From the IMG/VR virus record IMGVR_UViG_3300032296_004100: a stretch of 64,000 nt of DNA, one strand, 5' to 3'. Numbering within the stretch: the stretch's first letter is position 1; every line of letters begins with the position of its first letter. Shown here in pieces: positions 1-64,000 of the stretch. The translations under genes and the position numbers were made by a program. Source of the DNA: an uncultured virus (IMG/VR IMGVR_UViG_3300032296_004100) (Duplodnaviria; Heunggongvirae; Uroviricota; Caudoviricetes). The notes beneath the pieces were generated by a model that saw nothing but the letters and a program-made list of their open reading frames with translations, had not been told where the DNA came from and ran no database searches.

Positions 1-465
1 ACCACTTGTTCCTGAAGTTCCTGATTCACCACTAGTGCCTGATGTACCATCAACTCCACTAGTTCCTGAAGTACCAGATTCACCACTAGTACCTGAAGTT
101 CCTGACTCACCACTTGTTCCTGAAGTTCCTGACTCACCACTTGTTCCTGATGTACCTGATTCACCACTCGTCCCTGAGGTTCCATCCACACCACTAGTGC
201 CTGATGTACCATCTACACCACTAGTGCCTGATGTACCATCTATACCACTTGTGCCCGAAGTTCCTGAAATACCACTTGTACCTGAAGTTCCTGAAATACC
301 ACTTGTCCCTGATGTACCATCTGACCCGCTGGTACCAGATGTCCCATCAACTCCTGAGGTTCCTGAAGTTCCATCAATTCCTGATGTCCCTGAAGTTCCT
401 GATGAACCAACACCACTAGTACCCGAAGAACCACTTGTTCCGCTTGTACCTGAAGTACCAGTAAC
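1..465 (-). repeat. Tandem 9/27-nt repeats encoding (Gly-Thr-Ser)n collagen-like triplets
   Basis: Near-identical units such as accacttgttcctgaagttcctgactc on the + strand; Gly at nearly every third residue on the - strand. Confidence 0.9.
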
Positions 466-1386
466 ACCTGTCACAACAACAGATGTTCCATCACTATTAT
501 TTAGAGTTAAATTTCCAGTACCTGAATTATATGTACCGCCAGTCAATACGCCAGTAAATCCTGAAATCGAAACTGTACCTCCCGTTGAATTATACAACTC
601 TAAAGTTGTTGAAGCAGAAAAATAGGTACCACCCGTAACCGTTGTTCCGCCACCCGAGGTGGTGATTCCTGTAACGGTTACCGATGTACCATCGCTATTG
701 TTTAAAGTTAAGGCTGAAGTTCCTGAGTTGTAAGTACCACCGGTGACAGTTCCTGTAAATCCTGTGATGGTAATTGTACCACCCGTACTATTGACTAAAT
801 CTAATTCCGTTGTTGCAGAATAATATGTACCACCAGTTATCTGTATGTCTGAACCCCAAAAAATTCTCCAACGAGCGTTTTCTCTTGTAACACCACTTTG
901 ACCTTCAATGGTTGAACCTGTCCACGCATTAATAAAAGAACTACCCTGAGTAGTGTCTGAATATGCCACATATCCCGAGCCTAAGTCAATTATTGAATCT
1001 ACCGCCAGAGCTGCATTAAAAAGTGCGTCATAGTTTGGGATTGTGTATTGGTAAACAGTATCATTTTCTTGAACATGTACCTGCATACCAAGCCTTCTTC
1101 TACCTGAAGAAATTCCATCGTTATAGAGATTTAATTCATTGGGAATATCAAATGGAGCATTGTAAGTAAAACTGATTGGAGTAGTATTACCACTAAATAA
1201 AACGGGACCTCCCTCACTAAGAACTGAAGATGGTATTGTCCAATTTAAATCAGAAAGTGTGTAAACTTCTTGGTATCCACCAACAAGTTCAACAGAAAAT
1301 GTTGTTCCAAAATCTTGGGTTCTTAATACCGAAGTAGGTGCACCAACTTGTACTGCAGAGGTAGGGTTTTTATATTGAAAACTCAT
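1..1386 (-). CDS. Collagen-like (Gly-Thr-Ser repeat) putative tail fibre/virion protein, 3' end truncated by window edge
   Basis: Not in the ORF track because it runs off the edge. ATG at 1386 gives [27 protein letters not shown]...[18 protein letters not shown]..., then repeated TGGTY modules, then G-X-Y repeats ([12 protein letters not shown]...) open to position 1. A TATTTAT motif lies upstream. Confidence 0.8.
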
Positions 1387-1403
1387 CAGGTATTTTTTTA
1401 ATT

Positions 1404-1410
1404 ATAAATA
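1404..1410 (-). promoter_or_regulatory. TATTTAT putative phage late-promoter motif (representative copy)
   Basis: The same 7-mer occurs on the coding strand shortly upstream of at least 15 genes on both strands (see findings). Confidence 0.7.
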
Positions 1411-1416
1411 CCTGAA

Positions 1417-3375
1417 TTAAGTTAAATTCCCCCCCCTAAAATAATAATTGTTACCATTGTTTGTAATATTTGAGCCATTACCAGGTTTTGTGGTGTAAAC
1501 TCGGTATACACCCGCTGGAATGTTGGTACCTCCAGTGTAATTTATAATCAAATTACTAAAGACAGTATTCATAACAAAGGGGGTTAATACGTTTGGATTT
1601 GTACCAATTTCAATATCAGAGTAAATTTGATTGTTTGTGGCACCAGTGGGTACTATCCATGTGTACCAAGCAACTTCTGCACTCGACACCGTTGAGGAGA
1701 GAACTTGTTCTGTTTGGAATTTGTAGGCGACAATTGGATTTCCAAAACTGTCATTACCACCTGATACCGATGAAACGTCAGCAACTTGAATTGATGGTTC
1801 AGAAGGACCCCATCCTGAGTAAGCAATGTAAGAATTCATTTGGGTATTAAAGGTTGCCTGTACTGAAGACGGGTTGGTAATATTGAATCCTCGGAAAGAA
1901 CTACCTTGTGATTGCATGTAAGCATTCAACGCAGCACGAATTGTACTGTCGTTTCTATCGATGAATAAATAAGCTTGTAATCCACCTTGGGTTGGAGTTG
2001 GTGTTGGTGTGGTAGTAGTAGTTGGTGTTTGTGTCGGTTCTGGGGTACCTGAAGGGGTTGGGGTCGGTGTTTGGGTTTCAGTGTTGGTTGGAGTATTTGT
2101 TGGAGTCTCAGTATTTGTTGGGGTTGGTGTTGGAGTGTCAGTATTTGTTGGGGTATTTGTTGGTGTTTCTGAAGGTGTTGCAGTAAGGGTGGTGGTTGTG
2201 GTAGGTGTTGGAGTTTGAGTTGGCGTTTCAGTTGGTGTAGCCGTAGGTGTTGATGTTTCAGTATTAGTTGGAGTATTGGTTGGCGTACCTGTTGGAGTTT
2301 CAGTGTTTGTTGGAGTATTGGTTGGTGTACCAGTTGGAGTTGGAGTTGGGGTTGATGTTTCCGTATTAGTTGGCGTATTTGTCGGAGTTTCAGTTGGTGT
2401 TGGAGTAATAGACGCCGTCACCGAAGGTGTCGGTGTATTACTTGGAGTTGCCGTTGGTGTTAAACCAATAGTGGCGGTCGGAGTTGGAGTTTGAGTTGGA
2501 GTTCCTGTTGGAGTATTTGTTGGAGTTTCAGTTGGTGTTGTTGTTAAAGTGGTAGTTGTTGTTGGAGTTTGTGTATTTGTTTGTGTTGGTGTTGGTGTTG
2601 CCGTTTCAGGTGCAGTTACTGATGGTGTGGGGGAGTTACTTGGTGTTTGTGTAGGTGTTGGTGTTTGAGTTTCCGTAGCGGTTGGAGTCAATCCAATAGT
2701 CACCGAGGGTGTTGGTGTATTAGTTGGTGTGGGAGTAACGGTAGCCGATGATGTCGGAGTTGGGGTCGCAAATACCGCAGTTGGTTCGATTAGAATTGTG
2801 TCACCAGTAAAAGAAAAACTCGAATCCCTGTTGAGCGCATCGAAATTAGCACTAGCCAAAAACGCAGTGGTAGAACCTGTCAAATTACCAGCACTGATAC
2901 CAATTGCTGATAAAGCATTATAACTTCCACCACTTGTGATACCTAAAATTTGCTCGATTTGAATATCAATACCAAAATCTAAAGCACGGTTTAACGTAGC
3001 CTCATATTCAATATCAATAGAACCAGGATTTACAAATGAAATTAAATCAAGTACAGCAATTGTTGGGGTAGGTGTTGGAGTAGAAGTATTTGTTGGAGTG
3101 GGTCCCGGAGGGGTTGGCGTAGGTGTAGGTGTCGGAGTTGCCGTTGGAGTACCAAGACATAAAACAACACCATTAATTAATTCATTTCTCGTTACAGAAA
3201 CAAAATAAGGGGTCGCACCAGTAGAATTTATGTAAATATCAAAGGGACCAATCGCGTTAGATGTGTTTGGAAGTCTGATAATAAAACACTCCGAACCGGT
3301 AACATTTACCTGTTGTTCAACGGAGGTGTCACACCCATCCGCCCTATTGACACATATAATAGTTTCTAACGCCAT
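1417..3375 (-). CDS. Thr/Pro-rich (mucin-like) putative virion surface protein
   Basis: 652 aa; about 260-aa [11 protein letters not shown] tract separating globular N- and C-terminal domains; TATTTAT motif upstream. Confidence 0.75.
1990..2770 (-). repeat. Low-complexity Thr-Pro repeat tract
   Basis: gttggtgt/gttggagt-type repeats on the + strand encoding TPTPT/TPTNT on the - strand. Confidence 0.9.
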
Positions 3376-3439
3376 GATTTTCTATAATAAATACTAAAGA
3401 TTACCTCTTTTTAATTTTTATTAACACCTTTTTTCCATT

Positions 3440-3808
3440 TTATGAAACCAACTCCAATGTTGGTTCCGCCGCACAATTAGTTTCAATAACCGTTGTTTCA
3501 AATAAACAAGAAGATTCTGTTACCGTCATGGTTACCACACAACTTGCAGATTCAACTGAAATTATAAATCCACAGCCGAATGAACAATCTAAAATCACAA
3601 ATTTTTCACACCCATTATTATCAATAAGGGTGACCATAATCTGTGGAGCAGAATTAAATAAAGAAGGCGGATAAAAACGAGCCGCAGGAGGAATCACCCC
3701 TGTGTTTGTTATTGTACCAATTAAAGTTGAATTGTTTCCATAGATGTCGGAAACAAATACACTTATTGGAACACTACCAGAAACCGCTTCAATTCTTATC
3801 TGTGTCAT
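3440..3808 (-). CDS. Hypothetical small Cys-containing virion-associated protein
   Basis: ORF in the structural cluster; the MTQIRIE start (3808) overlaps the stop of the upstream gene, preferred over the track start at 3817. Confidence 0.6.
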   Translation of the reverse strand: MTQIRIEAVSGSVPISVFVSDIYGNNSTLIGTITNTGVIPPAARFYPPSLFNSAPQIMVTLIDNNGCEKFVILDCSFGCGFIISVESASCVVTMTVTESSCLFETTVIETNCAAEPTLELVS

Positions 3809-6800
3809 GTTAAGCAAATGATGTCATATACTATAATTAGTTTGACACTCAATTCTTGACCGATGATTGAACTATTTGGATTAGCGGAAATCGAAATTTG
3901 ATTTGTCAATGGGTCTATCGTGACTGATAATACTCCACTAACACCCTGAAGTAAGTTGGTGATTTCGGTAAACCAAGTGTTGTCACTTGGGACATCTACC
4001 AAAGTAGTTCCTGTGTAGAATGTGTTACTTATTACAGTGTTTTGAGGTTGAACTTCCACCTGTGCCGTAAACACCGCAGACAATAAAGTACAATTTGTAT
4101 TACCTGAGGTGAGGTCATTGAAACCTTCAACCAAAATTTGATTTATTCCGTGTTTGGTCGGAGAGAGAATATTGAATACCTCAGAACCCATAGTGTAGGT
4201 CTGATAAGTAACACACTTAGCATTACATTCAATACTTGTTTGTCTGGCAAGGGAACATCCATTAACATCTTGGACTATTAGGGTATAAGTCCCCCCCGTT
4301 AAACCCGTGACAGAAATGTTCTGTGGGTTACCTTGAATATTATTACTCCAAGTGAAGGTATATGGTGCAATTCCTTGGGTGATAAATGCCGTAAGGGTAC
4401 CTTCACTCCCTGAACCACAAGATGTGGAATAAAGTGAGAAGTCCACCGCAGGGGTGGATGTCATCGTAAATGGTGTTGAGAGGGTACATCCCGAAGCATC
4501 TGTAATACTCAAGAGGTGTTGACCCACTGTGACATTTGAGAAGGTTACAGTGGTTAAAAATGAACCAACAATATTGTTTGTTCCGTCAATAGAATAGGTG
4601 ACGGGTAAGGTTGCCCCTGATGAAATCGTAACATCTAAGATTCCTTGGGGGTTACCACAAGTTGAACCTGTTATGGAAAGGGATGTCGTGAATTTTTCCT
4701 CGGCAATTAGGGTAACTTCTGTTGAATATACACAACCTGTGGTGTCTTCAACAAAAATGGTATAAGTACCAGTTTCTAAATTGGGAAATACTTCGGTTGT
4801 TTGATTACTTGTTACAACATCGGTATTTGCGTTGGGGTCAATTATGGTATAGGTATATGGTGATACTCCTCCGATTACCTGAACAGTGATACTACCGTTT
4901 GTTGAGGAACATACGGAATTTGTTGTCGATACATTAACCGATGATATTCCACCAGGACTTGTTATAGATGTGGTAGCGTTAAAACTACAAAGTGCAGCAT
5001 CGGTTACTTGGAAAGAATAGTTCCCACTTGATAATCCTGATATGGAAAGACTTGTTGCATATGAAATTTCAACATATCCTGTACTTGCAGAATAGTAGTA
5101 CGGTGCCGTCCCCCCCGTTAAGGTAATGGTGACACTTCCGTTTGCTTCGAAACAAGTGGGAGGAACTGAGGTAAATGCCCCAAGACCAACTGGTTCAACT
5201 TCCGTCACAAGAGCATTTTGTGTTAACTGACATCCGTAAAAGTCGGTAACCTGAACCGAGTACACTCCAGGTGTCAACCCTGTAATGCTACTTGTTGTTT
5301 GTCCGTCATTCCACAAATAAGAGAACGGTGGTGTACCTGTTACTCCCGTTACAAATATTTTACCAATTGGAAAAGTGTTACACGAAGCATCAGGGACAAC
5401 ATATAACCCATAATTTAATGGTGAAGATTGTTGAACAATAAAGTTTTGGCTGTAACCTGTAGCACCCCCTAAATCAAATCCGTATAGGTAGTAAGTACCC
5501 GCAGATAAACTTGTAAATTCAACAGTACCCGTGTTTGTGACCGCTGAGGTGATATAGGTGTCATCCCCAGTGTATAGATAGTAGTTCGTTGTGGCAAAAA
5601 CCGATGAAGATGTCCCCGTTACCGAACCATTGTCCAAACCACAAGTGGTAGAGTTTACATTTAAAACCGAAACACATAAACAATCCGATACAATGATGTT
5701 AATAAAAAACTCACTGTTGACTGGAAGTTGTGAATCGTTGGCTCTAACAAAATAAGTTCCCGCTGGGAGATTGTCTTTAAATGGTCCAAGACCCAATTCA
5801 GGATTGTACCAATCAAAGGTATACGGGCCAACACCGCCCGAAGGTTCAATCAAAACCGCTCCAAATCCAGTTTGACAAGCACCCGTTACATTTAAGGTAT
5901 AATCAAACACCAACCCGTTACCAAATCCTGGCGAACTTGACGAAGGTGTTGGGGTTACAGGGATTAATGTTGTTGTTGGAGTAGGAGTGTTTGTAGGGGT
6001 TACAAGTACTGGTGTTGTTGTTGGTGTTTGAGTGTTTGTAGGGGTTACAAGGATTGGTGTTGAAGTGGGGGAAGGTGTGATTGTTGGTGTTGGAGTTACA
6101 GAAATTCCACAAGGGTCACTAAAACATGTTGAAATGAAGGTATCATTTACCTCTCCATTTGGTGGTCCAATAAATAATGGGTCAAATGGGTAAGTGTCTC
6201 CTGAGTATAAAGTAGATGAAAAAGTTAACGAGGTTGTTATGGATTGCCCCGACAAGGAACAAATGTTAAATACTAAGTTAGATGATGTTCCCACCACTTG
6301 TGTTGGCGTCCCATCACAAGCTGTGTAATTTACATAAACATTTCCATCGTCAGCTAAAGTTGGTAAAGAAGAACCAATTTCCATTTCGGTGCATTCACAA
6401 CATGGGAAATTCAATAAACACGGAGCACAGCCATCATATGTTATCAAAACTTGTGGACCACCTGAACCGCCCAATGAACTCACCGTATAACATGTGTCAT
6501 TATAAACCGTAACGGTGCCAATCGGAGGTCCCCCCGAGTTAATTATCTCAGCATCTAATGTATCGGTTGGGTCGCAGCAATTTACCAATATCACATTAGT
6601 GGAGGCAGAAAATGAAAGACAAGCCCCACCGTAGTCGAATTGACATTGGTCACAATCCGCAGTTCCATTTGTAATGGTACCAAAACCCGGTGGGGTGTAG
6701 TTAACTAACGAACCCTCTTGAGTGGTCGTAGCGGACCAACAAATATCACCATTAATTGTATCTCCTGTAGATACGTAAGTTAACCCGTCAACAAAAGAAC

Positions 6801-6894
6801 CTATCGAACCGTCAATTACAGGATTACAGGGGTTAATACTAAAACTACCATCACCGTTACAACAAGTTAAAAATATGTTATTAACACAAGACAT
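3805..6894 (-). CDS. SprB-repeat-containing putative adhesin/tail fibre protein
   Basis: Repeats of the type C..NGS(I/V)T....GG..PY.Y.W......L..G.Y...(V)TD..GC, typical of Bacteroidota SprB repeats; Cys-rich N-terminus and a TP linker. Confidence 0.75.
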   Translation of the reverse strand: MSCVNNIFLTCCNGDGSFSINPCNPVIDGSIGSFVDGLTYVSTGDTINGDICWSATTTQEGSLVNYTPPGFGTITNGTADCDQCQFDYGGACLSFSASTNVILVNCCDPTDTLDAEIINSGGPPIGTVTVYNDTCYTVSSLGGSGGPQVLITYDGCAPCLLNFPCCECTEMEIGSSLPTLADDGNVYVNYTACDGTPTQVVGTSSNLVFNICSLSGQSITTSLTFSSTLYSGDTYPFDPLFIGPPNGEVNDTFISTCFSDPCGISVTPTPTITPSPTSTPILVTPTNTQTPTTTPVLVTPTNTPTPTTTLIPVTPTPSSSSPGFGNGLVFDYTLNVTGACQTGFGAVLIEPSGGVGPYTFDWYNPELGLGPFKDNLPAGTYFVRANDSQLPVNSEFFINIIVSDCLCVSVLNVNSTTCGLDNGSVTGTSSSVFATTNYYLYTGDDTYITSAVTNTGTVEFTSLSAGTYYLYGFDLGGATGYSQNFIVQQSSPLNYGLYVVPDASCNTFPIGKIFVTGVTGTPPFSYLWNDGQTTSSITGLTPGVYSVQVTDFYGCQLTQNALVTEVEPVGLGAFTSVPPTCFEANGSVTITLTGGTAPYYYSASTGYVEISYATSLSISGLSSGNYSFQVTDAALCSFNATTSITSPGGISSVNVSTTNSVCSSTNGSITVQVIGGVSPYTYTIIDPNANTDVVTSNQTTEVFPNLETGTYTIFVEDTTGCVYSTEVTLIAEEKFTTSLSITGSTCGNPQGILDVTISSGATLPVTYSIDGTNNIVGSFLTTVTFSNVTVGQHLLSITDASGCTLSTPFTMTSTPAVDFSLYSTSCGSGSEGTLTAFITQGIAPYTFTWSNNIQGNPQNISVTGLTGGTYTLIVQDVNGCSLARQTSIECNAKCVTYQTYTMGSEVFNILSPTKHGINQILVEGFNDLTSGNTNCTLLSAVFTAQVEVQPQNTVISNTFYTGTTLVDVPSDNTWFTEITNLLQGVSGVLSVTIDPLTNQISISANPNSSIIGQELSVKLIIVYDIICLT

Positions 6895-6895
6895 T

Positions 6896-9800
6896 TTACG
6901 ACACGATTAGTTCTTCCTCTAATTGACTTTGAATTACCTCAGGACAATCAAGACTTATGTTTATTCCCACACTAAGGGATACCTCTTGTAAAGAATTCTC
7001 CAACACACAATTCAAATTGGTAATTGTAAGAAAGTTTCCATTTAAAGTATAAGTGTATCCGTACTGATATAAATTATTAAGATTATTAATTAGTGTTTGT
7101 CTCCAAAGTAATGCTGTTGGTACATCATTAATACCATAACCTTGATAGAGGGGAACACTTATAATAATTTGGTTTCCGATGGTTAAATTAAGTGACCATT
7201 CAGATGAAATTGAATTAGGATTGTATAACCCTTGGTTCGACCCTATCGAAATCAAATAGTTATTGACCCTGTTTGTTAAAATCGATTGGAAGTCTGAAAC
7301 CGTAACATCTCCATTTAACCAAGGAAAAATGAAGAAATCCACATATTCAGTATTACAATCGTAATCGAATATGTTTGAAATAATAAAACAAGGTTGTGAT
7401 TCAACAGGAATCAACTGACAACCCCTTTGTCTACGATAGACGAACTTCTGTTTGTGGAAAACAGAGTTTTCCAATCTTGTTCCCGCATTCCAAAGAGTAC
7501 TTGCGGCAATCATCTGTTCGATTAACTTTGGCCAAAATGGACCCATGGCATCAACATACTCAATTAACTTTTGATAGGTATATTTGTTGTTTGGTAGACC
7601 AACAGTCTGTTCAGATTGGATGTACTTCCAAAAGATAGATTGAAGTGTTGGATAACCCCCCGTTTTACCATCGGTGATATAAAGACGATTACGGGTGTTA
7701 ATCATATTTTGCCAAAATGTCTGATAAAACTCAAAGAATGTTTTCTTCTGTGGCTCAGGGTCAATAAAGGTATCATCGATTCCACTTGGTGAGGAGAAGT
7801 TACCAGTGAAACCTGACTCAGGAATTGGGTAGTTATACAACCTTGATTGATTCCAAACATCATACGCCAATCCCTGACCGACATTCATAAATAAATCTAT
7901 GTTCTTGACATTAAGAACAAGTTTTTCATCATCGGTAAAGTAATAAGCCTCGTAACCTGATTGAGTATCAACTCTTAGCCTGTTGTCAGTTTGTAGCCAA
8001 GATTTTTTGTTATCAGGAACTTTTCTCAGTTTGTAGGAATCCGTCATATACGGAAATTGTTCATACCTTTGAAGGTATATTCCCCCATATGTGAAAGGTT
8101 GAAGTTGAGTTTGAACATCCACATTTTGACCCGTAAAGACATCGCCTGTCACTGTGACTTGGTTAGGACTTCTGTGGTCGGGGGTTTGCTCATACCAACC
8201 AGCACCTTCCTGAAAGAACACACCGTTGGTTCCAGTTGGGTTAGGGGATTGAGGAAAACCAAGTTCATCGACAGGATAGTCGTTTCTTCGGATATTAACA
8301 GTTTGGAAAGTTGTAGATGTAGTGTAGGCAGTGAAGAGTTGACCTCTTATTGAGAATGTATTACCAGGTGATAGCGCTGGTTGTTCATTTATGAATGTTC
8401 CCCCCGATAACTGAGCAAACTGAGAGTTAAAGTTTTCCATATTAACTCTTTGGTCAGCCAAGTAGATGTACTCATTGAAATCTATAAGTGCTTCGGGAGC
8501 TCCGATTAAACGAAGTAAAAATTCAATTGACCTTCTTGTACCTTTTGATTTAAAAAGGTATGCCGAGTTTAATACTAAGTTTCTGTAGAATTGATAATTT
8601 AATTCAGTCGGAGTCTGAGCCCTTGAAAAACCAGGGTATTCAATTTGTGTGGTATTACCAAATACACTCGAAAGAAAATCTTCATTTGTAATTGGTGAGA
8701 AATTGTTACTCCACCCTAAAGTTTGAGATAAGTTAAATAACAATTGGGAGGGAATATCATTTTGTGGTACATAATGAACTGAGTTCATGTTTGCTAACGC
8801 ATCGATATATTGTTTGATTTGGTCAAAACTCCTACCGTAAATCTGAAGGATTTTTTCAACCTTTTGACCTAAGGTATCAAATTCTTTGATTGAATCTGTC
8901 ACCAAAAATCTTGAAATAAGGTTTGTCTTGTAGGTATCCAAATCTTCCGCAACATCGGCAAGGCTTGTAAGATAGTTGTCAAATCTAAATGAACTAATAT
9001 CTAAGTTATAGATACCATCTTTAGGGAAAGTCACTTGAACATAAGATGTGTAGAACTGACCCCCTTGGTTTTGTGCCGGTACTTGGAAATTGGCAGTGTA
9101 TTCAGGACGGATAAGACGGTTCATTAAGAACTGTTCAACCTCGTCATAGTTTTCTTGGAAGACTTTATCAACAATGTAATTGCTTGGTCTAATCAAAAAG
9201 TCCTCGTCAGTACTTGAAACACCCGAAGCAAATGCAGACCCCGAAACAACAAACTCCAAATTTCCTGAAATCTGTGTGGCAGGTGCAACATAATCTACAA
9301 CAGGATATGTCTGTCCTTGGTAATCTAAAACATAATTTAAAAAACCACGAGTTAGATTTCTGTATTGTGAGGTTTCAATCTCCCTCACCATCATGTTAGT
9401 TGTAGCACTCTGTGAGAACTCTATCTGAAATGGATTGTATACACTACCAACAGGAATTAGGAATGTTGTTTCATCTTCGATAGGGTCATAGGATATGTTT
9501 GTTGCAGTTTGACCTGTTGTAAAATCTGGCATCACCTTACGGATATCCAAAGCCGCAGGAAAGAAATTAATAATATGTGTAACCGAAACCTGTAATCTCT
9601 TGGCTAATGAACCATATAAAGAAAAGTTAAGAACTTGTGAAACATCATAATTTGGATAAACTCTAAATTGTGATTGAATGATTCTTCTACTTTCCTCCAT
9701 GGAGTTTATATCCAAATCCTCTAAAGAAATCGGATTGGAGAATGTACCAATAGAAAAAGTCCGATTAACCTTTTCAGTTACCGAGGTGGTAAAGTCAAAT

Positions 9801-9916
9801 ACCGACGAAGTAAGTCCTCCCCCTTCGACAAGTTGAAAACCAACTATGTCGTCAAACGCACCCGTACCGTTACCAGGTGCTGGAGGATAAAAAAACTTCG
9901 TCGTATTAACCGCCAT
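6896..9916 (-). CDS. Baseplate wedge / P2 gpI-like tail protein
   Basis: LLFNLSQTLGW...YLFKSKGTRRSIEFLLRLIG resembles the KGT motif of gpI/gp7-type wedge proteins; baseplate gene context. Confidence 0.6.
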   Translation of the reverse strand: MAVNTTKFFYPPAPGNGTGAFDDIVGFQLVEGGGLTSSVFDFTTSVTEKVNRTFSIGTFSNPISLEDLDINSMEESRRIIQSQFRVYPNYDVSQVLNFSLYGSLAKRLQVSVTHIINFFPAALDIRKVMPDFTTGQTATNISYDPIEDETTFLIPVGSVYNPFQIEFSQSATTNMMVREIETSQYRNLTRGFLNYVLDYQGQTYPVVDYVAPATQISGNLEFVVSGSAFASGVSSTDEDFLIRPSNYIVDKVFQENYDEVEQFLMNRLIRPEYTANFQVPAQNQGGQFYTSYVQVTFPKDGIYNLDISSFRFDNYLTSLADVAEDLDTYKTNLISRFLVTDSIKEFDTLGQKVEKILQIYGRSFDQIKQYIDALANMNSVHYVPQNDIPSQLLFNLSQTLGWSNNFSPITNEDFLSSVFGNTTQIEYPGFSRAQTPTELNYQFYRNLVLNSAYLFKSKGTRRSIEFLLRLIGAPEALIDFNEYIYLADQRVNMENFNSQFAQLSGGTFINEQPALSPGNTFSIRGQLFTAYTTSTTFQTVNIRRNDYPVDELGFPQSPNPTGTNGVFFQEGAGWYEQTPDHRSPNQVTVTGDVFTGQNVDVQTQLQPFTYGGIYLQRYEQFPYMTDSYKLRKVPDNKKSWLQTDNRLRVDTQSGYEAYYFTDDEKLVLNVKNIDLFMNVGQGLAYDVWNQSRLYNYPIPESGFTGNFSSPSGIDDTFIDPEPQKKTFFEFYQTFWQNMINTRNRLYITDGKTGGYPTLQSIFWKYIQSEQTVGLPNNKYTYQKLIEYVDAMGPFWPKLIEQMIAASTLWNAGTRLENSVFHKQKFVYRRQRGCQLIPVESQPCFIISNIFDYDCNTEYVDFFIFPWLNGDVTVSDFQSILTNRVNNYLISIGSNQGLYNPNSISSEWSLNLTIGNQIIISVPLYQGYGINDVPTALLWRQTLINNLNNLYQYGYTYTLNGNFLTITNLNCVLENSLQEVSLSVGINISLDCPEVIQSQLEEELIVS

Positions 9917-10824
9917 TACCCGACTATTGTTGTGAAGTTTTTAGTAAAATCAATGTTAGCTCCCCTATCTTGACGAACCTCATATAGAAGTGCGTTAAAC
10001 TGGTCACGAATCTCAAATAAGTTGTATTGTTTGTAGATATTGTTATCACTGTCGTAGATAGTGTAAACTCCATCTTCAATACTCTTGGTTTGATTTCCAT
10101 AAAGGGCAATTGCCAGAGATGAAATATCGTACTCAACCATGTCAACCTCAATGGTTACAGGGTTAAAGAAAGTATTTGAAATAATAATGTTTTGAGCAGG
10201 TTGACCGATAAATGGTGTTGCGTTCGGTTTATTGGTCGGTGATGACGATGGTGAAACCGTACAGAACATAAGGTTAGTAACCCCGTCAACATAGCGATAA
10301 CGAATTGCTTTCTGTGTTGTATTAACCTGATTAACAACTACCGGCTCACAAAAGAAATTTGAAGTTATAATTCTAAAAAAGTTTGGAATTTTAGACCCGT
10401 CAGAGTTTAAGTATTCCACTCTAAAACCAATCAATCCTTGTGGTGTAAACTTATTCCTAAATTGGCTTGGCACATTAGTAAGGTCAATAATAATACCTTT
10501 AACATTGGGAAGGGCCGACAACACACCACAATCTGTAATTGATGTTCTGATTTGTGCGGGTCTTAACATCATAGTGTATATCCCCACCTGATTAAAGACA
10601 TCAGCTGGTAGGGTAAGGTTGTATAACCCACCCAAAACTTCCACATTAGCATTACCGCCAGTGGTTGCGTTATTAAAGTAAGGTCTGAGAACCGATGGTG
10701 CGTCCAATGATGTTAACACAAAATCAGCTGTTTCATCCCTTGAGGGTGTATAATTCAAGATGATTTCTACATCTTCAGGAGATACATCCGCCGTTCTTAG
10801 TGTGCCATAGGTTCCGATTGCCAT
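9916..10824 (-). CDS. Hypothetical phage structural protein
   Basis: 302-aa beta-rich ORF whose stop overlaps the start of the downstream gene; TATTTAT motif upstream. Confidence 0.6.
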   Translation of the reverse strand: MAIGTYGTLRTADVSPEDVEIILNYTPSRDETADFVLTSLDAPSVLRPYFNNATTGGNANVEVLGGLYNLTLPADVFNQVGIYTMMLRPAQIRTSITDCGVLSALPNVKGIIIDLTNVPSQFRNKFTPQGLIGFRVEYLNSDGSKIPNFFRIITSNFFCEPVVVNQVNTTQKAIRYRYVDGVTNLMFCTVSPSSSPTNKPNATPFIGQPAQNIIISNTFFNPVTIEVDMVEYDISSLAIALYGNQTKSIEDGVYTIYDSDNNIYKQYNLFEIRDQFNALLYEVRQDRGANIDFTKNFTTIVG

Positions 10825-10853
10825 TTGAAAAGTTTCTTATTTTTATAAATAGT

Positions 10854-11924
10854 TTATCCCTTATTTTCTATGGTGTAATATCCATAACCATAGTTTATTA
10901 ACCCTGAAAGGGTAGATACCTCACCCAATCTTTGAATTTGTTGGTAAACAGTGTTTTTACCCCTTTCAACAAATACAGTGGTAATAATCTGTGGTTGGTC
11001 CTGAATTTTAATTAACAACTCGTCCTTTGTTATCGGCACGGCAGTTAACATATCACTTGTAAACCCACTACTATTTTGGAAGTAGATACTCGACCCATCC
11101 GAATAGTCATAGTAATTTGTATCTTGAATGGTATATGCAGTAAACACCGAATTCATATCGGTAATCACCCCATAAGGTTGAGCGTTTTGGAAAACAGGAA
11201 CACCAACTTGGTATTCAACAGGTCCATACAATGCAAGTTCCGTTACCCTTGATGATGTTAATCCCGAAACAACAAAAGGGACTTGAGTATATCCTGAAGA
11301 AATTTCACTCTCCACAGTGTTAACCGCATCTCCTGAGAAAATGTAATCGTAACTCACAGGTGTGTTAGCCCAACTTCCCCCCAAAGGAGTAAAGAACGCC
11401 CTACCTAACGGGTTATAAATAACCGCATTGGTAAATGGTACTTGGATAACCTTTGAAACAGTGTTAACCCCAAACGGAGTGGTCTGTTTCATAGTAATTG
11501 TATACCCCGAAGTTGTATTAGGATAAACATGGGATAAAGTATCACCAGTGAAAATCTCGTCGGGGGTATTATCCCCCCAGTTTATCGTATAGGCAGCAAG
11601 TCCCAAGTAAGTGGCCGCCCTATCGGAAGAATTGTAAACGGTATAGACATACGGAGAGGTTGTAGCTGCCGTGAAAATAAAATTCGTCACCACATCTTTC
11701 TGCTCTGCAGCTCCATCAAACGGAGAGTAGTATCCCAAATCAATGGTGGTCTCGGTGAGCATAATACACAAACTAAGTCCCGTCATAATGGAACTACCGT
11801 TTGTACCCCCACTTAAAATCTGAGACATTCCTGAGTAAACCCCAACGGTCTCACCACTTATATCAACAAAAGATAAATCTGATGTGATATTCGCTGGTCC
11901 AACAACAAAACGATAATCAGCCAT
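10854..11924 (-). CDS. Putative virion protein with PKD-like domain
   Basis: YTINWGDNTP...LSHVYP...YTIT matches the PKD WGD pattern. Confidence 0.6.
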   Translation of the reverse strand: MADYRFVVGPANITSDLSFVDISGETVGVYSGMSQILSGGTNGSSIMTGLSLCIMLTETTIDLGYYSPFDGAAEQKDVVTNFIFTAATTSPYVYTVYNSSDRAATYLGLAAYTINWGDNTPDEIFTGDTLSHVYPNTTSGYTITMKQTTPFGVNTVSKVIQVPFTNAVIYNPLGRAFFTPLGGSWANTPVSYDYIFSGDAVNTVESEISSGYTQVPFVVSGLTSSRVTELALYGPVEYQVGVPVFQNAQPYGVITDMNSVFTAYTIQDTNYYDYSDGSSIYFQNSSGFTSDMLTAVPITKDELLIKIQDQPQIITTVFVERGKNTVYQQIQRLGEVSTLSGLINYGYGYYTIENKG

Positions 11925-12756
11925 TTGGTCCTACATATTCATACCATTTTATGGGAGTTGTTGTACCTACTCTATCAAAGGTTATTATGTCATAAACGAC
12001 ATATTTTTGGCTCGGATAATCCAACTTATACAAGTAGTAAAAATTGAAAGTATTATTCACCGAAAAAGAATTGATGTTCTGAAGACTCTGTGGACGATTA
12101 ATCATCCTAACAAATTGACCTGTCTTAGCATTGTAAAACTTGCAAGAAACATAAAACTCATCCAAGTTAATGTATTCCCTCGATTTTAACCAATACAAGA
12201 AAAACCCATCAGTATCACCAACAAAATCCAAAGAATATGCTGGTTTGTTAATTAAAACATTCTCACCTTGCATAACAACCGGCATCTGTTCTCCCTGAGT
12301 GGTGGGGATAATAACCGTCAAATAGTTGGTCTGACCTACCTGACTTGGTGAATTGTAAAAGTCTAACTTAAAGAAACTCTTACTAAACGCATTTGAATAA
12401 TAATAAATTTCATTGTAGGTAAAACCCTCCGCATTATAATCACTAACCCAATTCTGAGTTGACCCCGTTCCATTGATTGTCCCACCCGAGAAGAAATTAA
12501 ACTCGTAATTAATACTTGTTCTAATTGTTGAGGGGGGTTGAATCACATTTATGATGGGAGGAATAAAAGTATATCCCGAGTGAGAAAACCTTGTTGTTTC
12601 AAAATCAATTCCCAAACCAGCAATATCCTGATTGATTTGAGCCTCTAATTTATTAATCTCATTTTCAGTATCCAACAACTCCCAATCGAGCATAACAGGA
12701 ATCTGAAGAACTTTGTCTTCATTGGTTAAACCCAATTTAATCTGATACTTATTCAC
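11917..12756 (-). CDS. Hypothetical phage structural protein
   Basis: 279-aa aromatic-rich ORF overlapping both neighbours by 8 nt. Confidence 0.6.
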   Translation of the reverse strand: MNKYQIKLGLTNEDKVLQIPVMLDWELLDTENEINKLEAQINQDIAGLGIDFETTRFSHSGYTFIPPIINVIQPPSTIRTSINYEFNFFSGGTINGTGSTQNWVSDYNAEGFTYNEIYYYSNAFSKSFFKLDFYNSPSQVGQTNYLTVIIPTTQGEQMPVVMQGENVLINKPAYSLDFVGDTDGFFLYWLKSREYINLDEFYVSCKFYNAKTGQFVRMINRPQSLQNINSFSVNNTFNFYYLYKLDYPSQKYVVYDIITFDRVGTTTPIKWYEYVGPNG

Positions 12757-14443
12757 AATCGTCTATTATTGGTTGAACTGCAATGTTGAATCCACTCAAC
12801 AGATTTTGGAAGTTTCCACCCTCAGGAATCAACCTGAATATCTGATTTGAGAACGGATAATGTGCTCGGTTTAGGTATGGGAAGTTAACTCCTCGGTCTA
12901 ATTCATCAAACTCCCCATATAAATAAGGTTCTCTAAATCTAAAAGTTTGGTCTTGGGAAGAAAAATATGCCCAATTTGGAATGTTTTCGACCCCTTGGGC
13001 AGGTGCGGTTTCGATATAATCTGAAAATACTTTGACCACCATAGGATTATGAGGGAGGTAATAGTACCCTTGAGAATTGAATGTTGGGTTTGACTCTGTT
13101 GTAAAAATATCTTGATTAAAATTAATTTTTTGTACATATCTCGACACCACCAACTCTGTTTGAGTGTAGTCGTTCCACTCACAATAATCACCATCAATTA
13201 ATTCACCCTCATTTAATACCCTGTTGTAGTAGAAAGTTTCAGTTGTTCCGTTGGTTAGTGTATAAGAATCAACAGGGATATTTGTATAACAGTCTTGATT
13301 GCTATCTGACCACCAACTATCAGAGATATTTTGAATGTTAAATACCCACCCCTGTTTTAACCCAACCCCATTGTTTGGCTTGTTAAAATACCCACTATAA
13401 CCTTTGTTGACCACTGACAAAAATATTTCACCAACAGGTCTATTTTGGTTATCGGTAATACCACTTAAAACCACATCTTGTGATACGGTTACTGTGTAAG
13501 TTAAAGAGCTCGTTTTTTGAGAAATTCTTGTGATATCATTGGGAGTAATTGAGCTGTATTCTAGTTTTCTTTCATTGGGAAATCCATTGAGTTCAAACCC
13601 TGTTTTATTAACAATTACATTATTCTCATTTAATAATATTCTGTTTTTTCTTACATAATATTTTGAACGGGTCTCGATTAGATTGTTTGGGTCCAAAACC
13701 CTTTTAAAGGTACCAGTTATACCATTAGCAAAAGTGTTTCCTGTATATCCTATATTCAAGATATTAAACACAAAATTCGAACTATCATAATTTGAATTAC
13801 CAAATGAAAATACTTCAAAGACGGTCTGTTGGTCATAACCAAATGAAAACTCAACAAAATTTCCTTCAATCAAGTTATGTGGCATTAAACATTGGAATGA
13901 TATGATATTTGCACCACCTTGTGTGGATGCCGATACTATAAAAGGGATACCATCACCCGACAACCAATTTATTGTGGTGTTTTCATATGTTCCTTCCATA
14001 GGTATGTCATAATCGTTCAAAGCCGCATATGTAATATAGTAAGACCAGTTGTAGGTATACGCACTCGAGGCCTGATAGTCAAAATGCCCATCATTAACAT
14101 TGGGACGGAACATATCAAATTCATAAAACTGAGGGAACCCTCTCCAAACACCACTTAGTTTAGATTGTGTTGGGTCAACATAATATAAATTGTTCTTAAA
14201 TGGATTATACTCAGTGGTTCCCGTATATGTATTATCATACAAATATTGAATCTTAAATGTCGGTCTAAATCTCTGTGATGCTTGTCTTTCATCATCATAC
14301 AACTGAGTAAGAGAAATTGCGTTATTTCTCACATATTGTGTCAACTCTTTTTGAGTTTGATTCAAATCTATAGTAAGTTTTTGGTCAACGATTGGCGCCG
14401 ACTTAAATTGTAATTGAGATGGAATAAGTTCAAATCTATTCAT
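12749..14443 (-). CDS. Hypothetical phage structural protein
   Basis: 564-aa ORF overlapping both neighbours in the baseplate cluster. Confidence 0.6.
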   Translation of the reverse strand: MNRFELIPSQLQFKSAPIVDQKLTIDLNQTQKELTQYVRNNAISLTQLYDDERQASQRFRPTFKIQYLYDNTYTGTTEYNPFKNNLYYVDPTQSKLSGVWRGFPQFYEFDMFRPNVNDGHFDYQASSAYTYNWSYYITYAALNDYDIPMEGTYENTTINWLSGDGIPFIVSASTQGGANIISFQCLMPHNLIEGNFVEFSFGYDQQTVFEVFSFGNSNYDSSNFVFNILNIGYTGNTFANGITGTFKRVLDPNNLIETRSKYYVRKNRILLNENNVIVNKTGFELNGFPNERKLEYSSITPNDITRISQKTSSLTYTVTVSQDVVLSGITDNQNRPVGEIFLSVVNKGYSGYFNKPNNGVGLKQGWVFNIQNISDSWWSDSNQDCYTNIPVDSYTLTNGTTETFYYNRVLNEGELIDGDYCEWNDYTQTELVVSRYVQKINFNQDIFTTESNPTFNSQGYYYLPHNPMVVKVFSDYIETAPAQGVENIPNWAYFSSQDQTFRFREPYLYGEFDELDRGVNFPYLNRAHYPFSNQIFRLIPEGGNFQNLLSGFNIAVQPIIDDCE

Positions 14444-17400
14444 CGGCTAAGTATTTTGATTTGAATCTATCAAGTGCAGTTGCCCCTTTTATTAAACCAA
14501 AATAATAAAAGTTTGGTGCACCCACCGCAAAGACCTCTGGGTAATTTCCCGCCGTTGTTGAGTAGTTTCCATTAGTGTCAACATTAAAAATGTATCCTCT
14601 AGCATCGATGTCGTTTAATTGAGAATTGGAGCCAAGAAAATATGATGGTTGAGATGGGGCGGTTCTATCGAGTGATTGGTAATTCTTACTAAAAATGTCA
14701 CTGTTATCAGTTGCCCAGTCGTTACTTTGTGTTCCAAAAATACCAACCTCATTTCCCAAATTCAACACTTGATTTATGGAAGACCATAATTGAGCAACGT
14801 CATCTCTTCTCCAACGATAAAAAGGTACCCTTTGAGATTTTAAATCATAATAATATGGAAATGCGTTTGATGAGGGTGTTGGTCTGAAATTAATTCTTCC
14901 TGGGGACAAGAAGTCTTTATACTGTAAGTCTTCAGTGGTTGAGGAAAAGAAAACCCCCATAATAGAAAAACCATTGGGATTTCTAGAGATATAAATCGGA
15001 TTGTTTGGGTCATTTGGGTCATCTTGATAACTTTGTGAACTAAATTTAATTACACCGAACTCCGAATTGATTGAGAGCAACTGAGTAATATCACCATCAA
15101 GTCTAAGAATTGGTCTTGAGAACAAAGTATTTATTACTGCATTAGTTCCTACAACTCCGCTAATCAGCACCAAAAATTGTAAATATTTTGCATTTGTCAT
15201 TCTTGTAATTACAAATAAGTTCAATAAATCACTTGTGTCACCATAACTCGATGGTGTTAAAACATCCATTACAAATCCATCGTCAGATGGATTTAAAGTA
15301 ATCTCTTTGAAAATAGCAGTTTTGGGACCAAGGTTCATGATGGTTGCAGGGGTTTTTAAACTATAATCGTTTAATGAACCAGTAAGTGGATTATTCAATT
15401 TTCCGATAAAACTATCGGTTGTTGGACTATAGGGACTGCTTCTGTAATAAAAATTATTACTATCTTCGTTATAATAGATTAAATCTTTACAGAAAACTCT
15501 TCTAGAAATCTGATTGTTTCCCCCATAGAGTGTTCTTACAGCAAAAGGAAATGTATACAAACTTCCATTTACCCAGTTATTTGTAAAAGTTTGGGAAACC
15601 ACACCTTGGCACAAAGCATAAATAAATCTATATCTTAATCCCCACTCTGTAAATGCCAATAAATCTTTTGGCAAACCTATTAATGGTCTTTTTGCAAAAA
15701 CAAAACAACCACGTTCAATTCTATCTTCTTCAGCACAGTTAGTATCGACTACCAAGGCGTTATTAACGTTCGAATAACAATTCAAACTAACCATGTTTTC
15801 ACACGAGAACGTTTCTGTAATATTTAGTGCGTTTGGTAAATCTTCAATGTCATTGCCTACAATACTTGCTCCCGAACCGTAGGTAGTTGTTACAATACCC
15901 TCTCCTCCAGTGTCAAGAAGATACATGGTAAAGCCACGGTTCATCTGAAGAACAGGAACAACGGAATCCAGAGCGTAACCATCTAAGAAATCAGAAGATG
16001 GTAAACGGTCAGTTCTTAGTACATTTTTACTTTTGTTAGAAATATTAACTTTTGTGTTTGGTGTATTAACCGTTGGTAAAAGAGAAAAGCTATAATAAAC
16101 ACTATTAGCATTGTTTGGATTATTATCTAATTCAATCCAGTAGAAGTCACCTCCAGACAAGTCTTCAGTAGCGTCATATTTTGCAGGGTTCGGTGTGGTG
16201 CTAAAGGCATCATTTGTGGGTTTACTCACAACAATTTCAACCGATGAATTTATTAGTGTGTTCAAATACCAGTTTGAAACCCAACCCATTTGACCTGTGG
16301 TTATTAATGGTGTGTTTAAAGGTCCAACAGAGGGATTGTTGTAGATTGAATAGTTTCTATTACCATCAATGGCACTATAATAACCAACGTTACTTGTTGT
16401 GAAAGCAGAGTAATTATTGCCCGCCTCAAAGAAATAGGATGAGTAGAAAATATTATTTTGCGAATTGTGATTCTGCACTGAAATCCCCCCCGATGGTAAA
16501 GACTTAATCGGTATGTTTAATCTGGTCTGTGCTGTGAATGTCAAAGCATTTTCATTTCCAAGTCCAAGGATATTTCCAATACCATACCTGTTAACATATA
16601 GTGGCGAATATGGGTCAACACCCCTTTGAAGTATCAAAACATATTGGTTTTCAAAACCATTAAAAAAATCTCGAGTTTTGACGTTCAAAGCGGTTTGAGA
16701 ATCCCAGCTACCAAAATCTCTGCGTGACCAATCAATTTCTGTAGAGGAATTTAATATTTTTAAGAATCCATCAAATGGGTTGGGTGGTTGACAGTTTCCT
16801 TGTGGGGTTACGCTTCCATTACCTTGAATAATTTGTGGTGCTGTAGAGGCACAAATTGTTTGAACTCCTTGTTGATATATCCCAAGGGTCGGGTCATAAA
16901 CCGATGTAACGGTTGTTTGTTGATTATTACCAGAACAATCTACGTATGTCACAGTAACTAACTGTTGAATATTTGGATTTAAATCTGTTTCCAAAAGATA
17001 TTGTAAACAATTTGGTGTCCCACCACCCGAAGCCAAAGCAAAAGCATCACTAACGGTAATTGCGGTAAGCACTTGGTAATATTCCAAGTCAGCAGGAAAC
17101 TTGTAATTGTTTATAGTAGAACCAGTGTTTAGAAAGTAGGTTTGTGTTGCGTTGACTGTCTGACTTGTGGCATAGGTGACTGACAAAGGCCCACCATTAG
17201 GTAGAAGGGTTGTTCCGCTTATACCTAAAAATTCTGTGTTACCCGTATAGAGAAAGTTTTTATCTTCCGTTTTGTCAATACCAACAAATGTCAACAAAGT
17301 ACCTGCCGCAAGTGAAGATTGAGTCAATACGGTCAAGGTATTGTCAAAGTGTTGAATTGTTGCATTGTTAGGGTTGTCAAAACTTACACTTATTTTATTT

Positions 17401-19670
17401 ACACCATCAAAGTATTTTTTTCTAGTGTTGAAAACATTTATTCTCTGCGCCATGGGAATGTCACTAGAGATTGCGAATACTTTTTTTGGAACTCCAAAAG
17501 AATTTTGCGTATCTGGTAGTCTTGAAATTTGTGATTCAGTAGAATTGTATTGGGCCAATTTTTTCGTATCTGCAGTTCTAGTTCCTATAGCTTCAGCAAA
17601 TATCAAAGATAGGGTTGAAGCGTTAGCATCACTAGGCTCTCCGTCATCACCAATTTTTTCAGGTGGTAATCCAGAATAACTCTCTAAAGCTTCAAAATAC
17701 AAGCCACTTTGTGTAAGTGGACTCAAAAGAGATGACGGAGTGGAATCCCCAGCACCATCCAAACTTGGGGTTGCACAATCACAATTCTGACACTCAGGAT
17801 AAGTTATCATAGGAAGTTTAAGGGGACCAAACCTAAGAAACTGAACAACCCTCTGCAACAAGTTACTTAGCCTCTGCCCACCAAGTAAGAGAGTAACACC
17901 AGCAAGAATCAAAGGAATTCCAGCACCGCCAAAAATCGCTAGAGCACTACCGATAACCAATAAGGCATAAGCAACGATATTTTGGAATCTTACAACAAGT
18001 TGAATAAGAGGTACGATGAATGTGTTAACAACAAATGCTAAAACATGGTAAATAATTAAAATATAGGGGAATAATAATTGAATGAATTGCATCAAAATGG
18101 CAAACAAAAAAAACTGAGCACTAAAGTTCTTTACTCCATCATTCACCGGAAACTTATTCACCGTTGTTTCACAATCACTATTCCCAATTTCCTTGATACC
18201 TATAAATCTTCCTCTGTTAATCCCCCTCTTATACTGGTCAATAAGTCCTGCTGGGGTATAAACCTTGTTATACTCCAACTCATAGAAAGTATCTTGACAA
18301 TTAATAGCCGCTTGTAACTTTTGATTTGAAACTGTTGCAGATTCTGCATCTGTATACCCTGTCCAGTCTAAACCAAAATAATAAGAACTAGCGAGTTCTC
18401 GGCTCGTATTCAATGAGTTGTTATAGTTTGGGTCAATAACTGGTGTTCTCCACCCATATTCCCTAATATTTGGTAGTAGATAATAAGCTCTTTTAACTGG
18501 CTCTGTATCAGTGGGCGCTTGTTGCCACTTTACTTTAAAACGATATTTTCCCTTTGTTGGAATACCTACTCGAGGGTCCCTAGAAAAGATTCTTTGCCCT
18601 TCTTCGTTAGTTGTAATATAATCCATATTCATAGGAACCTCAACAAGCCAAGTTCCGTTATCATCAATTACATTACCAGAATTTTCCAACCGGTATTCCT
18701 CAAGAATTGGCCTACCCTGGTCGTCCTGAACAATGGTTTGTCTGACAGCTAACAACTGTCCTGGCCCGGTGGTTAAATCACAAAGATTACCCATGTTATC
18801 TTTAGGCTTACATCCTGCCGTTAGTAAGGATGGTGGATTGTTTCCAAATCCCAATGGTGCCGCAATTTTAAATTCGTCACCAGTTGAGTAAATTGAACCC
18901 ATAAAAACCGTTGTAGGTTGTATATCAATATTTGCCTCATCTCTAAGGTCAAAGTCAATACGACTAATTGAAGATTGACAAATTTCAGGTTCACCCCAAA
19001 AAGGCGCAACTTCGAAAACTTTTGTGATATTAACAATTTGAGGGAGAGTATCTAAATCTGATGAAGTTCTAAAAGTGTTTCCTGCGACTTGTGCTTCTGT
19101 AGCACGACCGATTCTAATTAAATCTTGTGGTGTAAGGGAAAATTCCCCAATATCACTAAGGTCTAAATCCATAACAATGGTTTGTTGCCCCACAGGGACT
19201 CCCAATATCATGAAATCACCACTTTCATTTGTCTTAACGGTAAATTTGTAATACTTGTCGTAGATATCCACAACAACAGGGTCTTCTAAAACATCCTCCC
19301 TTGAGGGGAATGTTCCTGTGGCTGCGTGAGTAGAATATGATTGTAAATAAGGTAGAAGATTAAATCTATACCCATCAACATTTTTATCATTAGGTTGAGT
19401 ATACGGATATAATTCAACAATCCTGTCATTAAGAGAATCAACCTCACTTATGGGTATAAAAATCGAAACTTTCGAATTGGGTATGCCGAATCCACTATTT
19501 GCTACAACTCTACCTACGACAACACCAAAATCAGCACAGTCTCGAGGATAAACATCATTCTGTGAAATCTGTAATGATAGAATTTCTAAGAACTCAAAAT
19601 CTTGGTCTAATTGAAATGTAAGGTTTCTATCTACTCCAACTTTTGTGTTTATTCTAAATGATTGTCCCAT
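14436..19670 (-). CDS. Large virion-associated protein with N-terminal carboxypeptidase-regulatory-like/CnaB-type fold and central hydrophobic helices
   Basis: GVVVGRVVANSGFGIPNSKVSIF...TNESGDFMILGVPVG pattern at the N-terminus; an ~80-aa hydrophobic stretch mid-protein. Confidence 0.55.
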   Translation of the reverse strand: MGQSFRINTKVGVDRNLTFQLDQDFEFLEILSLQISQNDVYPRDCADFGVVVGRVVANSGFGIPNSKVSIFIPISEVDSLNDRIVELYPYTQPNDKNVDGYRFNLLPYLQSYSTHAATGTFPSREDVLEDPVVVDIYDKYYKFTVKTNESGDFMILGVPVGQQTIVMDLDLSDIGEFSLTPQDLIRIGRATEAQVAGNTFRTSSDLDTLPQIVNITKVFEVAPFWGEPEICQSSISRIDFDLRDEANIDIQPTTVFMGSIYSTGDEFKIAAPLGFGNNPPSLLTAGCKPKDNMGNLCDLTTGPGQLLAVRQTIVQDDQGRPILEEYRLENSGNVIDDNGTWLVEVPMNMDYITTNEEGQRIFSRDPRVGIPTKGKYRFKVKWQQAPTDTEPVKRAYYLLPNIREYGWRTPVIDPNYNNSLNTSRELASSYYFGLDWTGYTDAESATVSNQKLQAAINCQDTFYELEYNKVYTPAGLIDQYKRGINRGRFIGIKEIGNSDCETTVNKFPVNDGVKNFSAQFFLFAILMQFIQLLFPYILIIYHVLAFVVNTFIVPLIQLVVRFQNIVAYALLVIGSALAIFGGAGIPLILAGVTLLLGGQRLSNLLQRVVQFLRFGPLKLPMITYPECQNCDCATPSLDGAGDSTPSSLLSPLTQSGLYFEALESYSGLPPEKIGDDGEPSDANASTLSLIFAEAIGTRTADTKKLAQYNSTESQISRLPDTQNSFGVPKKVFAISSDIPMAQRINVFNTRKKYFDGVNKISVSFDNPNNATIQHFDNTLTVLTQSSLAAGTLLTFVGIDKTEDKNFLYTGNTEFLGISGTTLLPNGGPLSVTYATSQTVNATQTYFLNTGSTINNYKFPADLEYYQVLTAITVSDAFALASGGGTPNCLQYLLETDLNPNIQQLVTVTYVDCSGNNQQTTVTSVYDPTLGIYQQGVQTICASTAPQIIQGNGSVTPQGNCQPPNPFDGFLKILNSSTEIDWSRRDFGSWDSQTALNVKTRDFFNGFENQYVLILQRGVDPYSPLYVNRYGIGNILGLGNENALTFTAQTRLNIPIKSLPSGGISVQNHNSQNNIFYSSYFFEAGNNYSAFTTSNVGYYSAIDGNRNYSIYNNPSVGPLNTPLITTGQMGWVSNWYLNTLINSSVEIVVSKPTNDAFSTTPNPAKYDATEDLSGGDFYWIELDNNPNNANSVYYSFSLLPTVNTPNTKVNISNKSKNVLRTDRLPSSDFLDGYALDSVVPVLQMNRGFTMYLLDTGGEGIVTTTYGSGASIVGNDIEDLPNALNITETFSCENMVSLNCYSNVNNALVVDTNCAEEDRIERGCFVFAKRPLIGLPKDLLAFTEWGLRYRFIYALCQGVVSQTFTNNWVNGSLYTFPFAVRTLYGGNNQISRRVFCKDLIYYNEDSNNFYYRSSPYSPTTDSFIGKLNNPLTGSLNDYSLKTPATIMNLGPKTAIFKEITLNPSDDGFVMDVLTPSSYGDTSDLLNLFVITRMTNAKYLQFLVLISGVVGTNAVINTLFSRPILRLDGDITQLLSINSEFGVIKFSSQSYQDDPNDPNNPIYISRNPNGFSIMGVFFSSTTEDLQYKDFLSPGRINFRPTPSSNAFPYYYDLKSQRVPFYRWRRDDVAQLWSSINQVLNLGNEVGIFGTQSNDWATDNSDIFSKNYQSLDRTAPSQPSYFLGSNSQLNDIDARGYIFNVDTNGNYSTTAGNYPEVFAVGAPNFYYFGLIKGATALDRFKSKYLADE

Positions 19671-19766
19671 TCAAGGTTTTAATGATAAATATTTATGGTG
19701 TTTTTTTTTGAAAAAAACAGTTTTACTTAAATAAAATATACCCCGATTGGAAATTAAATAAAGGTG

Positions 19767-21605
19767 TTAAGAAAAAGAAACATTTTGTAAGTTTTTAACC
19801 CTCACAACAATATCTTTTTGAGGATATCTAACTTGATATATCTGATTTGGCTCAGCAAAAATTGTGTCATCAACTGGTTGTATAATCCGTAACTCGGGGT
19901 CCGAATATGCCATTGATGTTTCCGATGAAGAATATTGTCCACCAACTTTGTTTTCGATTGTAATATCAGCAACTGTAATAACACCTGTAGTACCTTGGAC
20001 AATACTTCTAAGTTGGGATAGGTAAACATTTCCACCCAATTCTCTACTAAGTGGATTAAAGTAATCCGATATTCTATTTACAACTTCTGAAATAATTTGT
20101 CCTGAGTTTTGTGTTGCATCCAAAACCACTGACAAATCAACACCTAAATCAATCACATCCGCAGTTGTCACTTGAATGTAGTCATTTATCATACGATAGT
20201 TTGACAAATAATTGGCAACATTTTGTCTAAGTGTATTAGAAACAATATTAGTTAATTTACCTGAAGTGTCATACGATAAAAGATTAATTAAAATCTTATT
20301 ATTATTTTCAGTAATAGATACTTTTGCGGGAGCACCAAATTGACTTGGCATATTTCTCAACAATGATTCGTAATCATTAACTGTCACCGCTCTTTTTTGT
20401 GCTGAGAAATTAAATGATACATAGTTTCTAACTTCTTCGGTTGTGGGAACATTTGACCCACCAATTGCTGCGGTAGGATTATTACATCTTAATGAATTGA
20501 TTACCGAACTGTTAATGGTTTGTGAGGGTCCATTCACAAAAAATGAAACAGTTCCAATTTGATTAATAACATTTGTACCAATGTTAGTTGCCAATCCACC
20601 ACCGATTCGGTATTGTACAAATAGAGTTGAGTTTGGAATCAAAGTTGAACCGAGTGAAAAGTTATTAGATAAAGATTGTAAATTGACTGGTGTACCCAAG
20701 TTTGTAAACGCATTCAATTGGTCTTGTGCCGAAGTTGTTCCACCACCAAAAGTTAACTTTAAAAACCCTTCAGGCGTATATTCAGTAATAAATCTGTTGT
20801 TAGTTTGAATATATCTACCAACTTTAAGACCTGGTTGGTCAGAAACTTTAGTGGGGTCTTCAATAAAAACTCTGTCTTCGGCAAGTGCGTCGACTTCTAA
20901 TAATCGGTTTTCTAAACCAATAAATTCCGATGCTGTTGGAACATTTGTGTAATTGGTTCCTGATTTTTGCAGAACACTGGTAACCCCCAATACATTCTTT
21001 TCGGGCAGAAATAATTCAAAAAATGGTCTGACATCACTCGCATTAATAACTCTTTTGAATACTTTAGTAATACCATTAACAACAAGTTCTCTTTTAGTGA
21101 TTGTATAATTAATTAAATTTCCGTTAGCATCAAAGTTTGGAATTTTCGTTCTGTTTGGAAATCCCGAACTATTATATGGGGAGGCAAAATCCACATCATT
21201 TTGATTTTCAAATGCAATTCCGGCCCCAAAGACCTGAGAACCTCTTGTCAATATACCAAGATATCTTTCATCTTCTTTATCACCAAAAGCAGGTACTGTA
21301 ATCGAATAATCAACCAATGCTACTGATGGTCTTTGACCTGGAATCTTAAGACCATATGTTCTTGCAATATTATAAATTGATGACCTTTGTTGTGCAAATT
21401 GGAGTACTGTTTCTTGAATACTCCTATCAATGTTATAATGTAAGTTATCGGCAACAGCAGCATTTAAATCTAAAAACACCGAGAATACTGACGCATCGTT
21501 AAAATCTTGAATTAGTTCAGGGTAATAAGACCTGACATAATTTTGTAATTCGATTCTAATACTTTCGTAATCTCTCGCAGTATAGGAAATTCTGTTGTTA
21601 GCCAT
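19767..21605 (-). CDS. Baseplate wedge subunit (T4 gp6/Baseplate J-like)
   Basis: DYESIRIELQNYV...LHYNIDRSIQET.LQFAQQRSSIYNIARTYG at the N-terminus; AQKRAVTVNDY motif; adjacent to a gp25-like gene. Confidence 0.85.
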   Translation of the reverse strand: MANNRISYTARDYESIRIELQNYVRSYYPELIQDFNDASVFSVFLDLNAAVADNLHYNIDRSIQETVLQFAQQRSSIYNIARTYGLKIPGQRPSVALVDYSITVPAFGDKEDERYLGILTRGSQVFGAGIAFENQNDVDFASPYNSSGFPNRTKIPNFDANGNLINYTITKRELVVNGITKVFKRVINASDVRPFFELFLPEKNVLGVTSVLQKSGTNYTNVPTASEFIGLENRLLEVDALAEDRVFIEDPTKVSDQPGLKVGRYIQTNNRFITEYTPEGFLKLTFGGGTTSAQDQLNAFTNLGTPVNLQSLSNNFSLGSTLIPNSTLFVQYRIGGGLATNIGTNVINQIGTVSFFVNGPSQTINSSVINSLRCNNPTAAIGGSNVPTTEEVRNYVSFNFSAQKRAVTVNDYESLLRNMPSQFGAPAKVSITENNNKILINLLSYDTSGKLTNIVSNTLRQNVANYLSNYRMINDYIQVTTADVIDLGVDLSVVLDATQNSGQIISEVVNRISDYFNPLSRELGGNVYLSQLRSIVQGTTGVITVADITIENKVGGQYSSSETSMAYSDPELRIIQPVDDTIFAEPNQIYQVRYPQKDIVVRVKNLQNVSFS

Positions 21606-21611
21606 ATAATC

Positions 21612-22082
21612 TTAAATATTCAGTATGACAAAATCACTTTGTGCAAAAGTGTTGTTATCCACAGCATAATCAATTCTTACCTTTGCGGTATATTCCGAAG
21701 TACCTTTACCAGGGACTTTAAAGATATTATCTCGATTTTGACCAGGTAATGGTTCACCTTTTGCCAACGGAACTTCTTCAGAAGGGTCAGCAGGTTCAAT
21801 CGTGATATTATTAATTAATAAATTTGGCATGAATTGTTCTACAGAATCACGAATGTCCGCTTCAATAGCATCGAAGGTTAAACCATCAAAAGGCTCAAAT
21901 AAAAATTCATACAATCTTGTACCAAAAGTTGGTAGATAATACCTCGAACCCTTTTTAGTTAATAATAAATGAATTAAATCACTTCTAATTTGTGCAAATT
22001 GTGTTTCAGTTAATAATAGAAAATCCCCTTTCGGCGAATCCTCAAAAGGAAATGCTAATCCATATGTAACACCTTCAGCCAT
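21612..22082 (-). CDS. Baseplate wedge protein gp25-like (GPW/gp25 family)
   Basis: IRSDLIHLLLTKKGSRYYLPTFGTRLYEFLFEP signature. The start is moved to ATG 22082 because the track's upstream extension runs through a terminator hairpin. Confidence 0.85.
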   Translation of the reverse strand: MAEGVTYGLAFPFEDSPKGDFLLLTETQFAQIRSDLIHLLLTKKGSRYYLPTFGTRLYEFLFEPFDGLTFDAIEADIRDSVEQFMPNLLINNITIEPADPSEEVPLAKGEPLPGQNRDNIFKVPGKGTSEYTAKVRIDYAVDNNTFAQSDFVILNI

Positions 22083-22120
22083 ATCAGATAAATATACCCT
22101 TGTTTTTTTTATAAGAAATG

Positions 22121-22151
22121 AAAAAACCCGACACTTTCGTGACGGGTTTTT
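22121..22151 (-). terminator. Rho-independent terminator after nrdA
   Basis: Minus strand AAAAACCCGTCAC-GAAA-GTGTCGGG-TTTTTT: stem with a GAAA tetraloop and U-tract. Confidence 0.8.
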
Positions 22152-22176
22152 CATTCAATACAATAATATCTCTCAA

Positions 22177-23889
22177 TTATGCCTCACAAGCCACGCAGTG
22201 AAGGTCATTTAAGTTCAATTTCTTTCTAGCAAAAGCTTGAGCAGAATTCATTGAGTGCTGATAATAGAGTGTTTTAACACCCAACTGCCACGCGTCAATC
22301 AAAAGTTTATTCACATCTTTAGTAGGCATGTCAGGTGATATCATCAAGTTTAAAGATTGTGATTGGTCAATATAATCTTGTCTGATTGCCGCTTGGTTAA
22401 TAATAGTAGATTGGTTAATTTCAGAAAAAGTTCGAAACACTTCTTTTTGCTCATTAGTCAAAAACTCAAGGTGTTGAACTGAACCATCATGTTTTTTGAT
22501 ACTCTCCCAAGTACTTTTGTTATCTTTACCTAAGTCCGCCAAAAGTCTTTTCAAAACAGGGTTTTTAATAGTTACCTTCAATTTTGCAACATCTTTGACA
22601 TAACAATTAGACCAAATTGGTTCAATTGATTGAGATACTTGTCCTAAAATAAATGCTGAGGAAGTTGTTGGTGCAATCGCATTTAAAGTAACATTTCTTC
22701 TACCATATCCGATTAAAGTTTCGGGTTCACCAAAAATTTGAGCTAATTCTTGAGATGCTTTGTAAGATTTATCTTTGATTAATTTGAAAACTTCGACATT
22801 CAATCTTGCGGTTTCCCTACTATCGAAAGGTAGATTTTTAGATTGTAGTAATGAGTGCCAACCTAAAACACCCAATCCAAGAGCTCTTTGTCTTTTGGCA
22901 AAGTTATACGCTTTTTCAAGGTAAAAGAACGCCCTTTGTCCTTCGATAGTACCACTGTTTCTGATATTATCGATTTTATCAATAAACTCTGAAACAACAG
23001 CATCTAAGAAATATACCATCATCTCAACCGCGTCGGTGTCTTTCCACTCTTCATAATGCAAAAGATTCATCGAAGAAAGAACACAAACAAAAGACTCTTC
23101 TTCTGAATTGTGGAGAGCAATTTCAGAACAAAGATTAGAATTATAAATCTTCATATCTTTGTCTTTGTAAACCTCAGGCGCCTTATTGTTCACAGTATCT
23201 GTAAACATAATGTAAGGGTAACCAATTTCCCCTCTTCTTTGAATTACTTTTGCCCATGTTGCTCTTTTTTGTTTATCCCCAGCAATCATCTTTTCCATGA
23301 ATTCATCAGTTACAGTCACTGCGTGAGTTAGGTCTTGAATTGGAAACCCTTCAGTTCCGATTTCTAAAAACTCTTTAATATCAGGATGTTCAATTGGTAG
23401 GTATGGTGAAAAACGACCTCTGCGGGTAGAACCCTGTGATATATTATCAACAACACTTTGAAACAAATTCATAAAATGAACCGCACCAGGAGCATGTCCA
23501 TTATCTGTAATCTCCGCACCTCTTCCACGAATGTTACCAAAATAGCCAGATGTACCACCACCCATTTTACTCATTTCTCCAACTTCAGCTTGAGTGTACA
23601 AAATTGATTCGATGTTATCTCCAACATTTGAACCAAAACAACTTACGGGTAGCCCTCTTTTTTTACCAAAGTTCGCCCACACAGGTGAAGATAAAGAATA
23701 CCAACCTTTACCCATATACTCATAAAATTTATCTGCGAATCCATCGATACCGAGCAGAGTTTCTGCGTGGTCACAGATTGTTTTAATTCTTTCAAGTGAA
23801 TCTTCACCATCACTCAAGTATCCACGACGGAGAAAAGTAATGGACTCCTCGTTAATCCAATCGAAAGGTTTTCTATCTTCCATTATCAT
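22177..23889 (-). CDS. nrdA: Ribonucleotide reductase class I alpha subunit (no ATP-cone)
   Basis: PVSCF, SNLCSEI, VCVLSS, AIAPTTSS, GVKTLYY and C-terminal CVACEA motifs. Confidence 0.95.
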   Translation of the reverse strand: MIMEDRKPFDWINEESITFLRRGYLSDGEDSLERIKTICDHAETLLGIDGFADKFYEYMGKGWYSLSSPVWANFGKKRGLPVSCFGSNVGDNIESILYTQAEVGEMSKMGGGTSGYFGNIRGRGAEITDNGHAPGAVHFMNLFQSVVDNISQGSTRRGRFSPYLPIEHPDIKEFLEIGTEGFPIQDLTHAVTVTDEFMEKMIAGDKQKRATWAKVIQRRGEIGYPYIMFTDTVNNKAPEVYKDKDMKIYNSNLCSEIALHNSEEESFVCVLSSMNLLHYEEWKDTDAVEMMVYFLDAVVSEFIDKIDNIRNSGTIEGQRAFFYLEKAYNFAKRQRALGLGVLGWHSLLQSKNLPFDSRETARLNVEVFKLIKDKSYKASQELAQIFGEPETLIGYGRRNVTLNAIAPTTSSAFILGQVSQSIEPIWSNCYVKDVAKLKVTIKNPVLKRLLADLGKDNKSTWESIKKHDGSVQHLEFLTNEQKEVFRTFSEINQSTIINQAAIRQDYIDQSQSLNLMISPDMPTKDVNKLLIDAWQLGVKTLYYQHSMNSAQAFARKKLNLNDLHCVACEA

Positions 23890-23901
23890 TAGTTTTTATT
23901 A

Positions 23902-25182
23902 TTAGAATAAATCATTTAAAGTTATTGATTTTGATTTTTTGCTGTAGTTAATACTTCTTTTATTAAAAAAGTCTGTGTGTTTTGTTGTTAAAATTTCATC
24001 ATCAAACCATTCGGTAGTTTCTAACATTTTCTCATCAACTGAGAAAACATTATCTATACCAATAGCATTCAATGATAGATTGAATCTGTGTTTAATAAAT
24101 TCAATTGTCTGTTGTTTGGTTAAAAAATCTAAGTCACCGTATTCAAAAATCCAATTTACTATCTCCTCTTCAGCCTCAAAAGCTTCTTTGGAGGCATCAA
24201 TTAAATCGGAAATCAAATCTTGTGTCCACCATGATGGGTTTTCTTTTTTTATTAAGTTTACCAAAGTAAATCCGAATTCCGCGTGTATATTCTCCTCCTT
24301 TGATGTCGCTTCTACAGCATTACTCATTCCCTTCAAAACATTTTTATGTTTGTTAAAAGACATAATAACCAAGAATTGTGAGAACAATGAAACATTCTCC
24401 ACAAACATTGAGAAAAGAACAACAGACTCAAAATAATCTCGATTCTCAACTGATTTGGAGTTAACAATAGACTTCTCCAAATATTTAATTCTTTTACGAA
24501 TTGCCGGTACTTCAAGTAAGTTTTCAAACTCATTGTTCAAACCCAACACTTGAATCAAATTTGAGTACGCATCCGCGTGCCGGACTTCAGACTCCGCAAA
24601 AGTTGCCCCAACATTTCCTATTTCAGGTTTTGGTAATTTTTTATAGATGTCACCCCAAAAATTCTTGACGGCAATTTCGATTTGTGAAATTGCCAACATT
24701 GCTCTTTGTACCGAAGTTTTTTCCTTTTCATTTAAATGAACTTTAAAATCTTGAATATCAGAAGTAAAATTAAACTCAGTATGAACCCAATATGAATGTC
24801 GTATTGCATCAACATATTCAACTAAATCAGGGTACTCATAGGGTTTTAGATTGGTTCTTTTGGTAAAAATATTTGGTTGGTGTTTCGAACGATAAATAAT
24901 ATACTCTTTAGCAACATCATTCAAACCATTATCCATAAGTTTATTTTCTACCATATCATGAATCTCGTCAACATGAGGTACATGATATTTGTTACCTCTA
25001 AAAATTCCTTTGGTAGTTAACCTTGCAATTTTATCCGCCATATCGTCATCAATTTTTCCAACCGATTCCATAGCTTTTAAAATTGCTTTTTTTATTTTTT
25101 CAGGTTCAAAAAGAACTTTCTCACCACTTCTTTTTATAACCTGACGAGATTCGTCTATACTGATATTATTTATGTCATCCAT
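23902..25182 (-). CDS. nrdB: Ribonucleotide reductase class I beta subunit with N-terminal ATP-cone (class Id-like)
   Basis: N-terminal VIKRSGEKVLFEPEKIKKAI...VENKLM...AKEYIIYR ATP-cone; ferritin-like ligands in QIEIAVK, ESEVRHADAY, VENVSLFSQF and EENIH. Confidence 0.93.
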   Translation of the reverse strand: MDDINNISIDESRQVIKRSGEKVLFEPEKIKKAILKAMESVGKIDDDMADKIARLTTKGIFRGNKYHVPHVDEIHDMVENKLMDNGLNDVAKEYIIYRSKHQPNIFTKRTNLKPYEYPDLVEYVDAIRHSYWVHTEFNFTSDIQDFKVHLNEKEKTSVQRAMLAISQIEIAVKNFWGDIYKKLPKPEIGNVGATFAESEVRHADAYSNLIQVLGLNNEFENLLEVPAIRKRIKYLEKSIVNSKSVENRDYFESVVLFSMFVENVSLFSQFLVIMSFNKHKNVLKGMSNAVEATSKEENIHAEFGFTLVNLIKKENPSWWTQDLISDLIDASKEAFEAEEEIVNWIFEYGDLDFLTKQQTIEFIKHRFNLSLNAIGIDNVFSVDEKMLETTEWFDDEILTTKHTDFFNKRSINYSKKSKSITLNDLF

Positions 25183-25207
25183 AATTTAGATTGTTTTTGA
25201 TTTTAGT

Positions 25208-26611
25208 TTAAATTGGGCTATTATTTTGTTCTTGACGAGCCTTTCTCTTTTCTAACAATTCTTTGATTCTTTCTTGTTTTTTTTCAACCTGTTGTTCTTC
25301 GAAACCTAAAAAGGTAACTGAAGACTCAGTATCGATAATTAACAATTCATTGTCAAATTTGCAGTTTTCAAAAACAACACCATCTTGACCCAAACGCGAT
25401 TTAGTAATCGCCATTGTTGCTAACTTCATTTCTTTTTGTTGAAGAGTTTTAGCAACTGAGATTATAACATGACCAACTTGAGCTTTCTTGATTGAACCCC
25501 CCATTTGGTCGGTGGTTACAACTTCTGAAGAAATTGATGACCGATTACCTTGTGTTGCGGTCCATCCTGCTAAGTTTAGTTCATGGCACATAGCCTCGAA
25601 GTGTCTCATTACAGAACCTTCAGCTTTCCATTCATCGGTCTTAAGGTTATCAGGTACCACACAATCGATGTAATCCAAAGTAACCATATCAATCTTAATT
25701 CCATCAGCAATCATTTTTCTTACCTGAACTTTGATTTGATTCATTGTCATAGTATCAGACGGGAGTTTTTTCAGAATCAGTCTATTCGGCATTGAGTTCT
25801 GAACTTCCTGTACTTTTTCCATCACATCTTCTTTCATCAACGATAGGTTATCGGGTTCAATACCAGTCCAAAGGGTAATGTGTTTTCTTTGAATTATTTT
25901 TACATTATCCTCAAAAAATATCTGAAGAACATTGTACCCAATATTGAAAGCGGAATTTGCAATTTTGGTCATCAAAGTAGTTTTTCCCACACCAGTTGGT
26001 GCCAGAATAACACCTATTTCACCTTTCGCCAAACCACCTTTTAACAGTCTATCAAGACCCGCAATACCCATTGGGATAGGATGTCTGTAATCATCGTTTA
26101 AAACATCATCTAAACCAGTAAAAACATCTAACACACCAGTTTCTCTTTCCCCTACTTGTAGGGCTTCTCGTACCATGTTTTCCACTTGGTCGTATGATTC
26201 AAAATCTCCCTGAGTGATTATTTTTTGTGCTTTGTCCATCGCCTTTTGAAGTTCTTGTTGTTTACAAAACTTCAACGCTTTTTCTTGAACAAACACGCTA
26301 CCATCAAACGGCGCATTTTGAATTTGTTTCAGAGTATCTAAAACAATCTTTAAGACAAGTTCTTGAGAAATTTCTGATTTAGCAATTTGTTCTAAAGTGT
26401 CAAAAGTTGGTGTTGATTGATATTTCCCATAATATTCTCGAATCATTTGAACAACAATTTTGAAGTATTTGTTGTCAAAATATGAGGGTTCTAATACATC
26501 AACAATGGACTGTGCGAATTCTTTATCTACGATAATTTGGTTTAAAAGTTGTATTTGAAATGTGTTACCGAGATAGTCAAAATTCTTAGTCATATAATTG
26601 TGTGTATTCAT
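25208..26611 (-). CDS. Replicative DNA helicase (DnaB/gp41-like)
   Basis: Walker A APTGVGKT, LDYIDC, TATQGNR and ITKSR motifs. The true start may be MTKNFDY (26593). Confidence 0.9.
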   Translation of the reverse strand: MNTHNYMTKNFDYLGNTFQIQLLNQIIVDKEFAQSIVDVLEPSYFDNKYFKIVVQMIREYYGKYQSTPTFDTLEQIAKSEISQELVLKIVLDTLKQIQNAPFDGSVFVQEKALKFCKQQELQKAMDKAQKIITQGDFESYDQVENMVREALQVGERETGVLDVFTGLDDVLNDDYRHPIPMGIAGLDRLLKGGLAKGEIGVILAPTGVGKTTLMTKIANSAFNIGYNVLQIFFEDNVKIIQRKHITLWTGIEPDNLSLMKEDVMEKVQEVQNSMPNRLILKKLPSDTMTMNQIKVQVRKMIADGIKIDMVTLDYIDCVVPDNLKTDEWKAEGSVMRHFEAMCHELNLAGWTATQGNRSSISSEVVTTDQMGGSIKKAQVGHVIISVAKTLQQKEMKLATMAITKSRLGQDGVVFENCKFDNELLIIDTESSVTFLGFEEQQVEKKQERIKELLEKRKARQEQNNSPI

Positions 26612-26617
26612 TAAATA

Positions 26618-27070
26618 TTACTTAGACAAGTCGTATTCCAAGTACTCGTGAGATAAATTCTCACCTGAAAAAATGTCAGTTAACCCTTTCAAAATATTTT
26701 TTAGGCTGGGGCGTACATCAACCGTATATCTGACTTTAGGAGGGAAAAGTTTACCATCAAAAATTCTGTGAAAAATTTTTTCTTCACCTAATTTGACATA
26801 CATATGGAAGTTCTCAGGACCATCAGTATTTGATGTGTTAAGAACCTCAGGGTCCAAGTAAATTGATTCTTGGTTGTCTAACATGTATGTGATAGTTTTT
26901 AATTTTAAATCTTGAACTAAGTCATCTTCAACTTGTTGCATAAATTCAACAAGGTCTACGGAACGACCAGCTTTTGGATTGTAGTTTCTTACATTGTAGA
27001 ATCTTTGAACTACAAAATTATCGTTAAGAGTCAAAAGGAACTCCATTTTGGTAATTGATTCTTCTTTCAT
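26618..27070 (-). CDS. Hypothetical protein in replication operon
   Basis: 150-aa ORF overlapping the exonuclease stop (ATGA). Confidence 0.7.
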   Translation of the reverse strand: MKEESITKMEFLLTLNDNFVVQRFYNVRNYNPKAGRSVDLVEFMQQVEDDLVQDLKLKTITYMLDNQESIYLDPEVLNTSNTDGPENFHMYVKLGEEKIFHRIFDGKLFPPKVRYTVDVRPSLKNILKGLTDIFSGENLSHEYLEYDLSK

Positions 27071-28086
27071 AATTGATTTTGATTAGATTGATTAAATTTT
27101 CTTTTTTCTTTTCTTGTTAATTTTAAAAATGGTTTTAAGAACTCAACGAACGCTTCGTCATTCTTAGGGAGATACTTAAAGAATCCATCGTTCATCATCA
27201 TTGATATAATATTCTTCCTGTCTCGACCTTCAGGGTCTAAACTCTCTGAGTAATACAATGTAACAACTTCTTGACCCTCTACAGTTATCATAGGATTAGC
27301 TAAGTCCATAATCCTTTGATTAATTGAGTAAAATTTATCCCCGAATTTACCATCTTTTGTTTGACCATTTACGATATTTTTTAAAACATTGAGTTTATTA
27401 TTTTCTTTAATTAAACTCTTTGTTCTTGTTAAAATATCATCAACATTAAGTGTTGTTTCAAGTACCTCAGGGAAAAATTTTACAAAAGTTTTTTCCCCTA
27501 ATCTTACAATACCTTGGATGTTATCACTCTTGTCTCCCATAAAAATTTTCACTGTCAAAATGTTTTGATGGGGAATATAATAATCTCCAAACTTCACCTT
27601 GTCACCCATACGGTATGTGTATCTCTGAAGGGGTGAATAAAGACTTGTTGTCTCGTTAATTAATTGCAGTAAATCCTTATCTGAGGAAAAGATAATTTTG
27701 TTTTCGTCAGTTGCCATTTGACAGTAAAACGCAATTAAATCATCAGATTCGTTTTCGTCGACTTCAATTTGTCTCACAAAACACTCTTCAAGATATTGTT
27801 TTACCCTATCTTTTTGTGTGTGGTATGACTCGAGTTTTTCCTCAGTCATATCATTTTTACGATTTAATTTGTAGTTAGGATATATTTCGCGTCTATACTT
27901 GGAGTTCTGCTTTCCGTCCCAAAATACGATGACTTTATCGTACTCGTTGTCGACCAACTGTCTACGGAGAGTATTGAGGAAGTGAAAGACTCCCCCAATA
28001 TGATTTCCCTCGACAAATAATTCTCGGACTCCGTGGAATCCAATTTTGAATAAATTATCTCCATCTACTAATAAAGTTTTTATCAC
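27067..28086 (-). CDS. 5'-3' exonuclease / flap endonuclease (T4 RNase H, PolA N-terminal-like)
   Basis: LLVDGDNL, VFWDG, YKLNR, ESDDLIA, SSDKDLLQL and GDKSDNIQGI.RLGEKT motifs. Confidence 0.92.
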   Translation of the reverse strand: MIKTLLVDGDNLFKIGFHGVRELFVEGNHIGGVFHFLNTLRRQLVDNEYDKVIVFWDGKQNSKYRREIYPNYKLNRKNDMTEEKLESYHTQKDRVKQYLEECFVRQIEVDENESDDLIAFYCQMATDENKIIFSSDKDLLQLINETTSLYSPLQRYTYRMGDKVKFGDYYIPHQNILTVKIFMGDKSDNIQGIVRLGEKTFVKFFPEVLETTLNVDDILTRTKSLIKENNKLNVLKNIVNGQTKDGKFGDKFYSINQRIMDLANPMITVEGQEVVTLYYSESLDPEGRDRKNIISMMMNDGFFKYLPKNDEAFVEFLKPFLKLTRKEKRKFNQSNQNQL

Positions 28087-28124
28087 TTCTGTGATTTTAA
28101 ATTGTGAATACCTTGTTGTCTTTT

Positions 28125-29132
28125 TTAATTATCTTCTTTTTCTTCTTTTAAATCAAAATCACCGTCTGTACCAATAATTTCTTTCCAATATTCTGCATGT
28201 TCTGTCTTATACTTTTCAATAGAAGTCTTTTCCTCTGCAGCTTCTTTACCCGCTAAAAACCCGTGTGGTGTTACAATTATTTTACCATCCTCATAACCCA
28301 AACCATTAATGTGATTTTTCATTACAGATACTTTGGTTCTAATGGCAAACTTGACACTTCTCTTATCTTTGGTAGCCGTAATTTTGTTTGTTCCCGATTC
28401 TTTTTGATTACCAAATAAAAACACCAAAGAAGAATTTAACCAAATTGCCTCACCACCCTTACTTTTAATTTTAGGTTGACCAAATGGATTGTCTGGAAGA
28501 CTCACCCATGGTTGATTAATTATAACTAAAGTATTTTCAAACTTTGATTCAGACTTCCGACTTCCTGAAATACGCTGGTTAATACCCATTCCAATTTTAT
28601 CGGCTAATACACCAGCATTCTGCATTTTTCCACCTCGACCTTCGTAAGTCATCTTACAAGGAACTGAACCAACTGAGTCCCATAAAAATAGTAAATTATA
28701 TTCCAATTCACCCTTTTCCTGTGCGTCGAGTAAGGAATTAATATAATCAGTAATTTCCTCAATATAATTAAAACCATTATTAAAAATAAAAAAACCATCC
28801 CAATCTATTTCTCCAGTTGTTTCATCAACAACTTCTTCACATTGAAGTCCCATAAGACGAGCATGTTCGAAACTCCATTTTTGTTCAGTAATAATAAAGA
28901 CAGGAAGGATTTCCTTTTTTTGTGAATCTACGGCAGTTTTAACTAACGCAGTTGTTTTCCCTGTATCTGAGTGACCTAAGAACATATTAATATGCCCAAT
29001 CGCAGGACCCGGAAGACCACTCGCGTCCAAAAAGTCAGGACCTAAATCAAAAAATCTTTGAGGTTTGTATTTTGCCGAAGTAGAGTATTTCTTCTTAAAA
29101 GAAGAAAAATCAGTTGTTTTCTTTATCGCCAT
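28125..29132 (-). CDS. RecA/UvsX-like recombinase
   Basis: Walker A GHSDTGKTT, Walker B FLWDSVG, IINQ, KGGEA and KNH motifs. Confidence 0.88.
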   Translation of the reverse strand: MAIKKTTDFSSFKKKYSTSAKYKPQRFFDLGPDFLDASGLPGPAIGHINMFLGHSDTGKTTALVKTAVDSQKKEILPVFIITEQKWSFEHARLMGLQCEEVVDETTGEIDWDGFFIFNNGFNYIEEITDYINSLLDAQEKGELEYNLLFLWDSVGSVPCKMTYEGRGGKMQNAGVLADKIGMGINQRISGSRKSESKFENTLVIINQPWVSLPDNPFGQPKIKSKGGEAIWLNSSLVFLFGNQKESGTNKITATKDKRSVKFAIRTKVSVMKNHINGLGYEDGKIIVTPHGFLAGKEAAEEKTSIEKYKTEHAEYWKEIIGTDGDFDLKEEKEDN

Positions 29133-29346
29133 TATATTTCCAAAATTCTGTTAATACTTGAAGCTTGTCACTTGCATTTGCCAACTTTTCCACCATATTG
29201 TCCATTTCTTCCAAAATTTGTGGGTGTTCACCAATACCGGCAGCATTTTCAAGATAAATCATTAGAGTTGCTTCTGCCTCCAAGATTTGAGCCTCATACT
29301 TTTTTTTGAGACCATCGATTGTTTTTTGTCTTGTTTCTTTTGTCAT
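29110..29346 (-). CDS. Hypothetical small coiled-coil protein
   Basis: MTKETRQ...YLENAAGIGEHPQILEEMD. Start placed at ATG 29346, downstream of the terminator hairpin. Confidence 0.7.
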   Translation of the reverse strand: MTKETRQKTIDGLKKKYEAQILEAEATLMIYLENAAGIGEHPQILEEMDNMVEKLANASDKLQVLTEFWKYNGDKENN

Positions 29347-29357
29347 ATTCTTAAGAA

Positions 29358-29383
29358 TTAAAAGGGTGGGGTTTCCCCCACCC
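29358..29383 (-). terminator. Rho-independent terminator after ssb
   Basis: Minus strand GGGTGGGG-AAA-CCCCACCC-TTTTAA. Confidence 0.8.
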
Positions 29384-29395
29384 AACTAACTTAAA

Positions 29396-30250
29396 TTAAA
29401 ATGGTAAATCTTCATCAGGAGTCGCGTTAGCTTGCGGGTCTGTGTAGTTAGAACTACTATTTGACAAACCACCGAATGATTCGGTCGCTTCGTCATCAGA
29501 ACCATAAACATAACCACCCTTGTCAGAATCCCAACGCGGAACTTTGCCACCAGCAATTGCCTCCAAGTATTCGACTGGTTTCTTAGAATAGACATCAAGC
29601 CAGGTCAACTCGTCATTAACCCATGAGTCCATAGTTGTCTTGTCTTCGTGGATAGCTTGTGGGTCGTCGTACATAATTGTTGAAACAGTTGTGTATGCGG
29701 CACCCTTTGGGGTTTTTTGTTTGGTGAGTTCAATGATGAGGTCACGACCTTTTTCAGGGTCTGTAATATCACCCTTATTACGCCAAATAGGAATAATCTT
29801 GTCGAGGATACCTTCATTTTTATAATTGTGCTTGAATCTCCAAAACTTTACTCCGTCTTCTTCGTGGTCACGGTCGATAACTTTTACAATATAAAACTTT
29901 CGTGATTTGTATTGTTTAGCCAACTCCTTATCAGAGTCCCGTCCTGTTGACATAAGTTCTTCGTAAACCTCATTTAAAGGTGAACGCTCATTGTCATTTT
30001 TGCCTGGGTCGTAAAACTTTTGCCATTTACCACCCACTTGAATCTCGTGATACCACGCCTCTTTAAAGGGTGAACCACCATCTTGTGTTGGAAGAATTCG
30101 GACACGGCGTGTTCCTGAATTCGATTTATCGTCCAAAATGAGAGCGAAGTATTTCTTCATTCTCTCATCCTGAGACATTTTTCCTTGGCCAACATTACTG
30201 TTTTGTTGGGCCTTTTCGTATTGTGCAAGTACTGCGTCTAATGAACTCAT
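29396..30250 (-). CDS. Single-stranded DNA-binding protein (gp32-like)
   Basis: RVRILP...PFKEAWYH, DITDPEKGRDL and an acidic C-terminal tail DEDLPF; sits next to the recombinase. Confidence 0.8.
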   Translation of the reverse strand: MSSLDAVLAQYEKAQQNSNVGQGKMSQDERMKKYFALILDDKSNSGTRRVRILPTQDGGSPFKEAWYHEIQVGGKWQKFYDPGKNDNERSPLNEVYEELMSTGRDSDKELAKQYKSRKFYIVKVIDRDHEEDGVKFWRFKHNYKNEGILDKIIPIWRNKGDITDPEKGRDLIIELTKQKTPKGAAYTTVSTIMYDDPQAIHEDKTTMDSWVNDELTWLDVYSKKPVEYLEAIAGGKVPRWDSDKGGYVYGSDDEATESFGGLSNSSSNYTDPQANATPDEDLPF

Positions 30251-30277
30251 AAAAAAAATTAATTTAGGTTAGTGTTA

Positions 30278-30309
30278 GAAAGATATAAAATCATAGTTTA
30301 ATAGTCAAA
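30278..30309 (-). promoter_or_regulatory. Putative host-RNAP promoter for the ssb/replication operon
   Basis: Minus strand TTTG-ACTATTAAACTATGATTTTA(20 nt)-TATCTTTC fits the Bacteroidota TTTG/TAnnTTTG consensus with one mismatch; it can also be read as TTGACT-N17-TATCTT. Confidence 0.55.
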
Positions 30310-30315
30310 TAAAAT

Positions 30316-30339
30316 AAAAAAGGTTGTGTTTCCACAACC
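30316..30339 (-). terminator. Rho-independent terminator ending the upstream tail/hub transcript
   Basis: Minus strand GGTTGTG-GAAA-CACAACC-TTTTTT. Confidence 0.8.
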
Positions 30340-30365
30340 CTAATAATAGTAATCTTTTTCAAAAA

Positions 30366-31004
30366 TCAAAACTTATATGGTAATTGATTTTGTTGGTTTA
30401 AACCGAATGTCTTCTTAATTTCTGCGGGACTGATATCCTCAACTTCGTCACTTGTTAAGATATACTCGTGCTTTCCCGATTTTTCCCAATCTTCTTTCTT
30501 GTCGTCAAAGAAATCTGAAAGTTTTTTGTTAAATGGCCCTGAATCAATAGTTCTAAGGTCTAATTTTTCTTCTGCGGATTTCGGTCTAAATTTCTCAAGT
30601 TTTGCCTCAATGTCATTTAACTTATTTACCAAGTTATCCATGTCAGATAGTTTTGACTCCAAATTTTGTAGATATCCAAATAAATTTTCGAAATATTCTT
30701 CTTGTTTGTTTTCAATATTTTTCTGAGCACTTACCAATTCGGTAACATCTAATTCTTGAGTTCCAGTTTCCTCGGTGGTACCACCTTCGTTATCAATCTT
30801 TTTTACTTCAGTATCAGTTGCTAAATCAATCTTTTCAGGTGTTCCCGTTGGAGCCACTTCAGGATTTGCCGCAGGCAAATTATCTTCAGGTTCTGTGGGT
30901 CCTTCTAAACCTGGTACAATATTTCCTGCCGCTTGCTCAGAAATATAGTTATTGATTCTATGATGTCTTTGAATTTCTTTTAATATTTTTTTGTCAATAG
31001 CCAT
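30366..31004 (-). CDS. Hypothetical acidic coiled-coil protein (possible internal head protein)
   Basis: 212 aa; KKILKEI...YISEQ N-terminus, acidic linker and a heptad-rich region. Confidence 0.65.
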   Translation of the reverse strand: MAIDKKILKEIQRHHRINNYISEQAAGNIVPGLEGPTEPEDNLPAANPEVAPTGTPEKIDLATDTEVKKIDNEGGTTEETGTQELDVTELVSAQKNIENKQEEYFENLFGYLQNLESKLSDMDNLVNKLNDIEAKLEKFRPKSAEEKLDLRTIDSGPFNKKLSDFFDDKKEDWEKSGKHEYILTSDEVEDISPAEIKKTFGLNQQNQLPYKF

Positions 31005-31008
31005 AGGA

Positions 31009-31233
31009 TTATCCGTTTAATAACTGTTTAATTCCGTTTGGTGTTTCTACACGAACTCTACGATTAAGAGTTACATCGTGACCGGCTCTTTCTATAAGAC
31101 CATCTCTTTCTCTGACGGTATAGCAATCTCCAGTGTCTAAGTCACAAACTTGTTTGGTACCATCACCATTATCTTTTTGTGAGATTCTGGTTTGTTTACC
31201 CAAATACTGGTTCAACATTGAATTAATATCCAT
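31009..31233 (-). CDS. Hypothetical small protein (CxxxxGxC)
   Basis: MDINSML...VCDLDTGDCYTVRERDGLIER; ATG 31233 lies 14 nt downstream of a TATTTAT motif. Confidence 0.65.
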   Translation of the reverse strand: MDINSMLNQYLGKQTRISQKDNGDGTKQVCDLDTGDCYTVRERDGLIERAGHDVTLNRRVRVETPNGIKQLLNG

Positions 31234-31279
31234 AATTCTTTTTCTTAATAAATATACAACCAATAAGAATAATCACTTT

Positions 31280-34200
31280 TTAGGTACAAGTGGGAGTAAC
31301 AGTATTAATTACATTTATGTTATTCGGTGCTGGAGTGGGTGTTATTCTTGGTGTGAATATTTGAATTGTGGTTGTAAGTCCAAGTTGTTTTGCCAAATTT
31401 ACCGCAGTAATCAAATTAAGTTGGAGTGTGGTATTTTGTGTTTGTGAGGTACCTCTCGGATATGGCCAATTCTGTAAGAAATATGTTTCTATACTTTTTT
31501 GTCTGATTTCCCCCAACGAATTTGTAACTCTATCTCTAACGAAATTAATGTAACCAAGAGCAGAATTAAACACTGCAAAAGGCATAGAGACTTCTGTGGT
31601 GTTTTCGGTTTTTATCCTTCTACAAGCGTAAGTTCTCAAGAAGTATCTGTCTGCAGTTGCCCCATAATCGTAGTTAAGAGTTATCTTACCATAGTTGTTG
31701 TTTGATGATACAAACTTATTATCAACACCTGTTGAGGCGAAAGACAGAACAAAAATTACAAACTTTATATCCGCGTCGTCGGTTGATTGATTCAATAACG
31801 AAACAAACCCTGCGGTGTTTAGTGAGGTACTAACACCAGCGATTGATTCATAACCTAAAGTATTCAAGTATGGTTCCTCAAGAACTTTAGACACACAAGA
31901 ATTTTGAGTATCAACACTTGTACGAGTATCCGTTGATAGGTTTGCGTTGTTACCTTGAGTGGTGGTTGTAGTTGTCCCCCTTGGAGTATCTTTTTGTTGT
32001 TTTACATTCTTAAGTAGTTTAGTAACCAAGTTCTTGTTAATACTCTGTAGATACCCATCAAGGACAGGCAATGTAAAAATACTTTGTCTGACACCATTAA
32101 ACTTTGTTTGGAAGGTACCTGGAGCAATGGTATGTTGAACATCTGTAATCATATAAGACCCATTAAATAGGGGTACATGTCTTAAGTTAAAATACATCGT
32201 TGGTTGAATAAGCGCATTACCAAAAGAGATGACTTCACACTCGTAACTCATATTCTTGTATATGTTATACAATGACACATTTTGAGTTGCGGTGGTCCTT
32301 CCCGCAGCACTTGCCGACATCAAATTGATTTGTTGAATTGATTCAGAAGTTGCTTTACCCCCATTTTGAGAAATACTAAATGAGTAAAATACATTTTGAT
32401 TTCTTGTTCCAATATCAACATTAAATCCTACAACCCTGTTAGATAAAGCCCAATCAGTTTTGTTTGTTTGGTCCTCGATTAAAGGATTCAACTGTGATTC
32501 TCTTAAATCAAAAGCATCACTTCTAAACATATAGTTTTTGTTTTCACTCTGCATGTCTAAGTAAGTCGAAGGTCTTTCGGTGTAGAAACAAACCAGTTTT
32601 GGTCCTGAGTTTCTGTAATCTACATTCAAGAAGGTACCCCACATACTATTTGCGAAATCGCGTCCAGGTTCTATGTTCGGTTGTGCGGTGGCAGATACTT
32701 CTTGTACATTGTAAAAATTTACATATGCCGGCATTGGCATTACCGAGAAATGGTTTTCAGTGAGTATACCACTAATAAACACAAACACGCTCATGTTGTA
32801 ATTGAGATTGTCAGGGTTTACTAATTTCTGTAAATTAAAAATATCCAAGATAATCTTATCACCCACATTTCGTGAAGCCCTATCTAAGAACAAAATGTCT
32901 TCGAACAAAGTTTGGTTTGTGAAATCTGAACCCGCAATCCATTTATCGTTGAGTGCTTTAAAAGTCTCGTATAACTCAACCTTACTTTGTTTAGAATCAA
33001 ACTTAGATTGAATTGTTCTCTCAGGGAGTTCAGTAATATTTGGTAATTCTCTTCTTACCAAAGTCAAAGTATTATTTAGTGCGGTGTTTTGAAAACTCAA
33101 ATTTACCGATAGATAATTTTGAACTGATTGTGCAAAACTTGTGCTGGTAATCGATGGGTCGTCGAGTTTCTGTGTGGCATACATCTTAATCAACGGAGCT
33201 AAGAACTCAACATTTTGTTGGGTAAAAGCAATGTTGTTGTCAACAAAGAAATCCGTTAGGTATGACCCCCCATTTGTATATTGTAATTCAGGAATCTGTG
33301 AGAACCCAACATTTTCCCTCAAAGCAATCCACGCCGAAGGATTGTCAATTTGCGACCGAATTAATGTTGTGGTACCCCCCACGGTGGGCAAAGACCCGTT
33401 GACATAGGGTTGAAACGGGATGGGGTCAACAACAATGTTATTTCCTGTGATGTATGTCAGATAAGAATCGGTTTCTCTTCTTTTGTATTGCGTTGGGTTA
33501 CCAATTCTAAGTGCAACATCAAATTCCATAAGATTTTGAATCTCACTAATCGACTTAGAGAATTGGTCATCGATAATTTTTTTGAATAGGTCTTCTTGGG
33601 AGGCAAATGTTACGGGTAGGGGAACACTCATTAGTTCTCTAAAGAGAAGTTGAAAGTTTCTATAGGATTCGTTTGTTGAGTTTCCTTGTGGGCTCACCCC
33701 CCTTGTAGATGCTGTTGATTCATCGATAATAAAGTCACCGTCTCCCACTTGTGTGTCAAAATTGAGAACTGACTGAGAAAACTTAAGATATTCCCTTTCG
33801 AATAGGTCGAGTGTCTGTTTTTCGAATGTCCCAAGTAAGTCATCTATTTTTGAGTAATTGTCAGAGACTAAAGTGCTTGTGGTGTTATTAATCAATCTAA
33901 ATGGTGCAACATCCCCCAACAACGGAATTAAGTTTATGTATGCGTCATAGTCGGGTCTTTGAATATCGGTTGTGTCCAAATATCCGTAGTTTGGCATCTT
34001 CCAAAAAGTTCTTACCGAACCATTATACAGGGAAGGGTTGTTAATTAAATCCTCGGTCAACACACCCGCTTGATTGAATGCCACCTCACGAAACTGATTT
34101 TGGTTGGTACCAAAGGAAGGAAGAACATAATAATTTGTTTTAGGTGTAGAGGGTGGGGTGTTACAAACCAACTGATTTGGATTAGAAGGTTCTACCGTAT

Positions 34201-37200
34201 CTGGGATAATCGAACTGTAGGTGTTGAGGTTTACTATTCTATCTAAACCTGTTGTATCAACTGTTGAAACAAAGATATTTGACTCCGATAGGTTTTGTAC
34301 TTTGAAACCTTGAGCTAAAGACTGATTGATTTCACTATCGCTATAGTTAGTCCAAAGGTCTACTCCATTTAGGAAGTAGTTAAAATCATTAATTGTCTTG
34401 GGGTAAAATCCAATTTGAAGTTCATCGTACTGCGTTGTACCATCAAATTCAGTCTCTTGAAGGGTGATAGTACCCACCCCATTAAGGGTGTAACTGGTGG
34501 TTGTTGAACCACTAACGGGGTCATAGTTGTTAATGTAATCAAAGTCAGTCCATATGGGACTCAAAATATCCTGTCCTGTCTGAATAAACTCCTTGTATCT
34601 GTGCCAAATGGAACCATACTTTAAAATCCAAACATATGGTAGTCGGTGTACCGCACCGAACTTCTTCATACTCGCAAATATAAAGTCAAGTGGGATTGCC
34701 GAATCCAAGGTCTTGTATCTTTCTTTAAGGGTCGCCAAGGGTAATGAATTTAGGAAAAGATATGCGGCTTGTTTGTAAGGAGCGGTTACACTGTTCTTTT
34801 GATTTTGAACACCATACTGAATAGCGTTGATAAAATATGGCGTGTTCAACATCGAAGTTGTTGTACGACCAATTGTTCCTAATTGATTTGGTACAAACCC
34901 CTCTGTCGGTAAGAGTTCCGATGCCCCTCTCCCTAAGAAAAACTCTGCCAGTCCGTCTCTCAAATTGGGGGATTCAACTTCTAAATAAGAAAAAGTTGTT
35001 ACTGGTCTAACAGAAGTCTTGTCCAAAGCATCTTCAAAGTTTGTTATCAAGTTTTTCGGACCGTATACCTTGTATGTTCTTGTGGTGTTAAACACACGAT
35101 TGTAATCACCAGTAAACAAGTAGTTGTTTAGATAAGTTGCGTTCCACAGAGTGTCTGTAAAGGGGTATGTGTCAGTTATTTGAGGTAGGTTGGTATTGGT
35201 AGTTGAGAGAAGTTGTTCAAGATACTGAATCTGTGGTAATGAAAAGTTTTGAGTTTGAACAGATGTTGATAAACTATTCATCGATAAAATCGACGAGCTG
35301 TTGTTTATCTCATCTCTCAAGTATCCTGTAATGTAAAAATCACGAACAAAATTGTTCCAATCCCTACCTGTTCCATCATTGGATATGGTAGATAGGAATT
35401 CTACATAATTGTTAGCGGTAAGTGGAAAGTTTTTTAACTTTAAAATGATATAGGGAGCACTAATCCCCAAACTCGAGACAATATTGTTGGATTCTACATT
35501 TGAAACAAGTTCTGAGACACCAGTTTCCAACGGTGTCCCAACCACTCTTGCCAATCCCGTATATCTTGGATATATGAAACTTCTCTCGTAAATCTCATAG
35601 AAGAATCTTACTTCTTCTTTGTTGAGGTACGCAAAGTTTACATACGGGAACTCAAGAGCATTGATGTTTAATACCGAAGTCACCTGCCCACTATTCTCCA
35701 AAGGAGGTTGAGTAATTGACGGTTGGAACTTCTGAGCAACCCCCTTGAGGTATTCTTCAACAAATTCAACCTCAGGCCACTTGTCGTACAGATACCCCTT
35801 TGTAAGATTTACAATCGATGGGTCACCAGGATACGCCAATTCGTACCTGTTTTTCTGTGGGTTAAAGTTCCCACCAGCAACACCGGTACCAGTAATATTA
35901 TTTTCAATAAAAACCTGTGGCCATGGGTAGACAGGTTCTTCAGAGCTTCGTGCCGCATCGGATGCGTTAGCGGCGTACTGAACATTTCTACCCGTGTCGG
36001 AATTGGGAACCGTAGTTGAATTATTAAACACAACACTTCTTCTGACAGGGTCCGTTCTAACATCCCACGACTTTCTATGAACCTCATCCATCAATCTAAT
36101 AAATGCTTCGGTGGACGCAAACATAACCGCCATCACATTTCTTACCGTAGGAACAAAACCTAATCCGTTTGTAGAGGCAATTGTCTCAGCTAGTTTTGCA
36201 CTTATTTCAGTCTCGAGATTCGAGACCTTTTTGTCCAAGTCAGCTTGCATGGTTCTAATTAAAGTATCAAACCTACCAGGCCCTTCAAAAATGAAAAAAG
36301 GTTTTTTAACCTCTTTAATACCCTGAGGAGTTATTTCTACGGTGACATTAAATTGATTCTTTAAAAGTTGTGCAAAAAAGTCCGCAGTCTGTCCTGATGT
36401 AGGATTAACTATCCCTGTCTGTTGTCTTAGTGTCCGAATAACATCGACCTGACTTGGGTCAATTGTGGCAATAAAAGTTTTTTGAGTGATAGAGTTATCA
36501 ATCTTTAAATTTTTTACCCCTCTTGTCTCACCAAAGGTTCTGTTTTCATTTAATCTCAAATTAAATGAATCAACCTCAGCCTTTAGTTCAGTTAAACCTT
36601 GTTCTCTTTCTTGGGGACCTAACTCTGTTTTAAAACCAAAAACAATTGTCTCGTCCTTTAGAACATACGGATTTGGATTGATGTATTTTGTAAACCATGA
36701 ATTTTTATCACCCCTTAACTTTTTGAAGTATTCATCCAAATATTTTCCATAAGAAGTTGCATCGGTTAAAGGTTGTAAATCCGCCTTACCCTTAAATTCA
36801 TCTAACAAATCTTGTTCGAGGTGTTGAAGTTTGTACGCCATCTCCGCAACGGTGATTTCAGGGAAATCAAGAGGAATCAACCCCTTAGCCTTATACTCCC
36901 CGTACATCTCCTTAATTTTTTGCATCCCCCTCTCAGAAACAGACTCAATACTCGTTTGAGTACTCGACACCGTCGCATCTCCCGTTAAATTACCCTCAGA
37001 CAACGCTTGGTTGATAACACTCCTATCTTGAAGACCAACATCAGTTTGTGTGATGTTAAAAGTCTTACTATACATGTGAGGTGTCGCAATCAAATGTCCT
37101 AAGGAAATTTCATTGAGGATATTGTATTTATATCCGTAAAACTGACAGGTGATTTGGTAGTTACCACTAAAGGTGTTAAACCTCGCATCGAACTTGTGAA

Positions 37201-37852
37201 GATTTAATTGATATCTAATGGCTTGTCCGTACCATCCCTTCATTGTCAGGTAAAAGGGGGGATAAGGTAAATTAAAAAACGCAGCATAAGGTGATTGGTC
37301 ACCCGATTCAAATAACGCTTTACCCTGTATGTCTTCGAGTTCTATCGTTACTTCAGGGATAAATGACATAGTGGTTCTTACTTGAATACTAGTAATACCA
37401 AGTAAACCTGGGTCTATTACTCTACCTCTGTTGTCCGTTGCAGTGAATTGTTTGTAAAACTTTTGTCCATTTTGGTCGTTACTAACAACTGTTTCATATC
37501 TCTGAAGTCTTGCCTTACCTTGATTCGAGTTTTGTCCCGTTAGGTCGTCATAGTAACCAGTATTGAGAAACTCATCATCATTCGGTTTAAGAAAGTTAAT
37601 TGATGCTATAGAAATTGTTCTAAGGTTGTCTTGGGGTGTACCTCCGATGGCAAGTTTTGTTCTTGGCAGAACTTGTGCTTCTAAGTTAGCGTACATAACT
37701 AAATTTTCGTGGTCAACAAGTCTTTCCTCAATAATGTTTTTTCCACCATTACCGATTCGTGAAGTTTTGTTGGGGTCAACTAATATTATGTTATTGTAAT
37801 CCGCCTCAACAAATATGTTTCCCGAGTTGTCCCCGAATACATTACCTGCCAT
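31280..37852 (-). CDS. Very large baseplate hub-like protein (gp27/gpD-type fold split by a large insertion)
   Basis: N-terminal LGITSIQV...PEVTIELEDIQG; late FGNALIQPTMYFNL...NGSYMITDVQHTI...FQTKFNGVR resembles gpD/hub C-termini; follows the LysM/gpX-like gene. Confidence 0.6.
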   Translation of the reverse strand: MAGNVFGDNSGNIFVEADYNNIILVDPNKTSRIGNGGKNIIEERLVDHENLVMYANLEAQVLPRTKLAIGGTPQDNLRTISIASINFLKPNDDEFLNTGYYDDLTGQNSNQGKARLQRYETVVSNDQNGQKFYKQFTATDNRGRVIDPGLLGITSIQVRTTMSFIPEVTIELEDIQGKALFESGDQSPYAAFFNLPYPPFYLTMKGWYGQAIRYQLNLHKFDARFNTFSGNYQITCQFYGYKYNILNEISLGHLIATPHMYSKTFNITQTDVGLQDRSVINQALSEGNLTGDATVSSTQTSIESVSERGMQKIKEMYGEYKAKGLIPLDFPEITVAEMAYKLQHLEQDLLDEFKGKADLQPLTDATSYGKYLDEYFKKLRGDKNSWFTKYINPNPYVLKDETIVFGFKTELGPQEREQGLTELKAEVDSFNLRLNENRTFGETRGVKNLKIDNSITQKTFIATIDPSQVDVIRTLRQQTGIVNPTSGQTADFFAQLLKNQFNVTVEITPQGIKEVKKPFFIFEGPGRFDTLIRTMQADLDKKVSNLETEISAKLAETIASTNGLGFVPTVRNVMAVMFASTEAFIRLMDEVHRKSWDVRTDPVRRSVVFNNSTTVPNSDTGRNVQYAANASDAARSSEEPVYPWPQVFIENNITGTGVAGGNFNPQKNRYELAYPGDPSIVNLTKGYLYDKWPEVEFVEEYLKGVAQKFQPSITQPPLENSGQVTSVLNINALEFPYVNFAYLNKEEVRFFYEIYERSFIYPRYTGLARVVGTPLETGVSELVSNVESNNIVSSLGISAPYIILKLKNFPLTANNYVEFLSTISNDGTGRDWNNFVRDFYITGYLRDEINNSSSILSMNSLSTSVQTQNFSLPQIQYLEQLLSTTNTNLPQITDTYPFTDTLWNATYLNNYLFTGDYNRVFNTTRTYKVYGPKNLITNFEDALDKTSVRPVTTFSYLEVESPNLRDGLAEFFLGRGASELLPTEGFVPNQLGTIGRTTTSMLNTPYFINAIQYGVQNQKNSVTAPYKQAAYLFLNSLPLATLKERYKTLDSAIPLDFIFASMKKFGAVHRLPYVWILKYGSIWHRYKEFIQTGQDILSPIWTDFDYINNYDPVSGSTTTSYTLNGVGTITLQETEFDGTTQYDELQIGFYPKTINDFNYFLNGVDLWTNYSDSEINQSLAQGFKVQNLSESNIFVSTVDTTGLDRIVNLNTYSSIIPDTVEPSNPNQLVCNTPPSTPKTNYYVLPSFGTNQNQFREVAFNQAGVLTEDLINNPSLYNGSVRTFWKMPNYGYLDTTDIQRPDYDAYINLIPLLGDVAPFRLINNTTSTLVSDNYSKIDDLLGTFEKQTLDLFEREYLKFSQSVLNFDTQVGDGDFIIDESTASTRGVSPQGNSTNESYRNFQLLFRELMSVPLPVTFASQEDLFKKIIDDQFSKSISEIQNLMEFDVALRIGNPTQYKRRETDSYLTYITGNNIVVDPIPFQPYVNGSLPTVGGTTTLIRSQIDNPSAWIALRENVGFSQIPELQYTNGGSYLTDFFVDNNIAFTQQNVEFLAPLIKMYATQKLDDPSITSTSFAQSVQNYLSVNLSFQNTALNNTLTLVRRELPNITELPERTIQSKFDSKQSKVELYETFKALNDKWIAGSDFTNQTLFEDILFLDRASRNVGDKIILDIFNLQKLVNPDNLNYNMSVFVFISGILTENHFSVMPMPAYVNFYNVQEVSATAQPNIEPGRDFANSMWGTFLNVDYRNSGPKLVCFYTERPSTYLDMQSENKNYMFRSDAFDLRESQLNPLIEDQTNKTDWALSNRVVGFNVDIGTRNQNVFYSFSISQNGGKATSESIQQINLMSASAAGRTTATQNVSLYNIYKNMSYECEVISFGNALIQPTMYFNLRHVPLFNGSYMITDVQHTIAPGTFQTKFNGVRQSIFTLPVLDGYLQSINKNLVTKLLKNVKQQKDTPRGTTTTTTQGNNANLSTDTRTSVDTQNSCVSKVLEEPYLNTLGYESIAGVSTSLNTAGFVSLLNQSTDDADIKFVIFVLSFASTGVDNKFVSSNNNYGKITLNYDYGATADRYFLRTYACRRIKTENTTEVSMPFAVFNSALGYINFVRDRVTNSLGEIRQKSIETYFLQNWPYPRGTSQTQNTTLQLNLITAVNLAKQLGLTTTIQIFTPRITPTPAPNNINVINTVTPTCT

Positions 37853-38165
37853 AATAATAGAAATAGTTTTCCACAGTCAATTTATAGTCCTGAAGAGAAG
37901 TTATTAAAGGATATGGAATATTCAAGACAGCACCATCGTATATGTTATTTTCCAATCCACCAAATTCAGGATTAGCTTGAAGAATTAACCAAGAAAAAAA
38001 TGGTGTTCCATAATACTCTTGAGATACGGTGTCCAATCTACTTCTTCCGACTTTGTAAATAAAAATTTTGTCTGAAGGTTTTGGTGCAAGTGGAACAAAC
38101 GGAACAATGGTGGTTTGTCCGTTTATTTCAAAGGGGGTATATCGATTATAATAATTAAATGCCAT
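37842..38165 (-). CDS. LysM/P2 gpX-like baseplate protein
   Basis: SRLDTVSQEYYGTPFFSWLILQANP...GAVLNIP. The MAFNYY start at 38165 overlaps the upstream stop. Confidence 0.75.
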   Translation of the reverse strand: MAFNYYNRYTPFEINGQTTIVPFVPLAPKPSDKIFIYKVGRSRLDTVSQEYYGTPFFSWLILQANPEFGGLENNIYDGAVLNIPYPLITSLQDYKLTVENYFYYYGR

Positions 38166-41100
38166 TATAATAATTGTGATTTTCCAATTATAACATTTGC
38201 ACCAACTGAAGTAGTCCAAGATGTTGTATTGGAATCAATGTTATTTTTATTACCCAAGTTTTTAATTAATTGTATTTGTTCAGCTGTTGGTTGTAAAATG
38301 GTTTCGTAGGTAAATACCCTTTCTTTGTTGAGATTGAATGGCGTAAAGTTCAAATATTCCCTCAAAGCATTTGTTTGGAAATCTGTTAAGAAGGTATTTG
38401 TTGCAGCGTTTTCTGATAGGTAAGCAGGTCTTGCAACTCCCTTCCAATAGTTATCGAATGATTGTTCGACTTGAACAAAAGTGACATTACCCAATACCCC
38501 TTGGTTATCTCTTAAATTACCGATAATAGATTCCTTGAAAGTGTTGTAACGATTTTCATCTAATATTTGTTGTGACAAAATAAAGTATTCCCTTCTATTT
38601 GCCTCACTATCCCAAAAGGTATCATCCGTAAATGGCTCAAAAACTTGCGATTTAACCGCATCTTGGTCAGGAAGGTCTGTTACGGTATATCCCGAATAAA
38701 CTTTACCACTCACATTAGCGGTGTACAGACTCTCAATTACATTATTGAATTCGGTAAGTGCCGAAGCAACCACTCCAATATCTTGAATAAGTTCTTCAAG
38801 AGTATTTGTCACCCCTGCAGAGGAAGTTGATATTGCCGATGTTCCTGAGATGTTTATGACAACGGCATTACCCTTTGTGGTTTGAAATCCGTCCATACCT
38901 AAGGTTGGGTCACTATCAAAATATGGAATTACATTCGCCCTAGAAAGTGTTTGAATATATGATGTCTGAGTATCAACTAAGTTTTGAAGAATTGTTGTTG
39001 CCCCGTTTTGGAATTCACCTCTGAAGTTAGCAACATAATCTTTGTAATTATTTTTTATTACTCTTATAGTTTTATTTGAAAATATTCTAACATCATCAAT
39101 TAAGTATTTTATAAACCCATCTTGGTCATTAGTAATATCCGAGGTAAATGACTCAAAAACACTATTAACATCACTTTCAAATTTTGATGGTTTACCAAAC
39201 AATGGTACATCATATCCAGCACCAGTTACCAACATTTCTCCATCAGTGTATCTTCTCGAAAAACTAAATTGTTGTCTGACAGCATTATTGTATTGTAAAT
39301 TCAAGTCCCTAATCTTGTTGTTAACGGTGGTAAAATAGTTTTGAGTTTGACCCACTAACAAAACCATAAAGTCTTTGTAAGCAATCGTACCTATATCACC
39401 ATTAGGGGTATTTGTGGTGGTCAAAATACGACCAATCGTTTCTAAATTACTACTCGGTTGTGTAGATTGAACTTGATTTAGTGTCGGAGGTGGTACCTTA
39501 AGATTTAGTTGTTGAATAAATTCTTGGTCTAATACTTTGTAACTATCGTCTGTTGCATCCGCCCTATCGTCGTATATTTCGGTATTTGCATAGAAATTAA
39601 ACGACAACGCATTTTGGAGTTTGTCTACCGATTCTTTTAAACCTTGACCACCAACAAATTGAAATGAAAGTGTTACATTAGCAATCATCGGTTGTACACC
39701 AATCCCTTCAGGATTTAAATCTAAATCTTCATAAGTAATCGATAAGTTTTCTGGTATAATCTTAGAGTGAAAAAAGTCACCAACTCTCAATACTAATACA
39801 GGAGGTGCTCCGAAGGCTGTGTTTACCGCATTGTTGTACTGAAGACTAGTTCCCCCTTGTTTGTCAGTTTTTACAGTTGGAATTGTATCTCCAGGTCTCA
39901 TACACTGTTGAAGGAAAGTCAATCTTGAATTGAGTCCTTCAGGTGTTATGGAGTGAAATGCTGGATGAAAGAACTTTAATTTTTCTTTTAAACTGTCATA
40001 GACCATTGGCGTTTGTTCTTTGATTACTTCAAAGTAATCACACTCAGATAATAAACTACGAAGAACTCTTTTTGTGATATTGTCTCTAAAAACAGTTTCT
40101 TCAACTACCTGTGTCACGGGTGGTTTTGGTCTTCTTTGTTCAATGATTTGTTCATCATAAAATGGAATTTCTTCAGGAACATCAATATCAGTATTAGGTG
40201 GACCTTCTTTAAATACTATTTTTGTAATTGCCGTTCTACGACAAGCCATAGCATTAACACTATAAACTTGTGAAGTTCTAGAAAGAGAATCTTGACCCGA
40301 GCAATCAAAAACCCCTTGTGATTTGCCGTCTAAACCTATTGGCGCGACATTTTTTGCCGATTCCCCTTTTGTTATTTGAGAGAAAGTTAATCTTTTGTTG
40401 TCTATGAACTTCTTCAATTGCCCAATACTCTCAATATATTTGATTGCCGAAACCATTCTTCGTTGTGAAAGGAGTTCGTTGTATGGAGGTGTTTGTGGGT
40501 TTGAGGCACTACTTTCTAGTTCCATAAAACAAGTGGCGTTCTCATCATTTTCCAAGTCTTTACTAAGTTGAATTAACATTTCTTCAATAGCACTTTTGTT
40601 ACCTTCAACAACTTGTGTAAAAAATACCGATACTTGTGTTTGTTGATTTATTTTTGAACTCTCGACGGAATATATCTCTTTGTTCGCAGAACTCGTATAA
40701 GTACCATAATAAACCTCATAATTATCTACCTCTATATTTGGTTTAGGTATGTCATTTTCAAAATACAACCCATAATTCTGAATTTTTAAATAATCAAACC
40801 CTGATGTAGTGAAACTTGATTGAGAACCCGATGGATTGTATCCTCCACCAGTAGTTCCACCTGCACTTGTATTAAAACCACCACTTTGAACACTTCTTAC
40901 ATAGTACTCCACATCCTCACCTGAAACATTTTTTGTTTCTAATCTTTGTTGAATTTCAAAAATATCGCTAGGATTAACTGTGTAATATTTTCTCGCTAGT
41001 TCATACAAATCATATTTTCTACAACCGGCAAAAAATGAATCTAATATTTCATCAGCCCTTTGACTTAAGTTCGTGTCGTTTAACACTCTATTAACCAACA

Positions 41101-43216
41101 TGTTCATAACAGAAGGGTGGTCAACCACAATTTTCCACTGAAGTGAACCAGACCTTGAACTATTCGCATAAGTGAATACTGGTTCAGGTCTACCAATAAA
41201 ATCGGTCTGCTTAAAACTGGCACGGGTAGATTCGTTGAAACTCAAACCATATGGTGGAAACCACATTACCCGTCCACCATTGGGACCCCTTTCACAAACC
41301 GGTAAATCAGAATAAGTCAAACCAGGTCTATTGGAGGTTCTCCAAGCAAGGTTTTCCAATGAGAACATATATTTTTTAGCATATCCATTAGGTCCTCCAA
41401 TGATATTGGTTGAATCTTGTCCACCTTCTCTTTTGTTAGGTGCGATGTTTAAGTTGTAGGTCTTATCAAAAATAGAATAAGAAAATCTTCTACCTTCGGT
41501 TGTTATTCCATCTTGTTTTTGTAAATCATTGTACTGAAGGTATGGTGTATCTTTTTGAAATATTCTACAATATTCTGCACCTACTTCAGCACCAATAGCA
41601 CCAATATATCTTTTTACTCTCGAACCTTTTGTAATTTCTTTGTATCCGTCATTAAATACTTTTGATACTTGGTCTATAGCATTTCCCGCATGTTGTAGTC
41701 TTCTACCTCCTCTTGGTTGGGAATCAATAATTCTTTGAGTATCGTCCAAAATAGAACCTTGTCTGAATTCAAATTCAGTTGATTCCGTAGCCTGATATGC
41801 CGAGGGTCTAAAATCAGGGTCTTCAGCAATAATTTCTCCACCAATACCAACAAATTTACCGGCATTACCCTTAAACTTAGGTGACACCCAAGTAAATCCA
41901 CCCACAACATCACCACCACTACTATATGTTGGTCCGTTAGCACCCAAGTTAAGTGCTTGACCTGGTCCTTCATATAGTTGAGCCAGCTCTTGTGGTCCAT
42001 AAACAGGAGATTGGATTTCTCTACCGAATTGGTCAACAGGAACATCACCCGAGGGTGAAAATACTTGTGAAGGTTCACTTTTAACACTACCAACATAGTA
42101 TTCACCATTGTTGGTATTTCTACCCTGAAGTGCTCCGGCAACCCTATCAAAAATAGGTCTATCGTAACCTGGTTTGTAAAGGTTGAAATCTAAGTTTTTG
42201 AATAACTGAGACCTTTGACCGCCACCAGTATTTTCCAAAAGTAATATTGACCCTCTTAGATTTGATTGTGAATTTAATCTAGCGAAGAATCTTCCAAGTC
42301 CTGCCGCCGCATTTGCGCCAAGAAAAGCTGAGGCTAATTGTTGACCTGTCGTTGGTATACCACTATTGATTTGTGGGTCAAAGTAACTTCCAGGAATAAC
42401 AGAAAATGGAGCATATGCACCCGAGATTCTATTCAACAGACCAGCAGCTGCTCCAACAATTGTTGAACCTTCGGTTATTGTGAAGTTTGGTTCTAAAAGG
42501 GGTACTCTTCCATTAATAAATGCTAAGATGTCCTCCCCCCCGTTCACATTAAGGAAATTTGCCCTCCCTATGGTGTTTCTCCTAATCTCACGACCAATGT
42601 TGTATTCAATTTGCCTCCTAAGATTTGTTGCCCCGAGCTTCGCCAAAAAAGAGTCACTCGATAAAGGACCATTTGAACCCTGTGGGTCGGGGTTCAACAT
42701 TATACCTATTGTAGGATAAGAAGATGCATTAAAATTTGGGTATGGTTGTGCATTAGTTGTGCGACCGTTGTTTTGAGTCAATATTTCTATTGAACCAAAA
42801 AACTGTGCAGAATCTAATAGTTGGTCCGTACTCGCATACGCATTGAGGGGTTTCCATGCTGGTGCAATACCAGGAAATCCAATTTGTGCGGCAGTAAATC
42901 CTTCGTCAATTATATTAGCGTCTTGATAACCATACTCACCCTCATTTGAGTTGGTGTTATTTAACGCCCCAATAAAAGGAACTTGTTTATACCCACCCTC
43001 GGCGCCATATTGGTTCAAAGGGTATAGTAAATTTGCAAGAATAGGGGTGTCGATTAAATTATCATCGGTATCGACCGGTGATAAATCTCGTTGTATGGTC
43101 TCGTAGTTATAGGGGGGACTAGGAAATTTGGGAGACTTCTGATAAGGTTTTAAATTCCTTACTACAAGTTTCTTCCTAAAACCCTCTGAACTTGGAAAAT
43201 CAAGTGGACTACCCAT
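38165..43216 (-). CDS. Large tail/baseplate protein (tube-initiator-like segments with an embedded OmpA-like domain)
   Basis: FIGRPEPVFTYANSSRSGSLQWKIVVDHP and PPVLVLRVGDFFHSKII...PMIANVTLSF resemble tube-initiator (gp48/54-like) folds; YFEND...SSAS...YNELLSQRR...KGE...CRR lies between them. Confidence 0.6.
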   Translation of the reverse strand: MGSPLDFPSSEGFRKKLVVRNLKPYQKSPKFPSPPYNYETIQRDLSPVDTDDNLIDTPILANLLYPLNQYGAEGGYKQVPFIGALNNTNSNEGEYGYQDANIIDEGFTAAQIGFPGIAPAWKPLNAYASTDQLLDSAQFFGSIEILTQNNGRTTNAQPYPNFNASSYPTIGIMLNPDPQGSNGPLSSDSFLAKLGATNLRRQIEYNIGREIRRNTIGRANFLNVNGGEDILAFINGRVPLLEPNFTITEGSTIVGAAAGLLNRISGAYAPFSVIPGSYFDPQINSGIPTTGQQLASAFLGANAAAGLGRFFARLNSQSNLRGSILLLENTGGGQRSQLFKNLDFNLYKPGYDRPIFDRVAGALQGRNTNNGEYYVGSVKSEPSQVFSPSGDVPVDQFGREIQSPVYGPQELAQLYEGPGQALNLGANGPTYSSGGDVVGGFTWVSPKFKGNAGKFVGIGGEIIAEDPDFRPSAYQATESTEFEFRQGSILDDTQRIIDSQPRGGRRLQHAGNAIDQVSKVFNDGYKEITKGSRVKRYIGAIGAEVGAEYCRIFQKDTPYLQYNDLQKQDGITTEGRRFSYSIFDKTYNLNIAPNKREGGQDSTNIIGGPNGYAKKYMFSLENLAWRTSNRPGLTYSDLPVCERGPNGGRVMWFPPYGLSFNESTRASFKQTDFIGRPEPVFTYANSSRSGSLQWKIVVDHPSVMNMLVNRVLNDTNLSQRADEILDSFFAGCRKYDLYELARKYYTVNPSDIFEIQQRLETKNVSGEDVEYYVRSVQSGGFNTSAGGTTGGGYNPSGSQSSFTTSGFDYLKIQNYGLYFENDIPKPNIEVDNYEVYYGTYTSSANKEIYSVESSKINQQTQVSVFFTQVVEGNKSAIEEMLIQLSKDLENDENATCFMELESSASNPQTPPYNELLSQRRMVSAIKYIESIGQLKKFIDNKRLTFSQITKGESAKNVAPIGLDGKSQGVFDCSGQDSLSRTSQVYSVNAMACRRTAITKIVFKEGPPNTDIDVPEEIPFYDEQIIEQRRPKPPVTQVVEETVFRDNITKRVLRSLLSECDYFEVIKEQTPMVYDSLKEKLKFFHPAFHSITPEGLNSRLTFLQQCMRPGDTIPTVKTDKQGGTSLQYNNAVNTAFGAPPVLVLRVGDFFHSKIIPENLSITYEDLDLNPEGIGVQPMIANVTLSFQFVGGQGLKESVDKLQNALSFNFYANTEIYDDRADATDDSYKVLDQEFIQQLNLKVPPPTLNQVQSTQPSSNLETIGRILTTTNTPNGDIGTIAYKDFMVLLVGQTQNYFTTVNNKIRDLNLQYNNAVRQQFSFSRRYTDGEMLVTGAGYDVPLFGKPSKFESDVNSVFESFTSDITNDQDGFIKYLIDDVRIFSNKTIRVIKNNYKDYVANFRGEFQNGATTILQNLVDTQTSYIQTLSRANVIPYFDSDPTLGMDGFQTTKGNAVVINISGTSAISTSSAGVTNTLEELIQDIGVVASALTEFNNVIESLYTANVSGKVYSGYTVTDLPDQDAVKSQVFEPFTDDTFWDSEANRREYFILSQQILDENRYNTFKESIIGNLRDNQGVLGNVTFVQVEQSFDNYWKGVARPAYLSENAATNTFLTDFQTNALREYLNFTPFNLNKERVFTYETILQPTAEQIQLIKNLGNKNNIDSNTTSWTTSVGANVIIGKSQLL

Positions 43217-43246
43217 TTATTGTTTTATTTATAAATAGGTTTTTAA

Positions 43247-44974
43247 TTATTTTTTTGACAATTCTTTAATTGCCGCCTCTGTTTTAATCTTAACAATCTT
43301 ATAGATATTATCTTTAATTTCAGGGCTATTGAATATATTAAAGATTTGTTGTTCACTCAAATTTGTTGGGGCTTTTACATCGATAGTAAAATTCCCATCA
43401 ACATTAACATTTCCTGTGATAGTTTCTGTTGTTGAAGTTTGTTTTTGGTATTGTTCCCAATTCTGATATCTTGTATCAGTCTGTTCCCCGATTCTTGAAA
43501 TACTTTGAAGACTCTCTCTTTGAGCACTATTTTCACTATATTTAGCAAGAAAGGTCTGATATCTTTGAGCTAAGTCCAAACTTATTGTTTGTTCCTCTGA
43601 GGCTGTTTTCATTGTTGATAAGACATCTTCGATTGACCCTTCTCCTTTAAGTAAACTCATAATCGAAGTTCCAACCACATCCCCGAAATTTTGAAATTCT
43701 TTCCTAAATTCTTCTCCTGTAGGTAATGCGCCAGGACTAAAAGCAGCATCCGCTATTTTTCCTTCTTCTGTTCTGGCATATTCTATGGCTCGTTGTAATC
43801 CTTCTTGACCTGCTAACGCATAACTCAATCTCATGGGGAGTGCTGCTATGTCTCGTGCCATTATATCACTAGTATCTAATTGACTTCGAGCAATATCTTC
43901 CATCGACTTGGGTCTATCTGCAGCTTGTTGTTTGATAAGTTCGAATTGAGACTGAGATAATTTGTCTAAACTTTCTGTTTGGAGTTTACCGGTTTCGTCT
44001 CTGAATTGTACTTCATAACGACCCCCCTCGCCCATTTTTGACATGTTAGCCACCAACATTTTATCCTCTTCGCTACCTCTTATGTCGAAGGATATTTCAC
44101 CTAATCGTCTATCTAAATCAGAAGCCGCTAATGCTGTCTTTGAAAACTGTTCAAATGACATTCCCGCAGCTTCGGCAAGTTCCTTCATCAATCTTACTCC
44201 ACCCGGATTGATTCTGAAATTACCCGTCTTCTCATCGAAGTAGGTAAATTGTTTAGTCATTTCAATTAATGAATCCTGTAATCCTTTTGGGTCATTGATT
44301 GATTTATCCATTAAAATAAACGGGTCCACTAAATCTCCTGAGGCAACACCCAATCTTTGAAATGCTGCCGCCATCTGTATTGCTCCTTCAGGATTTAAAA
44401 CTTTTTCAGCAAAATCCGAAGTTACTTGCATGTCAAACCTGAGCATCGAAGCTTGAGCTGCCATTTTGGTAAATCCAACAACACCATCTTGGAAATTGAA
44501 ACGATTCATCATATCAACTTTGTTGACAACATCACCCATGATTTGAACCGCATTTAATCCTAACGATTGAACATAACCTACGGATTCTTCAACACCTTCG
44601 CCTATATTTGAAAGTTCAACACCAACACTACCAAATTGCTCAACTAAAAAATTAACATCTTTGGTAAGGAATTCAGATGTTGCGAAAATTTCCTGTAAAG
44701 ACTCTTGTGATGCAACAACATTTCTCCGAGCACCTTCACCAACTTCAGCAATTGTTTTACTTAACTCTTCAGCAGAACCACCAAGTCTAACGAAATCCGC
44801 AACCCCATCAGATACTGCAGTTGAAAATTCGAGAAATCTTGCACGAGATTCTCCAAAAGACCTGTTAATAGTGGTAATACCATCTTGTATCCTACCTATA
44901 TTGCCCACCAAATCAGCGGACTCACCAAGAAGTGATTTTAAATTACCCAAAAACCCTAAATCCTCATCTGCCAT
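43247..44974 (-). CDS. Putative tape measure protein
   Basis: 575-aa helical Ala/Gln/Glu-rich ORF directly downstream of the tube and chaperone genes; similar in length to T4 gp29. Confidence 0.65.
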   Translation of the reverse strand: MADEDLGFLGNLKSLLGESADLVGNIGRIQDGITTINRSFGESRARFLEFSTAVSDGVADFVRLGGSAEELSKTIAEVGEGARRNVVASQESLQEIFATSEFLTKDVNFLVEQFGSVGVELSNIGEGVEESVGYVQSLGLNAVQIMGDVVNKVDMMNRFNFQDGVVGFTKMAAQASMLRFDMQVTSDFAEKVLNPEGAIQMAAAFQRLGVASGDLVDPFILMDKSINDPKGLQDSLIEMTKQFTYFDEKTGNFRINPGGVRLMKELAEAAGMSFEQFSKTALAASDLDRRLGEISFDIRGSEEDKMLVANMSKMGEGGRYEVQFRDETGKLQTESLDKLSQSQFELIKQQAADRPKSMEDIARSQLDTSDIMARDIAALPMRLSYALAGQEGLQRAIEYARTEEGKIADAAFSPGALPTGEEFRKEFQNFGDVVGTSIMSLLKGEGSIEDVLSTMKTASEEQTISLDLAQRYQTFLAKYSENSAQRESLQSISRIGEQTDTRYQNWEQYQKQTSTTETITGNVNVDGNFTIDVKAPTNLSEQQIFNIFNSPEIKDNIYKIVKIKTEAAIKELSKK

Positions 44975-45003
44975 TATGGACTTTTATATTATAAATAGGG
45001 TTT

Positions 45004-45165
45004 TTATGATTTTTTTTGATTGTCTTCAACCCACTTATCCAAGAGATACTTTCGTATAAAAATTGGCATACTCATAAAATCTGAATATGGTATTGAAAAT
45101 ATTTTAGACAAATAATAAAACTCGTCTATTTGATTTTTTCTATAATCAGAAGAAAGGACGAAAAA
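45004..45165 (-). CDS. Frameshift-accessed C-terminal extension of the tail assembly chaperone (GT-like; T4-like gp51-type motif)
   Basis: The +1 frame reads FFVLSSDYRKNQIDEFYYLSKIFSIPYSDFMSMPIFIRKYLLDKWVEDNQKKS*. It has no ATG at its 5' end, opens right after a TAG and overlaps the TTTTTT-CGT site. Confidence 0.7.
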   Translation of the reverse strand, partial: FFVLSSDYRKNQIDEFYYLSKIFSIPYSDFMSMPIFIRKYLLDKWVEDNQKKS

Positions 45166-45889
45166 AGTCTACCCCGAAGCCGATGTTAACCAATAGCTTT
45201 TCTCCTGACGGGGCAATAATCACTCGATTCATATCTAATCGAGGTACGTTTTCATTCATGAATTTTTTTATGTACTTAGAATCCGCAAACGGCATTGTTT
45301 CAGCAAACTTTTGAATTTCTACTTTGTCTTGAGTACCATCTACTTCAACTATTTCTCTCTGTAGTCTCCAAGTTCTAATTGGTGCGACTCTTCCTTGAGG
45401 ATAAGTTTCAGATAAATTATTGATTTCGGTGACTTCACCGAAATTAAGTGGTTTCAACTTTACGGTTTTTTCGGACACTGGAAGTTTTGTGGTAAATGTA
45501 CCGTCTTCATTTGGTTCATTACCACTAACGATGTTAAGTTCATCAAGTCTTTCATTAGCCGTGAACTTTCTATTTGTTTTTGGGTCAGTCAAATTCAATT
45601 CGATATTTGGTCCAAAGGCTGTGTTTCTAAGAAAAATGAGAATCGACTCAATGTCACCCTCCAATAAATCCTCGGGTCTTACACCAGGTTCGTATATCTT
45701 TGAACGAAGAAGATTGGTTGTCATGTCTTTACCACCCGCAATCAAAATATTTTCATCACTAGCAGTCAAATAACCAACCTTTAAAGATGATTTTTTATTT
45801 TTATAAAACATTCCCTTGGATGGAAGGGGTACCACATCGTGTGGCAATGTAAATTGTTGTTGTCCGTAATTAATAGTTTCTTGGTCCAT
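45146..45889 (-). CDS. Tail assembly chaperone / baseplate hub assembly protein (T4 gp26-like)
   Basis: VPLPSKGMFY...YLTASDENIL...LLEGDIESILIFLRNTAFG; located between the tube and tape measure genes. Confidence 0.7.
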   Translation of the reverse strand: MDQETINYGQQQFTLPHDVVPLPSKGMFYKNKKSSLKVGYLTASDENILIAGGKDMTTNLLRSKIYEPGVRPEDLLEGDIESILIFLRNTAFGPNIELNLTDPKTNRKFTANERLDELNIVSGNEPNEDGTFTTKLPVSEKTVKLKPLNFGEVTEINNLSETYPQGRVAPIRTWRLQREIVEVDGTQDKVEIQKFAETMPFADSKYIKKFMNENVPRLDMNRVIIAPSGEKLLVNIGFGVDFFRPFF

Positions 45890-45891
45890 AT

Positions 45892-45924
45892 AAAAGAATA
45901 ACCGTAGAGTTTATCTCTACGGTT
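45892..45924 (-). terminator. Hairpin / probable terminator after the tail tube gene
   Basis: Perfect 10-bp stem AACCGTAGAG-ATAAA-CTCTACGGTT followed by ATTCTTTT. Confidence 0.65.
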
Positions 45925-45960
45925 AAATATAAAAGGTAATAAAAGTAAATAAAGACAATC

Positions 45961-46449
45961 TTAGTAAATCAACACACAACGGTCCATTCTCAAAGTTGCA
46001 CCAATTGTCGCCAATCCATCTTGAGAGTAGTTTAAAGTGTTGAAGTTAACATCTGTAAGGAATGTACCATAGAGAATCCATTTTTCCACAACCACCCCTG
46101 TTGGGTCTAACATCTCTAAGTCAATATCTTTTTTGTATCCCGCCGCATATCCCATACGACCCGTTACCGATTCCGCGTGGAGACGAACCCACTCCATAAG
46201 AGCCTGTGCTGCAGAAGGTCCGATTGGGTCACGGAAGGTTACAGGAATAGTTTGCCAGTTAAATCTACCAGCAACATAGGTTGAGGTGTTCAAAAACTGA
46301 ATTTCTGTTGGGTTGATGATGATGTGGGGTCTTGCAGTAGATTCTACAAACCACTCATTTATACCCAAAGATGATGGAAACCTTAATATGAACCTGTTTT
46401 GTCTTTTTGGTTCGTAAGGAATCGGCATTTTCATTAATAAATCCGCCAT
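45961..46449 (-). CDS. Tail tube protein (gp19-like)
   Basis: YEPKRQNRF...YVAGRFNWQTIPVTFRDPI...LEMLDPTGVVVEKWILYGTF; 162 aa, near the sheath gene. Confidence 0.88.
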   Translation of the reverse strand: MADLLMKMPIPYEPKRQNRFILRFPSSLGINEWFVESTARPHIIINPTEIQFLNTSTYVAGRFNWQTIPVTFRDPIGPSAAQALMEWVRLHAESVTGRMGYAAGYKKDIDLEMLDPTGVVVEKWILYGTFLTDVNFNTLNYSQDGLATIGATLRMDRCVLIY

Positions 46450-46558
46450 GGTAATATCTTAATTTTTTCTTTTATCTTTTATTATAAATATACCCATCAG
46501 TATAATTTTTCTATTGACTTTATTTTTTAAAAATTTACTCTCTTATAGAGCTCCAGTA

Positions 46559-47380
46559 CTAGTATTCTTTTTTTATTCCTCCTTTAGTTGAATAAGTTTT
46601 AACTGGTTCTTTAATAGATTTAAAATAATCCTTAATTTTTTCTACATTCTTTTCGTCATCATCTGAAAATCCAATAGTTGGCTTGCCTGGTACAAACTTA
46701 TTAGCAATTCCTTTCTTTAGAAAAGCTGTTTTATGTAGCACAGCCGCCATTGATTTAACATAGTTTACAAAGTCCGCCATTGCTTTTACCTTTTCTTCTT
46801 CAGGAGACGAGGCACCCTTATCACTTCCGAAACTAACAGGATTATAACGATTCAGTTCCAAGTAAGACCTAACCATTTCTTCATCGGTCATTTCTTCTTC
46901 GTCAACAAAATCTCGATATTTTTTTAGATTTTTAATTAATTCTTTTTTGGAAATACCACCAAAATTCTTATCGATATAGTTGAAAATAGCCTCTTTAATA
47001 GTATTTGGATTATGACCTCGAGCGGTAATAATTGCAAAAATCGAACCATTATTAATAGATTCTTTGAAATCGTTCCATGCCGGTCCAATTCTAGCCTTTA
47101 AACTATCTTTTAAAAATTGTTTGTCACCGTGGACCCCAAAAAAACGGAAAGGGTCTTCCGAGTAATCTACAATAGTATTACCTAAGTAATCAAAAGATGT
47201 TTTACCAATTCTCTCCCTATGAGTAGCAAAATCCTCGGTTGACATTTCCACTTCTTTACCCTTATCATTTAACAAAATGATTTTGGTTGGCATGTGGACA
47301 ATGTTATCGTCCCAATCAAAAGCATAGTATTTAAGGTCGGGTGTTCCAATTTTGAAGGGGTCTTTTATTTTATTATACAT
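46559..47380 (-). CDS. HAD-superfamily phosphatase-like protein
   Basis: Motif I FDWDDNI, motif II IITARGH, a conserved Lys and motif IV GFSDDD. Confidence 0.7.
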   Translation of the reverse strand: MYNKIKDPFKIGTPDLKYYAFDWDDNIVHMPTKIILLNDKGKEVEMSTEDFATHRERIGKTSFDYLGNTIVDYSEDPFRFFGVHGDKQFLKDSLKARIGPAWNDFKESINNGSIFAIITARGHNPNTIKEAIFNYIDKNFGGISKKELIKNLKKYRDFVDEEEMTDEEMVRSYLELNRYNPVSFGSDKGASSPEEEKVKAMADFVNYVKSMAAVLHKTAFLKKGIANKFVPGKPTIGFSDDDEKNVEKIKDYFKSIKEPVKTYSTKGGIKKEY

Positions 47381-47392
47381 TTCCAATTAGGC

Positions 47393-47423
47393 AAAAAAAG
47401 GGTGGGAATTTGTTTTCCCACCC
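47393..47423 (-). terminator. Rho-independent terminator after the tail sheath gene
   Basis: Minus strand GGGTGGGAA-AACAAA-TTCCCACCC-TTTTTTT. Confidence 0.85.
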
Positions 47424-47431
47424 CAAATATA

Positions 47432-50400
47432 TTAAATATTTTCGAAAGATGCTCCTGTTGGAGTAATTAAAAACTCAATATCGATAAATTCAAGTGCTTT
47501 AGTTGGTTTCAAATATATTTTACCTGTCAAAGTATTTCTATCCAAATCTTCAGGAGTTGATGCTACTGTCACTCTAAAGTCATACAAACCACGGTCTCGT
47601 CTAATTGCATCCAAGATTGGGTTTACAGAATCCAAGAATTGTTGTCTTACAATTTCATCGTTTTGTTCGAACAATAGTCTTACAGCAACCGCTGAAATCA
47701 ACTTACGAGCTTGTAACAACAATCTTCTAACATTTAATCTGTTTAGAGCAGAATCTCTGACTTGTAAGGTTTTGTTACCCCAAATTACAGTACCAACATC
47801 AGAGAAGGTTGCAATAGGGTTTATTCTACCTTGGTAAAGAGTATCTCTGTCTTCCTGAGTAAGTTTTAATCTTGCTTTAACGGAGTTTACAAGACCTCTT
47901 GTGTAACCCGCAGATGCAAACCAAGGGAAGGAAATGTTATCAGTTAAAGCTAAGTTTCTACAAACCTGACCCGTTGCCGGTAGATATATCTGTGTATTGT
48001 TAACAGTATCTCTTTCCAAAATCCATGGGTAATAGGTTGCTGTATAAGATGAATCGATACCAGTTTGGTCTAAATTATCTACCGCTTCTTGTGGGTAAAT
48101 AATCTCAAATTGAGAAGTAGCGTCTGAAGTAAACATGTTGTAGTCAGGAGTTGTTACGACATAAACCGCGTCTGCCCTTTCATTTTCAACCATACCAATT
48201 GCCAATTCAGCAAGATTTGAGTTATTAACATAATCAATACCCGGAGTTGCAAATACATTGATATTTGTGGATTCAGGATTGTTAAATGTTAATTGACCAA
48301 GTAAGTAAGCGTAATAATCTGTGTTTGCGAAATCTTGAGTGTTATCTCCAATAACAATTCGCTTGAAAGTACCATCACCAGATGCTGTTGGGTATCTTTG
48401 GGTAGGTGTTGCCCCTTGTAAGTATCCCTGAGCTCCAAGAGCAAATCTGTCTTGGTTTGTTCTAAATTCTCTGTAGATATCCCATCCATCAAATCCTCCT
48501 TGGAAAACTGTTGTGAACTTTCTTGAGTACAAGAAGTAATATGGATTATCTTGAGAAGTTGGTTCCCCATCAAAACTTGCAACACCACAATCAAATGCTG
48601 GTGTACCACTTGTTATTTGAGAATTTGCAATGGTGATAACTGTTGCTCCCGAGTCAAAGTGAAACCCTTTAGTTTGATAGTTCCAAGATTCTGAAGTTGT
48701 TGCTAAGTCCCAACCAACTACAGGGTTTTTCTTCCCTTTATATTGTAGTAAGTCACTATCAATTCCGAATTGAGTCGAGATACCCAAGTAGGTTCTTCTA
48801 ACAATATCTCCTGAAGAACTTACAATATTACTACCTCCAGCAGTTGTTCCAAAAGGTGGGTCAAAAATTGTTTCCCCTGGGAAGAAGTATTTAGTTTTGA
48901 TGATAGGGAAAGGAGAAGGGTTTGTAACACTTTCATAAACTCTTTCTTCCAAACCATAGAAACCACAAGGTAATGCATCGATTGGATATTCATCTGAAAG
49001 TTCAATCATCACATACGCAGAATTCAAAGGATATTCACCGTCTACCGAACCAATTTTTTTAGCGACAAAACTGTTCGATGCTGGGTCCATTGTACAGTTT
49101 GTGAATTTTTCATAAACAACAGGATTAGCATCCGTATCAAAAAAGTCTCTTACTTGTACATCAAATGTTGAGTTATTAAACGAAATATTCGCAATAGAAA
49201 TTTTAACCTGAGTGTTAGCCTCAAAACCATCAGAAATTGTAACAAATCTGAATAGTTCATAAACTTTATTACCACGAAGTTCAGAAACTAAGAAAGGGGT
49301 TTTTGGTGTTTGATATTGTTCCAAATTCCACGCAATTGAAGTTGTAGAGCTTTTATCACGAGCCTCAGGGAGAGCAATCAAATCACACTTGACACCTCTA
49401 ACATACCCTTTATTAAAACCATAGTTTAACATTCCTAGATAAGATTCCTCAACATAAATTGGGACATCTTGTCTTGGTTTAGAAAAATTGGTGACGCCTA
49501 AAACTTTAGTTAAGTAATTCGCATTTGTTGAATCGAACGATGTGTCAAAAGCAAATGTGTCACCTTCAAAAGTTACACCACTTAATTGGAAAGTTGCAAA
49601 CGGACTTTGTGAAATTCCGGAATATGCACCAGTACAAATGAGATTCAAATCAGTTAAACCAGTAACTTGATACTGAGGACCGTGGTCATTAGCGTTATAA
49701 TTTGAAATACCTCTTGAACGAAGAGTTGCTAAAATAAGATTGTTCCAATCAGTATATGCTGTACCTGAATAGGTGTAAGTTTTCCCTACAAGAGTCCCCG
49801 AGAATGAACCTGAAGCACCTGTAACAAAGTCCGTAACATTGTAATACCATGAATAACCCGAATAAGAATTAGCAGTTGTTACATCAAAAGTTGCATAGTA
49901 CCAAGGGTCATTATTACCATCGGTTAATTCTGCAAAATCTAAACTTAAGTCATCACATCCAAACACATTATCAAAATTTGGGTATTGTGAGTTTAATACA
50001 TTGTAATCAGATGTGGGAATAGAACCATAGACATTTACTGTTGAACCACTCAATGATGTATTTGCCGAAATACTAATCATAAAATTAAACAGGTCACTAT
50101 TGTAAGTTGAAGTGGACCCATCAATTAAAGTGTAAGAGGTGTTCAATGCGTTTAAAACTAACGGAGGAAGTCCCCCACCAAAAGTTAGTGTGTTACCAGT
50201 TGTAAAACCAGCAAAAGTTGTGGTGAATGAAACAGGAGCACTTGTGTCAATACCAACAGTCGTACCATTGACATTTGCAATCGCTTGTAATGACCATGAA
50301 GGTCCTGCGTCATAACCCGACAAACCTAAAATACGGGTTACAAATAATTGATTAGATTGTTGAAGGTACGCTTTGGCAATGTAAGCGGCTTCATATTTCG

Positions 50401-50635
50401 GTATTTGAGTTCCGATAAATTTTTCAGGTATGGTTCCCCCAAAGAAAGTCTGAAACTCATCGAAATTTGTTATAAAAATTGGTTCGAAGGCGGGACCTCT
50501 TAGAGTCTCCCCCACCAAACCTAATGTGGTTACACCCACACTTTGTGCTACAAACGATAAATCTGTTTCTGATGTATAAACCCCTGGGGATACAAAAACT
50601 TTTTGATTTGCTTGTGATGTTACTTGAAAAAACAT
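47432..50635 (-). CDS. Contractile tail sheath protein (gp18-like)
   Basis: SPGVYTSETDLS N-terminus; PWFASAGYTRG, LYQGRINPI, WGNKTLQ, LNRLNVRRLL and LFEQND motifs. Confidence 0.95.
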   Translation of the reverse strand: MFFQVTSQANQKVFVSPGVYTSETDLSFVAQSVGVTTLGLVGETLRGPAFEPIFITNFDEFQTFFGGTIPEKFIGTQIPKYEAAYIAKAYLQQSNQLFVTRILGLSGYDAGPSWSLQAIANVNGTTVGIDTSAPVSFTTTFAGFTTGNTLTFGGGLPPLVLNALNTSYTLIDGSTSTYNSDLFNFMISISANTSLSGSTVNVYGSIPTSDYNVLNSQYPNFDNVFGCDDLSLDFAELTDGNNDPWYYATFDVTTANSYSGYSWYYNVTDFVTGASGSFSGTLVGKTYTYSGTAYTDWNNLILATLRSRGISNYNANDHGPQYQVTGLTDLNLICTGAYSGISQSPFATFQLSGVTFEGDTFAFDTSFDSTNANYLTKVLGVTNFSKPRQDVPIYVEESYLGMLNYGFNKGYVRGVKCDLIALPEARDKSSTTSIAWNLEQYQTPKTPFLVSELRGNKVYELFRFVTISDGFEANTQVKISIANISFNNSTFDVQVRDFFDTDANPVVYEKFTNCTMDPASNSFVAKKIGSVDGEYPLNSAYVMIELSDEYPIDALPCGFYGLEERVYESVTNPSPFPIIKTKYFFPGETIFDPPFGTTAGGSNIVSSSGDIVRRTYLGISTQFGIDSDLLQYKGKKNPVVGWDLATTSESWNYQTKGFHFDSGATVITIANSQITSGTPAFDCGVASFDGEPTSQDNPYYFLYSRKFTTVFQGGFDGWDIYREFRTNQDRFALGAQGYLQGATPTQRYPTASGDGTFKRIVIGDNTQDFANTDYYAYLLGQLTFNNPESTNINVFATPGIDYVNNSNLAELAIGMVENERADAVYVVTTPDYNMFTSDATSQFEIIYPQEAVDNLDQTGIDSSYTATYYPWILERDTVNNTQIYLPATGQVCRNLALTDNISFPWFASAGYTRGLVNSVKARLKLTQEDRDTLYQGRINPIATFSDVGTVIWGNKTLQVRDSALNRLNVRRLLLQARKLISAVAVRLLFEQNDEIVRQQFLDSVNPILDAIRRDRGLYDFRVTVASTPEDLDRNTLTGKIYLKPTKALEFIDIEFLITPTGASFENI

Positions 50636-50735
50636 TTTTTTAAATTTTTCTTATTCGGTTTTATTTTATTAGATAAATATTTGATTTAAAACCAAAAAAC
50701 TTGACTTTTGAATATGTATTATTAAACGGTGAGAA

Positions 50736-50757
50736 TTTTTTCTACCTTTTTTCTGCC
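50736..50757 (+). repeat. 11-bp tandem direct repeat (candidate operator)
   Basis: TTTTTTCTACC TTTTTTCTGCC, ending 2 nt before ATG 50760. Confidence 0.5.
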
Positions 50758-50759
50758 TT

Positions 50760-50921
50760 ATGAAAAATACCCCTAAGTCTATCAAGAACCTGAAAATATC
50801 AGAAAGTACCCATGAGGTACTAAAAAGTTATTGTGAAAAAAATGGTTTGAAGATGTATAAGTTCTTAGAAAAGCTCATTTTAGACAACTGTAAGGTGACA
50901 AAAGATATCTACGGAGAGTAA
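50760..50921 (+). CDS. Small ribbon-helix-helix-like DNA-binding protein (53 aa)
   Basis: Below the track cutoff. MKNTPKSIKNLKISESTHEVLKSYCEKNGLKMYKFLEKLILDNCKVTKDIYGE*: an alternating beta strand (KNLKI) followed by helix-G-helix. Confidence 0.7.
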   Translation: MKNTPKSIKNLKISESTHEVLKSYCEKNGLKMYKFLEKLILDNCKVTKDIYGE

Positions 50922-51986
50922 TTAAACCAACTTACTTTCGAACTCAATTACTGACACCTCACCTACAATATCCTTGATGATATCCACTCTAAAAATGTCT
51001 CCAGTATTCAATTGAACAGTAGAAATATTTTGTCCATAATAATCACCATTAATAAAAACATTGTATGTATCAACATTTGATGATGATATCAATGTGAGGT
51101 CAACTCTATAATCAACTTGGTCATCAATTAAGGATGTATTACCTGAGGTGTATAGAAGTTTGTATGTAAATTCGTCAGGATTTGAAGGAGTAATTTCTGC
51201 TCTTCTACCTTTCGGGACTTGGGTGTCAACTTCAAATAATTGTACTACGCGTGAAATTGCTGGTTTTACTTCAAATTCTTCCTCATCAATTAAGTAACCT
51301 AACATTGTAAATTCGTAACTTTGAATATAATAATTTCTTTTTTCAACATCGATTACTGATTCATCTGAAACATTGTTCATTATTATGGGGACATATTGTC
51401 CTTTAATAAATGTGTAAGCTTGACGAGAAGAGAAAGTTTGAAGAACATTTTTATTGAATGTATTTAACTCCCTCATTCTATTACAAATGATTTTAACACT
51501 GTAATTAATATCTACAGGGACGGGTTGAGGTATGGTGTAAACATCATACCCCTTTTGGTTACCATTCCATGTTGGGACTGTGGCATAATAAAATTGTTTT
51601 CTAACAGGAATTGTATACTGAAGTGATGGATTTGTTCCGTATTTTACTTCAGGTTGTCTCACAAGAGTAATAAATGGAAGTTGAACATTGAAATCATCAT
51701 CTTTAAAGTTCCAAGTTTCAGTAAATTGTGACCATCTTTGATTTGTTATAATTTTGTCAATAACACTAATGTCTTTTCCCGAAACAACTGTCTTCAATTC
51801 ATTTTTGACAAATTCTAACATCCCCCCATCTAAATCGGCATGAAGAACACTCTGAGGAAGATATGTTCCGTCTTCATTGATAAACTGTAGAAGTTGTTCT
51901 CTTCTGGCAGACAAAGTCTTTGGTGGAACCAAGTCAATATCCATTTTGATTTGTTTCTTAAAAATAGGGTTTTTAGGAAGTGCCAT
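50922..51986 (-). CDS. Tail terminator / tail completion protein (gp15-like)
   Basis: LPFITLVR...PQPVPVDINYSVKII pattern; lies between the neck gene and the sheath gene. Confidence 0.6.
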   Translation of the reverse strand: MALPKNPIFKKQIKMDIDLVPPKTLSARREQLLQFINEDGTYLPQSVLHADLDGGMLEFVKNELKTVVSGKDISVIDKIITNQRWSQFTETWNFKDDDFNVQLPFITLVRQPEVKYGTNPSLQYTIPVRKQFYYATVPTWNGNQKGYDVYTIPQPVPVDINYSVKIICNRMRELNTFNKNVLQTFSSRQAYTFIKGQYVPIIMNNVSDESVIDVEKRNYYIQSYEFTMLGYLIDEEEFEVKPAISRVVQLFEVDTQVPKGRRAEITPSNPDEFTYKLLYTSGNTSLIDDQVDYRVDLTLISSSNVDTYNVFINGDYYGQNISTVQLNTGDIFRVDIIKDIVGEVSVIEFESKLV

Positions 51987-52501
51987 TATGTACCGTAAAA
52001 TTCATTTTGACTTGTTGGGGTTGCAATGATTGTTCTGTAGAACGGTTTGTAACCTCCATAAGTGTGTTTATTGTCAGACACAACACGACCATCGTCAGAT
52101 ACGGTATAGTACCTAACTTTATCTTCGGATTCATAATACCCAAAGTAATCACCCATTTGAATATCAACACCCAATTCTTCCAAGTAAGCGCGGTAAATTG
52201 AAAACCTCATATTACCTGGCTCGTTTTGTTCTACACGAGATGTACCGAGTCTCTGAGCGGTGGGGGCTAAGATTTGAACATAACCCTTTAGTTCAACAGG
52301 AGCAAGGAACTGAATACCTCCCTCTGGTGATTCTCCATATACATCATCGATACGAGTACGGTATCTATCGATACGATACAATACCACAGTAAAGTTCATA
52401 TCACCTTCTAACCATTCTTGACCCATAGAAATATCAAGGTTATAATCCTCCGCACCGAAGAACTTACCTAACCGCGTAATTGGAACTAATTTCTCTGCCA
52501 T
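51986..52501 (-). CDS. Head-closure/neck protein (gp14-like)
   Basis: VVLYRID...DDVYGES...GDYF pattern; coupled to the gp15-like gene. Confidence 0.55.
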   Translation of the reverse strand: MAEKLVPITRLGKFFGAEDYNLDISMGQEWLEGDMNFTVVLYRIDRYRTRIDDVYGESPEGGIQFLAPVELKGYVQILAPTAQRLGTSRVEQNEPGNMRFSIYRAYLEELGVDIQMGDYFGYYESEDKVRYYTVSDDGRVVSDNKHTYGGYKPFYRTIIATPTSQNEFYGT

Positions 52502-52554
52502 AGTAGTTATATTGATAAATACCTCTTTTTAATTTATATTTTAAATAAAAAATT

Positions 52555-52950
52555 ATGGAACTTATTTTACCCTCAAAGATTACATTAAAATCTAGTGATG
52601 TTCATGGATTAGGCATCTTTGCAACAAAAAAAATAAAAAAAGGTGAAGTCATCGAAGAGAGCCCAATCATGAGACTACCTATCGAGCCAGGAGAGAGTAG
52701 TCCTTTGTTTTCAAACTATCGATTTGCATGGCCTAAAGGAGAAGGATGGCATAGTCATGTTGTTGCTATGGGATACGCATCGTATTACAACCACTCGGAT
52801 AACCCCAATGCAGAATGGAACAACAATTTAGAAAACATGACTTTTATGTTTACCGCCCTTACGGACATCAAACCTGGTGAGGAAATCTTCGTTTACTACG
52901 GACCAGAAACTTACTGGTTCGACGAGCAAACGAAGGTTGAAGGAAAATAA
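52555..52950 (+). CDS. SET-domain protein-lysine methyltransferase
   Basis: HGLGIFATKKIKKGEVI, YYNHSDNPNA and DIKPGEEIFVYYG SET motifs. Confidence 0.92.
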   Translation: MELILPSKITLKSSDVHGLGIFATKKIKKGEVIEESPIMRLPIEPGESSPLFSNYRFAWPKGEGWHSHVVAMGYASYYNHSDNPNAEWNNNLENMTFMFTALTDIKPGEEIFVYYGPETYWFDEQTKVEGK

Positions 52951-54704
52951 TGTCGGTTGGACTAACAATAGAATCCAAAGCCATCTCCATATTGGAGAAC
53001 TACTCGGGGGCTAACAACTATATCTTGGGGTTAAAAGTCAAACTTGACAAAAACTCCAAGTTTTACCCCACGCGTAGTCAATCAGAATACATCATTAATA
53101 ATCATTCTAAGACCCCACTTGTAGCAAAGAAGTGGGTTGTCTTGGATTCTTATTTTGCTAATAAGATTGCCGATGAGAGATTAATGATGACAATTCCCGA
53201 AAAGATTTGGATTGAAAAATTGTTGGCAGAAAAAGACAAAGCCTACCACATTTGGGGTAAATTCTCTGAGGAAGACCCCTTGACGGAGATGTGGGTTCCT
53301 AAGGTAGCAATTATCAAAGATAACAAAGTTGAAATTGCCGAAGTTGATTACACAAAATATTCACATCGTCCTCCCCTTGAACACCAAAAGGTTGCCATCG
53401 AAGAACTCCTTAAAAATAAGAAGTACATCTTGGCGGATGATATGGGTTTGGGAAAAACTACCTCGACAATTATCGCATCATTAGAAATGGGGGCAAAAAA
53501 GATTTTGATAATCTGTCCTGCCTCTCTGAAAATTAATTGGCAAAGAGAATATCAACTCTACTCTGAAAAAACAAGTTATGTCTGTGAGGGCAAAAACTAT
53601 TCTGAAGAATCTGATATTGTGATTATGAATTACGACATTATCAAAAATTTCCACGATTCAAAAGACAGAAAGAACTCGATAATTATGAAGTCCAATTTCG
53701 ATTTAGTTATCATCGATGAGGCACACTACATTCAAAATGTACAAGCTCAAAGAACCAAACTAATCAACGACTTGGTTAGAGACATCGACCGATTGTGGTT
53801 ATTAACGGGAACCCCTATGACCTCTCGACCGATTAACTATTTCAATCTTTTGTCGTTGGTTGATTCACCCGTTGCTAAAAATTGGATGGCGTATGTTGTT
53901 AGATATTGTTCGGGATATCAGTTCAGGGTTGGTCCAAGAAAAGTTTGGAATGTGATGGGTGCATCCAACTTGGAAGAATTAAGAGACCGAACCGGGGCAT
54001 CTGTCCTTAGAAGATTAAAAGAAGATGTATTGGACTTACCTGAAAAAATTATCACTCCTGTATACCTTCGTCTTCGTTCAAAACTTTACGAAGAGGTTAT
54101 GGGAGATTATTACAATTGGTATGAAAAAAATCCTGAGGAAAGTAAAAACCTTTCAATTCAGTTCACCAAACTAACTCAGGTAAGACAGGTAATTGCCGAG
54201 GAAAAAACTCAACACACAATTGAACTTGCGGAAAACATTGTCGAACAAGGAAAAAAAGTTATCATCTTTTGTAATTTTACAAAGTCACTTGAAACAATCG
54301 TCAATCACTTTGGTAAAAGTGCTGTGAGGTTAGATGGTTCAATGAATAAGACCCAAAGACAGGATTCCGTAGATAGGTTTCAAGAAGATGATAATGTAAA
54401 AGTGTTTGTTGGTAACATCAAGGCTGCTGGCGTGGGAATTACCCTAACCGCAGCCGAAGCTGTTATTATGAATGACCTTTCATTTCTTCCTTCAGACCAC
54501 AGTCAGTCCGAAGATAGGGCATACAGATACGGACAAAAAAATAATGTTTTGGTGTACTACCCAATTTTCGAAAATACAATTGAGGGTATCATCTACGACA
54601 TATTAAACAATAAAAAAAGAATAATAGCCACAGTTATGGGTGATACCTCGGATGAGACAAATATTGTTGAAGAAATTTTAAAGAGTATAAATCAAAGGAG
54701 ATAA
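52950..54704 (+). CDS. SNF2-family (SMARCAL1/HARP-like) ATPase/helicase
   Basis: LADDMGLGKT, ICPASLKINW, IIDEAH, LTGTP, RRLKEDV, GVGITLT and QSEDRAYRYGQ motifs. Confidence 0.92.
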   Translation: MSVGLTIESKAISILENYSGANNYILGLKVKLDKNSKFYPTRSQSEYIINNHSKTPLVAKKWVVLDSYFANKIADERLMMTIPEKIWIEKLLAEKDKAYHIWGKFSEEDPLTEMWVPKVAIIKDNKVEIAEVDYTKYSHRPPLEHQKVAIEELLKNKKYILADDMGLGKTTSTIIASLEMGAKKILIICPASLKINWQREYQLYSEKTSYVCEGKNYSEESDIVIMNYDIIKNFHDSKDRKNSIIMKSNFDLVIIDEAHYIQNVQAQRTKLINDLVRDIDRLWLLTGTPMTSRPINYFNLLSLVDSPVAKNWMAYVVRYCSGYQFRVGPRKVWNVMGASNLEELRDRTGASVLRRLKEDVLDLPEKIITPVYLRLRSKLYEEVMGDYYNWYEKNPEESKNLSIQFTKLTQVRQVIAEEKTQHTIELAENIVEQGKKVIIFCNFTKSLETIVNHFGKSAVRLDGSMNKTQRQDSVDRFQEDDNVKVFVGNIKAAGVGITLTAAEAVIMNDLSFLPSDHSQSEDRAYRYGQKNNVLVYYPIFENTIEGIIYDILNNKKRIIATVMGDTSDETNIVEEILKSINQRR

Positions 54705-54719
54705 TCGGTAGTTGTCTAT

Positions 54720-54726
54720 TATTTAT
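54720..54726 (+). promoter_or_regulatory. TATTTAT motif upstream of the SOD fusion gene
   Basis: Plus-strand copy 18 nt before ATG 54745, showing that motif orientation follows gene orientation. Confidence 0.7.
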
Positions 54727-54744
54727 AGAAAAATAATATAGACC

Positions 54745-56271
54745 ATGCAACACATACAAGAATCGGTAGAGAAGATTGAAAAACAAATTCTTCACGAACA
54801 AAAAAGAGAACAAGCCAAAGAACTTTTACAAGAAGGAAAAAAAATCGGAATAGAAAAATTACCCTACAGTTACTCTGCGGTAAAAAGATTCATAGATTCC
54901 GAAACCATGAATGTCCACTACAACAAACACTACAAAGGTTATGTGGATAAACTCAACAACTTACTGTCAAAGAGAAAGGGAGACCACGACCTCGAAAAAA
55001 TAATCAGAGGTATTTCAAAATACCCTAAAGGAGTAAGAGATAACGCAGGGGGTGCATTTAACCACGCACTTTTTTGGAATATGTTATCCCCCCAACCACA
55101 AAGAATCGGTAAAGAGTTACTTCAACAAATTAAAAAAGATTTTGGAACGTTCGAGAAGTTCAAAAAACAATTCGAAGAAGTTGCCATACAAAGATTCGGT
55201 TCAGGATGGGTGTGGTTAATCCTTACCAACAAAGGAACCCTAAAGATAATGTCAACTCCAAATCAAGATAATCCATTGATGAATGTAATTGAAGGCGGCG
55301 GATATCCAATTTTGGGCTTAGATTTGTGGGAACATGCATACTACCTCAAATACAAAAACAAAAGAGATGAGTATATCAAAAACTTTTGGACCGTGGTCAA
55401 TTGGGACTTTGTGGGAGATATGTATACACTCAAAACACAAACCAAGTTATTGGAGTCACAAGAAATGGGTAAGATACTAATGGAAACAAAATCAGAATCG
55501 TGTACAAGGGGGGAAGTAGAATTCTTCAGAGTGTTGTTCAACAACAACCTACGCGCAAGAGACATCTATAAGAACACAATTAATGATATTCTTAGAAACC
55601 TCTTTGCTGACAACTACCACAACAAAAGGGAGAATGGTGAAATACCCGGAGTTTACGATTTAGAAAAACCGGGTCGTAGTGTCATTAATTATATGAACAC
55701 TAACTATTCCGTCTTTTGTATTATGGTAAGAGATTTAAATAGAGTTATTACCAAGTCACTCAAGGAAAAATCTGTGAACTTCGAAGGGAAGACCCCTGCA
55801 GAACAAATCTCAGAAATGAAAAGACTCTGTAACTACATCGAACAATTTAGTTCAAGAATTTTTGACCCAAACAGTCAAACATTCCATTCTATTATGAATA
55901 CCCTCAAAGAGAAGGATAATGTTGGTACCCGTAGAGAAAATATGGCACAGGTTCGTCTTCAAGAGAGTATTCCAAACGCTAAGGTAATTGTGACAGCAGG
56001 TGCTGGAAAAACCAAAGACGCAATTCAAAAAATAGACATGGAAATAGTTGTCGAAAACTCGAAACTTACTGCACAGGTAAAAGGGTTCGATGAGATTTTA
56101 GAACAAAACGGTCGTTTGGTTGTGACCAAGACTGGTGAAGTTGCAAAATACAATGTTGATTGGATGGTATTTGTTAAGGGTAAAAAAGTGGTCGTCTTTG
56201 AAAACAAAGGTGAAATTGTCATGGGAAACTATGTTTTTGAGAAAACACAAATGATATACGATTTGAGATAA
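54745..56271 (+). CDS. Fe/Mn superoxide dismutase fused to a C-terminal unknown (nuclease-like) domain
   Basis: VHYNKHYKGYV, NAGGAFNHALFW, FGSGWVW, TPNQDNP and LDLWEHAYY motifs, followed by about 270 extra residues. Confidence 0.85.
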   Translation: MQHIQESVEKIEKQILHEQKREQAKELLQEGKKIGIEKLPYSYSAVKRFIDSETMNVHYNKHYKGYVDKLNNLLSKRKGDHDLEKIIRGISKYPKGVRDNAGGAFNHALFWNMLSPQPQRIGKELLQQIKKDFGTFEKFKKQFEEVAIQRFGSGWVWLILTNKGTLKIMSTPNQDNPLMNVIEGGGYPILGLDLWEHAYYLKYKNKRDEYIKNFWTVVNWDFVGDMYTLKTQTKLLESQEMGKILMETKSESCTRGEVEFFRVLFNNNLRARDIYKNTINDILRNLFADNYHNKRENGEIPGVYDLEKPGRSVINYMNTNYSVFCIMVRDLNRVITKSLKEKSVNFEGKTPAEQISEMKRLCNYIEQFSSRIFDPNSQTFHSIMNTLKEKDNVGTRRENMAQVRLQESIPNAKVIVTAGAGKTKDAIQKIDMEIVVENSKLTAQVKGFDEILEQNGRLVVTKTGEVAKYNVDWMVFVKGKKVVVFENKGEIVMGNYVFEKTQMIYDLR

Positions 56272-56277
56272 TCGCGG

Positions 56278-56284
56278 TATTTAT
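56278..56284 (+). promoter_or_regulatory. TATTTAT motif upstream of the neck protein gene
   Basis: Plus-strand copy 4 nt before ATG 56289. Confidence 0.7.
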
Positions 56285-56288
56285 AGGT

Positions 56289-57407
56289 ATGGCTGTATTA
56301 CCTGAACCCGAAAGAAGTAGAATTTATACACGACTTCGTCACCAACTTGGTGCCCCTCTGAGAGCTGTAGAACTCGAAGATGAAATGTTGGACTCCTTGA
56401 TGGAATTATCCATTCAAGACTATGAACAATATACTTTGGATTGGCTTATTGAATCTAACTGGGTTAATTTGGTTAACCTAAATATGAACGAGAAATCAGT
56501 GGCTAGAGCTTTGGTTACCCGTACTTTTAATTTAGAAGACCAATTTACATATGCATACTCTAAGATTGTGGGTTTACAAACTACGGGTCCTTATGTGTTG
56601 AAAAAGGATTATTTCGTTTTAAGTGCTAACACCCAATCATACGAAATACCTGCAGGTAGAGAAATAAATGAGTTACTATGGTTTTCGAATCAACCTTTTC
56701 AGAACTTAGCTCTTTTTGGTACAACTGATTATGGGTTTGGTGGTTTGGGATTAGGAGCAAACCAAGCGGGATACGCCCAAATGGGAAATGCGGGTTCTTA
56801 TTTTATGCTAAGCGGTTTTGATTATTTACTTCGATTCCAAGAGGCAAATATTCTTAATAGAATTTTGGGTGGGGCGTTGACTTACAAAATTACGGGATTA
56901 CCTGATGGTAAAAGATTAGTGACCCTCTACAACGCACCTGGTTCAAACTTTTCGTTCAGTAATTATTCCTCTTACACCGGCAAAGCTGTTTGGTATTGGT
57001 ATTATGATGTTGATGGGGACAGTCGTGCACAATGTATAAAAGACAATCCTGACATTATCAAATTACCGTCTGATGTTCCAATCGAAGAACTTTCTTGGGA
57101 AGACTTAAATGTTCCCGCACAACAATGGGTCAGAAAGTGGTTTACCGCATATTCTAAAGAAACATTATCAAGAGTTAGAGGAAAATATTCAGGAAATCTT
57201 AAAACACCTGACTCAGAGCTTCAAATGGACTATCAGTCGTTGGCTACGGAGTCCAAGGATGAAAAATCTAAATTAGAAGAAGAATTGAAACTAAGGTTAG
57301 AAAGACTACGCCCTGAAAAACAAATGGAAAAAGAAGCACTATTGGCAGAAAATCTCAACAAACAAATGAAGTTTAGAGCAATGCCAAGACAAATCTATGT
57401 TGTTTAA
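56289..57407 (+). CDS. Neck protein (T4 gp13-like head-tail adaptor)
   Basis: RLRHQLGAPLRAVELEDEML N-terminus and WVRKW...KETLSRVRGKYSG C-terminal pattern. Confidence 0.7.
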   Translation: MAVLPEPERSRIYTRLRHQLGAPLRAVELEDEMLDSLMELSIQDYEQYTLDWLIESNWVNLVNLNMNEKSVARALVTRTFNLEDQFTYAYSKIVGLQTTGPYVLKKDYFVLSANTQSYEIPAGREINELLWFSNQPFQNLALFGTTDYGFGGLGLGANQAGYAQMGNAGSYFMLSGFDYLLRFQEANILNRILGGALTYKITGLPDGKRLVTLYNAPGSNFSFSNYSSYTGKAVWYWYYDVDGDSRAQCIKDNPDIIKLPSDVPIEELSWEDLNVPAQQWVRKWFTAYSKETLSRVRGKYSGNLKTPDSELQMDYQSLATESKDEKSKLEEELKLRLERLRPEKQMEKEALLAENLNKQMKFRAMPRQIYVV

Positions 57408-57408
57408 T

Positions 57409-57786
57409 ATGGAAAACAGAGACCGTCTTAAATCAATTTTTGATTATCTTTTTAAATCGATAGATACCAATTTCAAAATAGTTGATACTAAACTATTTTT
57501 AACCCTCACCAAAGCAGGTGAGTTAGTTGCATATACTTTTGTGATAAAAACAACTCAAGATTTTGATGGTGTTGAATACCAACAAATGGCAAAAGACTTG
57601 GATGAGGCCGAAAACACATTGTCCGAAATTTTTTCCAAGAATATAATTACTAAAAATCTCAAAATGTCGAATTCTCAAAATTATCCTAACCTTTGGGTTG
57701 GAATTCTTATTAATAAGTTAAACGCAGATAATGTAAAAGGTCGTATGGATACTGAGTGGGAAATATATGTAGATTTAAACGAATAA
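57409..57786 (+). CDS. Hypothetical protein
   Basis: ORF starting MENRDR 1 nt after the upstream stop. Confidence 0.6.
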   Translation: MENRDRLKSIFDYLFKSIDTNFKIVDTKLFLTLTKAGELVAYTFVIKTTQDFDGVEYQQMAKDLDEAENTLSEIFSKNIITKNLKMSNSQNYPNLWVGILINKLNADNVKGRMDTEWEIYVDLNE

Positions 57787-57793
57787 ATAAGTT

Positions 57794-58129
57794 ATGTCAG
57801 TAATAAAAAACACACCCTCACAAAGAGTTATCAATGGGAAAATGATAACCACATCTGAAACTGCTGTGGTTTCTGAGCCGTTTTATGAAACACACGGAGA
57901 AACTTGTATTGTCATCCGTGGTATACCACAAGCAAAAGTCCGTTTGGATAGTATGTCAACCGACCATACAGTAATCAAAGCGATGACTAAAGTTCTTATT
58001 GTCCCCGATATCGGCAGAATCGATGAAGATTACGATGAACTTTTAATAGAAAGAGGTGCTTGCGTAGAATTTAGATTCTGTGCAGGTGTTTGGTATATTA
58101 TATCCTCTGACGGACTCAAGCAGTCTTAA
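57794..58129 (+). CDS. Hypothetical beta-rich protein
   Basis: 111-aa ORF ending ...GACVEFRFCAGVWYIISSDG. Confidence 0.65.
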   Translation: MSVIKNTPSQRVINGKMITTSETAVVSEPFYETHGETCIVIRGIPQAKVRLDSMSTDHTVIKAMTKVLIVPDIGRIDEDYDELLIERGACVEFRFCAGVWYIISSDGLKQS

Positions 58130-58403
58130 GTGGGATATTTTTCAGGTCTCTAATCTTTATTGTCCTTAAATTGGTCGTACCCTCTGCCAATTTCACGAAC
58201 ACACCTTGGTTTGCCATGAACTCAAAAACATAAAAAAGGTAATCTGCAAGTACCAAGTCAGGTCGAATGACCGATACTCCAATATGTTCGGGAGAATACT
58301 CTCGGGTGGGACGACCAACTTGTTTATCACTACCACGACGGATAATCCAAAAATCAGCCGCGGGGTTGTCAATGTTGAGGTTAACTATGTCTTTCAGTTT
58401 CAT
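58116..58403 (-). CDS. Small protein resembling a type I R-M specificity (TRD) fragment
   Basis: MKLKDIV...ADYLFYVF...AEGTTNLRTIKIRDLKNIPL echoes conserved HsdS segments. The start at 58403 follows a TATTTAC motif variant. Confidence 0.5.
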   Translation of the reverse strand: MKLKDIVNLNIDNPAADFWIIRRGSDKQVGRPTREYSPEHIGVSVIRPDLVLADYLFYVFEFMANQGVFVKLAEGTTNLRTIKIRDLKNIPLKTA

Positions 58404-61182
58404 AGTTGTAAATATACTGTTGCCAACCTTCTTCTGCAAAATCATAGATATAATTTTCTGAAAGACCTCTCTTTTCCCAATATCTTATCTCACCATCAGA
58501 TAAAGTCATTACCTCATCCAATTCGTCTTGGTCACCAAGACCCATAGGGTATCCGTTAATTAACTCACATTGTGTGTGGGTGAATATACCCATATCCTCA
58601 GGATTATTTACAATCAATTCCTTACGAACTTCATCCTTAAAACAAACCAAAAGAGGTTCAATTCTTTTGTTAAATGTTGTAACAGCTCGAGCTACATTGT
58701 AATCCCCCGTCATCTCGGGATTGTTTTCGAGGTCATCAGGATTCAGAATATAACAATTAAGGTTAATGTATGAGGCGACATCTTGAAGAACCTCACCCGT
58801 TTTTTCAAAGATTCGTTTCTTTTGAAGGTCGGAGTACCTCTTAGCAGGAACCTTTTGAACATCACCATGAGATGCTTTCTCACCGTTGTTAACATACATA
58901 ATCAAATCCCCCAAGTTTACATTCATTTTATGGTGAATGGCAAGTTCCATATGTGCTTGACGGGACATCAAAGACCCCGCTTTTGTGGTCTGTGTACACC
59001 GAACCTTGTAATCCTCAAGGGTCTGTTTAACTTTAGCTTTCTGAGCAATTTGAGCAAGAGGAATCTGTTGGTTGTAAATCTTCTCTAAGTATTCATAGTA
59101 GTAATCCACAAACTCCTTACCATTACCCTCCAATAACATCTTGATACCTTTGTCCAAAAATTTTTCGATGTAACCGGGAAGTTTCTTAGATTTAATGGAA
59201 TTACCGGTAAGTTTGATTTTACCCTTATAATCCATAACCGCATAGTTCTTACGAGCAAGGTTAATACACGATGGCCATACACCATCGGTATCCAAAGCCA
59301 TTTCTCCCCTCATAAAGATGTCATTGTATTCTGCAACATCCGCTTCAGGACCCTCATAGACCTTACCAAGTTTTACCTTCCAATTTAATCCACGACCAAC
59401 ATAACTGCGAGACTTTGCACCCTCAGGTAGGGAAAAGTTCACACCGTCCGTATCCATTACAAGGGGGGTGTAACCACGAGCCATAAAGAACTTAATCATT
59501 TGACGAAGATATTGACGACCAGTACAGGTGATTTGCTCACCCATATACATGTCCCCCCATGCAAATACCTGTGGAGCAGAGAGTGCACCGAACATAGAGT
59601 TAATAAAGATTTTGATAGGGAGTTGTTTGTTTCCGTATGATTCAGATTTCTTTCGGTCGGTTTCGTAAAATTCCTCAGCAAGTTCTTTGTATTTGATACG
59701 AGTGTCACGGAAATACTTTAACATACCTTTCATCGCTCCTGTTACATCACACTCAGGAAAAACATCATGTACGAGTTGAATAGAGGGGTACAGAGACGAG
59801 AAATCGAGTTTAAGGACATCCTTTGAATATCCGACCTTTAAGAGTCGTGAGAGACCTCCTACGAAGTCTGTCTTACCTTGTTTGGCGGGGATTGCGAGAT
59901 TGTTTTTATAACTCCAGGCAAGCATCAACATTTTCCATAGAGTAGCGGTACCCATAGTAGATACTCTCTCATAAGTTGTGGGAATCATCGAGGCAAGAAG
60001 AAAAGAACCCTGATTGAATTCCTTATCAACTTTTAAAGTTTCCTCCAAGTCATCTTGAAGGTATCTCTCAACAATATCAACACCGTTGGTAAGCAAATAA
60101 GTGTCAGGGAATTTTACATCCAAATCCACAAAATCACCTTTTTTACGATATTCGCCAGTTTTCAAGTTCAACCAATACTCATGGTTTTCAGTATACATCT
60201 TACCAATACTGTCGTGATTAATGTACACTCGGTCCGCTTCCTTGGCATTGATAAACTCAGAAATATACTTAAGACCAGCACTTTTGATTGATGAGTTAAT
60301 TGCCTGTGCTCGTCTAACAGCATGGATAATGTCAATTACATTATAACCCCAAATAGAGGTTTGCATAAAATCTTCAATCTCGTTTGCTAACTTCAACATG
60401 TTCTTCTTTTGAGAAATGGAATGTTGAGGGTGAAGTGACTTACAAACCTTCCTTATATCAATCCCCAAAATACGAGACCTCTCAAACAACCAATTCCAAT
60501 CGAAGTTTGCTGAGTTGTAACCCCCAATAATACTAGGTTTTAACTGGTTGATAATATTGAAAAACTCAACAATACCTTTAACCTCATCTTCCTCATTTAC
60601 ACACTCAATAATCTTGTTAAATCCGGTGTTGGTCCTAATACCAATCATAAAGATTCTACCATCTTTAGGTTCAAGTGAAGTTGTCTCTAAGTCATATACA
60701 AGTCGAGTTACCTCGTCATAGTCTTCATAACCCTTAAAGAGTCGTTTTTCTTTTGAGATAAAGTATTGCTCAACGGGGGGGAGAATAAGAATTTTATCAC
60801 GGAACTTCTCACCCCATGGGTCAGCACCCCCTTCTCGGAAAAATTGAATAAGATGACGATAACCCTTAAGGGATTTAACTATAAAGGTTAACCCTTTTTC
60901 CATACGAGGGTCACCGTGAGTATCGAGTTTCTCAATGACAATACCATGTTTGGTCATTGCCTCTTTCTGTAACCCTTTAGAGTTTTGATAAAAACCCATG
61001 TTATGAAGGTCACCTACCCAACAAAATGGAATGAATGTATCCTTACGGATTTCTTTTCCTTTCCCTGGTATTTCTTTAATTTTATAAATGGAATCGGATG
61101 CGTAGTCAAATTCTACTGCTACGATAAATTCTTCAGGGTCATTACCCTCCAAAAATGACTTGATAACTTCTTCGTCAATCAT
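58381..61182 (-). CDS. DNA polymerase family B with 3'-5' exonuclease
   Basis: ExoI YDLETT, ExoII GYNSANFDW, ExoIII YLQDD; pol A LDFSSLYPS, B KIFINSMFG, C MDTDG. ATG 61182 is preferred over GTG 61221. Confidence 0.95.
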   Translation of the reverse strand: MIDEEVIKSFLEGNDPEEFIVAVEFDYASDSIYKIKEIPGKGKEIRKDTFIPFCWVGDLHNMGFYQNSKGLQKEAMTKHGIVIEKLDTHGDPRMEKGLTFIVKSLKGYRHLIQFFREGGADPWGEKFRDKILILPPVEQYFISKEKRLFKGYEDYDEVTRLVYDLETTSLEPKDGRIFMIGIRTNTGFNKIIECVNEEDEVKGIVEFFNIINQLKPSIIGGYNSANFDWNWLFERSRILGIDIRKVCKSLHPQHSISQKKNMLKLANEIEDFMQTSIWGYNVIDIIHAVRRAQAINSSIKSAGLKYISEFINAKEADRVYINHDSIGKMYTENHEYWLNLKTGEYRKKGDFVDLDVKFPDTYLLTNGVDIVERYLQDDLEETLKVDKEFNQGSFLLASMIPTTYERVSTMGTATLWKMLMLAWSYKNNLAIPAKQGKTDFVGGLSRLLKVGYSKDVLKLDFSSLYPSIQLVHDVFPECDVTGAMKGMLKYFRDTRIKYKELAEEFYETDRKKSESYGNKQLPIKIFINSMFGALSAPQVFAWGDMYMGEQITCTGRQYLRQMIKFFMARGYTPLVMDTDGVNFSLPEGAKSRSYVGRGLNWKVKLGKVYEGPEADVAEYNDIFMRGEMALDTDGVWPSCINLARKNYAVMDYKGKIKLTGNSIKSKKLPGYIEKFLDKGIKMLLEGNGKEFVDYYYEYLEKIYNQQIPLAQIAQKAKVKQTLEDYKVRCTQTTKAGSLMSRQAHMELAIHHKMNVNLGDLIMYVNNGEKASHGDVQKVPAKRYSDLQKKRIFEKTGEVLQDVASYINLNCYILNPDDLENNPEMTGDYNVARAVTTFNKRIEPLLVCFKDEVRKELIVNNPEDMGIFTHTQCELINGYPMGLGDQDELDEVMTLSDGEIRYWEKRGLSENYIYDFAEEGWQQYIYNYETERHS

Positions 61183-61198
61183 ATTTTCAATTTTTACC

Positions 61199-61243
61199 GA
61201 GTGACACATTATCTTCCACAACTAAGTGGAGTTTGTCTTACTC
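61199..61243 (-). promoter_or_regulatory. Structured 5' leader of the DNA polymerase mRNA
   Basis: GAGT-AA-GACA...TGTC-ACTC outer stem enclosing a TCCAC-TTAGTT-GTGGA hairpin. Confidence 0.5.
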
Positions 61244-61259
61244 ATTCATCGATAAATAT

Positions 61260-61278
61260 AAAAAACCCGAATTGGGTT
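61260..61278 (-). terminator. Probable terminator after the BppU-like gene
   Basis: Minus strand AACCC-AATTC-GGGTTTTTT. Confidence 0.55.
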
Positions 61279-61284
61279 GTCAAA

Positions 61285-61683
61285 CTAACAACAAGATTGT
61301 TCCGAAATAAAACTATCTTCGATATTGATATAAAGTTCCTCACGGATGGGGACAATCAAATTTCCTTGTTGAGTACCGAGTAATCCACTGTTCTTAATTA
61401 AGAATTGTCCTTGATATCTCCCAGGGGTATCGGTTTGTCTTGAGGTAAACTGATAATAGATATAGTATTCTGTTGGTGCACCTGGTTCACTTGGTATTAA
61501 ACTCACAATAGAACATGGTGCTCCCACAATTTTAGGAATTCCTGTTTTTACATCAACCATTGAAAAGAATATGGTGGCGAGTTCTAATAACTCCATAGTA
61601 TCACCATAGGTACTTCTACCGTCTTGAACAACTTGCATTTTTAAAACTGGCAAAGTTGCATTTTTCCTAATAAAGAATTCCAT
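61285..61683 (-). CDS. BppU N-terminal-like virion protein
   Basis: FFIRKNATLPVLKM...YYQFTSRQTDTPGRYQGQF pattern; TATTTAT motif upstream. Confidence 0.55.
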   Translation of the reverse strand: MEFFIRKNATLPVLKMQVVQDGRSTYGDTMELLELATIFFSMVDVKTGIPKIVGAPCSIVSLIPSEPGAPTEYYIYYQFTSRQTDTPGRYQGQFLIKNSGLLGTQQGNLIVPIREELYINIEDSFISEQSCC

Positions 61684-61701
61684 ACAAAGATAAATACTTT
61701 G

Positions 61702-63372
61702 TTAGGACTCTTTTCTTAACTTTCCATCGTAGAATTCGAATCTATCGTGTTCGGTAGGTGTTGCAAATAACAGTGAGGGTTTGATGTTCCCTTTTTTTGT
61801 TTCTTGATAAATGTAACTCATCCAAGTTTGTTCAAAGGGTCTATCCCACTTTGTGGTGAGGAACATTTTTTCGTTTCCGTATCTTGAAACCACTTGTGGC
61901 CAATTGCAATAATACACCTCACCTATACCATAAGCTAATCCTTTGAAAGAACGGACTTCATTAAACTTAGTTCTTGGAGCATTGGGGTCTAATCCTTGTA
62001 CTGGAAGAGTAGATTTTTCGGGCCAATACTCCTCTCTAATATGCTGAGGTACATTATACCAAGACCATTGAGTACCATTGTCACCATAAAATTCGGTAAA
62101 ATTGAGTTTTATAAAATCCAAGGATTCTTTTTTGGCAATTTGAATTGATTTGTTGTAGAGGTCAGGAATTTTTCTTACAAAACCATTTTTACAAGTTTCA
62201 TTAGCACCACCATAAAAAAACATATCATCTTCAAAGAACCAATAGAAATCAAATTTGTTCTCCTGAGAGTGCTCGGCAATCCATTGTCTTCCGCCACAAA
62301 TTCCTAAGTTATCCTTTTTGATATGTTCGAAACCAAATTCATCACACAACTCTTTATATCTTTCAGTAGTAGTTAAATCTGATGAATTATCTAACAAGAA
62401 CTTTTTTGGTTTATCTAAAAAGTTTCTATCATACATTTCCATTGATTTAATTAAAGTCTCAAACTGATTAGGACTATTAAATGTAATTACATACAGTGCT
62501 GAGTTATCAATATTCAAATCAGAATATGCGACTTTGCCCTGAGTATTTTTAACTTTATGGGTGTCGTTTTTGACATCTTCACAAAATTTACCGATAAGTC
62601 CGTTTGACTCAATTTCATAGTAGTCAAAAATATCGGGGTGCCGATAAAGAAGAATACTGAATAAAGATTCTTCTGTACCCATAAGACCATCCGATAGAGT
62701 TTGATTCATCAGATTGTAATAAAGTCCATTGACATCAGAAATACTATCTTTACTACCACCGAAGATTCCACCACGACAAACAAGTTTTACATGGTTTCCT
62801 GCGTAGTTGTTGATTTTAGGATAAGTAAAACCATGAATTTCTTTTTCAGCGGCATAAGGAAAGGCAACAAACCCAAACTTACTGAAGAGATTATGAAACT
62901 TATGGTGAATTTTATCATGAGTAAAATATCCAGGATGAACCGTATTTGTTATACCTGCATCAATCCAAAACATATGGGTCGAATCAAAAGAGTCAAAAAT
63001 CCTCGCATCGTTAAGTAAAAACATTTTAGACATAACCAAAGGGTTATACATATCCAAACGAGACTGAGTTGATTCGGGTAACCAACCTGATTGATTAAAC
63101 CATTCAGGATTGGTTCTAATTTTTTGAATTTTGTCGTAAAAATCATTTTTAAACCAAGATTGGTCCCTAACGATAAACTGAGTGTTTTCACGACCCCTTC
63201 TTTCCCAAACAAACCCTTCAAGTTCTTTTTCCCCAAAAATAATTAGGTTGGCGTCGATTTGAAGTAGTTGTTCAAATTTATCTAAATAGTGCTGAAATGA
63301 ACGAGACCAACCCTCTTGGAGTTCATCCCTTTTTATATTCCAAAGGCCCGTAACGAAAGTAACTTTATTCAT
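61702..63372 (-). CDS. Two-domain glycosyltransferase-like protein (HtrL/YibB-like plus GT-A-like)
   Basis: N-domain VTFVTGLWNI, MSKMFLL, FWIDAG, GGIFGG, GTEES; C-domain LYVITFN, LLDNS, NLGICGGRQ, FFEDDM (DxD-like). Confidence 0.7.
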   Translation of the reverse strand: MNKVTFVTGLWNIKRDELQEGWSRSFQHYLDKFEQLLQIDANLIIFGEKELEGFVWERRGRENTQFIVRDQSWFKNDFYDKIQKIRTNPEWFNQSGWLPESTQSRLDMYNPLVMSKMFLLNDARIFDSFDSTHMFWIDAGITNTVHPGYFTHDKIHHKFHNLFSKFGFVAFPYAAEKEIHGFTYPKINNYAGNHVKLVCRGGIFGGSKDSISDVNGLYYNLMNQTLSDGLMGTEESLFSILLYRHPDIFDYYEIESNGLIGKFCEDVKNDTHKVKNTQGKVAYSDLNIDNSALYVITFNSPNQFETLIKSMEMYDRNFLDKPKKFLLDNSSDLTTTERYKELCDEFGFEHIKKDNLGICGGRQWIAEHSQENKFDFYWFFEDDMFFYGGANETCKNGFVRKIPDLYNKSIQIAKKESLDFIKLNFTEFYGDNGTQWSWYNVPQHIREEYWPEKSTLPVQGLDPNAPRTKFNEVRSFKGLAYGIGEVYYCNWPQVVSRYGNEKMFLTTKWDRPFEQTWMSYIYQETKKGNIKPSLLFATPTEHDRFEFYDGKLRKES

Positions 63373-64000
63373 AAATTCTATTAAATTCTTCTAATATTCT
63401 ATAAAAACTTTTTTTATCTTCATAATATGAAACGTTTAAATCCCTCGGACCAGAGTCAGGACACCACCAAATATCGAACTGTTTTATTTCAAATAACTCA
63501 GGATGATTAACACGCATCAATGACATAATATTTTCCTCGTGTGGAAGTGTTTTATCTGTTGAAATAATTTTTTGTAAATAATCTTCAAAAATATTAACAA
63601 TGTCATCCCATTTTGATTTATGACCGCCAAACATTCCACCAATAACATGAAGAGAAGGGTCATATAAATTTGTATACCAATTTCTGTTTACTGTGCCCGA
63701 CCAATAATAATTTACATTTTCTTTAGCTAACATAAGGAATTTATCTCCAGTGTCTTGTATTACATTTCTTAAAAAATCATTGTTGAAAAGTGTCGATTCA
63801 TAATACCTGCGCTCTGGGTGTGTTCCAACCAAATATTTGTTTGGAATTAATCCTGTATGGGAAAGGCCCGCATCAATCCAGTAATAGTAATCATAACTTT
63901 TATCCTCATTCCACCACCAGTGGAACTTGGAATATTGTATCTCCATACATCGGTCACCCCTTCTTACACCTTCGACATCTTTAAATTCATTTATTAAATT
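63365..64000 (-). CDS. HtrL/YibB-like glycosyltransferase, 5' end beyond the window
   Basis: Frame is open to 64000 (NLINEFKDVEGVRRGDRCMEIQYSKFHW...); YWIDAGLSH, GGMFGG and HEENIMS parallel the neighbouring gene. Confidence 0.7.
   Translation of the reverse strand, partial: NLINEFKDVEGVRRGDRCMEIQYSKFHWWWNEDKSYDYYYWIDAGLSHTGLIPNKYLVGTHPERRYYESTLFNNDFLRNVIQDTGDKFLMLAKENVNYYWSGTVNRNWYTNLYDPSLHVIGGMFGGHKSKWDDIVNIFEDYLQKIISTDKTLPHEENIMSLMRVNHPELFEIKQFDIWWCPDSGPRDLNVSYYEDKKSFYRILEEFNRIYE

What the first reader, a model, noticed from the sequence alone, without database searches (positions are those of the whole stretch)
1..64000. Virion proteins carry a dense [ST]-[GA]-x-T motif: candidate sequon for a phage-encoded virion glycosylation system
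Seen: the tetrapeptide [ST][GA]xT recurs in unrelated structural proteins. The 356-aa protein (10854-11924) has 9 copies (SGET, SGGT, TAAT, TGDT, SGYT x2, SGLT, TAYT, SGFT), where a rough composition estimate gives only 1-2. There are about 15 each in 1-1386 and 3805-6894, at least 6 in the sheath (TGNT, SANT, SGST, TGLT, SGVT, SGAT), and more in 6896-9916, 11917-14443 and the hub. By eye I find none in the DNA polymerase, NrdA, DnaB or SNF2 proteins, and only the Walker A TGKT in RecA. The window also encodes tandem HtrL/YibB-like and GT-A-like glycosyltransferases (61702-64000) plus mucin-like Thr/Pro and (Gly-Thr-Ser)n tracts. Known: some phages glycosylate their virions, and the Bacteroidota host O-glycosylation sequon is D-[ST]-[AILVMT], which is different. 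Inference: the phage may have its own sequon-directed modification system decorating the tail and baseplate.
Basis: partly seen in the sequence, partly recalled or inferred. Interest (0 to 1): 0.85.

Follow-up and report, generated by a model that had tools for sequence, protein, structure and literature searches.

The report
Sequon-like motif on phage tail proteins
The outer tail proteins of this uncultured giant water phage and its many relatives carry the four-residue word Ser/Thr-Gly/Ala-x-Thr far more often than chance, and it evolves like a tag read by some other factor, perhaps a sugar-adding enzyme, though probably not the ones encoded in this window.

Summary
The counts are right and the enrichment is real. 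Five adjacent distal-tail proteins (6896-19670) hold 30 [ST][GA]xT against 6.05 expected. Shifted, reversed and Ser-ended variants are not enriched, and an unbiased word scan finds the motif on its own. T4, XacN1, a Flavobacterium phage and Mel-JY01 lack it.

Hundreds of relatives keep it. At single sites S/T and G/A swap, x varies and Thr stays. Three lineages lost it. In the one with readable neighbours (L245), near-invariant sites in three proteins are gone while other conserved Ser/Thr/Gly/Ala columns remain (5 of 24 against 191 of 258 kept, p=4e-7). So the fold does not need the motif; something seems to read it in trans.

A glycosylation sequon is the leading reading but is unproven, and the window's transferases are a poor match. 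XacN1 has their homologues without the motif. Record G003 has the motif without them. They more likely serve the Thr/Pro mucin-like tracts. Better candidates are transferases shared by the three fullest clade records, outside the window.

The scan noted this word before on other phage DNA (e1-6033620, e1-5709981).

The parts
6896..9916 (-). 1006-aa distal-tail protein with no family hit. It has 5 motif copies. Four of them (TGQT 134, SGGT 504, TAYT 529, SGFT 701) are kept in 94-95 of 96 distinct orthologues.
10854..11924 (-). 356-aa protein with PKD/FN3-like domains. It has 9 motif copies against 1.3 expected and is the family used for most comparisons.
11917..12756 (-). 279-aa distal-tail protein with 3 copies against 0.27 expected.
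12749..14443 (-). 564-aa distal-tail protein with 5 copies against 0.56 expected. Three sites are kept in 84-106 of 115 orthologues.
14436..19670 (-). 1744-aa distal-tail protein with 8 copies against 2.8 expected.
3805..6894 (-). 1029-aa fibre-like protein with SprB repeats and a Thr/Pro linker (residues ~264-318). It has 17 copies against 5.8 expected; part of the count comes from the repeat consensus.
1..1386 (-). Collagen-like (Gly-Thr-Ser)n tail-fibre protein, cut by the window edge. It has 16 copies against 7.2 expected, 14 of them in residues 184-306, which hold an internal tandem duplication.
47432..50635 (-). Tail sheath. All 7 copies lie in the non-core N-terminal 771 residues (7 v 2.5); the conserved C-terminal sheath core has none (0 v 0.46).
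1417..3375 (-). 652-aa protein with a ~260-residue mucin-like Thr/Pro tract. The motif is not enriched (5 v 7.1). It is a likely acceptor for a mucin-type transferase.
9916..10824 (-). 302-aa protein inside the motif-rich block with 0 copies. It is the best conserved gene of the block (65% identical even in the motif-free lineage L245).
61702..63372 (-). 556-aa two-domain transferase: an N-terminal HtrL_YibB domain (PF09612, E 1e-15) and a GT2-like C-terminal half (language-model lead only). Full-length homologues (40-41% identity) occur in the jumbo phages XacN1, Xoo-sp13, CM1 and RAS14.
63365..64000 (-). Partial gene, 293 aa in the near-identical relative. It is HtrL/WlaTC-like by language-model features only and has no Pfam hit.

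Best explanation
[ST]-[GA]-x-T, usually preceded by a hydrophobic or Ser/Thr residue, is a genuine, selected short linear motif. It sits on the outward parts of the tail of a large clade of uncultured aquatic T4-like jumbo phages: the proteins next to the baseplate genes, the fibres and the outer sheath domains. SprB repeats and a PorP/SprF gene in a relative suggest Flavobacteriia-type hosts.

Shown: the motif is kept as a class. At a given site Ser and Thr swap, Gly and Ala swap, the third residue drifts and the last Thr is almost fixed. The fold does not need it, because one lineage keeps the same proteins yet has lost the conserved copies in three of them.

Inferred: the motif is read in trans. 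The most likely reader is a phage-encoded soluble protein O-glycosyltransferase that acts in the cytoplasm on folded or folding virion proteins, with the invariant Thr (or the first Ser/Thr) as acceptor.

Inferred: the writer is not the HtrL-type pair in the window. The best candidates lie outside it and are shared by the three fullest records of the clade examined. They are a 268-aa GT2 with a GT-B-like neighbour, and a PF13712 enzyme. The window's cluster, which continues just beyond the window with GT25- and GT60-like genes, more likely decorates the Thr/Pro mucin-like tracts.
For: Specificity:
- 30 v 6.05 in five non-repetitive proteins.
- Variants are flat: [ST][GA].S 5 v 5.6, the reversed word 6 v 6.1, shifted forms 0.7-1.5x, [^ST][GA].T 1.18x.
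- SA.T, TG.T and SG.T rank 2nd-4th of all tri-residue words seen at least 5 times in nine virion proteins.
- Codons at the motif are mixed, and BLAST finds no paralogy among the proteins.

Controls without the motif:
- T4 tail proteins 19 v 16.8.
- XacN1, 197 ORFs, 82 v 100.3.
- Flavobacterium phage immuto 34 v 22.2 and Microcystis phage Mel-JY01 9 v 7.3.

Clade-wide:
- 38 homologues of the 356-aa protein at 26-65% identity hold 254 v 28.7.
- In the complete 310-kb genome G007, 8 of 442 ORFs hold 82 v 10.9 and the other 434 hold 69 v 52.7.

Class-level conservation: over 17 conserved sites, P1 is S 827/T 615, P2 is G 986/A 400, P3 is varied and P4 is T 1310/S 68.

Loss:
- 4 of 35 family members have 0-1 copies, and well-supported branches force three separate changes.
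- In L245 the 7 ORFs hold 2 v 1.8. Sites kept in 94-95 of 96 orthologues are destroyed (TGQT to EDNT, SGGT to SEGK, TAYT to PSYD, SGFT to DVLN).
- Conserved S/T and G/A columns are kept in 5 of 24 motif columns against 191 of 258 outside it (p=3.6e-7).
- Low GC is not the cause: loci at 27-31% GC are 6-7x enriched.
- The replacements are mostly charged or polar, which suggests exposed sites (inference).

Glycosylation capacity:
- The ~97% relative G002 has seven Pfam-supported transferase genes plus sugar-nucleotide enzymes at 83-99 kb.
- The 268-aa GT2 is found in 6 of 9 clade records, including all five that are at least 65% complete.
- It and the PF13712 enzyme have no match among 50,697 GenBank phage records, the four motif-free controls included.

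Precedent: SgtA adds O-GlcNAc to Thr of Gly-Pro-Thr triplets (PMC7157674, abstract and section 3.2).
Against: - No chemistry exists, and no cultured member of the clade was found in the GenBank phage searches.
- No motif-free genome was long enough to ask which enzyme it lacks, so co-occurrence with any writer is untested. The clade-specific transferases are confounded with phylogeny.
- Concerted loss across several proteins is shown for one lineage only (L245). For the other two losses only the 356-aa protein is known.
- Several sites are about 99% conserved over 40-60% sequence identity. That fits fixed structural or contact sites better than a drifting glycan shield.
- The conserved 268-aa GT2 sits beside head genes, whereas in G007 the head proteins are not clearly enriched.
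- Part of the count comes from known PKD/SprB domain signatures.
- The AF2 model is only moderate (pLDDT 70.4, pTM 0.36) and gave no coordinates, so exposure was not measured.
Confidence: 0.4

Rival explanations
1. The motif is a contact or assembly motif. Its copies are docking points for a clade-specific partner, such as a cementing or fibre protein, an assembly chaperone or a bound ligand, or a local beta-structure idiom of this clade's Ig/PKD-like domains. No covalent modification is involved. Lineages that lost the partner lost the motif.
For: - Several sites are kept in 94-95 of 96 orthologues at 40-60% overall identity, and again in homologues at 26-35% identity.
- A hydrophobic residue often precedes the motif: 19 v 2.1 in the five window proteins, and 55% v 35% at 64 sites.
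- The 356-aa protein contains PKD/FN3-like domains, and one site overlaps the PKD signature.
- The motif is concentrated in the distal tail module rather than over the whole virion surface.
Against: - The nine sites of the 356-aa protein lie in mixed DSSP states (hairpin loop, coil, strand start, mid-strand, strand end), so no single local structure fits.
- The same degenerate word recurs in at least 8 proteins with no detectable paralogy.
- L245 keeps the proteins at 31-42% identity and similar length without the motif.
- Four other myoviruses with Ig-like tail proteins lack it.
- No candidate partner was identified.
Confidence: 0.3
2. The motif is the target of another modification or of a host enzyme, for example Ser/Thr phosphorylation, or O-glycosylation by a cytoplasmic host transferase. 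Lineages that moved to hosts without that enzyme lost the motif.
For: - The loss pattern (concerted in L245) and the class-level conservation fit any trans-acting reader.
- No phage transferase could be tied to the motif.
- L245 differs strongly in base composition (26% GC), which suggests another host.
Against: - No protein kinase hit appeared in the Pfam scans. These covered 40 window proteins, 77 proteins of G002 and 142 of G003.
- The phages invest heavily in their own transferases and sugar-nucleotide enzymes.
- The host general sequon is not enriched (18 v 21), and that system is periplasmic (recalled).
Confidence: 0.12
3. This is the first reader's specific proposal: the tandem HtrL/YibB-like and GT-A-like transferases at 61702-64000 are the writers that read [ST][GA]xT.
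For: - They are transferase-like (PF09612, E 1e-15; language-model leads).
- They are conserved in close relatives: 79 loci found, 56 distinct full-length orthologues.
- XacN1, which has a homologue, is reported to have at least two virion glycoproteins (PMC5852040, passages).
Against: - G003 (88% complete) has the motif at full strength but no HtrL-556, GT25 or GT60-like gene.
- The complete genome G007 lacks HtrL-556, the 293-aa gene and GT25, yet 8 of its ORFs hold 82 v 10.9.
- XacN1 has HtrL-556 and GT60-like homologues but no enrichment.
Confidence: 0.05
4. The motif is a chance or compositional artefact: a word picked by eye in Ser/Thr/Gly-rich proteins.
For: - The word was chosen after looking at the data.
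- Much of the raw contrast between structural and enzymatic proteins comes from composition.
- Internal repeats inflate two of the counts.
Against: - z=10.6 in non-repetitive proteins, with flat control variants.
- The unbiased scan recovers the word.
- It is replicated in proteins outside the window and in distant homologues.
- It is absent from four control phages.
Confidence: 0.02

Closest known systems
Virion O-glycosylation of mycobacteriophages by phage-encoded glycosyltransferases (Freeman et al. 2023). The paper is not held; I know it only through citing passages in PMC12619734.
   Same: The phage encodes its own soluble transferases, and virion proteins are the proposed acceptors.
   Different: According to the citing passage, the glycans there sit at the C-termini of the capsid and tail-tube subunits. 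Here the motif is internal, scattered, and lies in distal-tail and fibre proteins; the tail tube has none. No defined four-residue sequon appears in that citing passage, and I have not seen the original paper.
Xanthomonas jumbo phage XacN1: at least two virion glycoproteins detected, attributed to its own transferases ORF328 and ORF334 (PMC5852040, passages; its Supplementary Fig. S4 was not seen).
   Same: It has full-length homologues of the window's 556-aa HtrL-type enzyme (41% identity, ORF330) and of the GT60-like enzyme just beyond the window (47.5%, ORF334). A carbamoyltransferase sits in its cluster beside the baseplate genes. 14 of its proteins have long Thr/Pro tracts.
   Different: It has no [ST][GA]xT enrichment (82 v 100.3 in 197 ORFs). 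It lacks the clade-specific 268-aa GT2 and the PF13712 enzyme.
SgtA with BclA3 of Clostridioides difficile: O-GlcNAc on Thr of Gly-Pro-Thr collagen-like triplets (PMC7157674, abstract and section 3.2).
   Same: A soluble bacterial-type transferase acts on Thr two residues after Gly. The motif here contains [GA]-x-T with an almost invariant Thr.
   Different: Here Ser/Thr is also required three residues before the Thr ([^ST][GA].T is only 1.18x). The context is Ig/PKD-like domains, not a triple helix. The window's own collagen-like repeat is Gly-Thr-Ser. Homology of any phage enzyme to SgtA was not tested.
CAZy GT60 polypeptide alpha-GlcNAc transferases, for example T. cruzi OGNT acting on Thr of mucin-like proteins (PMC9472816, passages), and Pfam PF11397 (Skp1 hydroxyproline GlcNAc transferase family).
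   Same: The gene three genes beyond the window end in the ~97% relative matches PF11397 at E 4e-68. The phage has long Thr/Pro tracts. The relative encodes two 2OG-Fe(II) oxygenases of the prolyl-hydroxylase type.
   Different: That gene lies outside the window, and its acceptor is more plausibly the mucin-like tracts than [ST][GA]xT. G003 has such tracts but no detected PF11397 gene.
General O-glycosylation of Bacteroidota, sequon D-[ST]-[AILVMT]
   Same: A short degenerate sequon marks surface proteins in the probable host phylum.
   Different: That word is not enriched here (18 v 21.0). The host system works outside the cytoplasm (recalled), whereas phage virions assemble inside it.
Autotransporter heptosyltransferases (TibC/Aah) acting on AIDA-I and TibA.
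   Same: A cytoplasmic O-glycosyltransferase modifies many Ser/Thr on a beta-rich surface protein, recognising a short strand-loop-strand context (recalled).
   Different: No homologue was sought or found here. The acceptor there is a repeat unit of one protein, not a word shared by at least 8 unrelated proteins.

Membership tests
Sequon-directed protein glycosylation (generic definition) | A short degenerate motif far above chance in the acceptor proteins and absent from non-acceptors. | tested here: met
   30 v 6.05 in five proteins, enzymes 1 v 2.95, other large virion proteins 18 v 17.7. The unbiased scan ranks the word 2nd-4th.
Sequon-directed protein glycosylation (generic definition) | Conservation at the level of the motif class rather than of particular residues. 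| tested here: met
   Over 17 conserved sites: P1 S 827/T 615, P2 G 986/A 400, P3 free, P4 T 1310/S 68.
Sequon-directed protein glycosylation (generic definition) | The motif co-occurs with, and depends on, a specific transferase. | tested here: inconclusive
   The window's transferases are decoupled from the motif in both directions. The 268-aa GT2 and the PF13712 enzyme are shared by the three fullest clade records and absent from GenBank phages, but this is confounded with phylogeny. No genome of a motif-free lineage was available.
Sequon-directed protein glycosylation (generic definition) | A glycan is shown on the motif residue. | not testable with these tools
   This needs virion or recombinant glycoproteomics.
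Mycobacteriophage-type virion glycosylation | Acceptor sites at the C-termini of the capsid and tail-tube subunits (as quoted in PMC12619734). | tested here: not met
   The tail tube 45961-46449 has 0 copies. The sites are internal and lie in distal-tail proteins.
HtrL/YibB family (PF09612; NCBIfam TIGR02192) | The domain matches above the curated cut-off. | tested here: met
   Pfam: 58.6 bits against a cut-off of 24.1, E 9.8e-16, residues 3-251 of 61702-63372. The NCBIfam equivalog cut-off is not reached (66.6 v 264.9 bits). It is therefore a family member, not a YibB equivalog.
GT60 / PF11397 polypeptide GlcNAc transferase | The PF11397 domain is present in the window. | tested here: not met
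   No window protein matches PF11397. The match (230.8 bits, E 4e-68) is in the ~97% relative, three genes beyond the window end.
GT60 / PF11397 polypeptide GlcNAc transferase | Thr/Pro-rich mucin-like acceptor tracts are present. | tested here: met
   Tracts occur in 1417-3375 and 3805-6894. Proteins with tracts: 8 in G002, 14 in XacN1, 1 in G007, 0 in T4, and 0 in the immuto, Mel-JY01 and L245 loci. G003 is an exception: 9 tracts but no PF11397 gene found.
SgtA/BclA-type Gly-x-Thr O-glycosylation | The acceptor Thr lies in collagen-like Gly-x-Thr triplets. | tested here: not met
   The motif-rich proteins are not collagen-like. The window's collagen-like repeat is Gly-Thr-Ser. Only the [GA]-x-T core is shared.
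Bacteroidota general O-glycosylation | Enrichment of D-[ST]-[AILVMT] in the acceptor proteins. | tested here: not met
   18 v 21.0 (sd 4.4) in nine virion proteins.
Ordinary beta-turn or fold-intrinsic structural motif | One recurrent local structure that the fold requires. | tested here: not met
   The nine sites of the 356-aa model lie in mixed DSSP states (moderate model). L245 keeps the homologous proteins without the motif. Four control phages lack the enrichment.

The most novel reading that the evidence does not exclude
This clade of aquatic jumbo phages runs a sequon-directed, phage-encoded cytoplasmic O-glycosylation system. It would be the first defined sequon for phage virion glycosylation: hydrophobic-[ST]-[GA]-x-T. 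It would be written by the conserved GT2 and GT-B-like pair or the PF13712 enzyme onto the host-facing tail apparatus, and discarded wholesale at least three times. A second, separate system (GT60-like enzyme, prolyl-hydroxylase-like oxygenases, fucosyltransferases) would decorate the Thr/Pro mucin-like linkers, much as eukaryotes glycosylate mucins or hydroxyproline-rich proteins.
Probability: 0.3. Interest if true: 0.85.

Novelty: new variant of a known kind. Interest (0 to 1): 0.68.

Why it matters
Phage virion glycosylation is known from very few cases, and three full-text searches found no paper describing a sequon for it. A defined four-residue tag on the host-recognition apparatus of a widespread clade of uncultured phages would make the question directly testable. 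This clade has 1464 detected homologues of one of these proteins. One could express a 356-aa protein with two or three candidate enzymes and look for a mass shift.

The result would also help explain why large aquatic phages carry so many transferase and sugar-nucleotide genes. It would bear on receptor recognition, on protection from proteases or grazers, and on reading tail-fibre evolution.

Even if the tag proves to be a contact motif, a degenerate word shared by at least eight unrelated proteins, and lost in concert in one lineage, points to an unrecognised shared partner in tail assembly.

Tried and rejected
- The window's own genome is not held. I used IMG/VR record G002 instead (~97% protein identity, 171 kb, 57% complete).
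- Generic fibre-protein idiom: rejected by T4, XacN1, immuto and Mel-JY01.
- DNA-level word: rejected because codons at the motif are mixed. A mild excess of TCG at the first position was not pursued.
- Paralogous domains: BLAST among 15 virion proteins found only the internal repeat of 1-1386.
- Low GC as the cause of the loss in L245: rejected, since loci at 27-31% GC are 6-7x enriched.
- Long contigs of motif-free lineages: five IMG/VR scans gave only motif-bearing relatives or nothing. L378, which looked close to P0249, is motif-rich (15 v 1.9 in its neighbour). The single metagenome scan gave only the 9.3-kb L245. So co-occurrence with a writer could not be tested.
- PDB sequence searches with the GT60-like and HtrL-556 proteins found no match.
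- The AF2 model gave secondary structure only, no coordinates, so solvent exposure was not computed. Foldseek gave only PKD/FN3-type domain matches.
- The 239-aa GT2 as a conserved writer: rejected, as it is found only in G002 and G003.
- The paper Freeman et al. 2023 is not held.
- Not used: the second structure job, complex prediction, sequencing-run tools and RNA tools.

Full report
WHAT THE WINDOW IS. The window is part of an uncultured T4-like jumbo myovirus. PHROGs and Pfam identify a tail sheath, tube, baseplate hub, gp25-like and J-like wedge proteins, and a collagen-like fibre. They also identify ribonucleotide reductase, DnaB, a RecA/UvsX-like protein, gp32, family-B polymerase and an SNF2 helicase. 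SprB repeats, and a PorP/SprF gene in a relative, point to Flavobacteriia-type hosts. The gene content of relatives (DnaJ, ClpB-like, glutamine synthetase) resembles the 'moraphages' of PMC12619734 (abstract and passages seen). I did not test membership. The window's own genome is not held. IMG/VR record G002 is ~97% identical at protein level, 171 kb, and rated 57% complete. The genome is therefore about 300 kb.

THE OBSERVATION. With 2000 shuffles per protein, seven proteins between 1 and 19670 are enriched at p<=0.0055, and the sheath at p=0.02.
- Two of the largest counts are not independent. In 1-1386, 14 of 16 copies lie in residues 184-306, which hold an internal tandem duplication. In 3805-6894 part of the count comes from the SprB/PKD-like repeat consensus.
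- The clean evidence is the five non-repetitive proteins at 6896-19670: 30 copies against 6.05 (z=10.6), and 19 against 2.1 with a hydrophobic residue in front.
- The word is sharply defined. [ST][GA].S (5 v 5.6), the reversed word (6 v 6.1), one-residue shifts (0.7-1.5x), [ST][SN].T (0.9x) and [^ST][GA].T (1.18x) are all flat.
- Seven other virion or virion-region proteins pooled (18 v 17.7) and ten enzymes pooled (1 v 2.95) are not enriched.
- In an unbiased scan of all tri-residue words seen at least 5 times in nine virion proteins of G002, SA.T, TG.T and SG.T rank 2nd to 4th. The host sequon D[ST][AILVMT] (18 v 21) and N-x-S/T (83 v 84) are flat.
- Codons at the motif are mixed, and BLAST finds no paralogy among the proteins.

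IS IT GENERIC? No.
- T4 baseplate and fibre proteins gp5-gp12 and gp34-gp37 hold 19 against 16.8 (37 T4 proteins examined).
- XacN1 holds 82 against 100.3 in 197 ORFs over 66-264 kb.
- The baseplate and fibre module of the host-phylum-matched Flavobacterium phage immuto holds 34 against 22.2 in 13 genes.
- The nearest cultured relative, Microcystis phage Mel-JY01, holds 9 against 7.3 in 11 genes.

HOW WIDE IS IT? The 356-aa protein has 1464 detected homologues.
- In 57 distinct orthologues at 54-97% identity the motif count is 357 against 52. The 1006-aa and 564-aa families give 335 v 64 and 245 v 42. Polymerase orthologues give 6 v 19.5. These are related sequences, so the sums are not independent.
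- 38 cluster representatives at 26-65% identity give 254 against 28.7.
- Loci of a second, distant subfamily are 2-7x enriched over all their ORFs, mostly 3-7x, including loci at 27-31% GC.
- Genome-wide, the complete 310-kb genome G007 (direct terminal repeats, 442 ORFs) concentrates 82 copies against 10.9 expected in 8 ORFs. These are the distal tail module and fibre-like genes. The other 434 ORFs hold 69 against 52.7.
- G002 also shows enrichment in proteins next to the head genes and in the major capsid protein (5 v 0.99). G007's head proteins are not clearly enriched.
- In the window's sheath all 7 copies lie outside the conserved C-terminal core.

HOW IT EVOLVES. At 17 conserved sites in four protein families, the first position swaps between Ser (827) and Thr (615). 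The second swaps between Gly (986) and Ala (400). The third is free. The fourth is Thr in 1310 cells against 68 Ser. Selection therefore acts on the class [ST][GA]xT.

Four of 35 members of the 356-aa family have 0-1 copies. On a maximum-likelihood tree they need three separate changes, forced by well-supported branches.

For one such lineage a 9.3-kb contig (L245) was recovered.
- Its seven ORFs, syntenic orthologues of 14436-19670 through 6896-9916, hold 2 copies against 1.8 expected.
- Sites kept in 94-95 of 96 orthologues are destroyed: TGQT to EDNT, SGGT to SEGK, TAYT to PSYD, SGFT to DVLN. The flanks are retained.
- Conserved Ser/Thr and Gly/Ala columns outside the motif are kept in 191 of 258 cases. 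Those inside it are kept in 5 of 24 (Fisher p=3.6e-7).
- The fold therefore does not need the motif, and the constraint on many sites in several proteins was lifted together. I read this as dependence on a trans-acting factor.
- The concerted, multi-protein loss is documented for this single lineage only. The replacements are mostly charged or polar, which suggests exposed positions (inference).

STRUCTURE. An AF2 model of the 356-aa protein is moderate (53-sequence alignment, pLDDT 70.4, pTM 0.36). The nine sites sit in different DSSP states. Foldseek finds PKD/FN3-like domains. One site overlaps the PKD signature. No coordinates were available, so exposure was not measured.

THE TRANSFERASES.
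- In the window, 61702-63372 has an HtrL_YibB domain (E 1e-15) and a C-terminal half that looks GT2-like by language-model features only.
- The partial gene 63365-64000 looks HtrL/WlaTC-like by the same kind of lead.
- In G002 the cluster continues beyond the window with a GT25-like gene and a PF11397 (GT60-type) gene (E 4e-68).
- G002 also has a second cluster at 83-99 kb. It holds a PF13712+GT4 enzyme, three GT2 genes, GT10- and GT11-like genes, two DegT aminotransferases, GDP-mannose dehydratase, an epimerase, a sugar O-methyltransferase and a nucleotidyltransferase. Elsewhere in G002 there are two carbamoyltransferases and two prolyl-hydroxylase-type oxygenases.

LINK BETWEEN MOTIF AND WINDOW TRANSFERASES. 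It fails in both directions.
- G003 (270 kb, 88% complete) is as motif-rich (for example 15 v 1.04, 11 v 1.66, 7 v 0.66). It has no HtrL-556, GT25 or PF11397 gene.
- G007 lacks HtrL-556, the 293-aa gene and GT25.
- XacN1 carries full-length homologues of HtrL-556 (41%) and the GT60-like enzyme (47.5%) without the motif.
- What XacN1 does share with this phage is many long Thr/Pro tracts. Proteins with such tracts number 14 in XacN1, 8 in G002, 9 in G003, 1 in G007 and 0 in T4. There are none in the immuto, Mel-JY01 and L245 loci.
- GT60 enzymes glycosylate Thr of mucin-like proteins (PMC9472816, passages), and XacN1 virions contain glycoproteins (PMC5852040, passages). I therefore assign the window's cluster to the mucin-like tracts (inference). 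G003 is an unexplained exception.

CANDIDATE WRITERS FOR THE MOTIF. The transferases shared by G002, G003 and G007 are these:
- a 268-aa GT2 with a conserved 351-aa neighbour that has a sub-threshold GT-B match (23.9 v 26.4 bits);
- a PF13712 enzyme.

The GT2 is found in 6 of 9 clade records, including all five that are at least 65% complete. Neither enzyme has a match among 50,697 GenBank phage records. This is compatible with a writer role but is confounded with phylogeny.

VERDICT. The motif is real, specific, clade-wide, class-conserved and dispensable for the fold. A glycosylation sequon is the leading explanation (about 0.4), ahead of a contact or assembly motif (about 0.3). The specific claim that the window's transferases read it is not supported.

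Three full-text searches found no paper describing such a sequon in phages. Earlier notes of this scan reported the same word on other phage DNA. They are not independent evidence. One of them gave the SgtA/BclA3 lead, which I read.

Noticed in passing
window 54745-56271 (+): A 508-aa protein has a complete Fe/Mn superoxide dismutase (residues 36-224; Pfam E 7e-41 and 4e-20) followed by ~280 residues with no family hit. It is conserved in relatives (519 aa in G003).
   Followed up: partly
window 52555-52950 (+): A 131-aa SET-domain protein (PF00856, E 3e-17), a lysine-methyltransferase fold, is encoded between the tail genes and the SNF2 helicase.
   Followed up: no
window 31280-37852 and 38165-43216 (-): Two giant ORFs (2190 and 1683 aa) in the tail region have no Pfam or PHROG hit and no motif enrichment (3 v 3.6 and 3 v 2.4).
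   Followed up: no
window 9916-10824 (-): This 302-aa protein inside the motif-rich block has no motif copy and no family hit. It is far better conserved than its neighbours: 65% identical in L245, where the neighbours are 31-42%.
   Followed up: partly
window 6896-19670; also G002 virion proteins: The word D-C-x-T occurs 5 times against 0.27 expected in nine virion proteins (top of the unbiased scan). The window has copies in 6896-9916, 12749-14443 and 14436-19670 (two).
   Followed up: partly
L268-L273 (G002, beyond the window): The ~97% relative encodes two prolyl-hydroxylase-type 2OG-Fe(II) oxygenases, a PF11397 (Skp1 hydroxyproline GlcNAc-transferase family) enzyme, GT2 genes and fucosyltransferase-like genes. 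This set recalls the eukaryotic Skp1 hydroxyproline glycosylation pathway (recalled) and could act on the Thr/Pro tracts.
   Followed up: partly
L276-L279 (XacN1, 66-264 kb): 14 XacN1 proteins carry long Thr/Pro mucin-like tracts (up to ~540 residues). Its homologues of the window's transferase cluster sit beside the baseplate genes and a 3313-aa ORF.
   Followed up: partly
L258, L261, L262 (G003): A relative encodes a PorP/SprF type IX secretion membrane protein (E 4e-45), a fasciclin-domain protein, PEP carboxykinase, a glutamine synthetase-like protein, DnaJ and a ClpB-like ATPase.
   Followed up: no
window 6896-19670 (motif first position): Ser at the first motif position uses TCG in 6 of 16 cases, against 41 of 315 Ser codons overall in the same proteins.
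   Followed up: no
window 23902-25182 (-): The ribonucleotide reductase small subunit carries an N-terminal ATP-cone domain (E 3e-22), which I recall is usually found on the large subunit.
   Followed up: no
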